Source: Candidatus Moranbacteria bacterium GW2011_GWE2_36_40 (GTDB lineage: Bacteria; Patescibacteriota; Minisyncoccia; Moranbacterales; GWC2-37-73). Taken from it: a stretch of DNA of 55,802 nucleotides. The notes under the pieces were generated by a model. That model worked only from the letters and a program-made list of their open reading frames with translations, had not been told where the DNA came from and did no database searches. The stretch spans positions 1-55,802 of the forward strand of contig LBRX01000005.1 in assembly GCA_000991645.1 (NCBI GenBank). Reading direction: 5' to 3'. Positions 1 to 55,802 of this stretch are shown in pieces. Position 1 is the first letter of the stretch; each line of letters begins with the position of its first letter. Both the position numbers and the translations under genes were made by a program.

Positions 1-65
1 GGGCTTAATTCTAAGTGCTGGTTGTGGCATAGTTTTGTTTTTGTTTTAGGGGGCTTACAAAACTA

Positions 66-2414
66 TTATAGCACGAATTTATTTGATTTGGTATAATATC
101 TGATTAAATCTTTATTGGTTGGAGCAGTCCATCTGATTGTGTATTGTCCGTCTGCTGTAGCTGGAGATTCTTTGTGATTTGCACTTATTAGTGTTGGAGC
201 TGAAGGAGTTGTGGTAAAGAAGTTTGATTTTGAACCTGGGTTGGTTGGGTAGGATGATTGTTGAGTTTGTTCTGTTATGTTTCCATTTGAATCAGTGATT
301 ACTTTCCAAGTGTTTGAAAGTGATCTGCTTTCAAGTCCTGAGTGTTCTAGTGAGGTTACTGCATAATATCTTGTTGTGTTGTTTGGTTGTGATGCGTCAT
401 AGTTCCAAGATATTTCAGTCCACATGCCACATTCATTATCTCCTGAACAGTTGTTGTATGAGGTTGTGCCAAGTTGAGTCCAGGTTAAGTTGTCTGAACT
501 TTGCCAAACTCTGAAGTTTTTTATTTCACGGGGAGAGGGAGGACAATCCAGAGTTTCATGCGGCCAGCCACGAGTAGCGTAGGTGCGAGGTGTTGTGAAA
601 TTTGGAGTAGGACCAGTGCGAGGAGTATTTTGCGAGCTGACTGAACAATTTTCTCCTTGGTTAAAATCCCATGTCAATCTGACATCGGAAACATTTTTGA
701 CAGCTGACTTTATTTCTGGCGGATACGGATAATATGCGACTGTCCAGAATAACTGAATGTCGTCATCAGAAACATTGAGAAAAGTTGAGTTGAACATTGC
801 CTTGGTTCCATCTGAAGATTGAGTTGGGCGAGTCAATGAATCATATGGAGCACTATCGCCATTTTCGCGCACATGCGCTGAGCATAACATTTTTTGCGAA
901 GATTGATTTCTATAATTTTGAGCTACTACACGATATAAATCATAGCCAACTTGACCAGCGGGTTGTCCTGATGACACGCTCCAATCAGACCATGCCTCCC
1001 AATCATGATGTTGCACACCAGGAACTGCACCACTAAAAGCATTGTCAGGATAAGGCTTCCAATAGTCATGCGTTCTGAAATCAAGCAATGAAGACCCAAA
1101 AGGAGAATCTACAACTTTACTAAAAATTGCATAATGTCCCCAACGATCTGGCGTAAAGTGACTCGGGTATTGAACTAAATTCCAAGGATCGATCCCTAAA
1201 TGATTAACTAGTTTAGTATTAACTGGCTCCAATTCATTGCCCCAAGCATAAGGGGCATCATGATCTTGAGTGTGAATAGGCTGCCCACCAGCTCCAGAGC
1301 CAACAATTTTAGCTCTCCACCAAGGACCATTGGAGCTTTCTGGCATGATATAATGCCAGAGACCATCCTCACCATTAACCGCGCCAGCCAAAAATTCATC
1401 ATGATATCCAGCCCAAGCAGTTGGAGCTTGACCCCAATAATTATCAAAGGGCAATTCCCTAGAATATCCAATCGGGGTATCTAGCGATGGAGTGCCAATC
1501 AAAGTTCCTGCATAGGCCTTGCCGGTATATATATCATTCAAATAGACATTACTGCCATCTGGAGCCATTGATTTTTTGATTGACAATCTTCCGGTGGGAT
1601 TTTCCGTGGTTAAAATCGGAGCTTTTGATATCACACCAGCAGCATCAACTGTATTTCGATACAATGAATTCGTTTGTGTTCCTTCGCCCATAGATTCTGA
1701 GCCTCCCATCAAAAATTCATCAGCTTTTGCAGGATTCCAAGCAATATAATTGAGCCAATTTGGACTCCTTGATGATGAATTTTTGGCTGGCAACAACCTA
1801 CCACCATCAGTGCTTGAAAGCATCCAAATTTTACTTGGATATTCGTACCATTGACTTTCAACCCAATTTGGCAAACTAGCATCAAAAAATGGTAACCTTT
1901 TCCAATAAGTCGCATTGGGAGGTCGATTAGCCAATGTTGAACCTGCACTAGCAATCGCTGAATAAGAATATCCGTTATCATTAACCAGCCCGCCTCTACT
2001 AAAAGCATTGGTATTTCTCAATGAATGAAACATTATCCAATTGCCATTAGCACTCCAATGCGTAGTGCTAATATCCTGCGTATTATTTGTGCCAGCAGGA
2101 GTGTTGGTGATTTTCCAAACTTCATTTCCATTCAAGACATCAACATATTGCAGCATTTCTGGTTGCCAAATATAATTATTAGCTGAATTTTCAAGCAAAT
2201 TAGCACCCCATGAAGGCATATTCAAAATTCTAAGCTTACGCAAAACAACCTCATCAAGATTTTCCACTACCCCATCCGCCATAACATTGTCTGCGAAATA
2301 GAAATTTTGCAAAACAAAAAATCCAAACAATAAAATTGCAGTTTCAAAAAACAATACTTTTTTTCTTGCTTTGACCATCATCAGAATTATCCGAATAAAA
2401 CCTACCAAACCCAA
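66..2414 (-). CDS. Secreted hypothetical protein with C-terminal FN3-like region
   Basis: 782-aa ORF. N-terminus KARKKVLFFETAILLFGFFVL looks like a signal/anchor; the true start is probably the MMVKARKK Met near 2381. The C-terminal third has FN3-like strands (VRLTWDF, YTIRWTAPTN). No catalytic family recognised. Confidence 0.6.
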   Translation of the reverse strand: MGLVGFIRIILMMVKARKKVLFFETAILLFGFFVLQNFYFADNVMADGVVENLDEVVLRKLRILNMPSWGANLLENSANNYIWQPEMLQYVDVLNGNEVWKITNTPAGTNNTQDISTTHWSANGNWIMFHSLRNTNAFSRGGLVNDNGYSYSAIASAGSTLANRPPNATYWKRLPFFDASLPNWVESQWYEYPSKIWMLSSTDGGRLLPAKNSSSRSPNWLNYIAWNPAKADEFLMGGSESMGEGTQTNSLYRNTVDAAGVISKAPILTTENPTGRLSIKKSMAPDGSNVYLNDIYTGKAYAGTLIGTPSLDTPIGYSRELPFDNYWGQAPTAWAGYHDEFLAGAVNGEDGLWHYIMPESSNGPWWRAKIVGSGAGGQPIHTQDHDAPYAWGNELEPVNTKLVNHLGIDPWNLVQYPSHFTPDRWGHYAIFSKVVDSPFGSSLLDFRTHDYWKPYPDNAFSGAVPGVQHHDWEAWSDWSVSSGQPAGQVGYDLYRVVAQNYRNQSSQKMLCSAHVRENGDSAPYDSLTRPTQSSDGTKAMFNSTFLNVSDDDIQLFWTVAYYPYPPEIKSAVKNVSDVRLTWDFNQGENCSVSSQNTPRTGPTPNFTTPRTYATRGWPHETLDCPPSPREIKNFRVWQSSDNLTWTQLGTTSYNNCSGDNECGMWTEISWNYDASQPNNTTRYYAVTSLEHSGLESRSLSNTWKVITDSNGNITEQTQQSSYPTNPGSKSNFFTTTPSAPTLISANHKESPATADGQYTIRWTAPTNKDLIRYYTKSNKFVL

Positions 2415-5400
2415 ACCAGCACGTGTTCTGTGGTTTTATTGCCGGCTTTGTCAAAGGCTGTCACTGTCACTCCATGAGGTCCTCGTGGAACAAAATTAGG
2501 AATATTGAAGCTGTCTTCTTTAGTTTCACGAACTCTTCCATAGATGGTATATCTATAGTGATCAACTGCTTTGTTATCACTAACTTTCCACCACAACTTG
2601 TCTCCTATTTTCTTTTTGAGTACAGCTGGAATATCTTCAAAAATTGGAGCCTCACTATCGATTTTTATTTTATATTTTTTTGAACCAACTTCATTTCCAT
2701 TTGCATTATAAAAATATAATTTTATTTCATTTGTTTCTCTCAAATCAAATGCGACTTTCCAATTTCCATCTTCATCCAAGGTGTCTGAATCCTCGGTGTC
2801 GCCATCTATTTTAAGTTTAACTTCCCCACCAGCAATATCCTCAATTTTTCCAGCCAATTTAATTTTTTTATTTTTTCTAAAATATGAAGTAACGGATTTG
2901 CTTTCATCATCAAATTCAGCTTTTGGTTTTGGAATATCTATTTCATTATCTCCATCATCTGAAGCTGAATCATCAAGTGGATCATCATCAACTGAAAAAG
3001 AAACTGAGTAATCTGAGTCATTTTTATTTCCAGTCCCATCCGCACATCTAACGTAATATGAATAATTGGTGCCATTATTAAGACCTGTTACCGGAGTTGA
3101 TTGAGAAGTTGATCCAGTTGTTTCAAAAGTATTTGTCATTGAATCATACAAAACCCCTGCTGTTGTTGAATATTTACAAGTTGCATTTTCATTAGTTGTA
3201 ACCATCAATGTTGTTTGTGTTGTTCCAAAATCCAATGTTCCAGAAGGAGAGCCATCAGAAATTGAAGGCGCTGAACCATCAGTAACTTCAAAACTAGTAA
3301 TATCCAATGAAGAAGAGGCATTGTCTGCTGCATCAGTCACAACAATTGTGCAATTTGAATGAGTTCCAACAGAAAGTGTGCCAAAGACTACTGTATTGTT
3401 TCCACTTACTGCAGATGTTGTTGATGAAGAACAGTCTCCACCATAAGTTATTGTTCCAACTTCAGTTGAACTAAAAACATAGCTTGGGGTGTTGTCAGTT
3501 GTTGGAGATGTAATAGGTGTGACCTCAGCAACAGTTGGCGCTGTCACATCAATAGTGAAGCTTGAAACTGCCAGTGGAGTGGAAGCATTTGTGGCTGCGT
3601 CAGTCACTGTGATTATACAATTTGAATATGTTCCAGCCACAAGTGCGTCAAACACAATTGCATTGTTTCCAACAACTGCAGACGTTGTGACAGAAGAACA
3701 ACTTCCTCCATAGGTTATTGTTCCAACCTCAGTCGAGCTAAATGTATAATTCGGTGTTGGATCATTTGTTGGAGTTGTGATAGGAGTGACTTGAGCGAGA
3801 GTTGGCGAGGTTGCTTCAACAGTGAATGTTGTGATGTCGAGTGGAGAAGATGCATTTCCTGATGCATCAGTAACAACAATGGTACAGTTTGAATACGTTG
3901 CATCACTCAGTGTTGCAAAAACAACCGTGTTATTCCCACTTACTGCAGATGTTGTTGCAGATGAACAACTTCCTCCATAAGTTATTGTTCCAACTTCATT
4001 AGAACTGAACACATAGCTTGGGGTTGGATCAGTTGTTGGAGATGTAACAGGTGTGACCTCAGCAACAGTTGGCGCTGTCACATCAATAGTGAAACTTGAA
4101 ACTGCCAGTGGAGTGGAAGCATTTGTGGCTGCGTCAGTCACTGTGATTGTACAATTTGAATATGTGCCAGCCACAAGTGCATCAAAAACAATTGCGTTGT
4201 TTCCAACAACTGCAGCTGTTGTGACAGATGAACAACTGCCTCCATAGGTTATTGTTCCAACTTCAGTCGAGCTAAATGTATAATTTGGTGTTGGATCATT
4301 TGTGGGAGTTGTGACAGGAGTGACTTGAGCGAGAGTTGGCGCGGTTGTGTCAATTGTAAAGGTGGAAACTGCTAATGTGCTACTAGCATTTCCAGCCGCA
4401 TCAGTAACGACAATAGTACAATTTGAATATACACCAGAAGCAAGTGTATTAAACGTTATAATATTATCAGCAGCAATCGCAGATGTTGTTGCAGATGAAC
4501 AACTTCCGCCATATGTTATGGTTCCAACTTCAGTTGAGCTAAATGTATAATTTGGTGTTGTATCTTTTGTTGGAGTTGTGACTGGAGTTACCTGAGCCAA
4601 TGTTGGAGAAACAGAATCTACCGTAAAGCTGGTCACAGCCATTGAAGAAGATGCATTTGAAGACGCATCAGTAACAATAATTGTACAATTTGAATGAGCG
4701 CCTTGAGCCAATGTATTGAAAACCACGGTGTTATTTCCAACTGCCGCTATTGTCGTTGATGAAGAACAATCACCGCCATAAGTTATCAATCCAACTTCAG
4801 TTGAACTGAATGTATAACTTGGAGTTGCATCATTTGTCAGTGCTGCTACAGGAGTTACTTCGGCAACAGTTGGCCCAGTAACATCCGACGGATCAGATAC
4901 AGTTACAACTGCTCCATACAAACCTCCAGTAGCTGTTACATTCACACCTGAATCCCAAACTGCACTACCGCTAGTCAAATTGATAGCAGAATTAATTCCT
5001 GTTGCTAAAGCAGTAAAAGTAAGAGTGGCAACATCTTGTGACCCAACAAGAGCAACTCCAGTAATTCTAGCAGCACCAAAAACAGCAGTGCCGGCAGTTG
5101 TTTCTGGTGGAATACTATTTACCATTTCCACAGGAAATGTCAATGCATTGGTTACGATAGAGTTTAATTGCAACACAGTTGGATCAAATTGAATAGCCAT
5201 ATCAACAGCCCTAACATCAGTATTTGTTCCAGGATTTTCATTAGCAACAACAGTAAAAGTATCCCCGATGTTTATGGTTTGCGGAGCTATTATTAACGAT
5301 AATGTTGCATCCGATGCAGCCATAACCTTATTGCCAGATAAAACAGCTACCAATGAAATCGAAACAATAGCAAAAAACATAGCTATTGAATAAAATTTGA

Positions 5401-5458
5401 ATTGAACTATTCTACAACCAACATTTTTTTTCATACTTTTATTTTTAAGTAATTTCAA
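2402..5458 (-). CDS. Large surface protein: signal peptide, cohesin-like domain, six tandem 89-aa Ig-like repeats, acidic linker, C-terminal Ig-like domains
   Basis: 1018-aa ORF with hydrophobic N-terminus. Residues ~50-190 (ATLSLIIAPQTINIGDTFTV...VRAVDMAIQFDPTVLQL...ATLTFTALATG) fit the cohesin pattern. It is followed by six repeats of T(A/S)PT(L/V)A(Q/E)VTP...YGG(S/D)CSS...SNCTI.VTDA..NAS. Confidence 0.8.
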   Translation of the reverse strand: MKLLKNKSMKKNVGCRIVQFKFYSIAMFFAIVSISLVAVLSGNKVMAASDATLSLIIAPQTINIGDTFTVVANENPGTNTDVRAVDMAIQFDPTVLQLNSIVTNALTFPVEMVNSIPPETTAGTAVFGAARITGVALVGSQDVATLTFTALATGINSAINLTSGSAVWDSGVNVTATGGLYGAVVTVSDPSDVTGPTVAEVTPVAALTNDATPSYTFSSTEVGLITYGGDCSSSTTIAAVGNNTVVFNTLAQGAHSNCTIIVTDASSNASSSMAVTSFTVDSVSPTLAQVTPVTTPTKDTTPNYTFSSTEVGTITYGGSCSSATTSAIAADNIITFNTLASGVYSNCTIVVTDAAGNASSTLAVSTFTIDTTAPTLAQVTPVTTPTNDPTPNYTFSSTEVGTITYGGSCSSVTTAAVVGNNAIVFDALVAGTYSNCTITVTDAATNASTPLAVSSFTIDVTAPTVAEVTPVTSPTTDPTPSYVFSSNEVGTITYGGSCSSATTSAVSGNNTVVFATLSDATYSNCTIVVTDASGNASSPLDITTFTVEATSPTLAQVTPITTPTNDPTPNYTFSSTEVGTITYGGSCSSVTTSAVVGNNAIVFDALVAGTYSNCIITVTDAATNASTPLAVSSFTIDVTAPTVAEVTPITSPTTDNTPSYVFSSTEVGTITYGGDCSSSTTSAVSGNNTVVFGTLSVGTHSNCTIVVTDAADNASSSLDITSFEVTDGSAPSISDGSPSGTLDFGTTQTTLMVTTNENATCKYSTTAGVLYDSMTNTFETTGSTSQSTPVTGLNNGTNYSYYVRCADGTGNKNDSDYSVSFSVDDDPLDDSASDDGDNEIDIPKPKAEFDDESKSVTSYFRKNKKIKLAGKIEDIAGGEVKLKIDGDTEDSDTLDEDGNWKVAFDLRETNEIKLYFYNANGNEVGSKKYKIKIDSEAPIFEDIPAVLKKKIGDKLWWKVSDNKAVDHYRYTIYGRVRETKEDSFNIPNFVPRGPHGVTVTAFDKAGNKTTEHVLVWVW
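3275..4880 (-). repeat. Six tandem 267-nt coding repeats (89 aa each); units 3-4 and 5-6 form a near-identical 534-nt double unit
   Basis: gtgacctcagcaacagttggcgctgtcacatcaatagtgaa recurs at 3519 and 4053 (offset 534). The shadow ORFs at 3489-3713 and 4053-4247 are almost identical. Confidence 0.85.
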
Positions 5459-5479
5459 AATATATATTAATACAAAAAA

Positions 5480-6070
5480 TTAAAGGGCTGGCTGCAAATA
5501 ATCTTGCGCCAAAATTGTAACATCTCCGCCATTTACTACTCCGTCTTTATTTATGTCTGCCGTTGCATTATTAGTTAGATAAACTCCGATCATAGTTGTA
5601 ATATCACCCCCATTAACAACCCAGTCATTGTTTATATCGCCACTATACGAAAGTCGTTTACTTACTTCCTTAAGAGCTCCAACCGTTGTTGTTGCGCATT
5701 TGCTAAAATTTGGTGTGCTGGCATTGTCATATGCGGCAACAGTAAAATAATAAGTTTGCCCAGCAACAAGATTATTGCTGAAGCGATAACTTGAAACTCC
5801 TGCACCTGGAACATCAACAGATGTGGAAACTGGCGTTCCAAGTCCTTCTGAGCAACTGCCAAGCACGTTTAGCCATGTTGAAACCGTATTATAATAAACT
5901 TTGTAGCCAGAAAGACCAGTCAAGGCTCCGCCACCCTCATCAGTTGTTGGCGGAGTCCAAGAAACAACAGCTGACGCTGCTGCTTGAACATTCCCAGCTC
6001 CAACAAAAAATGCACAGCTTGCGATTAATGAAAAAATAAACACATTGAATCTATTTTTTTGTTTTAGCAT
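5480..6070 (-). CDS. Secreted FN3-domain protein with C-terminal type-I-like dockerin
   Basis: Signal peptide FIFSLIASCAFFVGAGNVQAAA; FN3 strands (VSWTPPT, GYKVYYN, YYFTVAAYD). The C-terminus carries two Ca-binding-loop segments, GDINNDWVVNGGDITTM and ADINKDGVVNGGDVTIL, typical of dockerin. Confidence 0.8.
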   Translation of the reverse strand: MLKQKNRFNVFIFSLIASCAFFVGAGNVQAAASAVVSWTPPTTDEGGGALTGLSGYKVYYNTVSTWLNVLGSCSEGLGTPVSTSVDVPGAGVSSYRFSNNLVAGQTYYFTVAAYDNASTPNFSKCATTTVGALKEVSKRLSYSGDINNDWVVNGGDITTMIGVYLTNNATADINKDGVVNGGDVTILAQDYLQPAL

Positions 6071-6079
6071 AAGAGTTGA

Positions 6080-6478
6080 TTAGTTTTTTTCTTTTTTAAA
6101 AAATGATTTAAATTTATCAAAAATAGACAACTTTACTGTTTTTTGCATTTCCTCGGAAAAACAACTTTCTTTTCCGCTGGCATTATATGAAGTCACTGAA
6201 AAATAATAAGTCGAGCCATCCTTCAAATTATCTATTTGATATGATGTTTTCTTGCCAACATCCACTTTTTTGGTATAGCCACCATCACGAGGGCAATCTC
6301 CCTTGCGTTTTTCAATTCCATAATAAATCTTGTACCCATTCACATCAGATTCAGATGAAGCATTCCAATTAAGTTTTGCTTGCCCCAAGACTTTCAGATC
6401 ACGCAAAAAAATTTGCCAAAAAATTATTGCCAACAAAACTACAATACCCATCAATAAAAATATTTTTCTTTTTTTCAT
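6080..6478 (-). CDS. Membrane-anchored FN3-domain protein
   Basis: 132 aa; N-terminal TM segment IFLLMGIVVLLAIIFWQIF; FN3 motifs LNWNASSESDVNGYKIYYG and YYFSVTSYNASGKES. Confidence 0.7.
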   Translation of the reverse strand: MKKRKIFLLMGIVVLLAIIFWQIFLRDLKVLGQAKLNWNASSESDVNGYKIYYGIEKRKGDCPRDGGYTKKVDVGKKTSYQIDNLKDGSTYYFSVTSYNASGKESCFSEEMQKTVKLSIFDKFKSFFKKEKN

Positions 6479-6540
6479 CTATTTAATTATATCACAAAAT
6501 ATATCTTTTTGCACTAATATTAATCCACAGATTAATATTA

Positions 6541-6588
6541 AAAAAACCGACATAAAAATACTCAAAAAATGAGTATTTTTTAGGTCGG
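6541..6588 (-). terminator. Rho-independent terminator after the O-antigen-ligase-like gene
   Basis: The minus strand reads CCGAC-cta-AAAAATACTCA-ttttt-TGAGTATTTTT-atg-GTCGG followed by TTTTTT. Confidence 0.6.
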
Positions 6589-6687
6589 TTTTGCCATTCA
6601 ACTCCCCGTTTTTCATTGGCAACCAAGATTTCCTATCAAAAAAGAATTTTTCAAAAACGGATCAACATTCCCCAAAAGATATTAAGA

Positions 6688-9297
6688 TCACGGCAGTGTT
6701 GTTGTCCCCGTATTATTATCTGTTTCAGCAGGTGCAACAACTTCAGGAGTCGGTACAGGCAGCTCATCACTAGCCAAATTTTCAGCATTATTTTCAATGC
6801 CGGCAGCAATATTGCTGATCATTTTTTGAATTTTTGTTCTCACTTCATCGTTTTCCTTTGGCAAAAGTTCCAAAACTTTTTGATATTGCGCTGTTGCATC
6901 AGAATTTCTTCTTGTTTTTTCATAAAGAGTTCCCAGTGAGAAAAGCGTGTTTATTTCTTTGTCATTTTTGCTTAAGATATTTTTATAGATTGTCTCAGAA
7001 ATCTTGTAATCTTCTTCATTTCCCCTTGATTGATGAATGCGAGCAGTGTTATAGATATAATTCAAATTATTCTGTTCAATGATCGCTGATTGTTCAATTG
7101 ATTTGATAGCTCCATCCATGTCCCCAAGAACTTCCTGAGCCAAAGCTAACTGATAATGAGCAACCGCCAAATCATTTTTTTCATCAACTGCTTTTTGAAA
7201 AGAGTTTTTTGCTTGACCAAGCAATTCTTTTGCTTCTTCTGGAGTTTTTTTGGCTCCTGCCTGAGCCAATTCAATTTGACCTATCTTTACCCAATAAGCA
7301 GGATTGTGCGGTTCGAGTTCAAGTGCTTTTTTGTAGTTATCCTTGGCGAGATTGAATGAATCAGCAACATACAAACCTGAATTTTCATATATTTGTCCCA
7401 AAGCTTCAACTGCAGCAACATCTTTTGGAGACAAATTTCTTGCCCGATTGACAGTTGAAATTGAATCATTCAAATAATTCTGAATTAATCCCAAATTTCG
7501 ATCTTGCTCAGATTTCAACGCTTCCTCGTTTGCCAAACTCATAAGCTCCTGTCCAAGCAAAATATAATAGCGACTCTCTTTATTGTTCAAAGAAATAGCT
7601 TTTGATAATCTTGTGACACTTCCGTCTGCTGTTATTTTTTGAGCTCGCATAGCTTGACCAGCCCTGAAATCAGCTGCATAAATTTTTCCCACAAAAATGA
7701 ACAGAAAAACAACTCCAGCACTAACAACCATAAAAACAAACGCCAGAGCCAAAGCATATTTCGGAGATGCTTTCAACGATAATGAGAGATAATTCTCTTC
7801 AGATTCGCTTTCAAAAAGAAGCATGGCAACAGTAAGTGCAACAAGCAGGACTCCCAAAATGATCAATGACCCCTCCATTTTTCCTGCAAATGCATTTATG
7901 ATCAAAACAAGAGCTGCTGAAAAAAGTCCCAAAGAATACAGCTTGTTTTTCTGCTTATTTATGCTCAAAAGATACACGCCTATGCTTATGAATGTCAGTA
8001 CCAGCAAAATCAAGGCAATTGTTCCAGCCAAGCCAACTGTTGAAACTGCTTCAAAGAAAATTCCAGCTCCCTGAAAAAATCTCAGATTGTAATATGGATT
8101 TAAGTTAAAATTCTGTGGTTTGTGCAAAGAAAAATCATACCCATACGTTGCAGGTCCACTTCCAACCAACAACTTATCTTTCAATGATTCTTTTGCCACA
8201 TCCAAAGACAATTGATACGAAGGACTAACTTCAACCGGAAGTTTGATGCGAGCGATTGAATTTGAACCAACAATAAGAATTGCCAGAATCAACACAAATG
8301 TTGCCATTGGAAGCCATGTCCAATTTTCAGCAGGACGCACGATTTGAGCCAAGATATAAATCAAGAAAAAGCTTATTCCAACCAGAACACCAAGCCATGC
8401 TATGAATGAATACAGGGTTAACAAAACAAACACATTGAGCAGCAACACTCCAAGCAAACAAGCAGCAGCAACATTTTTCTTCATTCCTGAAATCTTTTTC
8501 TCTTCATCTCTTTTGGCAAAAATATCCAAAACAAAAACAAGAATAATCGGCAGCATGGCACCCAAAAATATTCCCAATCCAGTCAGTGATCCGATCGGGC
8601 TGAGTGGCACATATTGAACAAATTTTTCCGGCACCAAATTCATTCCCAAAAGATTCAACATTGCCCAAAGAGCCAAAACAAAATCAGCTGCAATCAAAAA
8701 ACTTGTCATCAGTAAAAATCTTTTTTTGTTAAAATGACTTGTTATTAAATAATAACTTATTACCAAAGCTGTTATACTCATGAATCCTCGCGAAGGATCT
8801 CCGAAATATCCCCAAAAACTGTGCCAGCGATCAACTGAAAAAAACAAAGATATTCCAAATGTCAGCCAAAGCAAAATAATCGGAATGTCCAATGGAGTTT
8901 TTCTGATCTTCATCTCCCCTGTCAACACACCCTTGGATACCCAAGAAACCAAAGCAAGCAAAATCCAAAAATAGAAATATATTTGTTTTTCAAGAGAAAT
9001 TCCTTGCAAAGTAAGTCCCGTGAAAAAAAGTGGAATACCAAAAAAAAGCGCTGCCAGACTTATCGTAATAATCGAATCCAAAAATCCAATCTTTTTTGAG
9101 GATGTTGTTTTTGTTTCTGACGATTCAACATGCTCTTTCTTGCTTGCAAAAGCACTTTTGAAATGCGTTCCATTGGAGATGGAAATGTTCGCCGACTCTT
9201 TTCGAAATTCAGTAGTATTCGAAGGGTTATTATTAATTGCTACATTTGTCATACCACTGTCTTGATCTGTTTGAGATGATTGATTTTTAAAATCCAT
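6688..9297 (-). CDS. Polytopic membrane protein, O-antigen-ligase (Wzy_C)-like, with C-terminal TPR repeats
   Basis: 869 aa with more than 12 hydrophobic helices across residues ~70-560. The soluble tail has TPR-like repeats (ALGQIYENSGLY..AKDNYKKALELEPHNPAYW, AHYQLALAQEVLGDMDGAIKSIEQS). The family call rests on architecture only. Confidence 0.6.
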   Translation of the reverse strand: MDFKNQSSQTDQDSGMTNVAINNNPSNTTEFRKESANISISNGTHFKSAFASKKEHVESSETKTTSSKKIGFLDSIITISLAALFFGIPLFFTGLTLQGISLEKQIYFYFWILLALVSWVSKGVLTGEMKIRKTPLDIPIILLWLTFGISLFFSVDRWHSFWGYFGDPSRGFMSITALVISYYLITSHFNKKRFLLMTSFLIAADFVLALWAMLNLLGMNLVPEKFVQYVPLSPIGSLTGLGIFLGAMLPIILVFVLDIFAKRDEEKKISGMKKNVAAACLLGVLLLNVFVLLTLYSFIAWLGVLVGISFFLIYILAQIVRPAENWTWLPMATFVLILAILIVGSNSIARIKLPVEVSPSYQLSLDVAKESLKDKLLVGSGPATYGYDFSLHKPQNFNLNPYYNLRFFQGAGIFFEAVSTVGLAGTIALILLVLTFISIGVYLLSINKQKNKLYSLGLFSAALVLIINAFAGKMEGSLIILGVLLVALTVAMLLFESESEENYLSLSLKASPKYALALAFVFMVVSAGVVFLFIFVGKIYAADFRAGQAMRAQKITADGSVTRLSKAISLNNKESRYYILLGQELMSLANEEALKSEQDRNLGLIQNYLNDSISTVNRARNLSPKDVAAVEALGQIYENSGLYVADSFNLAKDNYKKALELEPHNPAYWVKIGQIELAQAGAKKTPEEAKELLGQAKNSFQKAVDEKNDLAVAHYQLALAQEVLGDMDGAIKSIEQSAIIEQNNLNYIYNTARIHQSRGNEEDYKISETIYKNILSKNDKEINTLFSLGTLYEKTRRNSDATAQYQKVLELLPKENDEVRTKIQKMISNIAAGIENNAENLASDELPVPTPEVVAPAETDNNTGTTTLP

Positions 9298-9383
9298 AAT
9301 TTTTGATTATTTTTACATCTTACCTCATATATCAATTTTAGCTTTTTTTTCAAAAAAGAGCAACAGATTTTCAACTTGTCTAA

Positions 9384-9416
9384 CGGAGTCCGACTCCGAT
9401 TCGGAGTCGGACTCCG
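9384..9416. repeat. H2 palindrome (33 nt, 16-bp arms)
   Basis: CGGAGTCCGACTCCGA-T-TCGGAGTCGGACTCCG. Identical copies at 11099-11131 and 17127-17159. Confidence 0.9.
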
Positions 9417-9438
9417 GGGATAGGGATGATGCATGTGA

Positions 9439-9559
9439 TTATTTCCGAATCTGCACTGTCTCTGTCTTATACGAAGACCCAACTTCTTGGGCGGAAAGGG
9501 CGCGGAACGTACAGCAGTGAAACTGCTAACGTTCCGAGATTGTAGATGCGGACTTCGTT
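9439..9559 (-). pseudogene. R-box: orphan LamG-domain C-terminal fragment interrupted by the H1 hairpin
   Basis: The minus strand reads NEVRIYN-[34-nt insert]-RALSAQEVGSSYKTETVQIRK-stop. It matches the native ends of the LamG genes at 21803 and 38957. No upstream ORF body. Confidence 0.8.
9504..9535. repeat. H1 hairpin element (32 nt) inside the R-box
   Basis: GGAACGT-ACAGCAGTGAAACTGCTA-ACGTTCC. 7-bp terminal inverted repeats plus an inner AGCAG/CTGCT stem. Confidence 0.85.
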
Positions 9560-9576
9560 AATTTTTCAACAAAAAA

Positions 9577-10875
9577 CTATTTCAAATCCAAAAGCCATTT
9601 CCAAGCTGGAATTATTTTAATTTTCTTACCGTCAATCTTCCTTTCTTCTTCCTGACTCTCAGTTATGATAAGCCCGGTTTTAAGATTGAATTTTTCCATT
9701 GCTTCCAAGAGTCCATTCAGTTCCCTCTTTTCATTGTTATTATCCAACACTTTTGTGACCTGAATAACTTCAGCAATTTTTGTTCCTCTTTTGATGACGA
9801 AGTCACATTCGTGTTTTCCTTGATGATAATAGATTTCATTTCCAGCATTAAGCAGCCCTAAAAAAACAATATTCTCCAAAAACCGCCCATAATTTTCACT
9901 AAAAGAAAAAGAGACAACATCAATAAATCCATTGTCGATAGCATAAACCTTTTTAGGAAAATTTTCCTGTTTCTTGAGAGAAAACTGATAATTGGTCAAT
10001 TCAAACAAGAGGAATGATTTTTCAAAAAATCCAATGTATTCCTTGATGGTCTTATCATTCATTTTCAAGAATTCAGACAGTGAATTGTAACTGTATTTCT
10101 GACCGATGTTGGAAAGAAGATAGAGTAAAAGATTTTCAATTTCCCTTGTGTTTTTAACGTCAAAGCGAGGAATGATGTCTTGGTAAAGAATATTTTTATA
10201 GTAATTAGCTAAAATCTCATTTCTGATTTCTTTTCTTTTTTCCAAAACTATCTCGGGAAAGCCGCCATGTCGAAGATAATCGGCAAACATTTTTTTCAAC
10301 TTTCCCTCATTTTTTATTTTTTCAATCTTGCCTGTTGTTTCAATTTTTCTCGCCGCAGCCATTTCCCTGAAATCAAAAGGGAATATATTCTTAGCGATAG
10401 ATCTGCCCGAAAGCAATGTTGCCATTTCAGCAGAAAGGAGTTGGGAATTCGAGCCAGTAATGAAAAATTTTATCCCACCTTTTTCATACATACCCTTCAC
10501 AAAAACCTGCCAATCGGAAAAAAATTGCACTTCATCCAGAAAAACATAGATCTGCCCTTTTGGTTCCATAAGAGCAAGATATTCTTCAAAAATCTTGCGC
10601 AGATTGTCAGGGTCATTTTTGAACTGATTGAGCAAGGTGGATTCCAGATTAAGAAACAGGATATTTTTTGGATCAACTTTTTTTTCTTTTATCAAGAAAC
10701 TTATCAGCTGTTTGGCAATCGTGGATTTTCCACATCGTCTGACGCCAATCAATGCCACTATTTGCCTGACATTTACAAACTTGACAAGCTCTGCCATCGC
10801 CAAGCGCGGAACTCCCATGTCTGCAAGATTTCCTTCCCAATGGGCATTTTGTTGAACAATGAATTTTTCAAACAT
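9577..10875 (-). CDS. AAA+ ATPase (AAA_14-like) with DUF4143-like C-terminal domain
   Basis: Walker A GVRRCGKST; Walker B YVFLDEVQ; C-terminal ECDFVI...IQVTK motif. C-terminal IIPAWKWLLDLK is shared with the ATPase at 35177. Confidence 0.8.
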   Translation of the reverse strand: MFEKFIVQQNAHWEGNLADMGVPRLAMAELVKFVNVRQIVALIGVRRCGKSTIAKQLISFLIKEKKVDPKNILFLNLESTLLNQFKNDPDNLRKIFEEYLALMEPKGQIYVFLDEVQFFSDWQVFVKGMYEKGGIKFFITGSNSQLLSAEMATLLSGRSIAKNIFPFDFREMAAARKIETTGKIEKIKNEGKLKKMFADYLRHGGFPEIVLEKRKEIRNEILANYYKNILYQDIIPRFDVKNTREIENLLLYLLSNIGQKYSYNSLSEFLKMNDKTIKEYIGFFEKSFLLFELTNYQFSLKKQENFPKKVYAIDNGFIDVVSFSFSENYGRFLENIVFLGLLNAGNEIYYHQGKHECDFVIKRGTKIAEVIQVTKVLDNNNEKRELNGLLEAMEKFNLKTGLIITESQEEERKIDGKKIKIIPAWKWLLDLK

Positions 10876-10910
10876 ATTATTGCATTACGAATTAATATCA
10901 ATTTATTCGT

Positions 10911-10939
10911 ATTGTACTGCGAATAAATTGATATGTCAA
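10911..10939 (-). promoter_or_regulatory. Sigma70-like promoter of the ATPase at 10875
   Basis: Minus strand TTGACA-N17-TACAAT, 36 nt upstream of the ATG. It is overlapped by a perfect 15-bp inverted repeat (10895-10909 / 10920-10934). Confidence 0.5.
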
Positions 10940-11053
10940 GCATTCGAAGGTACTTATTTTATCGTATTTTTATCCATTTCTAATGTATATTAATGATATA
11001 TTTTATACATTACTAATGTATACTATTTGCATAATTTTACCAACAACACATTT

Positions 11054-11095
11054 TTACATCACGCTTAGTCTGCTTGGTTCCGCTGAAGCTGTGAC
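11054..11095 (-). repeat. L-box: orphan coding 3' end ...VTASAEPSRLSVM-stop(TAA)
   Basis: The minus strand reads gcggaaccaagcagactaagcgtgatgtaa. Homologous to the true 3' ends of the CDSs at 12672 and 19879. Confidence 0.75.
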
Positions 11096-11098
11096 TAA

Positions 11099-11131
11099 CG
11101 GAGTCCGACTCCGATTCGGAGTCGGACTCCG
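11099..11131. repeat. H2 palindrome
   Basis: Identical to 9384-9416. Confidence 0.9.
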
Positions 11132-11140
11132 GGGATAGGG

Positions 11141-11226
11141 AAACGACCCGATTTCTTGGGCGGAAAGGGCGCGGAACGTACAGCAGTGAAACTGCTAACG
11201 TTCCGAGGTTGTAGATGCGGACTTCA
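11141..11226 (-). pseudogene. R-box: LamG C-terminal fragment, truncated, with H1 insert
   Basis: SEVRIYN-[H1]-RALSAQEIGS, then fused to H2. Confidence 0.75.
11173..11204. repeat. H1 hairpin element
   Basis: Same sequence and orientation as 9504-9535. Confidence 0.85.
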
Positions 11227-11360
11227 GAACGTTGGCGGCCATTTTTTAATTCAGCTTATCCCATTAATCACACATGCTTTTATCAATTATCTTAATCTTC
11301 TGAATTCGAGCCGCCTATGTTCCGAGTCGATCTATCTAAATTCTTTTAAAATTGATTTAA

Positions 11361-12581
11361 TCAAACCATCCAAGCAGGATATACTTTCGCATTTTTCGTG
11401 TCACCATTAGTTTTCAAGCAAGCAAACGCAATATCAATTTGAGAATATGCTTTTTTGAAGCTTAAGACTGAATTTGAATTAGCATTTTTGAAAGTGGTTT
11501 TAACCTCCAGTGCCAGCATTTTTTGATTTTCCAATTGTAAGACAAAATCAATTTCATTTTTTTTCTTGTCTCGCCAAAAATTGAATTCATATCCGCCCTT
11601 GACCAATTGCATAAACATTGCATTTTCCAAGAGATGTCCCGCATCAATTCGGTCTTCCAATTTTCGAAAATCATTAATAATTATATTTCTAAGTCCACAG
11701 TCAAAAAAATATGTTTTCGGATTTTTCACAATCTCGGTCCGCTTGTTTTTATAATATGGCCTAACCAAACTGCAGATAAAAGTTTTTTCCAAAAAATTGA
11801 GGTATTTCTTTAGTGTCGGGTAGGAAAATTCCGAAATCTTCCCGAGTTCAGCATATTCAATCAAATCCCCTATTTGCAAAGCCAAAGCCTTGATCAATTT
11901 TTCTAATTTGTAATCATCAATGAGTCCCAAGATGTCACGCACTTCACGCAAAAAATATGTATTATAAATATTTTTCAAAACTTCTTTTTTTTCTTCTTCG
12001 TCTTTTGCCAAGACTACTCGAGGATAACCACCGAAAAGAGCATACTCCTGATAATAATGTTTTAGTTTTTCATTAACATCTTCGCCAACTTTTGAAATTC
12101 CCAATTGTTTGAAAACCAGATTTTCTTTTCCTAAAATACCGACGAGGGACTTATCCCTATAGTCCAAAAATTCTTCAAAATCAAAAGGCTGCAACTGGAA
12201 AATGAAAATCCTGCCGACCAAAAATTTGAGCGCATTGACTGTCATGTCAATGGCGGACGAGCCGGAAATGAAAATCTTGATTTTGTGCTCATCAAAAATA
12301 TATTTCAATTTTTTGCCGCCGTTTTTGGCATATTGAAATTCATCAATGAAAAGATATTTTTTATCCTTAACATACAATTCAATAAAATCATCAATGTTTT
12401 TGTTGAACATATTTAGCGCGGAACGATCTTCAAAATTGACCCTGGAAACATTTTCCAGCTTGTCTAAAATATTTCCAAGCATGGTGGATTTTCCACATTG
12501 GCGCGGGCCCACCACAGCAATGATTTCAGGAGAATCCAAATACTTTAGAATCTTACCCTCTAATTTTCGCTTAATATACAT
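11361..12581 (-). CDS. AAA+ ATPase with DUF4143-like C-terminal domain
   Basis: Walker A GPRQCGKST; Walker B YLFIDEFQ; C-terminal EIDFVL...LEVKT motif. Confidence 0.8.
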   Translation of the reverse strand: MYIKRKLEGKILKYLDSPEIIAVVGPRQCGKSTMLGNILDKLENVSRVNFEDRSALNMFNKNIDDFIELYVKDKKYLFIDEFQYAKNGGKKLKYIFDEHKIKIFISGSSAIDMTVNALKFLVGRIFIFQLQPFDFEEFLDYRDKSLVGILGKENLVFKQLGISKVGEDVNEKLKHYYQEYALFGGYPRVVLAKDEEEKKEVLKNIYNTYFLREVRDILGLIDDYKLEKLIKALALQIGDLIEYAELGKISEFSYPTLKKYLNFLEKTFICSLVRPYYKNKRTEIVKNPKTYFFDCGLRNIIINDFRKLEDRIDAGHLLENAMFMQLVKGGYEFNFWRDKKKNEIDFVLQLENQKMLALEVKTTFKNANSNSVLSFKKAYSQIDIAFACLKTNGDTKNAKVYPAWMV

Positions 12582-12620
12582 GTTTTTTAAGTATTAATAC
12601 TATAATTTAACTATGTTTTA

Positions 12621-12648
12621 ATTATAGTTCAACCAAAATTAAAGTCAA
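12621..12648 (-). promoter_or_regulatory. Sigma70-like promoter of the ATPase at 12581
   Basis: Minus strand TTGACT-N16-TATAAT, located between the L-box stop (12672) and the ATG. Confidence 0.5.
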
Positions 12649-12671
12649 GTTCAACTTAGTTTCCCGCATTT

Positions 12672-13802
12672 TCACATCACGCTCAACCCGCTTGGTGCAC
12701 TGGGTGCAACAAGATCAACTGCACTACTGCCAAATATTATAGAATATCCATACACATTAAAATCACCAGCTGCATCAATCACATACAAATAAGCTGTAGA
12801 ATTATCCAGAAAAGTTCCTTGATTGACCTTGAACTCTATTTGCTCATTGCTCCAATTGTTCTGAGGAATTTGCACTTCACAATGAGATCTGCTTGCCCAC
12901 ACACTTCCTGAACAAATTTCCAGTCTTGCTTGGGTATTGTCCACATAAAGATCATCCAGCCATATTTCATGAATATCTCCATCGAGAGTATTGGTATGCA
13001 TCAGTCCAAGAATGATGCCAGCGTGTTTAAATGTTTCTCCTGCCAATCTTGTTATTGCGTTTAAATTTTTATGATTATAACTATTAGAGTAATCAACATT
13101 ACTATCATCATTGTCAATATTTTCCCATATTTGACCATCAGTAATCCCTGGAGTGGATAATTTTTTATACATATCAATACGATGCCAATTTTCATCTCTT
13201 ATTCCAAGAGGGTTATCGATTGGCTGATAATATGTAAAACCTCTCACATCTGGCGAGGACATGGTTCCAATAGGCGATGGCCCAGGATCATATAAAGGCG
13301 CATTATCACTAAAGCCTCCCATGCCTGGACCATTATATGCCTGACCAGTTCCAACTATTCTCGTGTTTTTCCATTGGCCGTAAATTGTATTTCCAGCCTT
13401 ATGATATTTTGTAACATAAGAAACATATGTTTCGTCTATTTCGACTGGAAAAAAATAGTTACTCGTGCTTTCTCCATCTGGAGATGTATAATTATATGTC
13501 TGATAGGCTGCCAAATTGCCAGAATAATGCTGCTTACTATTAAAAAGACCCCCGTTGCCCTTGTACGCCACCCAAGGTGAAACGGTCGGTAGGGCTGCGC
13601 CAGCAACACCATTTTCAAAATCAGACCAGAGCATTGGAGCAACTGGATATTTTACTCCAAAATCAATTCCAGTAACTATGACTATTGCTGAATTAACAAA
13701 AGTGCCATTTACAGAGTCAATATCTGGAGCAGCAAAAACATTTTTGCAAAAAACAAAATTGAGAACCAAAAACAATGATACTACTATGATTTGTTTTTTC
13801 AT
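12672..13802 (-). CDS. Secreted hypothetical protein A ending in the L-box (…APSAPSGLSVM-stop)
   Basis: 376 aa; signal peptide MKKQIIVVSLFLVLNFVFCKNVFAAP. The last 9 codons are the L-box consensus gcaccaagcgggttgagcgtgatgtga. Confidence 0.75.
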   Translation of the reverse strand: MKKQIIVVSLFLVLNFVFCKNVFAAPDIDSVNGTFVNSAIVIVTGIDFGVKYPVAPMLWSDFENGVAGAALPTVSPWVAYKGNGGLFNSKQHYSGNLAAYQTYNYTSPDGESTSNYFFPVEIDETYVSYVTKYHKAGNTIYGQWKNTRIVGTGQAYNGPGMGGFSDNAPLYDPGPSPIGTMSSPDVRGFTYYQPIDNPLGIRDENWHRIDMYKKLSTPGITDGQIWENIDNDDSNVDYSNSYNHKNLNAITRLAGETFKHAGIILGLMHTNTLDGDIHEIWLDDLYVDNTQARLEICSGSVWASRSHCEVQIPQNNWSNEQIEFKVNQGTFLDNSTAYLYVIDAAGDFNVYGYSIIFGSSAVDLVAPSAPSGLSVM

Positions 13803-13865
13803 TCTTATTTGATTAATTACAAAAAATTTTTAATTTATTTATTTTCTAATCGTTGTCGTGCCCGT

Positions 13866-13949
13866 TTTCCTAACTTCAATCTGTCCAAGATGATAAAGTT
13901 GAACGATTTCACTGGCGGAAAGGGCGCGGCTTCCGATGCGGACTTCATT
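13866..13949 (-). pseudogene. R-box: LamG C-terminal fragment without H1
   Basis: The minus strand reads NEVRIGSRALSASEIVQLYHLGQIEVRK. Confidence 0.75.
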
Positions 13950-13954
13950 AAAAT

Positions 13955-13982
13955 TCACATCACAGCGAGATTGGTTGGTGCT
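13955..13982 (-). repeat. L-box variant, 5 nt upstream of an R-box (cargo-free L|R junction)
   Basis: The minus strand reads gcaccaaccaatctcgctgtgatgtga, then atttt, then aatgaagtccgc. Confidence 0.7.
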
Positions 13983-14007
13983 GCGAGAGCTGCGCGGTCG
14001 GAAGAAG

Positions 14008-15348
14008 CTAATCAATAAAATCGAAACTCCGATTCACCAGATAAAACGGCAATGAAATGAGTTTGCGTTTTTTGCCGGCAACCAAAACTGAGTCTTCTTG
14101 CAATTGTCCACCATAAATTCTGATAAGCTTGCTATTCTCCACACTATCAGCAAAACTTAGAAGTGACTTGAGTCGCGCTGAACTTCCCGATTTTACTTCA
14201 ATGCCTAGTATTTTCCCCTGATGAGCCAAACAAAAATCGACTTCCGCACTGCCATTTGTTTTTTCTTTCGCCCAATAGAAAAGATCCAGCTCGCTGTGCA
14301 ACCCACTAGCGATAATATTTTGCCCCACGATCTGTTCTGCAATTTTTCCTCGATATAAGTCGTTCAAATCATTTATTTTCAGATATTCGGATTGAATATT
14401 ATTCTTGAAATTGATAAAACCACTATCCAAAAACAGGAGTTTTTTGGCTCGTTTTTTTTGTCCAACCAATGGCAGATTGAGTGATTTTGTGGCATTAATT
14501 TGCTGTACAATCATGGTTTTTTCCAGCACATCAAAAGCCTCACTCATTTCCCTGCTTCTAAAATTTCCGTCTCCAAATTTTTCATAGGTAATCCGCTCGC
14601 CAGCCGAATATGGCGATTGCTCCAAAACATGTCGCAAATATTTCACTTGAGCTGATTTTGAATATTTATAAACGTCTTCACTATAGGCTGTCAGCAGCGA
14701 AGCATACGTAGTATTCAAATCTTGCTGGGATTTTTTTTCAGCGTACATCGAGACAATTTCCGGCATGCCTCCAACCATCGCGTACTCATAAAACAATTTT
14801 AGCGCGCGCTTGTGCAGCGCCTCGGGAATTTTTTCTTTCAGAGTAACCTTCTTCAAGAAATCCAAAAGTTTCTCTTCGCCAACAGCTCCCAAAAATTCAA
14901 AAAAAGTCAGCGGATAAACATAGACATATTCGACTCTGCCAACTGGCATGGACAATCCTTCTTTTTTTATTTTAACTTCCAACAGTGAGCCGGCTGCAAT
15001 TACATGTAGATCAGGTTTTTCTTCATAAAAAAATCTTAGCAACGAAACCAGATTCGGAGTATTTTGAATTTCATCAATAAAAACCAGTGTCCTACCCGGC
15101 ACAATTTTTTGCCCCAAGACAATGTCTACTATTTTTTCAAATTCTTCCACGGATTTAACCTCGCTAAACATTTCATAGTGCTCGGCTTTTTCCAAATTTA
15201 TATCCACGAAATTTTCAAAATGTTGCCCAGCAAAAGCCGTGACAGCATAAGTTTTGCCAACTTGCCTTGCACCACGCAAAACAAGGGGTTTTCTGCCACT
15301 TTTAAGCTTCCACTCAGCCAAATATTCCAAAATATCTCGATTAAACAT
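14008..15348 (-). CDS. AAA+ ATPase with DUF4143-like C-terminal domain
   Basis: Walker A GARQVGKTY; Walker B LVFIDEIQ; C-terminal EVDFCL...IEVKS motif. Confidence 0.8.
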   Translation of the reverse strand: MFNRDILEYLAEWKLKSGRKPLVLRGARQVGKTYAVTAFAGQHFENFVDINLEKAEHYEMFSEVKSVEEFEKIVDIVLGQKIVPGRTLVFIDEIQNTPNLVSLLRFFYEEKPDLHVIAAGSLLEVKIKKEGLSMPVGRVEYVYVYPLTFFEFLGAVGEEKLLDFLKKVTLKEKIPEALHKRALKLFYEYAMVGGMPEIVSMYAEKKSQQDLNTTYASLLTAYSEDVYKYSKSAQVKYLRHVLEQSPYSAGERITYEKFGDGNFRSREMSEAFDVLEKTMIVQQINATKSLNLPLVGQKKRAKKLLFLDSGFINFKNNIQSEYLKINDLNDLYRGKIAEQIVGQNIIASGLHSELDLFYWAKEKTNGSAEVDFCLAHQGKILGIEVKSGSSARLKSLLSFADSVENSKLIRIYGGQLQEDSVLVAGKKRKLISLPFYLVNRSFDFID

Positions 15349-15387
15349 AGTGCTAGTTTGTTACAAGTTATGTCATATTATAGTGCC

Positions 15388-15416
15388 AGTTTATAACATG
15401 ATATGTATATTGTCAA
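15388..15416 (-). promoter_or_regulatory. Sigma70-like promoter of the ATPase at 15348
   Basis: Minus strand TTGACA-N17-TAAACT. Confidence 0.4.
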
Positions 15417-15456
15417 GTGTCCTCATCAGCGCAACCTCAGCGGTTTCCAATCACGT

Positions 15457-15509
15457 GAAATCATTTTAATCATGCCTGCCCCGTTAAAGCGAAGCTTTTT
15501 TACGGGGTG
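15457..15509 (-). repeat. H4 leader repeat (about 53 nt)
   Basis: gaaatcattttaatcatgcctgccccgttaaagcgaagcttttttacggggtg, containing a CCCCGT...ACGGGG stem. Second copy at 16966-17019. Confidence 0.7.
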
Positions 15510-15530
15510 ATAATCAGTGGTTCTGACGCT

Positions 15531-15575
15531 CTACATCACACTCAGCCCGCTTGGTGCAGTAGGGGCTGTGGCGTC
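15531..15575 (-). repeat. L-box: orphan ...DATAPTAPSGLSVM-stop(TAG)
   Basis: The minus strand reads gcaccaagcgggctgagtgtgatgtag. Confidence 0.75.
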
Positions 15576-15600
15576 TGGAAGTGCTCAATCAAAACTAAAT

Positions 15601-16293
15601 TCACTTTTGAGCGATCAAAAAATCCAACAGTCCCAGCAATTCATTTTTCAATTCATTCTTGACCCATTGTTTTCTTTTTTCATCCAACAATTCTCCCAAG
15701 CCCTCCAAAATGCCATTTTTCAATTCCTTTTTCTCAAGGAAGTTTTTCAAAAAAATCAAAAATTCTTTTTCGTTTTTGCCAGTTCTCTCAAAAATTATCT
15801 TATCGTTAAATGTCACGTTTTTTTTGAGAAAGAAAAAAATATCATAAAAATCTCGATTTGCTGTCCGCTTTCTTTCCGTCGAGGCAACAAATTTGTGAGC
15901 GAAGGCATCTTCCAATTTCAAAACCTTAACATCGGTGCCATAAAAATTCTTGATTTCATATGAATTTTGAGGCCAAATCTTTTTTGAAATTTCAATCTTG
16001 ACTCCATGTTCACCCTCGCCATAGCTAAGCAGAAAGAAAATATTATTATATTTGTCCATTTCGTCCTTGATCGTGCCATAATCCAAAAGAATTTGCCTGA
16101 CAACCTCAGAAACGAATTCATTCTTGCTCTCATCAAGCAAATCAAAATCCAGATCGACAGAAAAACGGTCGAGTTGATGAAAGAAATAAAACATCGTTCC
16201 GCCCTTAAAACCAAGATATGCGCCAGCTGGAGATTTGTAAATATCGGTCAGCAAATTGAAAAGGATTTGCCTGTGTCTTTGAACATTCAACAT
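15601..16293 (-). CDS. abiEii: Nucleotidyltransferase AbiEii/AbiGii-family toxin
   Basis: N-terminal FKGGTMFYFFHQLDRFSVDLDFDLL motif. Starts 3 nt after the AbiEi-like ORF ends. Confidence 0.75.
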   Translation of the reverse strand: MLNVQRHRQILFNLLTDIYKSPAGAYLGFKGGTMFYFFHQLDRFSVDLDFDLLDESKNEFVSEVVRQILLDYGTIKDEMDKYNNIFFLLSYGEGEHGVKIEISKKIWPQNSYEIKNFYGTDVKVLKLEDAFAHKFVASTERKRTANRDFYDIFFFLKKNVTFNDKIIFERTGKNEKEFLIFLKNFLEKKELKNGILEGLGELLDEKRKQWVKNELKNELLGLLDFLIAQK

Positions 16294-16295
16294 AA

Positions 16296-16865
16296 TTATT
16301 TGTTTTTAACTTCACTAATTAAGGCGGCAATTTCTTTTTGCACCCGCAAATTATATATTTTCGATATCACTGAAAGTTTTTCAAGATTTATACCTCGTAA
16401 ATTATCAAAATAATAGTCAGCTGAAAAATAGACACGGTCGCACAGAGCGCGCTCAACCGTCGCGATTCTTGCTTGCCCCAAGTCCGCGATGCCCAGCGGA
16501 TTCATAAGCAGCTTGTCGTCCAATTTCAAATAGCAAAAAGTGTCGCTGCCGATTTTTCTTGAAAAAGAATTGTTAGAAACCGAAAACACAGTGTTATTGT
16601 AATCCTGGAAAATTACCCCATCTTTTTGCAGCACCGTTTCCAAACTGACATATGACGGGGTTTTCAATTTATTAGCAAGTTCATATTTATTGATTTTTTC
16701 GCTGATAGAATACAATCCCCTGCTTATCCTAAAAATTTCCCCGCGTGCAAAGAGCCTGCTTGCCACAAGTTTGAGATAATCTTTATTTTCAATGCACCAG
16801 ATTTTTCCCAAATCCTCAAGGGAAAAAATGGTCTTATTACTGGCGATTAGTTGTTTTAAATACAT
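16296..16865 (-). CDS. abiEi: AbiEi-family type IV antitoxin / transcriptional regulator
   Basis: 189 aa; N-terminal wHTH-like LVASRLFARGEIFRISRGLYSI. Paired immediately upstream of the AbiEii-like gene. Confidence 0.65.
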   Translation of the reverse strand: MYLKQLIASNKTIFSLEDLGKIWCIENKDYLKLVASRLFARGEIFRISRGLYSISEKINKYELANKLKTPSYVSLETVLQKDGVIFQDYNNTVFSVSNNSFSRKIGSDTFCYLKLDDKLLMNPLGIADLGQARIATVERALCDRVYFSADYYFDNLRGINLEKLSVISKIYNLRVQKEIAALISEVKNK

Positions 16866-16907
16866 ATGTCATCTAAAGGTTATCATATTTGATTACTTAC
16901 TAATGAT

Positions 16908-16936
16908 ATTGTAGCATATTAGCGATATGCCGTCAA
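16908..16936 (-). promoter_or_regulatory. Sigma70-like promoter of the abiEi-abiEii pair
   Basis: Minus strand TTGACG-N17-TACAAT. Confidence 0.5.
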
Positions 16937-16965
16937 GCTTAGCTCCTTTTGGAATTTTTATCCAG

Positions 16966-17019
16966 GAAATCATTTTAATCATGCCTGCCCCGTTAAAAGC
17001 AAAACTTTCTTATGGAGTG
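16966..17019 (-). repeat. H4 leader repeat, second copy
   Basis: gaaatcattttaatcatgcctgccccgttaaaagcaaaactttcttatggagtg. Confidence 0.7.
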
Positions 17020-17081
17020 CAAATCTGTAGTTCGCATTTTACTTTACAAACTTTATGAACTTTCCAACTTTATGAACTCAT

Positions 17082-17123
17082 TTACATCACACTCAACCCG
17101 ATTGGTTCCGCTGAAGCTGTGAC
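17082..17123 (-). repeat. L-box: orphan ...VTASAEPIGLSVM-stop(TAA)
   Basis: The minus strand reads gcggaaccaatcgggttgagtgtgatgtaa. Confidence 0.75.
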
Positions 17124-17126
17124 TGA

Positions 17127-17159
17127 CGGAGTCCGACTCCGATTCGGAGTCGGACTCCG
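17127..17159. repeat. H2 palindrome
   Basis: Identical to 9384-9416. Confidence 0.9.
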
Positions 17160-17185
17160 GGGATGCCTGGGGATGTTTCGTGTAG

Positions 17186-17310
17186 CTATTTCCGCACTTC
17201 AATCTTGCCGGTGTTGTAGAGATTGGAAATTTCCCGGGCGGAAAGGGCTTGGAACGTACAGCAGTGAAACTGCTAACGTTCCGCGGTTGTAGATGCGAAC
17301 TTCGTCGATA
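17186..17310 (-). pseudogene. R-box: LamG C-terminal fragment with H1 insert
   Basis: IDEVRIYNR-[34 nt]-ALSAREISNLYNTGKIEVRK-stop. It begins 4 nt after the ATPase stop codon. Confidence 0.8.
17251..17282. repeat. H1 hairpin element
   Basis: Forward interior; flanks gggctt / gcggttgta. Confidence 0.85.
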
Positions 17311-17313
17311 TTA

Positions 17314-18471
17314 TCAATGCTTAAGATTAAGCCCAAGCAAAAAGTCTTCACATGGAACAATTTGCACGCCACGCCTCAGCAGTTTTTCTTTTCCACGATA
17401 CAAAACATACGTTTTACATTCAGGATAATCTTCTTTGAATGTCCGCAAGGATCGCAAATCGCTTTCACTTATTTTGGCAGCATTTTTCACTTCGATAGCC
17501 CAAAAAACATTTGGACCGTAAACCACAAAATCAACTTCACTTCCGGAGCGCGTGCGCCAAAAATAGATTTTATTTTTTTCTCCAGTGTATGAATTCCACG
17601 CAGTTAAATGTTGCAAAACCAAGCCTTCCAAGGCCGCTCCAGATATTTCCTCAGACTTGTCCAGCGGACCAGAAGGGCGAAGAGAGCGAAAGACGCCAGC
17701 ATCAAAAAAATAAAATTTATTGTGCGAGATAAGTTCCCTCTTTGCACGCTTGGAAAAAACAGGCAAACGACATGAAAGCAAAAGATCTTCCAAGATGCTT
17801 ACATAATTTTCAACAACTTTTCTTTCCACTTGGCAATCACGGGCAACATTACTGATGTTCAAAACTGAAGCGTGCGAAAAACTGATTGCCTCCAAAAAAC
17901 GCGAGAAATTCCCGATGTTGCGCACAAGTCCTTCCGCTTGCACTTCTTCAGTGACATACAGCGAAGCATATGCTTTCAATACACTATCTTTGTCATTCGA
18001 TTTAAAAACCAAGGGAAGCAGTCCATTTTCCAAAGCCTCGGCAAGCTTGAATTTGTCTTTCAATTCTGCCGCCATAAATGGATGCAAATCGCGCTTCACT
18101 GCCCGGCCAGCCAAAAGATCGACTCCTGTCCTTTTCAACTTACGCGAACTTGAACCAGTCAGGATAAACCTAAGGCCAAGTTTTTTTTCAATCAGGGCAT
18201 GCACGACATCAAGCAGTTCGGGAATTTTTTGCACTTCGTCTATGACCACGTCCTTTTTTTCAGGATTTCCTAAAACCAGTTCTTCCAAGCGCTCAGGCCG
18301 GGCGCTATAAAGACGAAAAGTCTCAGGATCAAGCAAGTCCAACCAAAGAGCATTTTCAAAATGCGCTTTGAGCCAAGTTGATTTCCCTGTTCCGCGCGGA
18401 CCAAAGAGAAAAAAACTTTGCTTTGGGGGCGTAAAAAATCTTGGAATTATCAATTTCATATTGAGTCTCAT
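17314..18471 (-). CDS. AAA+ ATPase with DUF4143-like C-terminal domain (divergent subfamily)
   Basis: Walker A GPRGTGKST; Walker B VVIDEVQ; C-terminal EVDFVV...IEVKN motif. Confidence 0.8.
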   Translation of the reverse strand: MRLNMKLIIPRFFTPPKQSFFLFGPRGTGKSTWLKAHFENALWLDLLDPETFRLYSARPERLEELVLGNPEKKDVVIDEVQKIPELLDVVHALIEKKLGLRFILTGSSSRKLKRTGVDLLAGRAVKRDLHPFMAAELKDKFKLAEALENGLLPLVFKSNDKDSVLKAYASLYVTEEVQAEGLVRNIGNFSRFLEAISFSHASVLNISNVARDCQVERKVVENYVSILEDLLLSCRLPVFSKRAKRELISHNKFYFFDAGVFRSLRPSGPLDKSEEISGAALEGLVLQHLTAWNSYTGEKNKIYFWRTRSGSEVDFVVYGPNVFWAIEVKNAAKISESDLRSLRTFKEDYPECKTYVLYRGKEKLLRRGVQIVPCEDFLLGLNLKH

Positions 18472-18489
18472 TATGGAATTAGTAACTCC

Positions 18490-18518
18490 ATAATACAGCT
18501 TACGTATTTTTCTGTCAA
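18490..18518 (-). promoter_or_regulatory. Sigma70-like promoter of the ATPase at 18471
   Basis: Minus strand TTGACA-N17-TATTAT, starting 8 nt after the L-box stop. Confidence 0.5.
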
Positions 18519-18525
18519 CTTTTTT

Positions 18526-18553
18526 TCACATCACGACGAGATTAGTTAGTGCA
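18526..18553 (-). repeat. L-box variant
   Basis: The minus strand reads gcactaactaatctcgtcgtgatgtga, closest to the 13955 variant. Confidence 0.6.
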
Positions 18554-18597
18554 GGCATTGCAGAGACGCAAAAATTTGAATGTTTTGTCAGGCACAG

Positions 18598-18625
18598 GTA
18601 GAGACGCATTGCAATGCGTCTCTAC
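18598..18625. repeat. REP palindrome (GTAG type)
   Basis: GTAGAGACGCATTGCAATGCGTCTCTAC, a perfect 28-nt palindrome. A half-copy cagagacgca lies at 18561-18570. Confidence 0.9.
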
Positions 18626-18637
18626 AGCGGGTTTGGT

Positions 18638-18727
18638 TTATTTCCGAATCTGTGCTGTCCCTGTTTTGTACAACGACCCGATTTCTTGGGCGGAAAGGGC
18701 GCGGTTGTAGATGCGGACTTCGTCTAT
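18638..18727 (-). pseudogene. R-box: intact-looking LamG C-terminal fragment (no H1)
   Basis: IDEVRIYNRALSAQEIGSLYKTGTAQIRK-stop. It begins 18 nt after the RhuM-Fic stop. Confidence 0.8.
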
Positions 18728-18745
18728 TTTTACAACTATGCAGAT

Positions 18746-19744
18746 CTACTTCAACAATTGAGTTATAAGCGCAATCATTTGATCTTTCTCTTTTGGAGCA
18801 CTTTGTGCGATCAAAAGCGCCAAAGCTGCCAAGGCATTGTCATTGATTTTCCGCTCGCCATTTTTTCGAAAAAGATACTTATTTGCATCCAAAAAATATA
18901 CAAACAAAAATGCTGCGGCTCTTTTGTTGCCGTCAGAAAATGGATGATCCTTGATTATCAAATACAAAAGATGCGCCGCTTTTGATTCCAAATTTGCATA
19001 CAACTGCTTGCCGCCAAATGTTTGATACAAATTTTTTATAATACCCTCAAATGCTCCGCCTCGCTCATTGCCAAAAAAATCCCCCGCTTCATTTTTTGCC
19101 ATCAATTCCCTTCTAAGTTCGGAAACTATTTTTTGACATTTTTCATATGTCAAAACAAAAGTCGCCTTTCCATCTCTCAACTCTTTCAAGCTGCTTTTGT
19201 CATATTGCTCCAAAATCGTGAGCGTCTTAGCATAATCCGCCAACAGATCAATAATTTCTCTCTCTTGCCCTTTTAATAATTTTGTCCTGGATTTTTGCTG
19301 CAGAAAAACAATGGTCTCTTGAAGCTTATTAAGCTTTTCTTTTTCTTCGAAAAGCCGTTTTTCATTGATCGTGTAACCCTGAATCAAATGCTGCTTCAAT
19401 GTTTTTGTTGCCCAAATGCGGAATCCGACACCTTGTTGAGATTTCACTCGATAACCCACGGAGATTATGACATCCAAATTATAATACTCGACTTTATAAA
19501 TTTTTCCGTCAGCGGCAGTTGTTGCAAAATTTGCAACAACTGCTTTTTTGTCTAATTCTTTTTCGCCAAAGACATTTTTAATATGGCGAGAAATTACAGA
19601 TTTGTCTCTCCCAAAAAGATTCGCGATCTGATCAAGACTTAGCCAAACAGTCTCTTTTTTCAAATGCACTTCCAACTTCGGTCCGGAAGCAGATTTATAG
19701 ATGATGATTTCTCCGGTGCTTAAGTATTTTTTGTCTTGTTTCAT
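18746..19744 (-). CDS. RhuM-family N-terminal domain fused to Fic/DOC domain
   Basis: RhuM-like FATTAADGKIYKVEYYNLDVIISVGYRVKSQQGVGFRIWAT; Fic motif HPFSDGNKRAAAF. The ORF opens at 19783, but MKQDKKYL (19744) is the likelier start. Confidence 0.8.
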   Translation of the reverse strand: MKQDKKYLSTGEIIIYKSASGPKLEVHLKKETVWLSLDQIANLFGRDKSVISRHIKNVFGEKELDKKAVVANFATTAADGKIYKVEYYNLDVIISVGYRVKSQQGVGFRIWATKTLKQHLIQGYTINEKRLFEEKEKLNKLQETIVFLQQKSRTKLLKGQEREIIDLLADYAKTLTILEQYDKSSLKELRDGKATFVLTYEKCQKIVSELRRELMAKNEAGDFFGNERGGAFEGIIKNLYQTFGGKQLYANLESKAAHLLYLIIKDHPFSDGNKRAAAFLFVYFLDANKYLFRKNGERKINDNALAALALLIAQSAPKEKDQMIALITQLLK

Positions 19745-19809
19745 TTTATTCTTGCCCCGTGAAATTGCATAGCAACATTTCACTGGGGTATTTTATTAAT
19801 TACAGTGAT

Positions 19810-19838
19810 ATAATATCATTGTAATGAAAAGTTGTCCA
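19810..19838 (-). promoter_or_regulatory. Possible promoter of the RhuM-Fic gene
   Basis: Minus strand TGGACA-N17-TATTAT. Confidence 0.35.
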
Positions 19839-19878
19839 ATTCTTCGGAGTTCTTCTCCGATTTCCTGCCTCTTTTTGC

Positions 19879-21750
19879 TCACATCACGCTCAACCCGCTT
19901 GGTGCAGCGGGAGGGGTAGAATCTGAAGTGCTGGGCAGATTAACATGAAAGACATGAATCAATGGCAAACCATAACTAGCATTGGCTTGTGATATAAATA
20001 TCCTTTGCGTGGCAGAATCATAGGCAGCGCCATTTATTTTATTATCACCATGACCAGCAATTCCATCATTGCCAGCAGCTGCGTAAGGAGCCAGCAAAGT
20101 AGTCAAATCCCACTGTGCATAAGGTTTTATGCACCATGGATAATACACTGCGCCGGTTGCGCAAGAAGTATCAATATTTGAAGATCTGTCAGTGCCAATA
20201 ATGTCAGCATTTTTTACATGCAATAAGTCATTGGCATCATATGCCCAAACATAATATGCATACGGATAAGTATGTGTTCCCTTATCACTTATGGCAGGAT
20301 CATAGCAACACGAATCATTCCCAGCAGCGTCCATGATTGCAGATCCGCAAGTATAGGGAATGCCACCACCAGCCACAATACAAGAGGCTATTTTCCAAGT
20401 TGCATCATTGACTGGAATATTACAGTTATCATAAGCCAACTGAGAATTATGGGCAATTATCCAATCAGCTATACCTGAATTGCCTATGGCTTCAGCTTGA
20501 TTAATGGTTCCGCTGCCATAGCAAGATTCGCCCAATCCTGTTCTGCCAAAAAAAAGTACACCTCGACTGCCTTGAGGAAAAACAATACCCTTAATTTCTG
20601 TGCTCATATTATAAGCAGGATTAGTCCCAGGAGCACCATAGACACCCAGTGTTTGGTGCGATCCTGGATAATATACGAGTGGACTGATTGACACCGGATT
20701 ATCAAAACTTCCCAATGTTCCATTACCCAAATCTGATGGATTAAACGCAAAAGCTGATGGACCATAAGATGTGCGCGTAATAATCGCCATCGCAGCATTT
20801 CCCGTCAAGGCGGTTTTTCCAAAACTACTTTGCCACTCAGTAGGAATCCATCCCATATATCCATCGACAAATCCAGCGCTTAATGCGCCATTGTCAATTA
20901 TGGTTGTGCCTAACCTATACATACCCTGAGTACCAACAGATGAATTCCAATTCAAATTAGCCGTAAAATGAGAATAAGTTGTGTCACTTTGCCCGTCATA
21001 TGCGGTGTAAGTTGTCCCAATCAATTTATTGTGCACGTTATCAACCAGAGTTCCTCCAATCAACACTCCACCATCACTCAAGTTTGTTCCACCATAATTA
21101 TAAATAACCCAGCCCGGATATTGAGCTATTGGCATATTGTTTACCAATATATCATTCACGAACGCATTTGTAATATTTATTGTTAATGTCGTGGAATTTA
21201 CAGCGACTATAGTAGCCTGTCCACCATTAGGCTCAATAAGCGTGTATCCAGGCAATACTAAACCAGTATCCCAAACTCCACTAGCCCTAGTGACTGAAAT
21301 GCTGTTTCCAGATTTGGCAGATAAATAAATTGTCATCTGTTGATCTTCAAGATGATTCGATGAGCATTTACTAACACTTGTTCCAAATAATGCATAGGCG
21401 GGATTATTTTGAAGTGGACCAATAAAGCATCCCAGTCCCCCTGTTACATCTAAGGGGTTCTGCAAGACAGACGCAGTATCAAGCGCGCTCATGTTTGTAC
21501 TATTAACAATATTTGTCGGTACACACAACTCGGCAAGCAATACTTCGAATTTATTCCCTTCCATGAAGAGAGAATTATTAATCGGATTATATGACATTGC
21601 TCTGCCAGCATCACTGCCAAATGACGGATTGATTTGTGAAACTGTTCCCAATTTTCCATCAGGCACCTTGAAAGCTCCAAGATATTGCAAATCTGATTGT
21701 TGCAAAAGAGGCTCAGTTGCTGGATCAGCAGCGATTACATTCTGCACCAA
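19879..21750 (-). CDS. Secreted hypothetical protein B ending in the L-box (…PPAAPSGLSVM-stop)
   Basis: 623-aa ORF from TTG at 21750. The frame stays open upstream and encodes IKKILIIINIIISCLFLVQNVIAADP, a signal peptide, so the real start may be ATT/ATA near 21798. Confidence 0.7.
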   Translation of the reverse strand: MVQNVIAADPATEPLLQQSDLQYLGAFKVPDGKLGTVSQINPSFGSDAGRAMSYNPINNSLFMEGNKFEVLLAELCVPTNIVNSTNMSALDTASVLQNPLDVTGGLGCFIGPLQNNPAYALFGTSVSKCSSNHLEDQQMTIYLSAKSGNSISVTRASGVWDTGLVLPGYTLIEPNGGQATIVAVNSTTLTINITNAFVNDILVNNMPIAQYPGWVIYNYGGTNLSDGGVLIGGTLVDNVHNKLIGTTYTAYDGQSDTTYSHFTANLNWNSSVGTQGMYRLGTTIIDNGALSAGFVDGYMGWIPTEWQSSFGKTALTGNAAMAIITRTSYGPSAFAFNPSDLGNGTLGSFDNPVSISPLVYYPGSHQTLGVYGAPGTNPAYNMSTEIKGIVFPQGSRGVLFFGRTGLGESCYGSGTINQAEAIGNSGIADWIIAHNSQLAYDNCNIPVNDATWKIASCIVAGGGIPYTCGSAIMDAAGNDSCCYDPAISDKGTHTYPYAYYVWAYDANDLLHVKNADIIGTDRSSNIDTSCATGAVYYPWCIKPYAQWDLTTLLAPYAAAGNDGIAGHGDNKINGAAYDSATQRIFISQANASYGLPLIHVFHVNLPSTSDSTPPAAPSGLSVM

Positions 21751-21802
21751 AAACAGGCAGGATATAATTATATTGATTATTATTAATATTTTTTTAATAC
21801 CT

Positions 21803-24800
21803 TTATTTCCTAATGTTTACTTGACCAAGCTTATAAAATTGCGTGATTTCTTGCGCATTCAAGGCTCTGTTGTAAATTCTGGTTTCATCAATAACACCAT
21901 TCATAAATTCTGATCCACCACCCCTTGAACCTATAATAAAAGGACTAGCTGAATCAGTATAGCTTCCAGTTGGTACTACGCTTTTTTTCTCAATAGCATC
22001 AACATAAATTTTAATTGCTCCGCCTGTAGAATATGTACCACAAAAATAATGCCAAGCATTGTCACTAATTCCTTGCCCTGGTCCAGGATCCACGGAGGCC
22101 CTATCATTGTTGGAAAAACCTAACATAATAAACTCCGCATAACTACCATTTACACGCAAGTAAACTGCTCCATCTTGAGTCACCAATGTATCAGTGGCTA
22201 AAATATCATTCAATTTACCCCAAGAGCATATGCTAAGTGGACTCGTGCCTCCAAATGGCATGTCGCCAATATTTATATAACTACTCGTCCCGTCAAACCC
22301 CATCCCCTGCCCAATCTTCCCGAGTGCAAGTGTTGCGCCGGAGATGGTGCCGTTGTTGCCGAGGCCGGAGAGGTCAGTGACAGTTGTGCCATTGATCGTT
22401 TTGCCGTCGAAGGACCAATATCCGACCAGGCCGTTTTCATTTCCGGCGGATGCTTCGGGTGCAGCGACAGTATCAATGCCTTGATGATAGAGTTGCTCGA
22501 TTTCATTGGCTGAAAGTGCGCGGTTGTAGACGCGGACATCGTCTATTTTTCCGTCAAAAGTTCTGTCTCCTGCAACATTATTTCCAATTGTCAACGCTGT
22601 AGCACCAGCTAATACTGATCCCGTTTTGGGCGTACTAGCAATAGAAACACCATCAAAATATATTGAAATATTTGCGCCATCATACACACAATCCACATGA
22701 TGCCAACTATTATATTTTCCAGCAAGTGGGCTAGTAGTAGTTGTTATTCCTTCTGCTCCAATGTTGCATGACAAATTATTACCTACAAAAAGAAAGATGT
22801 ATGGATAACCATTGCCCTTTTCAATTATCCTAGGATAACCACCGCCCTCGCTTTTTGGATTTATCCATGCGCTCAATGTTAACTGTGCCATACCATCCAG
22901 TGAGTCCTTGTCTGAAACTGTTACCACATTTGTCGCGGCAGAATAATTCACACCCTGTCCCAATTTCCCAATCGCCTTGGTTGCGCCAGAAATTGTGCCA
23001 TTGTTATTGTTTCCAGAAGTGTCTTTGGCAGTTGTGCCGGAAATATCTTGTCCGTCAAATGTCCAATGCCCGACCAAGCCAGCATCAAGATTTGGCGATG
23101 ATTGTTGGGTTTGCAGCACTGTGTCAGAAAATTGATCGGCGCCGATGTCCCACGGATTCACACGCACTTGTCCGTCAATATCAGTGTCGAATGCAAAATA
23201 TGAGTCATGTTGCAAATCCAAACCTGCACCTTTGGCGGAAGTGTCGGTTGAGGCGAGGTGGAAATTTTTATTAGTTGCATCAATGAAGGAAACTGTTGTT
23301 GAATTTTTTGAATTTGATCCAGGAGCGTCAGCAGCAAGATTTGAAATATTATAATCAGATGCAGCGTCAAATGTTCCATTAAATCCATCTGTGGAATTTT
23401 GAACAATATTGTTTTTTGCAACAGCCACCACACCCGAGCCTATATTTATAGCATAGTTAGAATTATAAATTGTATTATTATAGATGTGATATTTAAAACC
23501 AGTTGATAAGAGATAAAATACACTTGAACCAGTTCCTAGTTGGTCATACACAATATTATTAAGAATATATACATTTCCCTTTCCAGAGGCCGAAACATCA
23601 TGAATCAAATATGTCCAATCAGATGTACTTCCTTTGACAACGTTGTCAGAAAAATACATTCCTACTTCTTCTGACATATACAATCTAAAAGCTGAAGCCG
23701 CTGCTGTGTTATACACTTGTAGACCAACTATTTTGCTGTAATTAATACCATTAATAAATGTACTACTTGTTTGAAGGCTGTATTTCGTATCATTCCATTT
23801 TCCAGAATGTCTTTGAGAAAGATTTACTTCCCTATTTATATCAACAGGAGTATATATTTTTATATAGTTTGAAGCACTTGTTGAAATGCTTGGGGTGTTT
23901 ATAGAAACAGTATCTGGACCAGAATCATAGTAACAAGGAATATTGAGTTGATAATTTCCGGTGACCAAATTGGATGTATTCAAATGCAACACATCAGTTG
24001 AATCTGCAAGTGAATCCCTGAGTGATGCAAATTCGTGTGCAATTGAGTTAACTGTCGCTCCTGTCACATCAGCAGGTGTTGCGCCGAGATTGGTTGCCAG
24101 TTTCCATTGCGAAGTTGAAATTTTTTCTGAAATATATGCAACGGTCGCTCCGTTGTATGTAACTTTATCTCCAACACCCATGTTTGTTGCGGTTTGAGCC
24201 ACTGAAAAAGTTGCAATTCCAGATGAAATCGTCACTGTTGGTGTGCCGGTTTTATGATCGGTAGTATTTTGCCCGACGGAATAAAAAATTGCAGTAGCAG
24301 CTTCGTCGGCACCGATATCAACAACGCCCGCTCCAGTTGGTCGAGTTTGTCCGTCAATATCAGTTGTGATTGGCAGATTCACATCCGCACTCAAATCTGC
24401 TCCCGCATTTTTTGCAGCAGTGTCAGAGGGAGAAAGATGGAAGTCTTTATTAGCAGCGTCGGCAAACTGAACTGTTTGATTGCGACAAGAATGTCCACCA
24501 CAATCAGTCGCGCCAGCGTTTGGGGAGGTTGCGTCGGAGGAAATGTTATTCGCAGAAGAAGCATTCAAGATGCCTGAATAATCAGTCGTATTACCACTTG
24601 CGATATTATTCTTCACCAACTGCCCTAAACCACCAAAGCCATAGAAACCAACACGTGAATTAATGACAGTATTATTATATACTACAGAATTAGAGCCAGC
24701 AGAAATTGCTGCCATATTCAAACTTCCATTGTAAGAAAAATCATAGATAAGATTATTAAATATTTGTGTTGTTGGAGTATAATCAAGAGCTATCCCATAA

Positions 24801-27800
24801 CCACTTGAAGCTGTTCCGGAAAAAACACCCCTGATGATATTATTGGCAACCCTGTAACTCGTATTCAAATTTTGATTTATATGAATAACACCACCCCTAG
24901 TATTGCTGGAGTTGCTTATCATAGTCATCTGTAAACCATTAATTTCAACATTTTTAACTGCTATATATAATGGATAATTATAATTTGTTATTTCAAATCG
25001 ATATTTCCCATCATCCCATTTCCCCTGATGCCGTTGTGAGTTGTTCGCCTCGGCTGTCGTGCTAACTGGGGTATAAATTTTAATATAATTACTTGCGCCA
25101 GTTGTGTATCCATCAACAGTTACAGCAGTTGTGTCTGCACCGGAATCATAATAACAAGGAAAATTTAGCTGATAGTTTCCAGTGACCAAATCCGTGGTGT
25201 TCAAATGATTGGCATCAATTGCTCCAGTGACTGCAGCAGACAAACTAGTGTACTCATGTTTAATAGAAACAACTGCTGAAGTTGTAATGTCAGCAGGAAC
25301 TGCACCTGTTTTTGTAACAAGATTCCATACAGAAGTTGAAGTTTTTGATGCGATATATGCAATGTCAGTTGAATTGTATGTAACCCGATCCCCAACTCCA
25401 ATGTTCCCAGTCTGCGCAGCTGAAAAAGTTGCAACTCCACTTGCAATCGTCACAGTTGGAAGAGTTCCTGTTTTTAGGTCAGCGGTTGATTGTCCAACAG
25501 AATAATAGATTGCGGTTGCGGCTTCGTCGGCGCCGATATCCCAGATTGTGCTTGAAGAAGATGGGCGCGTTTGTCCGTCGATGTCAGTGTTGAAGGCCAG
25601 CACACTGTCACTCTCAAGCGATGTGCCCTGGTTTTTTGCAGCAGAAGTTGACTTGAGATGAAAATTTTCACTACCACTAACCACCGAAACAAAATTATTA
25701 GTATCAACTTGATTTATAATATCTCCACTTATATCACTTGATAAATTATTTGAAGAACCAGCAGCGAGATCCAAATAATTTCTATGTCCATCAACCCCAC
25801 CCCAATTCATCACTATATTATTTTTTGCCAAAACATATCGCATACCAGTTCGATTTATTGGCGTACTGCTATTTCTATGAACTGTATTATTATAGACAAC
25901 AAATTTGGAATTATTAGAACTATTTCCGGTAACTTGTCCGTCGCCATATAAAACATTATTCCAAATCAAAACATTTTCATTCCCACTCCAATATCCAATA
26001 CCGCCACTATTAAAAACAACGTTATTACTAATTCTAATATTTCCAGAACTTCCACTGGAATTAATAACTATTCCTCCACCAACATTTGCACTAACAGAAA
26101 GTCCATCAATCCAAACATATGAATTTTGCACATTTATCGCAGGCCAACTATTGTCAGGAAGAGTACGAGACATTCTAAACCCAGTATTGCTAGTTCCGCC
26201 ATGTCTCTGACTTTGATTTACCTCGCTTGAAATATTGGTAGGTGTATAAATCCGAATATAATTACTATCTGCTGTGATGTAACCAGTTATCATAAGAGCC
26301 CCACCAGTATCTGCACCCGTGTCATAATAACAAGGAAAATTTAACTGATAATTTCCTGTAACTAAATCAGTTGTATTCAAATATGATGCTCCAGATGCGC
26401 CAGTGACTGCAGCACTCAGAGATGAAAATGCGTGTGCGATTGAAGTCACATCGGCATTTGTTGCTGCGGTTGGAGCGGCGCCGGTTGCGGTTTGACAACC
26501 CCAGACTGAAGTTGAAGTTTTGTTTGTGATATAGCAAGCTCCGCCAGTATAAGTTACCAAATCTCCGACGCCCATATTGGTTGCGGTTTGAGCGACTGAA
26601 AAGGTTGCGGTGCTTGCAGTGGCATCCACTGTGACAGTGCCTGAACCTGTTTCATGAGAAGTGGTGTTTTGCCCGACAGAATAATAAACAGCAGTTGCGG
26701 CTTCGTCGGCGCCGATGTCCCATATTTCGGACCCTTGCGGACTAGACGCGGACGAACGCAGATGCCCATCAATGTCTGACGTGAAAGCAAAATTAGGATC
26801 AGCATAGAGAGATGCACCTGCGTTTTTAGCAGCAGTGTCGGTTGAGGTAAGGTGAAAATCTTTATTAGCAGAGTCAGCAAATTGAACTGTTTGATTTATT
26901 TTTGCATTTGTCCCTGTGGCAGTTGCATCCTTGGAAAGATTGTTGGTTGAACCAGCTTTTGAAGTACCAACATAATCAATTCCATTATTATACGAAAGAT
27001 TATTAGAAAAAAATGCGGCAGTTGTTTGGCGAATACCATTAGCATTTCCATAAACTGTATTATTGAAAACTGACGGTACGATATTACCAGTGCCTTGATC
27101 CAAATAAATTCCATACGAACCAGTATAGTCAAATCCATAAATTATATTATTTCTTAAAGAAACATCTGCGGCTGTACCAAGCCATCTAACTCCATATTTC
27201 GCTGAGGTTTGCCCAGAACCGCGAATGATATTATCAGAAATAATTTGACCTCTTCCACTGTATGGTCCATTTGAAGATATTCCATTACCATCAACCACAT
27301 TAATTTGCAAACCTTCCAAGCGTATATAATTATTTAAAATACCAATAGTACCAGTGCGCGCAAATTTTGCATCATCCCATTTGCCAGAGTGTCTTTGAGA
27401 AAGATTAACTTCTGATGTTGTGTTTGTCGGAGTATAAATTCGTATATAATTATTCATTCCTGTGGTAAAGCCACCTATTGCTGAAAGCACACTAACATCA
27501 GATCCAGAATCATAATAGCATGGAATATTTAATTGATAATTTCCCGTCACAAGGTCAGAAGTGTTTAGATGAGTTGCATTTTGCACACCATTGGCTGCAA
27601 AAGGAAAAGCAGCAGCAAGAGAACTGAATGCATGCGCAATTGAAGTTACATCTGCATCAGTGGCAGCAGTGGGAGCGGTACCGGTTGCAGACTGGCAACC
27701 CCAGACTGTGGTTGAAGTTTTTGATGAAATATAACAACTTCCTCCCGCATAAGTTATCAAATCTCCTACTCCCATATTTGTTGCAGTTTGTGCTACTGAA

Positions 27801-29689
27801 AAAGTTGCAGTCCTTGCGGTGGCGTCGACCGTCACCGTGCCTGCGCCTGTTTCATGAGAATTAGTGTTTTGTCCGACAGAATAAAAAATTGCGGTTGCGG
27901 CTTCGTCGGCACCGATATCAACAACGCCTGCTCCAGTTGGTCGCGTTTGTCCGTCAATGTCAGTTGCGACTGGCAGATTCACATCCGCACTCAAATCCAC
28001 TCCAGCATTTTTGGCAGCGGTATCTGATGGAGAAAGATGAAAGTCTTTGTTGGCAGCGTCGACGAAAGCAACGGTTTTTGAATTTTGTGGATTGGCGCCA
28101 GGTGCATTAGCCTGATCAGAAACATTATTTGTCGAAGATTCCGAAAAAGAATTGAGGTATGCCTTATTTAATTGAAGAGTATCTTGCACAATATTATTTT
28201 TTACAATAGCATTACTATTTCCAACAAATCCATTGTAACTGTGACTCACAGTATTGTTATATGCATATACATTATTAATCACATAAAAAGCATATTCTTC
28301 TCTGAAACTAGGATTATCTGAACCAAACCAATCATAAATTATATTGTTCCATATCCTAACCTGCACTCCAATAGGAGCTGTGGCATGAATACCTGAATTA
28401 TATGATGATCCATTGCTTATATTGCCCTTAATAATATTTGAATCAATCTGAACATCACCAAATGAACCAGTAATATTTCCTAGATCAATACCTCCCTTTG
28501 AATCTAGCCCGCTCTGCGTTACTTTGATTTCTAATCCATAAATTCTCAAATAATTTATCAACACATTCATTGAATAGCTATTTGATGGCGTTTCCATTCT
28601 GTATTTCCCATCATCCCATTTCCCCGAATGTCTTTGACTATTGTTCGCTTCAGTAGTCGTGCTAACTGGCGTATAAATTTTAATAAAATTAGAAACACCT
28701 GTTGTATATCCAGAAACAGTCACCGCAGTTGTGTCTGCACTGGAATCATAATAACAAGGGAAATTGAGCTGATAATTTCCAGTGACTAAATCTGTAGTGT
28801 TGAGATGATTTGCATCAACCGCACCGGTGACTGCAGCTGAAAGACTTGTGTACTCATGTTTAATTGAAACCACTGTTGAAGTTGTGATGTCGGCAGGAAC
28901 TGCGCCAGTTTTTGTAACCAAATTCCAAACTGAAGTGGAAGTTTTTGATGCAATATATGCAATGTCAGTTGTGTTGTATGTAACTCTGTCCCCAACTCCA
29001 ATATTTCCAGTCTGCGCTGCTGAAAAAGTTGCAACCCCACTTGCAATTGTGACAGTTGGGGTACTTGTTTTTAGATCAGAAGCGGATTGCCCGACGGAAT
29101 AATAAACTTGGTCGGGCTTGATCAATCCTGCGTCGCCAATGGCAGACGTGAGGTTGTCGTCAAGCGGACTGTAGAGATTAATTTTATAATAAAAACTGGT
29201 CGCGCCTGTCCAATTTAAAGTGGACAAAGCGAGCGAACTGGCCATGTCCAAATGCGAGCCGGTTGACAAAACATCCTCGCCCCACAGTGTGCCATTGGAA
29301 GAATACCAACTCACGCCGTCTTGTGAAAATTGCACCGATATGCTTGTACTGGACGGCAAAGACGTGACGTTATAGGCGAAATGCACGGTGCTATCGAATG
29401 TCATCACTCCCCCAGCCAAAAGGTCAGTGGAAACGATGGCGCCTTGCGTGGGATATGAATTTCCACTGAGTGCTGGAACTGCGGTGCCGTCATAATCAAC
29501 TTGCGTGTCACTAACTGTCGGCGTCAACGCCACATCAGTCGATGTCAATTGAAGTTTATAAAACAAAATTCCGCCAGTCCAAGCCAAACCGCTCAAATTA
29601 ACATTAGTCGTTCCGTTAACAGCCGTGTCCCAACCCTCTTTGACGCCAGCTGAATTGTAATAATTAACTTTGCACAATTTGAAAACCAT
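21803..29689 (-). CDS. Giant surface protein: N-terminal domain, five ~400-aa beta-helix (PbH1-like) modules, two LamG (Laminin_G_3-like) domains
   Basis: 2628 aa. Each module starts (I/V)(F/Y)YSVGQ and ends FHL..DTAAKNAG...DIDGQ.RP...DIGADEA, with NNI(V/I/Y) beta-helix rungs between. The tail has GLVGHWTFDG.../GLVGYWSFDG... and DDVRVYNRALSANEI / DETRIYNRALNAQEI. Confidence 0.85.
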   Translation of the reverse strand: MVFKLCKVNYYNSAGVKEGWDTAVNGTTNVNLSGLAWTGGILFYKLQLTSTDVALTPTVSDTQVDYDGTAVPALSGNSYPTQGAIVSTDLLAGGVMTFDSTVHFAYNVTSLPSSTSISVQFSQDGVSWYSSNGTLWGEDVLSTGSHLDMASSLALSTLNWTGATSFYYKINLYSPLDDNLTSAIGDAGLIKPDQVYYSVGQSASDLKTSTPTVTIASGVATFSAAQTGNIGVGDRVTYNTTDIAYIASKTSTSVWNLVTKTGAVPADITTSTVVSIKHEYTSLSAAVTGAVDANHLNTTDLVTGNYQLNFPCYYDSSADTTAVTVSGYTTGVSNFIKIYTPVSTTTEANNSQRHSGKWDDGKYRMETPSNSYSMNVLINYLRIYGLEIKVTQSGLDSKGGIDLGNITGSFGDVQIDSNIIKGNISNGSSYNSGIHATAPIGVQVRIWNNIIYDWFGSDNPSFREEYAFYVINNVYAYNNTVSHSYNGFVGNSNAIVKNNIVQDTLQLNKAYLNSFSESSTNNVSDQANAPGANPQNSKTVAFVDAANKDFHLSPSDTAAKNAGVDLSADVNLPVATDIDGQTRPTGAGVVDIGADEAATAIFYSVGQNTNSHETGAGTVTVDATARTATFSVAQTATNMGVGDLITYAGGSCYISSKTSTTVWGCQSATGTAPTAATDADVTSIAHAFSSLAAAFPFAANGVQNATHLNTSDLVTGNYQLNIPCYYDSGSDVSVLSAIGGFTTGMNNYIRIYTPTNTTSEVNLSQRHSGKWDDAKFARTGTIGILNNYIRLEGLQINVVDGNGISSNGPYSGRGQIISDNIIRGSGQTSAKYGVRWLGTAADVSLRNNIIYGFDYTGSYGIYLDQGTGNIVPSVFNNTVYGNANGIRQTTAAFFSNNLSYNNGIDYVGTSKAGSTNNLSKDATATGTNAKINQTVQFADSANKDFHLTSTDTAAKNAGASLYADPNFAFTSDIDGHLRSSASSPQGSEIWDIGADEAATAVYYSVGQNTTSHETGSGTVTVDATASTATFSVAQTATNMGVGDLVTYTGGACYITNKTSTSVWGCQTATGAAPTAATNADVTSIAHAFSSLSAAVTGASGASYLNTTDLVTGNYQLNFPCYYDTGADTGGALMITGYITADSNYIRIYTPTNISSEVNQSQRHGGTSNTGFRMSRTLPDNSWPAINVQNSYVWIDGLSVSANVGGGIVINSSGSSGNIRISNNVVFNSGGIGYWSGNENVLIWNNVLYGDGQVTGNSSNNSKFVVYNNTVHRNSSTPINRTGMRYVLAKNNIVMNWGGVDGHRNYLDLAAGSSNNLSSDISGDIINQVDTNNFVSVVSGSENFHLKSTSAAKNQGTSLESDSVLAFNTDIDGQTRPSSSSTIWDIGADEAATAIYYSVGQSTADLKTGTLPTVTIASGVATFSAAQTGNIGVGDRVTYNSTDIAYIASKTSTSVWNLVTKTGAVPADITTSAVVSIKHEYTSLSAAVTGAIDANHLNTTDLVTGNYQLNFPCYYDSGADTTAVTVDGYTTGASNYIKIYTPVSTTAEANNSQRHQGKWDDGKYRFEITNYNYPLYIAVKNVEINGLQMTMISNSSNTRGGVIHINQNLNTSYRVANNIIRGVFSGTASSGYGIALDYTPTTQIFNNLIYDFSYNGSLNMAAISAGSNSVVYNNTVINSRVGFYGFGGLGQLVKNNIASGNTTDYSGILNASSANNISSDATSPNAGATDCGGHSCRNQTVQFADAANKDFHLSPSDTAAKNAGADLSADVNLPITTDIDGQTRPTGAGVVDIGADEAATAIFYSVGQNTTDHKTGTPTVTISSGIATFSVAQTATNMGVGDKVTYNGATVAYISEKISTSQWKLATNLGATPADVTGATVNSIAHEFASLRDSLADSTDVLHLNTSNLVTGNYQLNIPCYYDSGPDTVSINTPSISTSASNYIKIYTPVDINREVNLSQRHSGKWNDTKYSLQTSSTFINGINYSKIVGLQVYNTAAASAFRLYMSEEVGMYFSDNVVKGSTSDWTYLIHDVSASGKGNVYILNNIVYDQLGTGSSVFYLLSTGFKYHIYNNTIYNSNYAINIGSGVVAVAKNNIVQNSTDGFNGTFDAASDYNISNLAADAPGSNSKNSTTVSFIDATNKNFHLASTDTSAKGAGLDLQHDSYFAFDTDIDGQVRVNPWDIGADQFSDTVLQTQQSSPNLDAGLVGHWTFDGQDISGTTAKDTSGNNNNGTISGATKAIGKLGQGVNYSAATNVVTVSDKDSLDGMAQLTLSAWINPKSEGGGYPRIIEKGNGYPYIFLFVGNNLSCNIGAEGITTTTSPLAGKYNSWHHVDCVYDGANISIYFDGVSIASTPKTGSVLAGATALTIGNNVAGDRTFDGKIDDVRVYNRALSANEIEQLYHQGIDTVAAPEASAGNENGLVGYWSFDGKTINGTTVTDLSGLGNNGTISGATLALGKIGQGMGFDGTSSYINIGDMPFGGTSPLSICSWGKLNDILATDTLVTQDGAVYLRVNGSYAEFIMLGFSNNDRASVDPGPGQGISDNAWHYFCGTYSTGGAIKIYVDAIEKKSVVPTGSYTDSASPFIIGSRGGGSEFMNGVIDETRIYNRALNAQEITQFYKLGQVNIRK
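23130..29105 (-). repeat. Five tandem ~1.2-kb coding modules (starts near 29105, 27885, 26690, 25505, 24285)
   Basis: Module types a-b-b-a-c by sequence. Shadow ORFs 28827-29102 and 25209-25505 are about 90 percent identical. Type c matches 40300-41460 in the paralogue. Confidence 0.8.
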
Positions 29690-29837
29690 TGATTGCGGTC
29701 ACGGTTGCACCGGATAGCATGTTTTTGGATTCCAAAATCCCTTGAGTATAATAGTCGGCACTTGCATTTGATGTGAATGCAAAAAAACCAATAGCAAAGA
29801 ATGCCAGAGTCAAAAAAGTCATCAAGGATTTTGTCAT
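29664..29837 (-). CDS. Out-of-frame 5' fragment (signal peptide) of the giant gene
   Basis: MTKSLMTFLTLAFFAIGFFAFTSNASADYY...TVTAING runs into the giant ORF. Removing one T from the TTTT run (plus strand aaaa at 29682-29685) gives ...AINGFKLCKVNYYN. Confidence 0.6.
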   Translation of the reverse strand: MTKSLMTFLTLAFFAIGFFAFTSNASADYYTQGILESKNMLSGATVTAINGFQIVQS

Positions 29838-29961
29838 CCTCGTGTTTAGTAGGGCTGGATTCCCATTTTTACCACAAGGGCACTTCCTTTGGTCGCGGGA
29901 ATGACAAGGAGAGGTTGTTTTTAATTTTAAATTCATTTCAGAATGTTTTTATTTTAAACTC

Positions 29962-30201
29962 TTAATCACATCTGTCTACGAACCCATCGAATTCGATGGA
30001 ATTAAAATTCTTGTTATTAATTCTTTCCCAAAGTCCAAGAAATTCCACGCTTTCGTAGTTTCGCATCCAATTTTGAACAATATAGTCACTTCTTTCAGCG
30101 TCTTTATATCTGGCAATATCGGTCAATGAAATAAAATCCATTTTGTTTTGTTCAAACAAGACAATTTCTGCATTATTAACCTTTATTTTTCTTTTTTGCA
30201 T
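29962..30201 (-). CDS. Short KilA-N-like domain protein
   Basis: 79 aa; ISLTDIARYKD....IVQNWMRNYESVEFLGLWERINN resembles a KilA-N N-terminal region. Confidence 0.5.
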   Translation of the reverse strand: MQKRKIKVNNAEIVLFEQNKMDFISLTDIARYKDAERSDYIVQNWMRNYESVEFLGLWERINNKNFNSIEFDGFVDRCD

Positions 30202-30239
30202 ATTACTATTTTATATTATTTAACACTTTTTTTCAAAGA

Positions 30240-30581
30240 TTATTCAGCCCATTTCAACCAACCTCCAATTTGGTCACCGATGGAAAAAAGATAGTTTTCC
30301 TGCAAATGCACAAAATGCTTTTCGCTCATTGCTTCGATTTCCTGACTCATCCGCAAGCGACATTTTAACTTGTCAAAATCTTTGCTCAACTTTTTAATGG
30401 CTTCAAATTTTTCCTCGTCTTTCAAGTTGTTGATTTCAAAATATTGATCCAAACACTTCCAACACAATATTATGATTTCTTGTCCGATGGTAAATTTGTA
30501 TTCTCTGGGCATGTTGTGCACTGTTTTGTGCAATAATTTAGTCAGCATATAAATTTTGTAATACAAATCTTGATTATTCAT
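30240..30581 (-). CDS. avd: DGR accessory variability determinant (Avd-like four-helix-bundle protein)
   Basis: 113 aa from MNNQDLYYKIYMLTKLLHKTVHNMPREYKFTIGQEI, immediately 3' of the TR. The ORF-track start at 30614 runs into the TR. Confidence 0.7.
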   Translation of the reverse strand: MNNQDLYYKIYMLTKLLHKTVHNMPREYKFTIGQEIIILCWKCLDQYFEINNLKDEEKFEAIKKLSKDFDKLKCRLRMSQEIEAMSEKHFVHLQENYLFSIGDQIGGWLKWAE

Positions 30582-30600
30582 ATGAATATTTGGGATAATT

Positions 30601-30700
30601 ACCCACGGACACACCGAACTGAGTTGGCATTCGTCTTATTGTTGTTGTTCGTGTTACCATCATTGAAATTGACGTTCCATGCGTTCGTGGTGGAGTTCTC
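30601..30700 (-). repeat. DGR template repeat (TR), 3' segment
   Basis: Aligns to VR 32374-32473 with 8 mismatches in 100 nt, all at TR coding-strand adenines. The TR encodes N at each variable codon (AAC/AAT). Confidence 0.9.
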
Positions 30701-30996
30701 CCGCACCTTTTAAACAGCACTATCTATACTTCTTTTTATGCGTCTGATGAGTTGTGCGTAAACTTTTCCAAACTGCTTCAATTTTTTCTCTCTATCACGC
30801 GCTTCAGTTTCTGTTCGATAAACTTCGCAATACACTACAACCAATGGTCTTCTGCACTTTGTTGATAAAACCTTTCCCTCATTATGCTTTTTCAAACGTG
30901 CAACAATACTCACAGTATATCCAATATAAAGTTTATGATCTTTTAGACTTTTTAGGATGTATAGATAATGCATATTTTTCTGTTTAAAAGGTGCGG
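30701..30996 (-). mobile_element. 296-bp TIR element carrying only a GIY-YIG ORF, inserted in the DGR TR
   Basis: Perfect 17-bp terminal inverted repeats: ccgcaccttttaaacag at 30701-30717 and its reverse complement at 30980-30996. Flanked by 8-bp direct repeats gagttctc (30693-30700, 30997-31004), both of which align to VR gagtactc. Confidence 0.75.
30710..30973 (-). CDS. Small GIY-YIG (URI-domain, COG2827-like) nuclease-family protein
   Basis: 87 aa: MHYLYILKSLKDHKLYIGYTVSIVARLKKHNEGK...RRPLVVVYCEVYRTETEARDREKKLKQ. The 25-codon N-terminal extension in the ORF track reads through the TIR and TR. Confidence 0.8.
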   Translation of the reverse strand: MHYLYILKSLKDHKLYIGYTVSIVARLKKHNEGKVLSTKCRRPLVVVYCEVYRTETEARDREKKLKQFGKVYAQLIRRIKRSIDSAV

Positions 30997-31004
30997 GAGT
31001 TCTC

Positions 31005-31035
31005 AGTCTCGGACCAATAGTTGCTAGTACCGAAA
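31005..31035 (-). repeat. DGR TR, 5' segment separated from the rest by the GIY-YIG element
   Basis: Aligns to VR 32474-32504 with 8 mismatches in 31 nt, only 4 of them at TR adenines. Confidence 0.6.
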
Positions 31036-31180
31036 AAAATATTTTCACTCTCTTCTATCATAAACATCAATCTGAATTAAGACCAATGTCGGTTTTTGCC
31101 CCAAAAACTGAGGCGGCGAAAATCGTGGTTATCGCAATATTTCTCTTTGCAAGCATTGCTGCAAAAGCAGACAAAAAAAC

Positions 31181-32320
31181 TCACAAACTCTGGCTGACTA
31201 AATTGATTTTCAAAAAACTATCTAAATATTCAAATTGTTTTGGCAATTTTTCACAAATTTTTTTCCGCAAAACCAAACTGGAACAATGTTTGAAATGACC
31301 GAAGTATGAATTCACAACTGAAACAGTTTTTTTGTCATCCATCAAATTAAAATGCAATTTATTTTTCAATCTTCCCACCACATCATTTTTTACCAAACAA
31401 TGAGTCGGTTTGATAAAATATCCCAAAAAATCAAGCCCCCTTTCCGTCGGCTGCATTTTGGTTTTCTTTTCGTTCAATTTTAATTTCAGATTTGTTTGCA
31501 AAAATTCATTCACAATTTTTGGCAATTGCCGCAATTTTTCCACATCTTCATCAATCACCACAAAATCATCAACATAGCGCAGATATTTTTTTATCTTCAA
31601 TTTCCTTTTTATAAACTGATCCAGCTCATTCATATACAAATTGGCAAAAAATTGTGAAGTGTAATTTCCGATTGGCAAACCCTTGTTTAGAGCTTGACCA
31701 AACATAGATTTGTGAACTGGCACTGATGCAAGCAATTCAAGATCTCCCTTTGTGACAAAATTTTCCTGACAACGATGAAAAATCAGCAATTTTCCAAGCC
31801 AAAGCATTTCAGTTTTCCATTGATTTTGTCTTTGCAATTTTGCAATAAATTTACTGAAGATATCAAACAAAATATTTTTATCAATACTGGTAAAAAAACT
31901 TGAAATATCCATTTTCAAATACCACTCCCTATTTCTCTGCTGATTATTTTTTTTGTTTTTAACAAAAAATTGCAACCTTTTGACAGCCTTTAATGTGCCC
32001 TTGCCTTTTAAGCAGGCATAGCTGTCAAAAACAAAACGATGTGAAGCATATTGAACGATTTCATTGACAAGCAAATGATGCACGATGCGGTCACGAAAAT
32101 CGGCGGCAAAAATTTCACGAATTTTTGGCTTATCAACTGCAAAACAAATTGAGCGACCTGGCACATAGGTTTTGTTTTTGAGTTCGCGAAGCAAAACTCT
32201 CAATTTATTTTCAAAATCAAGTTCAAAATCCAGCGCATTGATCGTCTTTCTCTTGTTTTCGCGACAAGACAAATACGCTTTGAAAATTTTTTCGTATGTG
32301 AAAATTATTGCCATACCCAT
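31181..32320 (-). CDS. DGR reverse transcriptase
   Basis: RT motifs LKMDISSFFTSI, PIGNYTSQFFANLYM (DGR-type SQ motif), RYVDDFVV, GLDFLGY. Sits between the target gene and the TR. Confidence 0.85.
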   Translation of the reverse strand: MGMAIIFTYEKIFKAYLSCRENKRKTINALDFELDFENKLRVLLRELKNKTYVPGRSICFAVDKPKIREIFAADFRDRIVHHLLVNEIVQYASHRFVFDSYACLKGKGTLKAVKRLQFFVKNKKNNQQRNREWYLKMDISSFFTSIDKNILFDIFSKFIAKLQRQNQWKTEMLWLGKLLIFHRCQENFVTKGDLELLASVPVHKSMFGQALNKGLPIGNYTSQFFANLYMNELDQFIKRKLKIKKYLRYVDDFVVIDEDVEKLRQLPKIVNEFLQTNLKLKLNEKKTKMQPTERGLDFLGYFIKPTHCLVKNDVVGRLKNKLHFNLMDDKKTVSVVNSYFGHFKHCSSLVLRKKICEKLPKQFEYLDSFLKINLVSQSL

Positions 32321-32368
32321 TTTTTACTGCTTAATTCCAAAGGATCAAAATTCCAAATTCTGTTTTGA

Positions 32369-32968
32369 CTACCACCCACGGACACACCGAACTGAGTAGG
32401 CATTCGTCTTATTGAAGTAGTCCGTGTAACCATCATTGAAATTGACGTTCCATGCGCTCGTGGTGGAGTACTCAGTGGATGACCAATAGAAGGAAGTACC
32501 GAAATTATTGCCGAACGTCGCACGATTAGTGTATAGACATTGCAATTCCGTTTTAGTTGGAAGTCGTCCACCTGCAGCTTTGCACACATCGCGGCCGCAA
32601 TTTGGCTTGTCACAATTTGTGTTGGCTGTTTTCCATTGTTTAGTAGTGGCTTCATTGACTCTTTTGACAATTATATACGCACCATCGCCCAGACTGTTGG
32701 CGCAAGTTGTGTTAAGCGAGCAAAACCAAGTGCCATCGTCGCAAGTTTTGGCAGCCAATTTGACCTCTCCAGCGCCCGTGTCAACATTCACATTCCAAGT
32801 GTTGGCAATCCTGGAAGAATCTGTGAAGCTGTCAATCATTGACTGCGCCAAAGCATATAGCCCGAAAGAAACCATTCCGCCAAAAACGACCGCAACAAAC
32901 ATAATTGATTTTCTTTTTTTTGGATTATTTTTCCAATACTCCTTCAATTTTTCTTTTATTTTTTTCAT
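32369..32968 (-). CDS. DGR variable (target) protein, membrane-anchored, C-terminal DUF1566/C-type-lectin-fold domain
   Basis: TM segment IMFVAVVFGGMVSFGLYAL. C-terminus GRLPTKTELQCLY...FYWSSTEYSTTSAWNVNFNDGYTDYFNKTNAYSVRCVRGW. Confidence 0.85.
   Translation of the reverse strand: MKKIKEKLKEYWKNNPKKRKSIMFVAVVFGGMVSFGLYALAQSMIDSFTDSSRIANTWNVNVDTGAGEVKLAAKTCDDGTWFCSLNTTCANSLGDGAYIIVKRVNEATTKQWKTANTNCDKPNCGRDVCKAAGGRLPTKTELQCLYTNRATFGNNFGTSFYWSSTEYSTTSAWNVNFNDGYTDYFNKTNAYSVRCVRGW
32374..32504 (-). repeat. DGR variable repeat (VR)
   Basis: Homologous to TR 30601-30700 plus 31005-31035. The last 3' codons are CVRGW-stop. Confidence 0.85.
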
Positions 32969-33124
32969 AAGGTTATTTTTATAAGTTTATTTTAAAAATT
33001 AGCTATCTCCTTTTGGACTCTTTTGTTTGAAAAATATTTTATTGTTTTTACCTGTCGCTCGTGAGACACGTTGCTTGCGAACGACATGTGTCGAGTGACA
33101 GGTTTTGATTTTTGGTTCATTTTT

Positions 33125-34498
33125 TCATTTTTTAACAACCTCCCAATAACCACCCTTATCCGATCCGATTCTTTTGATTAGTTTTTCTTCTCTCAATTTG
33201 GCAATCTGTTTCTCCACAGCCCTGGAACTTATTCCCAATTTTTCCGCAACCTCCTTAGCGCTTATTTTAGCTCTTTTTCGCATCAAATTCAAAATTTTCT
33301 CCGAACTTTTCTCCGAACCTTTCTCCGAACTTTTCTCCGAACTTTTCTGGGCAGCTTTCTCCACACTTTTTTCCGAACTTTTTAAGATACTAGCCTCTTC
33401 GAATTCTTTACTGAAAATCGTGATGCAAAAACCACCAGAAGCCTCTTCAATAAAAGGTTCGGGAAGACCATAATCGCGAAAAATTTCAGCCACCAACTTG
33501 TTGCGTGGTGTTGATTTTCTTCTTCCCGCTTTAACATCATCCAAGGTTAAATCGAAAGGCAGCCATCCGCTATTCCAAAATTCTAATTTGTCAAAATAAA
33601 CGCGAAACTGCGAGTGCGTTCCTTCTTGGTAGTCGCGATGAATGATTGCGTTGATTACTATTTCTCGAATGGCATCAATTGGATATTGCCATCTTTCTTC
33701 ACGTTGCGGATTGCCAGTAATGATAAATTCTTTTAGAATATATATTTTTACGAATTCCATCACTTCGTCAACCTCACTAATCAAATCTCGCCTAATTACC
33801 TTGTCCTTTTTAATTGTAATATCGTTCTGAAACAAGCCAATTTGAATATCCGTTTGCCGCGAAGGCTCTTTTAAAAATAAAAGCAGGCTGGCATTGGTCG
33901 GATATTCGCTGCCATCATCTTCAACTATTAGAGAATACTTGCGCAAAAAACTGAAATTGTCACCCAGACTGACTGCCAAATTTTTTTCTATCATCAGTTT
34001 TGTCTTTTCAATTTTTTCTGTGTCCAAATCATCCAAACTTTTATCCCTGTTTGGATAAAAATCCCAGCTGGAATTTTTTGTCCGCAGATACATTTCGGAT
34101 ATTTCTTGCAAAGTCAGCAAGTGGTTTGAATTATTTTTTCGAACATAAAAGCGCCCCTTGAATGAAACGGGCTTCAAGGGAAATTCAGCCACATCAAAAA
34201 CGACGATTGTTTTTTTATCTATAACAAACTTTTCAATATCAACACTTAGAAATGGTTGTGTTTTGTTTTTAATTTCATTTGTCCAATTTTGAACACTTTC
34301 CTGATCCAATTTTACCCCACTTATCTTTCTTTTATCATTAACTCCAACAATTACCAGTCCGCCTTTGCGATTTGTCATAGCAACCAATGTTGTTATCACA
34401 TCATCAGAAAAAGACAGCTTGAATTCAACATTGCTGTTTTCCCCATCTGCTATTATTTTTTTTATTTTTTCTCTATCCATATCAATATTATATACCAA
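33125..34498 (-). CDS. AlbA_2 (Schlafen-like) / HATPase_c_4-like protein with C-terminal wHTH
   Basis: N-terminal ADGENSNVEFKLSF...LVAMTNRKGGLVIVGV; mid REIVINAIIHRDY; C-terminal ISAKEVAEKLGISSRAVEKQIAKLREEKLIKRIG. Confidence 0.7.
   Translation of the reverse strand: MVYNIDMDREKIKKIIADGENSNVEFKLSFSDDVITTLVAMTNRKGGLVIVGVNDKRKISGVKLDQESVQNWTNEIKNKTQPFLSVDIEKFVIDKKTIVVFDVAEFPLKPVSFKGRFYVRKNNSNHLLTLQEISEMYLRTKNSSWDFYPNRDKSLDDLDTEKIEKTKLMIEKNLAVSLGDNFSFLRKYSLIVEDDGSEYPTNASLLLFLKEPSRQTDIQIGLFQNDITIKKDKVIRRDLISEVDEVMEFVKIYILKEFIITGNPQREERWQYPIDAIREIVINAIIHRDYQEGTHSQFRVYFDKLEFWNSGWLPFDLTLDDVKAGRRKSTPRNKLVAEIFRDYGLPEPFIEEASGGFCITIFSKEFEEASILKSSEKSVEKAAQKSSEKSSEKGSEKSSEKILNLMRKRAKISAKEVAEKLGISSRAVEKQIAKLREEKLIKRIGSDKGGYWEVVKK
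33295..33378 (-). repeat. Seven tandem 12-nt coding repeats (SEKS-type low-complexity linker)
   Basis: ttttctccgaac repeated with drift; it encodes SEKSVEKAAQKSSEKSSEKGSEKSSEK. Confidence 0.85.
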
Positions 34499-34516
34499 AA
34501 ATAAAATCGGCGTTTT

Positions 34517-34591
34517 ATCAGCGGTTTCTAGTTCAGCGACTCATCAGCGGTTTTAAATCAGCGACCTATCAGCGTTATTTCTGGATCAGCA
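34517..34591 (-). promoter_or_regulatory. Array of six ATCAGCG-like heptamers upstream of the AlbA_2/wHTH gene
   Basis: Copies start at 34517, 34532 (ttcagcg), 34543, 34557, 34568 and 34585 (atcagca). Spacing is 11-17 nt. Confidence 0.4.
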
Positions 34592-35099
34592 CATCATCCT
34601 CAAAAACCTTATCCGAAATAACCCTGCCTCTTGTTTCATCGGATGCAATTCCGATTTTGGCAAGATCAACGGCAAATTTTCGGCGTTTGATTTCTTTAGG
34701 GTTTTGCTGCTCTTGCTCATTGGCAAAAACTCCGGCTTTTTCTTTGAGTGACAATTCCAAGAGTTGCTGCTGTTCTTCGGTTAGTCTCATTTTGATAATT
34801 AAAAAGCCTTCTTGTTCAGCAGTAGAAAATTCTTTGTTTTCATCAGCCGTAAAAAGCACATCACCTCTTTGCAATGTTCCGGGAGCTCCACCTGTGTCAT
34901 AAATTTGAATCAAAAGCTGCACGGTTTTCTTTTCACCATTTTTAGCTGCCTCTTTGATACTCATTTTTTCGATTGCCGGAGTTTGCTTGTACCATTTGAC
35001 TGTTTTGTAAATTCCAAAAACCAGCGCGGAAATAATCAAAATTATCCCTATCACAAAGGCGAAGAATTTTTTCTTATTAGCAATTTGAATTTTTTTCAT
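34575..35099 (-). CDS. Membrane-anchored hypothetical protein
   Basis: 174 aa; TM segment FFAFVIGIILIISALVFGIY; no recognised domain. Confidence 0.6.
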   Translation of the reverse strand: MKKIQIANKKKFFAFVIGIILIISALVFGIYKTVKWYKQTPAIEKMSIKEAAKNGEKKTVQLLIQIYDTGGAPGTLQRGDVLFTADENKEFSTAEQEGFLIIKMRLTEEQQQLLELSLKEKAGVFANEQEQQNPKEIKRRKFAVDLAKIGIASDETRGRVISDKVFEDDVLIQK

Positions 35100-35143
35100 A
35101 AGGTTTATTGAAAATGTTTATTGATTTAATTATAGCACGGTTT

Positions 35144-35171
35144 GTAGAGACGCATTGCAATGCGTCTCTAC
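35144..35171. repeat. REP palindrome (GTAG type)
   Basis: GTAGAGACGCATTGCAATGCGTCTCTAC, 5 nt from the ATPase stop. Confidence 0.9.
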
Positions 35172-35176
35172 ACAAA

Positions 35177-36448
35177 TCATTCCAAATCCAAGAGCCATTT
35201 CCAAAGTGGAATGAATTTTATTTTTTTACCCTTAATTATTTCGTTTTTTTCATAGTCCCAAGTAATCACAATCAAATCATTGCATTTCAATTCATCACTG
35301 GCCGTGACGAGCGCGCCAGATTCCCTTTCCTTGACGCCCATTTTATCAACATTATATACAACTTGGATTAAGCTTTCAGTCTTCAACTCGCCACGCAAAA
35401 CAAAATCAATTTCCTTGTTGTTTTTTGTTTTATAATAAAATAAATTTTGATTAGATTTGTAACCTCTTTTCAAAAGTTCTGAAAAAACCAAGTTTTCCAT
35501 CAGTTTTCCATTATTTGCAGACGCTTGCACTGCCTTGGCGGTAATGTAGCCATTATCCACGAGATAGGCTTTTTTGGGCAAATTTATTCTTTCTCCGACC
35601 TTATGCGAATATCTTTCAAGGACATGCAGCAAATATGCACCCTCAAGATATCCCAAAAATTTCTCAAGCGTCGCCACACTAGAAAAATCCAACTGATTTG
35701 CAAGTTTGCGATAACTGAACTCGCTGGCAAAATTATTCAGCAGAAAAATTTCAAGATTGTAAATTTTTTGCGACAATCTGAGCCTATACCTTTTGATGAT
35801 GTCTGTGAAAATTTGTGAATTTAACAGTGTATCCAAATACCCTCTTGGTTCAAGATCTTTGACGATTAATTCAGGAAAGCCGCCATTGATTAAATATTCT
35901 TGCAATAATTTTAGCAACTGCCCTTTTATCTCGGGAACATTTATTTCATCTTTTTTGAAAACAAATTTTTTTGCTGTCAAAAATTCATTGAAGTTGAATG
36001 GCAAAATCTCAATTGGAATGTGTCGCCCAGTAAGGCTGGTGGACAATTCCTTGCTAAGCAATTTTGCGTTTGAACCAGTCAGCATAATATTATATCCTTG
36101 TCGATGAAGCCTGTTGATATACAATTCCCAATCAGGCAAGTTTTGAATTTCATCAAACAATAAATATTTGCCGCTACCATAAATTGCATGCAACTCTCTG
36201 GTTATCTCGTCATAGTTTTTAACTTTGGTCAGATTTTCATCATCAAAATTCACATAGGCAGGATTATGCCCACGAAAAAGATGCGCGGAAAAAATTGATT
36301 TTCCTGCACGCCGTGGTCCCAATACAACTTTGACCAAATCGTTGGCGACGAATTTTTTGGCGTTTTTGGTTGCATCTCTTTCAATAAATGGCTTATCTAA
36401 AAGTTTTTCCAGCTCTTTTTTCTGTCCTATTAAGATATCTTTTAGCAT
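35177..36448 (-). CDS. AAA+ ATPase with DUF4143-like C-terminal domain
   Basis: Walker A GPRRAGKS; Walker B LLFDEIQ; C-terminal EIDFVL...IQV motif; tail FIPLWKWLLDLE. The ORF-track TTG start at 36529 coincides with a -35 box, so the ATG at 36448 (MLKDILIGQ) is preferred. Confidence 0.8.
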   Translation of the reverse strand: MLKDILIGQKKELEKLLDKPFIERDATKNAKKFVANDLVKVVLGPRRAGKSIFSAHLFRGHNPAYVNFDDENLTKVKNYDEITRELHAIYGSGKYLLFDEIQNLPDWELYINRLHRQGYNIMLTGSNAKLLSKELSTSLTGRHIPIEILPFNFNEFLTAKKFVFKKDEINVPEIKGQLLKLLQEYLINGGFPELIVKDLEPRGYLDTLLNSQIFTDIIKRYRLRLSQKIYNLEIFLLNNFASEFSYRKLANQLDFSSVATLEKFLGYLEGAYLLHVLERYSHKVGERINLPKKAYLVDNGYITAKAVQASANNGKLMENLVFSELLKRGYKSNQNLFYYKTKNNKEIDFVLRGELKTESLIQVVYNVDKMGVKERESGALVTASDELKCNDLIVITWDYEKNEIIKGKKIKFIPLWKWLLDLE

Positions 36449-36500
36449 ATAGTTAAATGTTTGTACTGAACAATAATTAATGTTTCTGTTCAATACGATT

Positions 36501-36529
36501 ATTTTATTGTAAAGCTCATTTTTTGTCAA
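36501..36529 (-). promoter_or_regulatory. Sigma70-like promoter of the ATPase at 36448
   Basis: Minus strand TTGACA-N17-TAAAAT. Confidence 0.45.
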
Positions 36530-36537
36530 ATCAAAAG

Positions 36538-36566
36538 GTAGCGACGCCCCGGCGGGGCGTCTCTAC
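36538..36566. repeat. REP variant b
   Basis: GTAGCGACGCCCCGGCGGGGCGTCTCTAC. Same GTAG...CTAC ends with a different core. Confidence 0.8.
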
Positions 36567-36589
36567 ATCCGCGTCCCCATTGGCGTTAT

Positions 36590-37165
36590 CTATATCCACA
36601 AATTTTCCAGATTATTTCTATCCCTTTCCCACGCTTCAGGATTTGTCTGAATATATTCGCGAATTTTGTTCAAAGATTTATTATTTCTAATGACATGGTC
36701 ATAAAATCTGGATTGCCAGGTGAAATTCAAATTGCACATGTGGCAACGTTTTGTCGTGGCACCTTTGAAACCACGAATGATGGATGATAAATTATTACGC
36801 TGTGGTCCAAATTTGTTTTTATATTGATTTACGTCTGTAGAGACGCATTGCAATGCGTCTCTACACGTTAAAATATCATCTCGCGTTAATTCATTTTTGA
36901 TTTCAATAATCCCATGCAAATGATTTGGCATAATCGTCCATTCGTCTAAAATTATATCCTGACGGATAATTGGCGTTTGCGACCATTCTTCTTTGACGAT
37001 TTTTCCAATTTCATTAAAAATCATTTTTCCATCAACAATTTCGCCAAAAAATTCTTCGCGATTTTTCGTGCAGATCGTGACGAAATACATTCCGTTTTGG
37101 GAATAATCATAATTTTGCAAACGTGATGTTTGGATGCGGAATTTGTTTTTGAATTTTTCGTACAT
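36590..37165 (-). CDS. rayT: REP-associated tyrosine transposase (RAYT, IS200/Y1 HUH family)
   Basis: HUH motif MPNHLHGII; catalytic Tyr region WQSRFYDHVIRN; GPQRNNLSSIIRGFKGATTK. Start taken at MYEKFKNKF. Flanked on both sides by REPs. Confidence 0.8.
   Translation of the reverse strand: MYEKFKNKFRIQTSRLQNYDYSQNGMYFVTICTKNREEFFGEIVDGKMIFNEIGKIVKEEWSQTPIIRQDIILDEWTIMPNHLHGIIEIKNELTRDDILTCRDALQCVSTDVNQYKNKFGPQRNNLSSIIRGFKGATTKRCHMCNLNFTWQSRFYDHVIRNNKSLNKIREYIQTNPEAWERDRNNLENLWI
36837..36864. repeat. REP palindrome inside the RAYT ORF
   Basis: A perfect copy, read in frame as CRDALQCVST between the HUH and Tyr motifs. Confidence 0.9.
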
Positions 37166-37186
37166 GGTTTTTGTTTTGTGTGTATT

Positions 37187-37282
37187 GTAGAGACGCAAAA
37201 TTTGTCGGGCATGGTAGAGACGCATTGCAATGCGTCTGAATTTTGTCGGGCATGGTAGAGACGCATTGCAATGCGTCTCTAC
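37187..37282. repeat. Cluster of three REP copies (two truncated, one complete)
   Basis: gtagagacgca (37187), gtagagacgcattgcaatgcgtct (37214) and the full palindrome (37255-37282), separated by repeats of aaatttgtcgggcatg. Confidence 0.85.
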
Positions 37283-37291
37283 GGGTTTGGT

Positions 37292-37415
37292 TTACCTCCG
37301 CATTTCAACCTTGCCAGTATTGTACAAATTGGAAATTCCTTGGGCGGAAAGGGCTTGGAACGTTAGCAGTTTCACTGCTGTACGTTCCGCGGTTGTACAA
37401 ATGAGTTTCGTCAAG
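37292..37415 (-). pseudogene. R-box: LamG C-terminal fragment with H1 insert (interior flipped)
   Basis: LDETHLYNR-[34 nt]-ALSAQGISNLYNTGKVEMRR-stop, a close copy of the native end at 38957-39048. Confidence 0.8.
37357..37388. repeat. H1 hairpin element, interior inverted relative to the other three copies
   Basis: GGAACGT-TAGCAGTTTCACTGCTGT-ACGTTCC, with the same flanks (gggctt / gcggttgta) as the copy at 17251. Confidence 0.85.
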
Positions 37416-37420
37416 TTACC

Positions 37421-38797
37421 TTATCTCAACATCCAAACTGGAATCAAAATCTTATCACCAAGAATTCCGAAATCATTTTTTGTAACCACAATCAAGTCAT
37501 TCCCGCTTTTGGCTGACAACTTTTTTGCAAATTTTAGATCATTAAAAGGCACAGTTTCTCTATATTTAATCTCAATATGTTGATATTTTTTTGAATCCAA
37601 GATATTATCAGTTGCCAAAAAGTCAACCTCATCTTTTCGCACCCGTTTGAATGAAACAAAATCAAATCTTTTTTTAAGCAACAATAAGCAATAATTTTCC
37701 ACTAAAAACCCCATCTTATAATTCAATTGACCATCATTAGACCAAGCATTGAATGCTGAAAAAAAATTCGGACTGCCAAGATAAACCTTTTTGCCAAGGC
37801 GCCGAGATTTTCTTGCAGATTTGGTAAAATTATAAAGCAAATGAATCAAAAAACTTTCTTCGAAATAATTAAGATATTTTTTGACAGTTTTCTCATCAAT
37901 TCCTATTTCGCGTGCAATATTACCAGTTTCAACAACTGAGCCTATCTCATTAACCAGGACCTGGAACAAAAATTTAAGCTCATCTACTTTTTCCACACCA
38001 AAAATCTTTGGGATGTCATATTCGATCGTCTTTTTATAAATTGCATCTGTCAGATGTTTCCTAACAATCGACAAATTTTCTTCTCCGACAATTTCTGGAA
38101 ACTGTCCGTATTTAATATAATTCTCAAATTCTTTTTCCATCACACTTCCATGTTGCTGGAAAAATTTTTCCGCAAATTTAACATCTTCTATTTTTTTATC
38201 AAAAGAAATTCCAACTTTTAGATATTCCTCCAACATTTTTTGGTCAACATTTTTCAATTCCAAATATTCTTCGAAAGTAAGTACGGGCAAAGAAAACTCA
38301 TAGATTCTGCCAGCCAAACTCTCAGTGGTTTTTTTACGCAAAAACAATGAAGAAGATCCGCTTACTACAAACTTTATTCGTGTGTCGGTGTCATAATATC
38401 TTTTAATGATGTGCTGCCATTTTTGATTGTATTGTATTTCATCCAAGAAAACATACAACTGACCTTTTTCGGGTGCGATTTTTTCCAAATATTCATTGAG
38501 GTAATTTGCCAAAGTGATATTTCCAGGAATAATCGCTTCATCAAAAGTCAAAAATAAAATTGCCTCAAGCTTTACTGTTGCGGATAGTTTTTCAATAAGC
38601 TGTTTAAGTAAAATTGTCTTGCCAGTGCGCCTCAGGCCAACGATGGACAAAACCTGCCTCGTATCAAGATATGGCGAAATTTCAGCGTATAATTTGCGCT
38701 TATATTTGATATCTTTAAGCTCAGCAAAAAACTCCCCTGGTGCATTCCAGTGCTTATTCTGTCGATAAATTTCCGCTAAAATAAAGGATTTTTTCAT
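37421..38797 (-). CDS. AAA+ ATPase with DUF4143-like C-terminal domain
   Basis: Walker A GLRRTGKT; Walker B YVFLDEIQ; C-terminal EVDFLA...IEIKY motif. Start taken at MKKSFILAEIY. The ORF-track N-terminal extension translates a REP. Confidence 0.8.
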   Translation of the reverse strand: MKKSFILAEIYRQNKHWNAPGEFFAELKDIKYKRKLYAEISPYLDTRQVLSIVGLRRTGKTILLKQLIEKLSATVKLEAILFLTFDEAIIPGNITLANYLNEYLEKIAPEKGQLYVFLDEIQYNQKWQHIIKRYYDTDTRIKFVVSGSSSLFLRKKTTESLAGRIYEFSLPVLTFEEYLELKNVDQKMLEEYLKVGISFDKKIEDVKFAEKFFQQHGSVMEKEFENYIKYGQFPEIVGEENLSIVRKHLTDAIYKKTIEYDIPKIFGVEKVDELKFLFQVLVNEIGSVVETGNIAREIGIDEKTVKKYLNYFEESFLIHLLYNFTKSARKSRRLGKKVYLGSPNFFSAFNAWSNDGQLNYKMGFLVENYCLLLLKKRFDFVSFKRVRKDEVDFLATDNILDSKKYQHIEIKYRETVPFNDLKFAKKLSAKSGNDLIVVTKNDFGILGDKILIPVWMLR

Positions 38798-38882
38798 ATT
38801 TTTACATTTATAGGTATTAAAACTACTATAAATGTAACATTTATAAGAAAACCCGTCAATTATAATGTTTTCGTCACACCCA

Positions 38883-38951
38883 GTAGAGACGCCCCGCCGG
38901 TCCAAATTTGTTTTGTGTGCATGGTAGAGACGCATTGCAATGCGTCTCTAC
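38883..38951. repeat. REP pair: half-copy of variant b plus a complete REP
   Basis: gtagagacgccccgccggtcc (38883), then GTAGAGACGCATTGCAATGCGTCTCTAC (38924-38951), 5 nt after the LamG gene stop. Confidence 0.85.
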
Positions 38952-38956
38952 GGGTT

Positions 38957-41900
38957 TTACCTCCGCATTTCAACCTTGCCGGTGTTGTACAAATTAGAAA
39001 TTTCTGCGGCGGAAAGGGCGCGGTTGTAGATGCGGACTTCGTCAAGTTGTCCAGCAAACTTTATTCCATCGTTTGCAGAACGACCCATTCGCAATGGAGC
39101 ACTTGAATTAAAAATCGGACCAACAGCATTAGAAATACTTGTTTCAAGATTTCCATCAATATATACTGACATTTGTGACGTGCCATCTGTGATATAGTGA
39201 TAGGTTACAGAGAAATAATGCCAGGAACCATTATTGATATTTGAAACTGAATCTGGCTGGCTAAATGTACCTGTATCATATATTCCATTTTTGGAAACTA
39301 TCATCCTAATTTTTCCACCACTGACTTCAAGCGCGAAAGCCCTGCCATTACTATCAGTATTGTATTGCCCGATAACTAAAGATTCGCCAGTAACTGTAGT
39401 TTTTACCCAACCAGAAATTGTCAAATTCTGCAAATATGAATCAAAACTTGAATTATCTGTTTTTTCAACATAACCATCCACCCCATCAAAAATCAACCCC
39501 TGCCCAACTTTCCCTGGTGTCACGGTGGCGCCGGAGATGGTGCCGTTGTTGCCGAGACCGGAGCGGTCGTAGGCGGTGGTGCCGAAAATGTCGGGGCCGT
39601 CGAAGGACCAGAGGCCGACGAGGCCGTTAGTGCTTTTTGAATTCTGTGAAGTCTGCATTGTTGTTTGCCCTTGATTGTATAGTTGTCCGATTTCGCTGGC
39701 GGAAAGGGCACGGTTGTATAATCTGAAATCATCAATGATGCCAACGTAACCAAAAACAGTGCTTCTTCTGCCAATTTGAAGTCCTGTCATTGCAGCAGGA
39801 TTTGCCAGCGCATCTGTCGTATCCAAAACACCATCAATATATCCTCTGATATTCGTGCCATCTCCAGTATAAGAAACATAGTGCCAAGCACCATCCGAAA
39901 CACGCTTTGATGTGTCCGTTGTCCAAGCAGTCCCGTTATAGAATTTCATAACACCTCCACCATATTCAGCAATCCAATACCACGCATTGTTTGTGGCAGT
40001 TGCTATATATGGGGAAGCACCACCAGAGCCTGCAGTTTTTATCCAAGCTGAAACAGTAAAGTTTCCACTGTTCGTGGTATTTGAGGAAACCACATTTGTG
40101 ACACCTCCAAAACTCATCCCCTGTCCCAATTTTCCCGGAGTCACTGTTGCGCCGGAAATGGTGCCGTTGTTGCCATTGCCGGAAACATCTTTGGTTACAG
40201 TGCCACTGGTGTCGTCGCCGTCGAATGTCCAATGCCCAACTAGTCCAGCGTCTAAATTAGGCGATGATTGCTGGGTTTGCAACACTGTGTCAGAAAATTG
40301 ATCAGCGCCGATGTCCCAAGGATTAACACGCACTTGACCATCAATATCTGTATCAAAGGCAAAAATACTGTCGTGCTGCAAATCCAATCCTGCACCTTTG
40401 GCAGCGGTATCAGTTGAGGCTAGATGGAAATTTTTATTGGTTGTATCGACAAAAGAAACGGTAGTAGAATTTTTTGAATTAGCACCAGGAGCATCAGTTG
40501 CAAGGTCGGAAATGTTGTAATTTGAAGCAGCATCAAAATTTCCTACGTAGCCATCTGGAACATTCTGAACAATATTATTTTTTGCAACCATCAACACACC
40601 CGAATCCATATTTCTAATTCCATTGGCTGTGGAACCATAAACAATGTTATTGTATACGTATATTTTTTTTCCGCCGCCGTCATAATACCTTGCAATACCA
40701 TTAACACAGCCATAAATTATATTATTAAGAACGTAAACGTTGTCATTATTACTTGTGCCAGCCCCATCAACTCTGATTCCATAATTAGCTCCATATGAGG
40801 ATTTGATAATATTGCTTGAAATTTTTATATTTTTAGCTCCACTTGAAATATACAAGCCATTGGGACCAATATTAAACTGGATTCCATCAATAATAGTATT
40901 GGAAATGTTTAGACTAAATCCAAAATTTCCATCAATTGCAAATTTAGAATCATCCCATTTTCCTTGATGACGCTGACTTTGATTAAGCTCTGTCGATGTG
41001 TTGCTCGGTGCATACATCTTGATGTAATTCGACGATGAAGTAACTAAATTTGTACTCATCGTCAATCCAACATTTATCGCTCCAGTATCATAATATCCAG
41101 GAAGATTGACTTGATAATTTCCAGTGACCAAATTGGCCGTATTCAAATGACTTGAGTCTGCAATTGCATTGGCCCCATTGCCAATAGCCTGCATAAACGA
41201 AACAAATGCATGCGCAATTGAAACAACTGTTGAACCTGTGCTATCCGCAGGGACTCCTCCTGTGGCTGTGATAAGTTTCCACTGCGAAGTTGAAATTTTT
41301 TCTGAAATATATGCAACGGTCGCTCCGTTGTATGTAACTTTATCTCCAACACCCATGTTTGTTGCTGTTTGCGCAACTGAAAAAGTTCCAACGCCGCTGG
41401 CGATTGTCACAGTCGGTGTGCCAGTTTTATGATCGTTTGTGTTTTGCCCGACGGAATAAAAGATTGCCGTAGCGGCTTCGTCAGCGCCGATATCAACAAC
41501 GCCCACTCCAGTTGGTCGAGCTTGTCCGTCAATATCAGTCGTAATCGGCAAATTAGAATCCGCTGATAAGTCGCTGCCGGAATTCCTCGCTGATGTGTCG
41601 CTGATACTTAAATGGAAATCTTTATTGGTGGCGTCAGCGAAAGAAACGTTTTTACCTTGAAACGAAACATTGGGAGATGTTGCGTCAAAGGATATATTAT
41701 TTCCACTTTGATCAACATTAGCTAATGAAAAATCTGTTCCATTTCCTGATGAAATATTGTTATATACAGCGATATATGGTACGGCGCCTCCACCAATAGC
41801 TAACCCTATTCCTGTATTATTTATTAACGTATTGTTGTAAAACAAATGGTTTACGGCTGTGCTGTTTTGATATCCGGTGGTCATCCCGGTGTACCAGCCA

Positions 41901-42813
41901 TAAATAATATTGTTCCATACTTTATAACTCCTTCCCGCGTTAAACTGAATACCGTTAGTCATTGCCCCAGGAGTACCTGAACCCGTTGCCCTTATTATAT
42001 TATTAGATATTTTAATATCAGTACTCGCACTAGCAGCCATGTTTTCTCTTATTCCCTTTGACTGGTTTACCTTACTGCCCGAGTTAGCGATTTGCAAACC
42101 GTCAATTGTTACATATTCTTCGGAGACTTCCAATATTTGACCATATTCAGCGCTCGACTCAATACGATATTTCCCATCATCCCACTTCCCCTGATGCCTT
42201 TGTGAATTATTCGCTTCAGTTGTTGTATTGTTTGGCGTATAAATTTTAATAAAATTTGAAACACCTGTTGTGTAGCCAGAAACCGTCACAGCAGTTGTAT
42301 CTGCAGCACTGTCATAATAGCAAGGGAAATTTAATTGATAATTTCCTGTCACCAAGTCTGTGGTGTTAAGATGATTTGCATCAACCGAACCTGTAACTGC
42401 AGCAGACAAACTCGTGTATTCATGTTTGATTGAAACCACAGTTGAATCTGTGATGTCTGCAGGAATTGCTCCAGTTTTTGTCACAAGATTCCAAACTGAA
42501 GTTGATGTTTTTGATGCAATATATGCAATGTCAGTTGTGTTGTATGTCACACGATCCCCAACTCCGTGACGGTCGGCGTGCCAGTTTTTAAATCAGAAGC
42601 TGATTGTCCGACAGAATAATAGACAGGGGTCGCCCCATATGCCGAAGATGTAAAAGCAAATCCTCCAAGAAAAATAAAGATTGCAAACAAAAATCCACCA
42701 AGTCGCATACGACGACCGGCAACGGGGTAAATAGCTTGAGCGTGCACGGTGAAAAACCCAAATAACAACGGGGTTAATAAAGTGAGAATTGTGAGTCTTA
42801 GTCTGGATTTCAT
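38957..42813 (-). pseudogene. Paralogue of the giant gene (two beta-helix modules plus two LamG domains), split by a 49-nt deletion
   Basis: ORF 42813-42547 (signal peptide plus YYSVGQSASDLKTGTPTVT) and ORF 42550-38957 are in different frames. Relative to 29000-29048 of the giant gene, 49 nt are missing between aactcc and gtgac. Confidence 0.65.
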
Positions 42814-42814
42814 G

Positions 42815-42907
42815 CTTAAGTTTCTTAGGTAATTTAAGTATCTTAGTAAGACTCTTAAGTAACCTAAGTTTCTTATTAAGTATCTTAAGAATCTTAAGGT
42901 TCTTAAA
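42815..42907. repeat. Dense array of about 10 TCTTAAG-like motifs
   Basis: cttaag/cttagg/cctaag copies every 9-12 nt, immediately upstream of the start codon at 42813. Confidence 0.7.
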
Positions 42908-42985
42908 TTTTTTAATACCCTCTGTATTCCCGTCTTTTTCTGTGCAACTCCTCTGAAAGACCACCTTCTTTTTGATGCTTCAATT

Positions 42986-43426
42986 TCAACGCCTCAACTT
43001 GGCGATGGAGAAGCAATGTTCAGGCAACTCGATTGTTTTCAAAAGTTCTTCGGCTTCACGCTCCTTGCTTAAGACGCTTAAGTCGCTTAAGTTTCTTACG
43101 AGTTGCGCGCTTTTGGCGCGCAACAACAAAACTCGTGGATCGTTTTTATCCCATTTATCCAGTTTTCGTTGACGCAAAAAATCCTCCAAGTCGCCAGTCA
43201 ATTCCTCCAATGATCCCTTGGCAATGCCAGTAAGATTAATGGCCACTTTCAATGAAACATCCATGTCATCCGAGCCTTCCACGATGTTTTGTTTTCCACT
43301 TCTAGCTGCACCATCCATTTGCTCTTTCAGTTTCCAACTTTTTATCCATTTTTCAGCAAACTCAACCTCTCGGTCATAGATGATGACCGAAAACCAATAT
43401 GTATAAAGTTTTTTGTATGGTTGCAT
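42986..43426 (-). CDS. Four-helix-bundle protein (Avd / 23S-IVS-protein-like, suffix-domain type)
   Basis: 146 aa; YKKLYTYWFSVIIYD...QMDGAARSGKQNIVEGS...LTGIAKGSLEELTGDLEDFLR. Confidence 0.65.
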   Translation of the reverse strand: MQPYKKLYTYWFSVIIYDREVEFAEKWIKSWKLKEQMDGAARSGKQNIVEGSDDMDVSLKVAINLTGIAKGSLEELTGDLEDFLRQRKLDKWDKNDPRVLLLRAKSAQLVRNLSDLSVLSKEREAEELLKTIELPEHCFSIAKLRR

Positions 43427-43466
43427 AAGTTTTTTAAGATTCTTGGATTACCTAAGTTTCTTCATG

Positions 43467-46400
43467 TCACAGTTTTTCCTCCATAATAACCCAATCAAAT
43501 AAAACGTCTTCGGTGACAAGATTCTTCACGCTAACAGTAAATCCTTCTCCGAATTTTACTTCGGTGACAGCGATTCCTTGATCAAGCGCAACTTTTGGTG
43601 TGATGAAAACTTTTGATGAAACGCTTGCGGCTTTTGTTTTAACAAAGAAAGTTTTTCCATCACTCAATGTATCATCGTCTTTATCATCTTCGTCAATATC
43701 TTTTTTGATTGAAGTAATTGAGTCCTCACCTATCGTGCGAGCTTCTGGATCCAAGACAGACACGATTAATTTGCCCGCTTCCAAACTTTTGACAGTTAAT
43801 TTTCCAGCAATTGCAATATCGCCAGCATCCTCACCCTCTCCAACGCCAAGCAGCATTTTTATAAGTGCAACGTCTTGAGTGTTCAAATCAATTTGCGCGA
43901 TGTTTAATTCAGAATTTGCTTTGATCTGAAGCTCAGCCATTTGTGTCTGCAATGTTTCAATCAATTTTGCTTGTAGCGCAAGCTGACTGCCCAAATCAGA
44001 AACGATCGTGACTTGATTTTCAACAATTTGATTAAAATTACTTTCAGCAGCTGCAACCAATTGATTTACTTGATCCTCAATATTCATGCTGGCAATATTT
44101 AAGGTTACAGCTTCTTCAACTTTTTCAACAGTCAAACTTTGATTTCTGCGTGAAATCAAAACTTGAATTGTTCCTTTTTCGCCAGCAAATGATTGAATCG
44201 CAACACCAACAGTTGATTCGCCAGCATTGGCTTTGCGCAAATATCCAGCAGTTGCGGCTGCTGTCAGATTATCCCCAATTTGAATTGCACCATTTTCACT
44301 GGAAACTTTTCCAGGAACCTGACCGAGCATCGCTGTGATTGCATAATTTTTGTCATTTTCTCTTCCCTCAGGAGCATTTCCCAAAACTGAAGGACTTGTT
44401 GAAATTATTCCTATGATGTCACTGTCGCCAGAACGCTGGCAACGTTTTACTGCATTTTCATTTTCCGTGTCAACGCAAACAGCCTCGCCTGGTTTCAAAT
44501 CTGTGTCTTTGGTATAGAAATATTCAGCATAGTCAGCACTTCCATTTGTCCATGCGTTCGTGCTGTTAACATATGCACTATTTGTTCCATCGCCATTCCA
44601 ATCAACCATGAATTTATACGTCGGTGCGACCACGCCAACACCAACATTACCGTTATCCAAAATGGTAAAGTTGGCTGTGCCGGCAGAATTTGATGCTTGC
44701 AAAGTTATTCCCGTTCCTGTGCCTAATCCATGAATATCAAACATTCCCCCAGGTGTTGTTGTATTCACTCCAAGACCAAACGTGCTCATTCCACCTGCGC
44801 CATCTGATGTTCCATACATTGTCAGCATGGCATTTCCATCCAAACTTGCAGTATAACTGTTAACCACACCGACAGCAGAATCGGTTGTTACTGCCATATC
44901 AATCCAATTTATTATTCCAGAATCTGCAGCAAATTCTTGTGTTCCCATGCTCAAGCTTGCAATTGAAGTTACTCCACTGGTATCAATTGAAAATGCGCTA
45001 GTTCCTGCAATGCCATCGCCATTGAAAATCTTAAATTTGTTTGAATCAGTCACATCAACTCCCATTGAAAATTGTTGAGCTCCAGCGCCAAGTCGGAAAT
45101 AGTTATTCGTGTTGTCCCAATAAAGGTTAGCGTTATTTTGATCATAAATTCCACTTGCGCCTGCAAAAACTAACGAACCTTGAGTGAATTGAGTGGTTGA
45201 ACCTGTGCCACCGTGAGTCACATCAATGGCAGTTCCATTCCAAACACCGCTCGTGATTGTTCCGAGCGTTGTTATTGAACTTGCGCCAGTCCATGTTCCA
45301 CCAGCGATTGCAGCCAAATCTGCATTATATCCTTGCACATCAGTTCCAATTGCAAGTCCCAAATTTGTTCTGGCTGTTGCTGCATCAACCGCGCCAGTTC
45401 CACCATTTGCAACAGCTATTGCAGTTCCATTCCACGCTCCAGCGACAACTTGGCCGGAAGCGTTGATTTGAAAAGCATCACTCGTGCCAACTGTGAAAAG
45501 TGAAGCAGGAGTGGTGTCGCCGATACCGACGTTGCCACCGGAAATTGCAGTAAGTGCCGCAGTCCCACCTGGTCTTATATAAACAGTTTGCCCTCCAGCA
45601 GAATCAATATACATAGCGTTCTGAGAATGAATCACTCCACTATTTCCAATATTTATTGAACCATTTATATCAAGGGCATATACTGGCGTTGCCATACCTA
45701 TTCCAACATTGCCGTTATCCAAAATAGTAAACTTGGCTGCGCCAGTTGAATCAGATGTTTGCAGCGCTACACCAGTTGTCGTGCCACTGCTATGCACATC
45801 CAACATTGCACTCGGCACACTGGTGTTGATTCCAATTCCACGATTAGCAATGCCGCCAGCGCCGTCAGAAGTTCCATACACGGTTAGCATTGCATTTCCA
45901 TCTAACATCGCTCCATAACTTTCAACCGTTCCGTTTGTTGCAGTCGAGGTCACTGGCATATCGGTCCATGAAATTGCTCCTGAATTTTCAGCAAACGATT
46001 GCGCTCCAAGTTGCAGACTTGCGATGTTCGTCACTCCATTTGTATCTATCGTAAACTGACCAGTTCCCGCAATTCCACTTCCAGTTGCAATCTTAAATTT
46101 GCTTGAATCAGTCGCATCAACTCCCATTGAAAATTGTTGAGCGCCCGCGCCAAGTCGGAAATAGTTATTTGTGTTATCCCAATAAAGATTGCCATTACTA
46201 TTTTGAGAATAAATTCCTGATGCTCCCGCAAAAACTAACGAGCCTTGAGTAAATTGAGTCAATGTTCCCGTTCCACCACTAGTAACCGGTAAAATTCCAG
46301 TCACATTTGTGGATGCAAGATTAATCGCATTAGCAGTAATTTGTTGACCACTTAAAGATAAATAATTTTCTCCTGCTATGGTTGCAGCGCTGTGAATTGC

Positions 46401-47681
46401 CGTGCCACTCCAAGTCGGAACTCCAGCGACCAAGGTTAAAACTTGTCCATCTGAACCACGAGTAATTTTTCCAAGTGTTGAGGTAGTATCCGCATACAGC
46501 ATATCGCCAATAGAATATGAAGCATAACCAGTTCCACCATATTGTGCACCTAAGGCAGTAGAAAGTGTCAATGAATTGAATGCCACATCTGATGTTGTGT
46601 TGATTGTTTGTGGAAGAGAAATCGTAACTGCACCATTTGCAGCTGAAACAGCAACTTGATTAGCAGTTCCAGCCAAACTTGTCACTCCAGAGTTAGCAAT
46701 TGAAATTGAACCAGCGCCATTAGTGATAGAAATTCCAGTGCTAGCAGTTAATGTTGCTAAGGAATATCCTGCACCATTTCCAATTAACAATGTTCCACTA
46801 GCTGCACTTGCACCATTAACTCCCGTTCCGCCATATTGAGCACCAATCGCACTTCCTTGCCAAGCCCCAGCCACGACTTGACCGGAGGAGTTGATTTGGA
46901 ATTGTGAAGTTGCACCGACTGAGAAAAGTGAAGTTGGGGTTAAAGTTCCAATTCCAACATTAATTTGATTTGAACCACCGATACTTATATTTGACCAAGA
47001 ACTTGAGTTTCCATAGATCAAAGTAGCTCCAGAATTAGAAATGGCTGGATAACTACTCATATAGTAACTTCCGCTTGAAACAGCCAAATCTCCTGCAAAG
47101 TTTGAAATTCCATTAACATTTAATTTATAGCCCCCTGGCACAGTTCCAATTCCCAACCTCTTGTTTGTATTGTCCCAAAACAGATTTGTGTTGTCTTGAG
47201 AATAAACTCCACTAGCTCCCGCGAAAACTAAGGAGCCAGGCGTGAATGCTCCTGCTCCTGTGCCTCCATTAGCAACTGGTAAAATTCCGGTCACATTTGT
47301 TCCGAGATTAACAGTATTTAATGATGCCAATGTTCCCAACCCAACAATATTTCCATTTAATTTGTTGATTGCCTGCAAGATTGTATCAGTTGCAGTAATA
47401 GTGCCTGCACCTGAAACAAAACCGGTTAGAAGTTTTCCAGTTACTGCAGTGTCAGTGAATGATGCTGATGGAAGTGCGTTGGTTGCCAGTGTTCCTTGAG
47501 CCGATGTTGCATATGCAGATGAAGCGGTGAATGCTGCAGTTCCCAGTAGTCCTGTTACTGAATTTAAGTTTGTAACTGTAGCTGTCATGCCTGTCAGGTT
47601 TGTGGCATTGGCTGCTGTTCCTGTTGTGTCTTGATTTAGAATTGGAATATCAGCCACTGCAATTGCTCTCATGGTTGGCAT
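43467..47681 (-). CDS. Tail-fibre-like giant protein, distal segment
   Basis: 1404 aa with repeated (L/I)P(V/I).(N/S)GGTG motifs and [17 protein letters not shown]. The GSADYAEYF region is followed by a coiled coil and a C-terminal beta domain. Confidence 0.75.
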
Positions 47682-47806
47682 TCCTGCTGATCCGTTTGGT
47701 GCAGCCCAGAAGAAGTTTGCTGTGCTTGATGAAAATGCTGGAGCATATGATGAAGATGCGGATGTTTAAAGTGTTTGTGCCGTTGGCTGTGATGGTAAGG
47801 CCGTTA
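47344..47806 (-). repeat. Direct repeat copy 1 spanning the ORF junction of the fibre locus
   Basis: Near-identical to 48768-49233 (almost perfect from 47424), apart from a 4-nt indel. Confidence 0.85.
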
Positions 47807-49104
47807 ACTGTTGTGAATGAGGGAGTGGCTGAAGTTGCAATTGAAATACTTCCAACTCCATTTGTAATTGCAATATTATTTCCCTGAGTAAGGGTTGCAA
47901 GCGCATATCCATCACCCTTTCCAATTAAAAGTGTTCCATTTGCTGCAGTAGCACCACTAATGCCAGTTCCACCACGTGAAACATTCAAATATTGTTCATT
48001 GCCAAGTGTATTTGTGCCTGTCCAATATGTCACATACCCATTAACTCCTGTACCTGTGATTCCACCAACACCAGAAACTGTTGAGCATGCCCAAACCTTG
48101 GTCGTATTATTCCAAGCCAAAACTTCATTATTTGCACAACCTTGAAGCAACGCCAATTGATTGTTCAATGCTCCAGAAAATTGCATACCAGAAAATGAGG
48201 AAGTTGCTGGCGAAGTGCCACCATTCGCAGAAAGAAGTGCAACTGAAAGTGTTCCTGTTTCTGTTATTGGACCACCAGTAAGACCATCACCAGAGCCAAC
48301 ACTTGTTACTGTTCCAATTCCACCAGTTCCCCCTGTTACCGTTCCCCAATAAAGATTACTACTTGCATCAATTTTTAAAACTTGTCCAGATGCTCCAGTT
48401 GCTGTTGGAAGTGTATATGCAATATCGGCAGCTTGTGAACCGCTATTTTGAAAAGCAGTTTGATATGTTCCTGATTTTATATTCAAAGCACCATCAAGAG
48501 TTGCACCCGCAAAGGTTGGTGAATTTGTTGTTTGCAAGTTTTGATTAATAGAAACATTTGCACCAGTAATTGTAAGTGTTTTTGATGCTGTTCCTCCAGC
48601 AACTGTGAATCCATCAGCCAATGACGAAAGAGTTAATCCGTTAACTTTAGTTGGAGTAATATCGCCAAGTGTTAGTGTAATTGCTGGAGTTGTTGTTGCT
48701 GTTGCAACTGAACCAGAAATTCCGTTGGCAGTTGTGACTGAAACTGTTGTGACTGTTCCGCCAGCTCCAATATTTCCATTTAATTTTTGTATTGCTTGTA
48801 GTATTGTATCGGTAGCAGTAATCGTTCCAGCACCAGAAACATAGTTTGTTAGAAGTTTTCCAGTTACTGCAGTGTCAGTGAATGATGCTGATGGAAGTGC
48901 GTTGGTTGCTAGTGTTCCTTGAGCAGCTGTTGCATATGCAGATGAAGCCGTGAATGCTGCAGTTCCTAGAAGTCCCGTTACTGAATTTAGATTTGTAACT
49001 GTAGCTGTCATTCCTGTTAGGTTTGTGGCATTAGCAGCTGTTCCTGTTGTGTCTTGATTTAGAATTGGAATATCAGCCACTGCTATTGCTCTCATGGTTG
49101 GCAT
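47650..49104 (-). CDS. Tail-fibre-like protein, middle segment
   Basis: 484 aa. The first ~110 aa are nearly identical to the N-terminus of the 1404-aa ORF. The last ~35 aa ([17 protein letters not shown]...) look like out-of-frame read-through. Confidence 0.65.
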
Positions 49105-49233
49105 TCCTGCTGATCCGTTTGGTGCAGCCCAGAAGAAGTTTGCTGTGCTTGATGAAAATGCTGGAGCATATGATGAAGATGCGCGGCGATGTTTAAAGTG
49201 TTTGTGCCGTTGGCTGTGATGGTAAGGCCGTTA
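48768..49233 (-). repeat. Direct repeat copy 2 spanning the ORF junction of the fibre locus
   Basis: Carries 4 extra nt (cggc, near 49184-49187) relative to copy 1. Confidence 0.85.
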
Positions 49234-51413
49234 TATGTTTTTCCGGTAAGCGCTGAGGCAATTTTATTGTCCGCTATCGCAGTTGCATTCCAAGTTCCAG
49301 TTGCAATTGTTCCAAGCGTTGTGATGTTTGTTGAACCTGTCCAAGTTGAAAGCGCAGTGTCTTCAACACTACCAAGTCCGATATCATTTTTTGTTAATGT
49401 TATCCAAGCAAGATCTGCTCCGACACCATTTGATTTCAAAAGTTGTCCAGAAGTTCCGGGTCCGAGTAATGACCAAGTTGGAGTAGCTCCTTGACCAGCA
49501 ATTATAGCTCCTTGAACCACTGTATTTGCAGTCGTATCTGAATGTGAAGTTGAAAGAAATGGATGAGCGCTTCCTGAAACAGAACCCCAGGTTGGAACTC
49601 CACCAACAATTGTCAACGCTTGACCATCAGATCCAATTGAGCGACGTGAAAAAGTATTTCCACTGGAATAATATAACATGTCACCAGCACTGTATGTTGA
49701 AAGTCCGGTGCCACCATTGGCAATTGTCAATGGCGAAGAAAGAGTAAGTGAGGCAAAAGTAGCATCAGCTGTAGTTGAAATATTTTGAGGCAAAGAAATT
49801 GTGACGACACCAGTATTTGCTGAAACTGTTATTTGATTTGCTGTTCCATTAAGTTGCGTTACTCCAGCATTTGCAATGCTAACTGTTCCTGGTCCATTAG
49901 TAACGGAAATTCCAGTGCTGCCACTCAATGTTGCCAGAGAATAATCTGTTCCATTTCCGATTAATAATTGTCCACTGGCAGGCGCAGCAGAAAGTCCAGT
50001 TCCACCTTTTGCAATTCCCAAAACAGCAAGTTCTGTCAAAGTGTTTCCTGCTCCCCAGATTGCCAAATTATTTTGCGTTCCACTTCCTGTCACTCCTCCT
50101 GCACCCAAAACTGAAACCCAACTTGGCAAATGTGTGATCGGATCAATCATCAAAACTTTACTGTCAGCACCAACATTAGAAAGTTTGCTAAGCGTGTTTG
50201 CTGCACTTGAATAAAGCAAATCTCCAGCAGCATAAGTATTTATCCCTGTTCCACCGCGCACAGCACTTATTGTTCCGCCATTCCAAACGCTGGCAGCATT
50301 TGAAAAATTCCAAGCTCCTGTAATAATTTCATTTTGATTTTTTCTTGCAATACCAGAAGTCGCATAATCAATCCCTATTGTTGCAATATTGCTGGCCAAA
50401 CTAAAAGAAAAATCACTATTAAAATTAATTTCACTAATTGAATCTTCGCCATTAACTGTAATAACAGCCATTGATGCTCCAACAAAATTTGAACATTTCC
50501 AAACTTTAGCGCCAGAATCCCAGCTCAAAACCTGACTATTGGCACAACCTTGAAGCAACGACAACTGATTACTATTAACTCCCGCAAATTCAAGTCCTGA
50601 ATATGACTGAGTATTTCCAGTAGTTCCATCCAATGCATCCAAGAGATTTATTCCCAAAGTCAAATCCAGACCTTCGCCACCAGCATTTCCACCCAAAATT
50701 CCATTACCACCAGAAATTGAAGCAACGTAATCCCCTGTCGTGTTCGATCCCAAAGCAATCAAATTTGAAAGTGATGTTTTTCCTGTTCCGCCATATTTAA
50801 CATCAAGAATTCCTGAATTTATTTCTGAAGCATCTGATTTTTTCAAGCGAGAATCATTTCCCAAAACCAGTTGCTTTGACCCTGTTCCTGTTGGAAGCAT
50901 GTCTATGTCAATTTTTCCTTTCACATCAAGCTGTGGAATGTTTCCATTTCCAGTTCCTAGTGTTGCGCCTTCAAGCATGGCTGAATCCAAAGCAAATGGG
51001 GCAGCTCCAAGTTTTTTGCGAGGAACAAATTCACTGTCAGTATTTATTCTTATTCCAAGATAATATTCTGTGCTTGAAAAATTAAGATCGGTCGGAACTG
51101 GCGTTGATGCTCCAAGATAGGCGCTCAAAACTCCATCGCGAATGTACACTTTTTGAGTTTCCTGCCAAACACGCTGCGATGCGTCACTGTTGGATGGATA
51201 CGCATCAACATTTTTTCGATCATTTCGATACAAAGCAAAACGAATTTCATATTCGCCATTTGGCAAGGCTTCATTCTTGCTGTTTGCAACAAATGCTGAG
51301 ACATTGATTTGCGGCAAAACTTGAGCATGCGAAAACTCAACACCAAGAATCAACAACATTGAAGCAATGAAGGTAGTTGAGGCTATTAAAATTTTATTTT
51401 TGTTACTTATCAT
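49092..51413 (-). CDS. Tail-fibre-like protein, proximal segment with signal/anchor
   Basis: 773 aa; N-terminal ILIASTTFIASMLLILGVEFSHAQ; GGTG-motif repeats. The last ~38 aa ([14 protein letters not shown]...) look out of frame. Confidence 0.7.
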   Translation of the reverse strand: MISNKNKILIASTTFIASMLLILGVEFSHAQVLPQINVSAFVANSKNEALPNGEYEIRFALYRNDRKNVDAYPSNSDASQRVWQETQKVYIRDGVLSAYLGASTPVPTDLNFSSTEYYLGIRINTDSEFVPRKKLGAAPFALDSAMLEGATLGTGNGNIPQLDVKGKIDIDMLPTGTGSKQLVLGNDSRLKKSDASEINSGILDVKYGGTGKTSLSNLIALGSNTTGDYVASISGGNGILGGNAGGEGLDLTLGINLLDALDGTTGNTQSYSGLEFAGVNSNQLSLLQGCANSQVLSWDSGAKVWKCSNFVGASMAVITVNGEDSISEINFNSDFSFSLASNIATIGIDYATSGIARKNQNEIITGAWNFSNAASVWNGGTISAVRGGTGINTYAAGDLLYSSAANTLSKLSNVGADSKVLMIDPITHLPSWVSVLGAGGVTGSGTQNNLAIWGAGNTLTELAVLGIAKGGTGLSAAPASGQLLIGNGTDYSLATLSGSTGISVTNGPGTVSIANAGVTQLNGTANQITVSANTGVVTISLPQNISTTADATFASLTLSSPLTIANGGTGLSTYSAGDMLYYSSGNTFSRRSIGSDGQALTIVGGVPTWGSVSGSAHPFLSTSHSDTTANTVVQGAIIAGQGATPTWSLLGPGTSGQLLKSNGVGADLAWITLTKNDIGLGSVEDTALSTWTGSTNITTLGTIATGTWNATAIADNKIASALTGKTYNGLTITANGTNTLNIAAHLHHMLQHFHQAQQTSSGLHQTDQQECQP

Positions 51414-51492
51414 TGTCGCAAAAATGAAACACCCCTTTTATTTTAAATCTTTTTCCAAACCAATTTCACAAACTTTATAACTTTCAACTTTT

Positions 51493-52338
51493 TTACTTTT
51501 TCATTGCCCATCCAAAAATATCTCCGAACTGTGCAGCAATCAATTCAAAAACAGAAACCGGTTTGGCTCCAGTAAACACAGCAAGCACATTAGAGCTAGA
51601 AATATTTCCTGAACGATCAACCACCTTAACAGAAAAAAGATATCTTGCTGACTGCTCAAGACTATTGAGGATGAGCGCATGTGAAAATCCATATCCATCT
51701 TCTTTGATGCTTCTCTCTGATCCATTTCCATCTTTGGAATATTTAACTTCGGATTTTGCCAACTTGTTTGTTTTCCAAGAAAGCAACAGCTGAGTTTTTT
51801 TCCCATCTTTGCTCATCAACATTTCACTGTGCACATCAGAAACTTCCAATGGCAAATTTTCACTGACAGCTTCCAAGACAATATTCCCAGTTCCAATTGC
51901 AATTTCTCGTATTTGATAATTTTCACTTTTTCCATCCAATCCTTTTTCCTCGCCACTAATATTAATATTTTCAGAAATAGCAGGAGAATTTTGACTTTCC
52001 TTTTCAATTGCTGGAGTGGTTACTTTTGGATCATTCAAAAAAGCATGATCTTGATTTTCAGGAATCTCAATTTGCGCTTGTTCTGCTTGCATGTTTTTCT
52101 CTTGAGAATTTTTATTTTTAAAAAATACTATTATCAAAGCTCCGAATGTCGCCAACAAAACAAGCATTATTCCGGCTATTTTCAAACCTTTTCGACGAAA
52201 ATCTTTCTTTTTTTGCAACTTCTGAAATTCCAACTCAACCCGATTTTCCTCAGCCCGAAAACGATTACTTCTGTCTCCTGAAGCAACCTCAAAATTCTCA
52301 GTTTTTTCTGATTGATTTTCCACCTTTTCCTTTTCCAA
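51493..52338 (-). CDS. Membrane-anchored hypothetical protein with C-terminal FN3/Ig-like domain
   Basis: 281 aa; TM segment IAGIMLVLLATFGALIIVFF; C-terminal SEVKYSKDGNG...YLFSVKVVDRSGN. Confidence 0.6.
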   Translation of the reverse strand: MEKEKVENQSEKTENFEVASGDRSNRFRAEENRVELEFQKLQKKKDFRRKGLKIAGIMLVLLATFGALIIVFFKNKNSQEKNMQAEQAQIEIPENQDHAFLNDPKVTTPAIEKESQNSPAISENINISGEEKGLDGKSENYQIREIAIGTGNIVLEAVSENLPLEVSDVHSEMLMSKDGKKTQLLLSWKTNKLAKSEVKYSKDGNGSERSIKEDGYGFSHALILNSLEQSARYLFSVKVVDRSGNISSSNVLAVFTGAKPVSVFELIAAQFGDIFGWAMKK

Positions 52339-52560
52339 TTTTTTGTTTTATTAAAGGAAAAAATCCCACAAATTACCTGTACAAATTATACCTTTTTTTT
52401 CACTTTTAGACAACAAAATATCAAGTCAAATTTTGGCTTAAATCAAGCAAAACTATTCCAAACAAAAAAGTTATCCACAGCTTATTTTGCATAATAAAAA
52501 ATCCCGACAAAATGCCGAGATTTTTTGAGATTTTTCAGATACTATTTTTGTTTTTTATCT

Positions 52561-52693
52561 GACCCTCTCAACCTCTCTGTCCTACGGACATCTCTCCTCA
52601 TCTGAGGAGAGAAAAATATTAAAGAAATCCACACCCTCTCTGTTCTGACTACAGGACATCTCTCCCAAAGGGAGAGAACGATATTGAAGAAAG
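52561..52693 (-). repeat. Two tandem ~65-nt units, each with a TCTCTCC/GGAGAGA hairpin, just downstream of gyrB
   Basis: Hairpins at 52591-52612 (10-bp stem) and 52659-52677 (8-bp stem). Conserved flanks ggacatctctcc and atatt.aagaaa. No U-tract. Confidence 0.6.
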
Positions 52694-52696
52694 TTT

Positions 52697-54826
<2,130 letters not shown>

Positions 54827-54954
54827 TCACTTAGCGTTTTTATAAATTTTTAATTTCCAATTTTTAATTTTTAAATAAATCTTAATGTCTTAATTTTTTA
54901 AACATTAAAAATTCAAACATTATTTATAAAATTAAAAATTACAAAATTATTTTA

Positions 54955-55377
54955 TTATCTTCTCGTCAAAAAATACAATTCAACAAGAAATATTCCAGCC
55001 ACTGCTAATGCTCCGTCCCACCAAGTCAACAAGCGATTTTGCTGCAAAAAAAGCAACGCCACCACGAGCACCGACATCAAAACACCTTGACGGAAACTCA
55101 TTCCAATATATGCAAGTGCTGTTTTTTCATCCCCGCCAATTGATCTTCTGAGCCAAGTAAAAAAAAGAACAAACACTCCAGCCAACAATAAAAATGTTGC
55201 TACAAAAAAAATAGCCTGCCCAATGGCCCCGGTTTTTTCAGGATCAACTTGTTTTATAACAAGAATCCATGCTGCCAACATGGCAATAACTCCAGTTCTA
55301 ATTATCCAAAGATAAGATCTGAGTGTCATATTTTTTGTTTGTTTTTTCAATTTTCCTACTAACAAAGTATACATCAT
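54955..55377 (-). CDS. Small integral membrane protein
   Basis: 140-aa ORF with four hydrophobic helices. The start may be the internal MTLRSYLW Met at 55329. Confidence 0.55.
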   Translation of the reverse strand: MMYTLLVGKLKKQTKNMTLRSYLWIIRTGVIAMLAAWILVIKQVDPEKTGAIGQAIFFVATFLLLAGVFVLFFTWLRRSIGGDEKTALAYIGMSFRQGVLMSVLVVALLFLQQNRLLTWWDGALAVAGIFLVELYFLTRR

Positions 55378-55437
55378 TCAAAACCTTTCCGCAAGGCTTT
55401 GTCAGTTATCTTTTGCTTCAAACAAGGCTTTGAAAAT

Positions 55438-55471
55438 ACAAATACAGCACCCGAATGGATGCTGTATTTGT
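55438..55471 (-). terminator. Hairpin after tRNA-Asp (possible terminator)
   Basis: 12-bp stem acaaatacagca / tgctgtatttgt with a 10-nt loop. On the minus strand it is followed by attttc, a weak U-tract. Confidence 0.4.
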
Positions 55472-55478
55472 TTTAATG

Positions 55479-55552
55479 CGGGGCCGATGGGACTCGAACC
55501 CACGACCTATTGCGTGACAGGCAATCGCTCTAACCAGCTGAGCTACGACCCC
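55479..55552 (-). tRNA. tRNA-Asp (GTC)
   Basis: The minus strand folds as GGGGTCG-TA-GCTC-AGCTGGTTA-GAGC-G-ATTGC-CTGTCAC-GCAAT-AGGTC-GTGGG-TTCGAGT-CCCAT-CGGCCCC-G. 74 nt; no encoded CCA. Confidence 0.9.
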
Positions 55553-55679
55553 ATTATTTAGAAAAAATTTCTAATTTCTAATTTCTAATTTCTAAACAAA
55601 TTCCAATGACTCAATTTCTAAATTGAAAAATTGAAAATTAAATGAAAATTGTGAATTGAAAATTGAAAATTAATCTTTG

Positions 55680-55753
55680 TAGCAGGGGTGGGACTCGGAC
55701 CCACGACCCCAGCCTTATGAAGGCTGTGCTCTAACCAGCTGAGCTACCCTGCC
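55680..55753 (-). tRNA. tRNA with CAT anticodon (elongator Met or Ile2)
   Basis: GGCAGGG-TA-GCTC-AGCTGGTTA-GAGC-A-CAGCC-TTCATAA-GGCTG-GGGTC-GTGGG-TCCGAGT-CCCAC-CCCTGCT-A. It lacks the initiator features (no three G-C pairs in the anticodon stem). Confidence 0.85.
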
Positions 55754-55802
55754 AATCAAACAAACAACTTACAACTAACCACAAACAACTGTGAGTTTTT
55801 GT

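What the first reader, a model, noticed from the sequence alone, without database searches (positions are those of the whole stretch)
9384..21805. Array of self-promoted accessory genes bounded by two recurring coding-fragment boxes (L-box and R-box) with precise junctions
Reading the minus strand from 21803 down to 9384, two conserved boxes recur at gene boundaries.

The boxes:
- L-box: the 3' end of a coding sequence, ...(A/E)P(S/I)(G/R)LSVM-stop, consensus GCACCAAGCGGGTTGAGCGTGATGTGA. Copies at 19879, 18526, 17082, 15531, 13955, 12672 and 11054.
- R-box: the last ~28 codons of a LamG domain, (I/L)DEVRIYNRALSA.EI..LY..G....RK-stop. Copies at 18638, 17186, 13866, 11141 and 9439. They match the in-frame native ends of the LamG genes at 21803 and 38957.

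What lies between the boxes:
- Every L-to-R interval holds an unrelated gene with its own TTGACA-N17-TAnAAT promoter. These are RhuM-Fic and three DUF4143-type ATPases.
- The abiEi/abiEii pair and a fourth ATPase sit after L-boxes in the same way.
- Every R-to-L interval holds either a secreted-protein gene that terminates in the L-box (19879-21750, 12672-13802) or just a palindrome (H2 or REP).

Junction precision: variable sequence begins right after GTGATGTRA. For cargoes that share no homology, it ends 4-18 nt before A(T/A)HGACGAAGTYCGC.

Two explanations fit:
- A cassette insertion or exchange process uses the two boxes as recombination or homology arms, resembling integron or orphan-module arrays.
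- A tandem surface-protein gene family suffered repeated, similar decay.

No recombinase lies within the array. The nearest DNA-processing enzyme is the RAYT at 36590.
Basis: partly seen in the sequence, partly recalled or inferred. Interest (0 to 1): 0.85.

Follow-up and report, generated by a model that had tools for sequence, protein, structure and literature searches.

The report
Defence-gene array bracketed by displaced gene ends
A 12-kb string of self-promoted anti-phage genes sits between a giant surface-protein gene and a leftover copy of that kind of gene's last ~30 codons, each gene bracketed by similar leftovers; other candidate-phyla bacteria show the same bracketing, which hints at gene-cassette acquisition without an integrase.

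Summary
On the minus strand of 9384-21805 there are seven L-boxes and five R-box remnants, and a sixth R remnant lies at 37292-37415.

- **Boxes:** The R-box is the conserved 3' end of LamG (Laminin_G_3) genes. The L-box is not a truncated FN3 domain. It is the native C-terminus (..APSAPSGLSVx-stop) shared by tandem secreted-protein genes in Moranbacteria.
- **Cargo:** The cargo genes are defence genes or defence candidates, each behind a strong promoter-like site: four DUF4143 ATPases (PADLOC PDC-S01), RhuM-Fic (PDC-S23) and AbiEi/AbiEii.
- **Sibling genomes:** In two sibling Moranbacteria a giant LamG gene ends about 100-130 nt before the orthologous TPR gene. The array is therefore an insertion, and remnant R9 holds the position that a LamG gene end holds there.
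- **Other genomes:** Relatives of the cargo sit elsewhere as promoter+ORF units, often flanked by a diverged direct repeat of the upstream gene's 3' end. Three other Patescibacteria show LamG end | cargo | LamG-end remnant. Repeat copies differ mostly at synonymous sites.

Best explanation (inferred, about 0.5): homology-anchored sequential displacement and exchange, as proposed for Rhs and T6SS orphan arrays. It is not an integron. I score it a new variant of a known kind, interest 0.6.

The parts
21803..29689 (-). Giant 2628-aa surface protein with two Laminin_G_3 domains. Its last ~29 codons (21803-21892) are the native R-box (R0).
19879..21750 (-).
18746..19838 (-). RhuM-Fic/DOC cargo gene (PADLOC PDC-S23/S05) with a promoter-like site at 19838-19810.
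18526..18727 (-). Joint 1: R18 remnant (18638-18727, intact 29-codon frame plus stop), REP palindrome (18598-18625), L18 remnant ALTNLVVM-stop (18526-18552).
17314..18518 (-). DUF4143/AAA_14 ATPase of 385 aa (PDC-S01) with TTGACA-N17-TATTAT at 18518-18490. Homologues are about 70% identical across several phyla.
17082..17309 (-). Joint 2: R17 remnant (17186-17309) with the 34-nt hairpin insert (17250-17283), H2 palindrome (17127-17159), L17 remnant (17082-17126).
15601..16936 (-). abiEi (16296-16865) and abiEii (15601-16293) pair with a promoter-like site at 16936-16908. It is flanked by L17 and L15 and by a 32-nt exact repeat (16966-16997 and 15457-15488).
15531..15584 (-). L15 remnant (LPDATAPTAPSGLSVM-stop), which starts right after the abiEii stop.
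14008..15416 (-). DUF4143 ATPase of 446 aa (PDC-S01) with a promoter-like site at 15416-15388.
13839..14005 (-). L13 remnant (13955-14005) directly abutting the R13 remnant (13839-13952). R13 ends ..EVRKTGTTTIRK-stop, like giant 2 of the sibling DEA43.
12672..13802 (-). Secreted 376-aa protein ending in the native L-box (12672-12698). Homologues elsewhere are stand-alone and end in the same motif.
11361..12648 (-). DUF4143 ATPase of 406 aa with a promoter-like site at 12648-12621. An 83% identical orthologue with the same promoter follows a different L-ended gene in L173.
11054..11226 (-). Joint 3: truncated R11 remnant (11142-11226) with hairpin (11172-11205), H2 (11099-11131), L11 remnant (11054-11098). 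The L/H2 part (84 nt) is 92% identical to joint 2; the R/hairpin part (81 nt) is 84% identical to joint 2 and 96% identical to R9.
10952..11036 (-). 5' remnant of an older ATPase cassette: operator palindromes plus the first 7 codons MDKNTIK-stop. It is 88-90% identical to the start of the ATPases in L134, L136 and L137.
9577..10939 (-). DUF4143 ATPase of 432 aa with TTGACA-N17-TACAAT at 10939-10911. DNA similarity to orthologues in other genomes (65-84% aa identity) covers only the promoter and the ORF.
9384..9562 (-). R9 remnant (9439-9562, hairpin 9503-9536) plus H2 (9384-9416), directly upstream of the conserved promoter region of the TPR gene. This is the position held by a LamG gene end in the sibling genomes.
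6688..9297 (-). 869-aa membrane/TPR protein, the conserved right-hand anchor used for the synteny comparison.
37292..39046 (-). Second instance outside the given range: native R end of the 1197-aa LamG gene (38957-39046) plus REP, a DUF4143 ATPase (37421-about 38797), then the R remnant with flipped hairpin (37292-37415) plus REP.

Best explanation
The array is a defence island. I infer that it was built by repeated homology-anchored insertion and displacement at the conserved 3' ends of surface-protein genes.

**What is shown.**
- The R-box and L-box are the terminal coding segments of LamG-ended and 'APSGLSVx'-ended genes.
- The cargo genes are horizontally acquired, self-promoted defence genes.
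- At the orthologous site in sibling genomes, a LamG giant gene runs straight into the TPR gene.

**What is inferred.**
- Incoming DNA arrives from other strains or from paralogous loci. It may be a circle excised by box-by-box recombination or a linear fragment taken up by transformation.
- That DNA carries a gene-end segment plus a downstream cassette.
- It recombines with the resident gene end through the short conserved block.
- The incoming end keeps the gene intact, and the resident end is pushed downstream as a silent remnant.
- Repetition, together with unequal or double crossovers between any two boxes, stacks units of the form [R | L-ended gene or its remnant | cargo] and lets cargo be swapped between identical joints.
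- REP, H2 and hairpin palindromes colonised the silent remnants later.
For: **1. Presence/absence at the orthologous site.** Moranbacteria HGA36 (L198) and DEA43 (L195/L196) have a giant LamG gene whose stop lies about 100-130 nt before the TPR orthologue (70-76% identical) and no array. The TPR promoter region is conserved and in the window lies just beyond R9+H2.

**2. Remnant types.** The R remnants fall into types that resemble the ends of different sibling giants. R13 resembles the DEA43 giant 2 end. R17, R37 and the native 38957 end resemble the DEA43 giant 1 end. R18 and R9 are most similar to each other and next to the HGA36 giant end.

**3. Cargo as discrete units.** Orthologues of the 432-aa ATPase share DNA only from the -35 hexamer to the stop and lie in other contexts. 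Homologues of the 385-aa ATPase, about 70% identical, occur in Omnitrophota, Elusimicrobiota and Planctomycetota and sit inside housekeeping operons.

**4. Same anatomy elsewhere.** A repeat of the upstream gene's 3' end starts within -29 to +9 nt of the cargo stop in L132, L133, L136, L151 and L168. Three further loci show LamG end | cargo | LamG-end remnant: L089 (ATPase) and L050/L079 (AbiEii-like). Such repeats were found around 7 of 41 ATPase ORFs against 15 of 310 other ORFs, odds ratio 4.0, p=0.008.

**5. Both repeat copies were once coding.** Codon differences are 8 synonymous to 2 non-synonymous in L132 and 6 to 2 in L089 by my reading of the alignment. L050 shows CGN<->AGR switches. 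In L136 the gene-attached copy has GC 0.28, like the cassette, and the remnant has GC 0.48, like the host.

**6. Recombination-sized identity.** Some pairs hold perfect identity blocks of 22-41 nt, the size recombination needs.

**7. Concerted evolution of boxes.** All seven L-boxes here end in VM-stop, whereas sibling arrays use other last residues. The 27-nt L-box is identical in two otherwise unrelated genes. Two R-H2-L joints are 92% identical (L/H2 part) and 84% identical (R/hairpin part) between cargo genes only 21-32% identical to one another.

**8. Cassette turnover.** The 5' stump of an older ATPase cassette survives at 10952-11036.

**9. Precedent.** The same model was proposed for Rhs tips (PMC2935791) and for T6SS effector-immunity arrays through homology-facilitated illegitimate recombination (PMC5361080).
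Against: - No recombination intermediate, circle or alternative junction was seen. All assemblies of this population carry the same gene order.
- Four cargo genes have unlike flanks (L on the left, R on the right). The array reads as regular repeats only at the R level.
- Repeats also flank cassettes at unique, non-repeated targets: a PMT-like gene end in L133 and intergenic DNA in L202 and L204. Pure homologous recombination cannot create the first repeat at such sites.
- Several repeat pairs are only 74-80% identical, with perfect runs of 11-14 nt. That is poor substrate for RecA.
- The remnant start clusters within about 12 nt upstream of GACGAAGT in two other genomes (L050/L079) as well as here. 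The model accommodates this but does not predict it.
- The composition argument for L136 rests on 20 codons.
Confidence: 0.5

Rival explanations
1. Repeated decay. The ancestor had a long tandem array of LamG-ended and L-ended surface-protein genes with defence genes inserted in the spacers. Gene bodies were later deleted, leaving only 3' stubs.
For: - Sibling genomes do have tandem arrays of L-ended genes.
- They also have two giant LamG genes separated by small accessory genes and an L-box stub.
- R13 resembles the end of DEA43 giant 2.
- The synonymous-difference pattern only says that the remnants were once functional ends.
- About 60 nt of native intergenic DNA follows L17.
Against: - Ten remnants keep only 27-128 nt of 3' end. 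No 5' or internal gene fragment was recognised in the spacers, most of which is taken up by boxes, palindromes, promoters and one cassette stump; a few stretches of 45-120 nt remain unexplained.
- Cargo stops abut the remnant starts within 0-17 nt in most cases, and the remnant start clusters at the beginning of the conserved block in three lineages. Random deletions should give a spread of lengths and some 5' stubs.
- The same anatomy occurs at a single-copy-looking PMT-like gene.
Confidence: 0.2
2. Site-specific integration by a recombinase acting in trans (a tyrosine or serine integrase, or the RAYT/HUH enzyme). The boxes or their palindromes would act as att-like sites and the units would stack by tandem accretion, as with tRNA-targeting islands or integrons.
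For: - Direct repeats made of a gene's 3' end flanking inserted DNA are the classic footprint of integrases that target gene ends.
- A RAYT and its REPs are in the window, and palindromes sit in most R-to-L joints.
Against: - No integrase domain was found in any ORF of at least 150 aa in the window.
- Joints L15, L12, L19 and L13|R13 have no palindrome.
- Repeat-flanked cassettes in other genomes have no such palindromes and no shared core sequence at their junctions.
- Repeat copies are 74-88% identical rather than sharing an exact core.
- One-gene cassettes use many unrelated targets.
Confidence: 0.1
3. Self-insertion by the cargo. The DUF4143 ATPase, which has a PD-(D/E)XK-type nuclease domain, would cut target DNA and promote its own insertion with a long target duplication.
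For: - Flanking repeats are enriched around DUF4143 ATPase genes.
- DUF4143 is listed in a survey of the PD-(D/E)XK superfamily (PMC3424549, found and not read in detail).
- Repeats occur at many unrelated targets, including intergenic DNA.
Against: - AbiE-type cargo shows the same bracketing.
- The six ATPases in the window are only 21-32% identical, so there is no sign of recent copying.
- Repeat copies differ by selected, mostly synonymous changes rather than by decay of a fresh duplication.
- About three quarters of the ATPase loci examined have no repeat.
Confidence: 0.08

Closest known systems
Rhs / CdiA / MafB 'C-terminal displacement' and orphan-tip arrays (Jackson et al. 2009, PMC2935791)
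   Same: An intact gene is followed by a string of fragments that repeat a conserved part of that gene, with foreign DNA between them. The arrangement differs between related strains. The proposed mechanism is homologous recombination through the conserved block, possibly via circles, which pushes the old end downstream.
   Different: Here the repeated block is the extreme 3' end including the stop codon, not a core segment fused to a variable toxin tip. The DNA between repeats consists of independent, self-promoted defence genes rather than toxin tips with immunity genes. Two box families alternate. The host is a Patescibacteria genome.
Sequential displacement of T6SS effector-immunity modules in Vibrio cholerae (Kirchberger et al. 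2017, PMC5361080)
   Same: Arrays grow by insertion next to a conserved anchor, and 3' ends of displaced genes are retained. Homology-facilitated illegitimate recombination after natural transformation is proposed. No integrase is involved.
   Different: In Vibrio the retained genes are immunity genes functionally tied to the displaced effector. Here the cargo is functionally unrelated to the anchor gene, and remnants are only 27-128 nt.
Tandem accretion of integrative elements at gene 3' ends (tRNA-fragment arrays, tycheposons, CIME/ICE accretion)
   Same: Repeated 3'-end fragments of the target gene separate successive cargo blocks, and the target gene stays intact.
   Different: No integrase was found. 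The blocks are single genes. The repeats are diverged homologues rather than exact att cores. Targets are protein-gene ends of many kinds. The description of these elements rests on my own knowledge, since the papers found were not read in detail.
Chromosomal integron cassette arrays
   Same: A one-directional string of single-gene cassettes, many of them defence genes, is separated by short recurring joints that contain palindromes.
   Different: There is no IntI or attI. The joints are coding gene ends, not attC sites. Every cassette has its own promoter. Joints vary in composition.

Membership tests
Integron | IntI tyrosine recombinase with attI next to the array | tested here: not met
   Pfam scans of all ORFs of at least 150 aa in the 55.8-kb window found no integrase or recombinase. 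They found only a Y1 (IS200-like) RAYT and a reverse transcriptase. The rest of the genome was not seen.
Integron | attC sites (imperfect inverted repeats) at the 3' end of every cassette | tested here: not met
   The joints are in-frame LamG and L-motif gene ends. The palindromes (REP, H2, hairpin) are near-perfect and are missing from joints L15, L12, L19 and L13|R13.
Integron | Mostly promoterless cassettes read from a common Pc promoter | tested here: not met
   The best sigma-70-like matches on the minus strand (10-11 of 12 positions) lie in front of each cargo gene. Orthologues elsewhere keep the same promoter.
C-terminal displacement / orphan arrays (Rhs, CDI, T6SS effector-immunity) | Intact gene followed by downstream fragments that repeat a conserved part of it | tested here: met
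   Native R0 and R38957 are followed by six R remnants, and native L19 and L12 by five L remnants.
C-terminal displacement / orphan arrays (Rhs, CDI, T6SS effector-immunity) | Fragments fused to alternative toxin tips and followed by cognate immunity genes | tested here: not met
   The remnants end at their own stop codons. The genes that follow are DUF4143 ATPases, RhuM-Fic and AbiE, each with its own promoter.
C-terminal displacement / orphan arrays (Rhs, CDI, T6SS effector-immunity) | Array content differs between related strains while the anchor gene is conserved | tested here: met
   HGA36 and DEA43 have the giant LamG gene directly before the TPR gene. DEA43 has a different mini-array between its two giants.
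Site-specific integrative element at a gene 3' end | Element-encoded or linked integrase | tested here: not met
   None was found in the window or in the repeat-flanked loci L050, L089, L132, L133 and L136.
Site-specific integrative element at a gene 3' end | Flanking direct repeats with an identical core (attL/attR) and restoration of the target gene | tested here: inconclusive
   The target ORFs stay intact and repeats are present. However, the copies are 74-98% identical with perfect runs of 11-41 nt, and no core is shared between targets.
DNA transposon with target-site duplication | Terminal inverted repeats, a transposase, near-identical copies and exact short duplications | tested here: not met
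   No terminal repeats appear at the cassette ends. The ATPases are 21-32% identical. The repeats are 22-116 nt long and diverged at synonymous sites.
Defence island / PADLOC candidate systems | Cargo proteins match models of known or candidate defence proteins | tested here: met
   PDC-S01 matched all six ATPases (E down to 7e-154). PDC-S23 matched RhuM-Fic (3e-124). AbiEi and AbiEii matched at 4e-36 and 2e-63. Anti-phage function itself was not tested.
REP/RAYT system | GTAG-led palindromes clustered around a Y1 transposase-like gene | tested here: met
   Six copies of GTAGAGACGCATTGCAATGCGTCTCTAC were found, four of them in or flanking the RAYT gene at 36590-37225. They appear to be secondary colonists of the joints and are not needed for the anatomy in other genomes.

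The most novel reading that the evidence does not exclude
Patescibacteria may have a widespread, integrase-free way of moving single defence genes. Each promoter+ORF cassette would travel with a short 'adapter' copy of the 3' end of the gene it sat behind, and would integrate wherever a similar gene end exists. Conserved C-terminal motifs of abundant surface proteins (the LamG end and the APSGLSV end) would then work as portable landing pads, a functional counterpart of attC/attI without a dedicated enzyme. A variant is that an as yet unknown enzyme makes the first repeat at new targets.
Probability: 0.25. Interest if true: 0.8.

Novelty: new variant of a known kind. Interest (0 to 1): 0.6.

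Why it matters
If this reading is right, it addresses how streamlined candidate-phyla genomes acquire and reshuffle anti-phage genes. These genomes are thought to carry few plasmids, integrons or integrases (my own knowledge, not tested here). It would also explain why their defence genes pile up behind giant surface-protein genes.

It extends the 'displacement' model, so far described for polymorphic toxin loci, to cargo that is functionally unrelated to the anchor gene. It also yields a simple sequence signature that can be searched genome-wide: a cassette followed by a diverged copy of the upstream gene's last 20-120 nt. That signature could be used to find recently acquired genes and new defence candidates.

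Tried and rejected
1. **R-box scan of genome contigs.** The motif is simply the most conserved DNA of LamG_3, so this is not a specific probe. The loci were still useful as a control set.
2. **One apparent remnant was ordinary.** The R remnant in L072 turned out to be the end of a decayed LamG pseudogene with recognisable upstream fragments. It was not counted as an example.
3. **No FN3/LamG bridge.** I looked for an ancestral gene joining the L-box and R-box through FN3/LamG. Homologues of the 376-aa protein are 350-450 aa, and many end natively at the L motif.
4. **No polymorphism in the population.** Exact-protein look-ups for the 376-aa protein and AbiEii returned only the same gene order in all Rifle assemblies and two MAGs. 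The 385-aa ORF as read here is not on record; gene callers use a 381-aa start.
5. **No viral relatives.** Viral-contig scans for RhuM-Fic and the 385-aa ATPase found no relatives.
6. **No curated family.** NCBIfam gave no family for the L-ended proteins or the ATPases.
7. **Simple tandem duplication rejected.** The cargo ATPases are only 21-32% identical.
8. **Fresh target-site duplication rejected.** The repeat copies differ mainly at synonymous sites.

Full report
**What is in the window.** Reading the minus strand from the giant 2628-aa LamG protein (29689..21803) down to the 869-aa membrane/TPR gene (9297..6688), the order is as follows:

- giant gene with native R-box R0
- 623-aa protein ending in L-box L19
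- RhuM-Fic
- R18, REP, L18
- ATPase of 385 aa
- R17 (with hairpin), H2, L17
- abiEi and abiEii
- L15
- ATPase of 446 aa
- L13 directly abutting R13
- 376-aa secreted protein ending in L12
- ATPase of 406 aa
- R11 (hairpin, truncated), H2, L11
- 5' stump of another ATPase cassette
- ATPase of 432 aa
- R9 (hairpin), H2
- TPR gene

The 27-nt L consensus is exact twice, with none expected by chance. The R core matches six times, with none expected.

The 1197-aa LamG gene (native R at 38957) is followed by a REP, then a DUF4143 ATPase (37421..about 38797), then an R remnant (37292-37415) and another REP.

Pfam and PADLOC identify the cargo as AAA_14+DUF4143 ATPases (PDC-S01), RhuM+Fic (PDC-S23/S05) and AbiEi/AbiEii. 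The strongest promoter-like matches on the minus strand fall before each cargo gene.

**What the boxes are.**

The R-box is the C-terminal strand region of Laminin_G_3 (..IDEVRIYNRALSA.EI..LY..G....RK-stop). Its DNA core is so conserved that a 22-mer finds it from Actinobacteria to archaea. It is therefore not a dedicated site.

The L-box is not a truncated FN3 domain.
- Homologues of the 376-aa protein in other Patescibacteria are stand-alone proteins of 350-450 aa, and many end in ..D.TAPSAPSGLSV plus one residue.
- In three related loci, five consecutive genes with differing C-terminal regions all end in that motif.
- All seven copies in the window end in VM-stop, while sibling arrays use L, N, S or I.
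- The last 27 nt are identical in two otherwise dissimilar genes.

Together these points indicate concerted evolution, that is, recombination among the boxes.

The box joints have GC 0.46-0.55, against 0.33-0.42 for the genes around them.

**The array is an insertion.** The organism is a Moranbacteria from Rifle groundwater. The source assemblies are GCA_000991325.1 and GCA_000991815.1, and an identical ATPase is named from Candidatus Moranbacteria GW2011_GWE1_36_7.

Orthologues of the TPR protein (70-76% identical) were located in two sibling MAGs.
- In HGA36 a 2947-aa LamG giant ends 135 nt before the TPR gene.
- In DEA43 a 2252-aa LamG giant ends 107 nt before it.
- Neither has an array at this site.

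The promoter region of the TPR gene is recognisably conserved in all three genomes. In the window it lies just beyond R9 and the H2 hairpin. R9 therefore occupies the position that the end of a LamG gene occupies in the siblings, and 12.2 kb now separate it from the giant gene's body.

DEA43 has its own small array between two giants: a 23S-rRNA-IVP-like gene, an L-box stub (TPFHPPPLGLNLM-stop), a 176-aa gene and a PDDEXK_3 gene.

The R remnants fall into types that resemble different sibling gene ends.
- R13 (..EVRKTGTTTIRK) resembles the DEA43 giant 2 end (..EVRETGTTTIRK).
- R17, R37 and the native 38957 end resemble the DEA43 giant 1 end.
- R18 and R9 are most similar to each other and next to the HGA36 giant end.

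**The cargo genes are discrete, horizontally moving units.** The six ATPases in the window are 21-32% identical to one another, so they are not recent duplicates.

Orthologues of the 432-aa ATPase (65-84% identical) share DNA only from the -35 hexamer to the stop codon. They lie between dockerin-ended secreted proteins (L132) or between a PMT-like glycosyltransferase and a P-type ATPase (L133).

An 83% identical orthologue of the 406-aa ATPase, with the same promoter, follows a different L-ended gene in L173.

Homologues of the 385-aa ATPase, about 70% identical, occur in several other phyla. They sit inside a hydrogenase operon, after tgt, or after a HepT/MNT pair.

Between L11 and the promoter of the 432-aa ATPase lies the operator region plus the first seven codons of a different ATPase type. 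This stretch is 88-90% identical to L134, L136 and L137. It is a direct trace of one cassette having replaced another.

**The same bracketing occurs elsewhere.**

| Locus | Repeat | Identity | Notes |
|---|---|---|---|
| L132/L131 | last 109 nt of the upstream gene, including its stop | 88% | repeated right after the ATPase stop and 3 nt before the next gene's ATG |
| L133 | 51 nt | 80% | PMT-like gene end |
| L136 | 58 nt | 76% | upstream gene end |
| L151 | 45 nt | 98% | ATPase ORF reads into the repeat |
| L168 | 36 nt | 97% | ATPase ORF reads into the repeat |
| L089 | 116 nt | 87% (63-nt coding part) | unrelated Patescibacteria MAG: LamG end, DUF4143 ATPase, LamG-end remnant |
| L050/L079 | 107 nt | 74% | Giovannonibacteria and a Parcubacteria MAG: LamG end, small ORF plus AbiEii-like gene, LamG-end remnant |
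| L204 | 66 nt | 80% | intergenic target |
| L202 | 41 nt | 78% | intergenic target |

At score at least 20 the counts are 13 of 41 against 22 of 310, p=3e-5. Several of the 'other' hits are also accessory genes, such as ATPase_2-like genes, Rpn-like PD-(D/E)XK genes, AbiEii-like genes and a RAYT. About three quarters of the ATPase loci have no repeat.

**What the repeat copies say.** The two copies differ mainly at synonymous sites.
- L132 has 8 synonymous against 2 non-synonymous codon differences, including a TCG/AGC serine switch.
- L089 has 6 against 2 by my reading of the alignment.
- L050 has several CGN/AGR and CTC/TTG switches.

The remnant was therefore part of a working gene for a long time after the two copies diverged. 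It is not a fresh duplication that then decayed.

In L136 the copy attached to the gene has GC 0.28, like the cassette (0.36). The remnant has GC 0.48, like the host gene. This suggests that the incoming DNA supplied the new gene end, but it rests on only 20 codons.

Some pairs hold perfect runs of 22-41 nt. Others have runs of only 11-14 nt.

**Most likely mechanism.** Taken together, the array looks like the product of sequential displacement.
- DNA carrying a gene-end segment plus a downstream cassette recombines with a resident gene end through the conserved block.
- The incoming end keeps the gene intact, and the resident end is shunted downstream.
- At the R level the window reads R0 | X | R18 | X | R17 | X | R13 | X | R11 | X | R9. 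Each X begins with an L-ended gene or its stub and ends with cargo.
- Homotypic brackets exist at the L level too: L17 | abiE | L15 | ATPase | L13.
- Once units exist, unequal or double crossovers between any two boxes can add, remove or swap cargo. This fits the highly similar R-H2-L joints (84-92% identical, depending on the part) between unrelated cargo genes.

This is the model proposed for Rhs tips, with circular intermediates (PMC2935791). It was also proposed for Vibrio T6SS effector-immunity arrays, through homology-facilitated illegitimate recombination after transformation (PMC5361080).

The steps shown here are the identity of the boxes, the insertion relative to siblings, the discreteness and horizontal spread of the cargo, the recurrent bracketing, and the coding history of the remnants. 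The recombination pathway itself is inferred.

**Weak points.**
- No intermediates or polymorphism were seen.
- Four cargo genes have unlike flanks.
- Repeats at unique targets need a first, non-homologous event.
- Several repeat pairs have low identity.

**Rivals.**
- **Pure decay of a tandem family.** This is possible for individual stubs. However, it does not explain why ten stubs keep only the last 27-128 nt, with no recognisable 5' or internal fragments and with cargo stops abutting them.
- **A recombinase acting in trans.** This cannot be excluded without the whole genome. None is in the window, the palindromes are missing from several joints and from the examples in other genomes, and no common core exists.
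- **Self-insertion by the DUF4143 nuclease-ATPase.** This is contradicted by AbiE-type cargo with the same anatomy and by the coding history of the remnants.
- **An integron.** This is excluded on three tested features.

**Verdict.** The boxes are ordinary gene ends, not special sites. The closest precedent is displacement arrays of polymorphic toxin loci. It is a new variant of that kind, involving defence genes, two alternating anchor families and a candidate-phyla host. Interest is 0.6.

Noticed in passing
window 30601-32968: A diversity-generating retroelement. The reverse transcriptase lies at 31181-32320 (-). The target gene, with an Lcl_C/DUF1566-type C-terminus, lies at 32369-32968 (-). 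A 100-nt template repeat (30601-30700) is 92% identical to the variable repeat at the target's 3' end (32374-32473). By my reading, most mismatches fall at positions that are T on the + strand (A on the coding strand) in the template.
   Followed up: partly
window 17250-17283, 11172-11205, 9503-9536, 37356-37389: A 34-nt palindromic mini-element (CGGAACGTTAGCAGTTTCACTGCTGTACGTTCCG) is inserted at the same CGCG inside four silent R-box remnants, once in flipped orientation. It seems to duplicate CGCG. It is absent from intact LamG ends. It looks like a tiny target-specific mobile hairpin.
   Followed up: partly
window 12672-12698, 19879-19905; L007, L009, L010: Tandem genes whose C-terminal regions differ, in related Moranbacteria-type loci, all end in ..D.(T/I)APSAPSGLSV plus one residue. 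No Pfam or NCBIfam model covers this motif. It resembles the first strand of an FN3 domain and could be a C-terminal sorting or docking tag.
   Followed up: partly
window 5480-6070 and 6080-6478: Two small secreted FN3 proteins, one with a dockerin, lie next to a cohesin/Big_13 protein (2402-5458). By eye, their mature N-termini seem to begin at the second FN3 strand (..VVSWTPP....KLNWNAS..). This raises the untested idea that the APSGLSV tails of the L-ended proteins complement them.
   Followed up: no
window 36590-37282, 35144-35171, 38924-38951, 18598-18625: A RAYT (Y1 transposase-like) gene with its REP family GTAGAGACGCATTGCAATGCGTCTCTAC, six copies in all. One copy lies inside the RAYT ORF as listed, which suggests that the ORF is interrupted or miscalled.
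   Followed up: partly
window 10905-10945; L132 2180-2245; L133 2940-3000: The promoter of the 432-aa ATPase and of its orthologues carries a conserved palindrome, TTATTCG-N10-CGAATAA, across the -10 region. It is probably an operator for autoregulation.
   Followed up: no
window 16966-16997 and 15457-15488: A 32-nt exact repeat (TTTAACGGGGCAGGCATGATTAAAATGATTTC on the minus strand) lies downstream of L17 and L15, just upstream of the abiE and ATPase-446 promoters. Its function is unknown, and no copies were found in other loci.
   Followed up: partly
window 17314-18471: The 385-aa DUF4143 ATPase has homologues 68-77% identical in Omnitrophota, Elusimicrobiota, Planctomycetota and Armatimonadota. 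That is unusually high conservation across phyla for a defence candidate, and its GC (0.42) is above that of its neighbours.
   Followed up: partly
window 33125-34498 and 34575-35099: A Schlafen/AlbA_2-HATPase_c_4-wHTH protein (weak PADLOC matches to pAgo-associated modules) and a 174-aa gene followed by CGCTGAT-type short repeats. The DEA43 sibling has a 176-aa gene of similar size (homology not tested) followed by the same kind of repeats.
   Followed up: no
L186-L189 (window about 13100-13300): Several independent assemblies of this population break inside the 376-aa secreted-protein gene at slightly different points. This may reflect strain variation there.
   Followed up: no

Follow-up and report, generated by a model that had tools for sequence, protein, structure and literature searches.

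The DGR locus and its interrupted template repeat

The DNA analysed here (the window) is a stretch of 55,802 nucleotides from Candidatus Moranbacteria bacterium GW2011_GWE2_36_40 (contig LBRX01000005.1). It carries on the minus strand a canonical diversity-generating retroelement (DGR) in which an Lcl_C-type target gene is followed by the reverse transcriptase (RT) gene, the template repeat (TR) and bAvd, and then by the genes of a KilA-N protein and a giant LamG protein. The parts of the DGR are:

32968..32369, minus strand: Lcl_C-type target gene, with the VR at its 3′ end
32374..32504, minus strand: VR, in the 3′ end of the Lcl_C-type target gene
31181..32320, minus strand: DGR reverse transcriptase (Pfam RVT_1, E = 1e-22)
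30999..31035, minus strand: TR 5′ segment, 37 nt, separated from the remaining TR by an insertion (from VR alignment)
30601..30698, minus strand: TR 3′ segment, 98 nt including a GAAC copy (from VR alignment)
30240..30614, minus strand: bAvd accessory protein ORF (Pfam bAvd PF22296, E = 2.6e-12)

The RT has homologues by the thousand in candidate phyla radiation (CPR) bacteria. The true start of bAvd probably lies downstream of the listed GTG, as gene calls on sister contigs give a protein of 90 aa.

The local alignment of the 3′ end of the target gene with the RT–Avd spacer broke at the insert. When positions 30699–31002 (the insert and one repeat copy) were excised, TR and VR aligned colinearly over 131 nt, with 37 nt gained upstream. 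An earlier note, made from the sequence alone, had described a discrete insertion in the TR, bounded by terminal inverted repeats (TIRs) and a target-site duplication (TSD) and coding only for a GIY-YIG protein, behind which the TR/VR alignment resumes. This description held, as excision restores the TR and relatives have an empty site, and the continuation of the TR did not vanish on proper alignment. An intron or known RNA motif was rejected as the nature of the insert, since positions 30200–31400 gave no Rfam match at E ≤ 1.

The insert is a 300-bp element with 19-bp TIRs and a 4-bp TSD

Comparison with relatives of the insert (see below) gave the following features:

30699..30998, minus strand: complete GIY-YIG hairpin-ended element, 300 bp (family-wide TIR/TSD analysis; excision restores the TR)
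30980..30998, minus strand: TIR at the 5′ end in gene orientation (TCCCGCACCTTTTAAACAG), perfect complement of the other TIR
30699..30717, minus strand: TIR at the 3′ end of the element, containing the ORF stop codon, perfect complement of the 5′-end TIR
30999..31002, minus strand: TSD copy 1, GAAC on the gene strand (GTTC on plus) (family TSD model; single GAGAACTC in L187/L190)
30695..30698, minus strand: TSD copy 2, GAAC on the gene strand (GTTC on plus) (same basis)
30710..30973, minus strand: GIY-YIG nuclease ORF, 87 aa, of the UPF0213/Slx1-like branch (Pfam PF01541)

The window has exactly two occurrences of the 17-nt inverted repeat CCGCACCTTTTAAACAG, at 30701–30717 and 30980–30996, and no further element copy or solo TIR was found there. 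Allowing up to 3 mismatches, at least two matches were obtained in 0 of 100 shuffles of the window, so a chance inverted repeat was rejected. The octamer GAGTTCTC is present at both ends of the insert, which had been read earlier as an 8-bp TSD around a 296-bp element with perfect 17-bp TIRs. The perfection of the TIRs was borne out, and the TAA stop of the 87-aa ORF does lie in the left TIR (30699–30717), but the lengths had to be revised. In 84 non-redundant relatives, the best model was a 19-nt TIR starting with Y-CCCGCACC and flanked directly by a 4-bp direct repeat. This repeat is perfect in 35 of the 84 elements, compared to about 6 expected by chance, and has one mismatch in 11 more; in a few elements the TSD seems to be 3 or 5 bp. 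An 8-bp TSD fits only the element of the window among the 84 and was dropped. The window octamer resolves as GA-GAAC-[TC...element...GA]-GAAC-TC, in which the 4-bp TSD is joined by the terminal two bases of the TIR (TC/GA) and by two bases of the target with a chance match to them. An 8-bp repeat was seen again in L193 (outside the 84; L numbers designate loci), which shares with the window both the TC/GA TIR termini and the target. The element thus measures 300 bp (30699–30998).

The 19-bp TIR consists of YCCCGCACCTTT and 7 variable yet complementary bases, the outer 12 nt being the core common to the family. Positions 13–19 show all four Watson–Crick pair types and are paired in 74–94% of cases, and pairing collapses at position 20, implying that the ends are selected as a stem. 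In the window, the stem would be a perfect RNA duplex of 19–25 bp, and the predicted fold of the TR transcript is dominated by it (z = −4.5).

The element family is mobile

An integral accessory gene of the DGR would be expected in close relatives. The three closest RT relatives (71%, 67% and 60% identical by pairwise alignment) have the same DGR and no GIY-YIG gene. Two of them, L187 and L190 (RT 67–71% identical), have the gene order of the window and a TR colinear with its excised TR, in which a single GAGAACTC marks the empty site (...ACTGAGAACTCCACC...). Uninterrupted TRs in relatives, which the earlier note had proposed to look for, thus exist, and the insert is not a conserved part of the spacer of related DGRs. 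That the insert is native to the RT–Avd spacer, or a chance inverted repeat, is hardly credible. All eight assemblies of this organism carry it, but related DGRs of the same gene order lack exactly the 304 bp in question, the element is found in dozens of unrelated contexts, and the shuffled windows lacked such repeat pairs.

Near-identical copies were found in diverged surroundings. The elements of L107 and L193 are identical at 297 of 299 nt (99.3%) and occupy the same GAAC site; their TRs differ at 17 of 126 positions, identity in the 40 nt upstream is about 68%, and the genes are arranged in a different order. Similarly, the elements of L009 and L014 are identical (311/311), with surrounding TRs 82–88% identical. 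In both pairs the drop in identity coincides exactly with the TIR ends, leaving no co-conversion tract. In addition, single genomes contain copies 86–90% identical at different sites. From these comparisons we conclude that the element family is mobile. The earlier note had gone further and proposed insertion of the cut-and-paste type; the empty sites and the near-identical copies in diverged flanks support the mobility, but not a cut-and-paste chemistry in particular. Among the divergent DGR copies dS is saturated and could not serve to date a recent spread, for which the near-identical pairs were used instead.

Distribution of the family and its derivatives

The exact protein of the window was found at this locus only, in eight other groundwater assemblies. 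Homologues 75–83% identical lie in other DGRs, and those 54–62% identical lie between pilin genes, beside NAD synthase and between ORF6N genes. All homologues in the range of 54–83% bear the TIR core CCCCGCACCTTT.../...AAAGGTGCGGGG, whereas those below 50% identity are mostly without TIRs. A scan of the GTDB species-representative genomes with the pattern CCCGCACCTTT-N260-290-AAAGGTGCGGG returned 77 complete elements in 75 loci, so that further TIR copies, the search for which had been suggested, are plentiful. The hosts are chiefly Patescibacteria, and also include Omnitrophota, Planctomycetota, Bdellovibrionales, Gammaproteobacteria, Elusimicrobia and WOR-3. The TIR core is conserved in more than 100 copies. 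ORF-less hairpin derivatives of 26–141 nt were found as well, with the same stem base as the complete elements. The same type of pattern scan found no element in the viral contig collection.

The earlier note knew of no stand-alone GIY-YIG proteins in TIR-bounded elements. In agreement with this, no description of such elements was found in the literature, including PMC1564403, PMC5758913 and PMC8144416, although the search was incomplete and an earlier description is possible. Neither GIY-YIG genes nor interrupted TRs are mentioned in two large surveys of DGRs (PMC5758913, PMC8144416). Articles that combine GIY-YIG with TIRs and TSDs appear to deal with other topics, mostly eukaryotic transposons.

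Elements of the family are inserted in promoters and structured-RNA genes

The commonest TSD is TTGA (18 of 35). The right flank fits TTGAnn-N16-18-TAnnnT in 14 of the 18 TTGA insertions, compared to 2.0 in shuffles and 1–5 at control spacings, indicating that these elements sit exactly within the −35 hexamer of a promoter (TTGA|CA); there, the TSD regenerates TTGACA. The target logo, approximately GGGR-TTRA-C, is similar to the element's own right junction. Covariation of the inner TIR with the target tetranucleotide, as in an IS608-style guide, was not evident by eye.

Structured-RNA genes are a further kind of target, with copies found within those of 16S rRNA (two sites), 23S rRNA (three sites) and RNase P RNA (at the P3 position). 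The RNase P RNA insertion was confirmed by Rfam in L034, and the conserved right flank GAGGAAAGTCCG suggests the same location for L046, L089 and L095. The element is co-oriented with the host RNA in all seven readable rRNA and RNase P cases. These copies are without TSD and may therefore have used a second integration route. Taken together, the sites of the family are places where a long stem-loop is harmless and transcribed. A separate recurrent right flank, GAAAGGTCG, was observed in L042, L057, L065 and L073. It was suspected to be an RNase P variant, but no Rfam match was obtained (gathering-threshold scan of L057, L065 and L073; E ≤ 0.1 for L073 and L042).

The copies in RNA genes raise the question of whether the element is an intervening sequence at the RNA level, its TIR stem being cut from transcripts by an RNase III-type activity and its spread proceeding via RNA or cDNA intermediates. 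The relatives in 16S, 23S and RNase P RNA genes, co-oriented and free of TSDs, would agree with this, as would the perfect duplex, the covarying inner stem and the RT encoded beside the element in DGRs. However, 4-bp TSDs at DNA sites such as −35 boxes are a signature of DNA integration, and cDNA made by a DGR RT would bear adenine mutagenesis, whereas copies are 99–100% identical. RNA processing is also compatible with a DNA transposon and accounts for tolerance of the element, not for its mobility. We consider spread at the RNA level very improbable.

The GIY-YIG protein resembles UPF0213 and Slx1 proteins

The 87-aa protein matched Pfam PF01541 with E = 6e-15 and 55.7 bits (cut-off 22.6), and its nearest solved relatives by sequence are UPF0213 proteins, in line with the COG2827-like GIY-YIG assignment made earlier. 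The sequence matches in the PDB were the UPF0213 proteins EF2693 (1ywl) and BH0048 (1zg2), with E = 2e-6 to 8e-6. A Foldseek search with the AF2 model (pLDDT 87) gave BH0048 as the best match, followed by Slx1 nuclease domains, including 6sei and 7cq4 (TM 0.62–0.68, rmsd 1.5–2.2 Å); I-TevI (TM 0.51) and UvrC (0.48) scored lower. By sequence and predicted fold, the protein is nearer to the Slx1/UPF0213 branch than to the UvrC or homing-endonuclease branch. Slx1 is a structure-specific nuclease that acts on branched and hairpin DNA, and a putative nuclease working at the base of the TIR stem would fit this likeness.

Residues Y5, Y16, G18, R26, H30, N31 and E62 are invariant in 30 homologues, which includes the catalytic Tyr/Tyr/Arg/His/Glu. 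Between DGR-borne copies, dN is 0.14–0.18 and dS is saturated, so that dN/dS is well below 1, implying that the protein is maintained by selection. It consists of the core domain and one helix, without a recognizable DNA-binding or transposase domain. The GIY-YIG gene is the only ORF of the element, and no known transposase class (DDE, DEDD, HUH, Ser, Tyr or Cas1) is encoded. No NCBIfam, PHROG or PADLOC model matched the protein; given the lack of PHROG and PADLOC matches and of elements in viral contigs, a phage homing or defence gene was rejected.

One lineage of the family occupies TRs

Seven DGR loci with the element were found (the window, L009, L014, L015, L017, L107/L108 and L193). In all seven, the element is co-oriented with the TR and lies within its 5′ third or at its 5′ edge. 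Five are at GA|GAAC|TC, although L009 and L014 carry identical copies, leaving at most four independent lineages; the others are 14 nt upstream at CTGG and at the TR 5′ boundary. The six DGR-borne sequences formed an exclusive clade when 75 unique proteins encoded by TIR-bounded elements were placed in a neighbour-joining tree (six of the seven DGR loci are represented, as L014 encodes the protein of L009). Between occupied DGRs, RT identity is only about 50%, and closer RT relatives are empty, implying that TRs were invaded repeatedly and that one site is strongly preferred. Of the 77 elements from the unbiased genome scan, just one lay within a TR, so the TR habit is specific to the DGR lineage. 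Judged by these positions and the tree, this lineage lives in TRs by preference and not by accident, which revises the earlier view of the TR as an odd landing site.

Repeated use of one site could also result from homing, with the GIY-YIG protein cutting an empty TR and the element being copied in from an occupied TR by double-strand-break repair. GIY-YIG is a classic homing-endonuclease fold (PMC1564403), GA|GAAC|TC is occupied in four DGRs with RTs about 50% identical (the window, L009, L107 and L193) while closer relatives are empty, and the TRs of these DGRs are similar enough for recombination. Against this, homing neither creates nor needs the conserved TIRs and the TSD, and a co-conversion tract is missing where identity falls, precisely at the TIR ends, from above 99% to about 70–90%. 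Insertions were also observed at two further TR positions and at many unrelated sites, the protein has no NUMOD-type DNA-binding extension and a fold nearer to Slx1 than to I-TevI, and Rfam gave no intron signature. Homing is therefore regarded as unlikely.

The confinement of this lineage to TRs, its constant co-orientation with the TR and the strong purifying selection (with dS saturated) might alternatively point to a domesticated DGR component, whose nuclease or hairpin, for instance, nicks a structured VR/IMH target so that cDNA can integrate, or fixes the 5′ end of the template; Slx1-type nucleases, such as those of the PDB matches, do cut branched or hairpin DNA. Yet the nearest DGR relatives (RT 57–71% identical) work without the element, their TR/VR pairs showing clean A-only mutagenesis, sister elements reside in promoters and rRNA genes that have no DGR in their vicinity, and near-identical copies hop between different DGRs. 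Domestication is thus quite improbable, and a mobile element with a preference for TRs is the reading that we retain.

Effect of the insertion on the DGR

In the window, each of the seven TR/VR differences downstream of the insert falls on a TR adenine, compared to five A-type and four non-A differences upstream. Over five occupied loci, non-A differences amounted to 10 of 129 positions upstream and 7 of 314 downstream, and in three empty-site relatives to 0 of 88 upstream (Fisher p = 0.011 and 0.006). This suggests that faithful copying into the VR has ceased for the TR 5′ of the insert and that the 98-nt 3′ segment is probably a still-functional template. The insertion thus seems to have left the DGR active, with less of the TR usable. 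Mutagenic transfer may have halted upstream of the insert, but A-type differences are similarly frequent upstream (13/47) and downstream (49/164), which leaves this in doubt. The eight assemblies of this organism that were sampled all have an identical VR and thus give no sign of current DGR activity.

In the Bordetella DGR, cDNA synthesis begins at the 3′ side of the TR, and local homology is enough for 5′ integration. The apparent loss of faithful copying only 5′ of the insert is consistent with such a start. The TIR stem is a plausible roadblock for the RT or a plausible processing site. Co-transcription of the element with the TR, as the earlier note had expected, is likely, given the constant co-orientation of ORF and TR; the upstream part of the TR nevertheless seems not to be faithfully copied into the VR.

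Proposed mode of action

The explanation that we regard as probable is that the insert is a self-contained miniature transposon with 19-bp TIRs, an Slx1-like GIY-YIG gene and a 4-bp TSD, that it belongs to a lineage specialized in TRs, and that it has left a shortened but functional TR. In this model, the two 19-bp TIRs would pair into a long stem with the GIY-YIG gene as the loop, and the GIY-YIG protein, as the presumptive transposase, would recognize the TIR ends or the base of the hairpin. Cuts staggered by 4 nt would open both the ends of the element and targets resembling GGR-N4-Y, and the gaps would be filled by host repair. The family is found where harm is small and transcription present, as in −35 boxes, in rRNA and RNase P helices and, for one lineage, in the 5′ third of the TR, with GA|GAAC|TC preferred. 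In a TR, the co-oriented ORF would probably be expressed from the TR transcript, and the 19–25 bp stem would probably block cDNA synthesis or be processed from the RNA. The VR would then be homogenized by the 98-nt 3′ TR segment alone, the 37-nt 5′ segment would drift, and the DGR would still function.

A more far-reaching claim, which we put forward tentatively as somewhat short of an even case, is that a new class of prokaryotic DNA transposons has Slx1-like GIY-YIG nucleases as its transposases and hairpin-forming ends that are recognized structurally, and that one lineage homes into TRs, travels with the TR transcript and determines how far mutagenic retrohoming extends in the 5′ direction. 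The anatomy of the element is that of the known TIR/TSD type of transposon, and there is a substantial chance that its transposase class is new. A separate host factor or trans-acting factor may be the mover instead of the GIY-YIG protein.

Comparison with known systems

The element protein shares with the UPF0213/COG2827 proteins of the YhbQ type (EF2693, BH0048) a minimal GIY-YIG domain of about 85–100 aa with the catalytic residues kept. Such stand-alone, prokaryotic Slx1-like proteins are described in a 2006 phylogenomic survey (PMC1564403) as repair-type genes of unknown function with vertical inheritance, whereas the element protein is encoded by a TIR-bounded mobile unit.

With insertion sequences and MITEs the family has in common TIRs, a short TSD, several copies per genome, empty sites and ORF-less derivatives. 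It differs from them in encoding only a GIY-YIG protein instead of a DDE, DEDD, HUH, serine or tyrosine enzyme, in an inner TIR that covaries like a stem, and in its precise insertion at −35 boxes and in structured-RNA genes. To our knowledge, 300 bp is also far below the size of known insertion sequences. The REP/RAYT (REPIN) systems likewise have a nuclease gene between inverted palindromic repeats and dispersed gene-less palindromic copies, but their transposase is of the HUH Y1 type and no TSD is made, whereas the present element is a multi-copy unit with 4-bp TSDs and a protein whose sole Pfam match is GIY-YIG. RAYTs are usually single-copy domesticated genes.

GIY-YIG homing genes (I-TevI, Seg/Mob and I-BmoI) resemble the element in that a nuclease of this superfamily resides in a selfish element, and the DGR lineage re-uses one target site. 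The element, in contrast, has no intron, DNA-binding extension, PHROG match or flank co-conversion, and it does have TIRs and a TSD. The intervening sequences (IVSs) of rRNA are also stem-loop insertions in rRNA helices, comparable to the sense-oriented family copies in 16S and 23S genes, while the copy of the window lies in a TR, likewise a non-coding RNA template. We know of no IVS that is a TSD-making transposon with a nuclease gene and termini conserved across phyla.

Significance

If the 87-aa protein moves the element, a new nuclease fold would join the transposase chemistries, and if the element is autonomous, its approximately 300 bp would make it, as far as we know, about the smallest autonomous transposon. 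Its small size is attractive for mechanistic and engineering work. DGR finders that need contiguous TR/VR alignments would miscall or shorten TRs of this kind, and members of the GIY-YIG hairpin family may account for part of the unexplained insertions in CPR rRNA genes. Occupied and empty TRs offer a natural experiment on the extent of cDNA synthesis and VR replacement, and the benign landing sites of the family show how parasites can maintain themselves in CPR bacteria, whose genomes are tiny and densely packed with genes.

Promoter insertions and a recurrent right flank

Inspection of right flanks showed that the exact insertion point of GIY-YIG/TIR elements at loci L023, L039, L043, L047, L050, L053, L060, L061, L064, L077, L080, L094, L096 and L099 was the -35 hexamer of a sigma-70-type promoter (TTGA|CA-N17-TATAAT). 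The 4-bp TSD restored the -35 box at these insertions, and the left TSD copy together with the TIR generated the sequence TTGACC, with the GIY-YIG ORF lying downstream of it.

The right flank GAAAGGTCG(A/G)G was common to four loci, where the adjoining copy was either a complete element or reduced to the hairpin:

L042 7051-7119
L057 210-504
L065 2631-2931
L073 2242-2532

An Rfam search returned no family match for these four loci. Recurrence of the flank suggests that it represents a conserved host RNA or site.

Adjoining and paired elements

Some elements were directly abutted by another TIR end (L104 ~840-1160, L055 7100-7500 and the right flank of L053), as in the arrangement GGTGCGGGA-TGAA-[TCCCGC...]. 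This suggests insertion beside earlier copies or nesting within them, which is consistent with the likeness of the target to the element's own right junction. At L019 (1156-2899), two elements with 82% identity alternated with genes encoding ORF6N domains. Both elements were overlapped by the second of these genes, and the insertions may therefore have split or fused ORFs.

Elements and conserved sequences at DGR loci

In the window DGR, the spacer that separates the TR from the RT stop codon (31036-31180, minus strand) was aligned with those of its closest relatives, L187 (3628-3790) and L190 (3202-3380). All three have in common a strongly conserved block, AATGCGATAACCACGATTTTCNCCGCC and after it a small hairpin, which possibly has a structural or priming role in the DGR RNA. 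The contigs carrying the window locus in other assemblies of the same organism (L001-L008) all ended (8/8) inside the VR or just upstream of it, as is typical when an assembly breaks at a TR/VR repeat or when the population is microdiverse in the VR.

Other DGR RT/Avd genes had more distantly related members of the family beside them (49-55% identity, TTGA TSD; L061 3458-3759 and L077 6066-6366), which fall outside the TR-specific clade. The L017 locus, which has a GIY-YIG element in its TR, also carried an IS200/IS605-type Y1 transposase gene (241-870) directly upstream of the DGR target gene.

Elements within genes for rRNA and RNase P RNA

Family members were also found inside structural RNA genes:

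L048 6390-6689, in 16S rRNA gene
L062 1226-1524, in 16S rRNA gene
L032 1341-1629, in 16S rRNA gene
L069 2939-3249, in 16S rRNA gene
L075 6235-6538, in 23S rRNA gene
L051 2613-2916 and 4552-4851, in 23S rRNA gene
L034 328-628, in RNase P RNA gene

In L062, an Rfam group I intron match (2833-3620, 66.9 bits) overlapped the 16S rRNA gene with the GIY-YIG element at that gene's 3′ end. None of the elements in these genes had a TSD, and all those with orientation determined (all but L051 2613-2916) were in sense orientation. The GIY-YIG/TIR family may account for part of the insertions in rRNA genes of CPR bacteria that have so far lacked an explanation.
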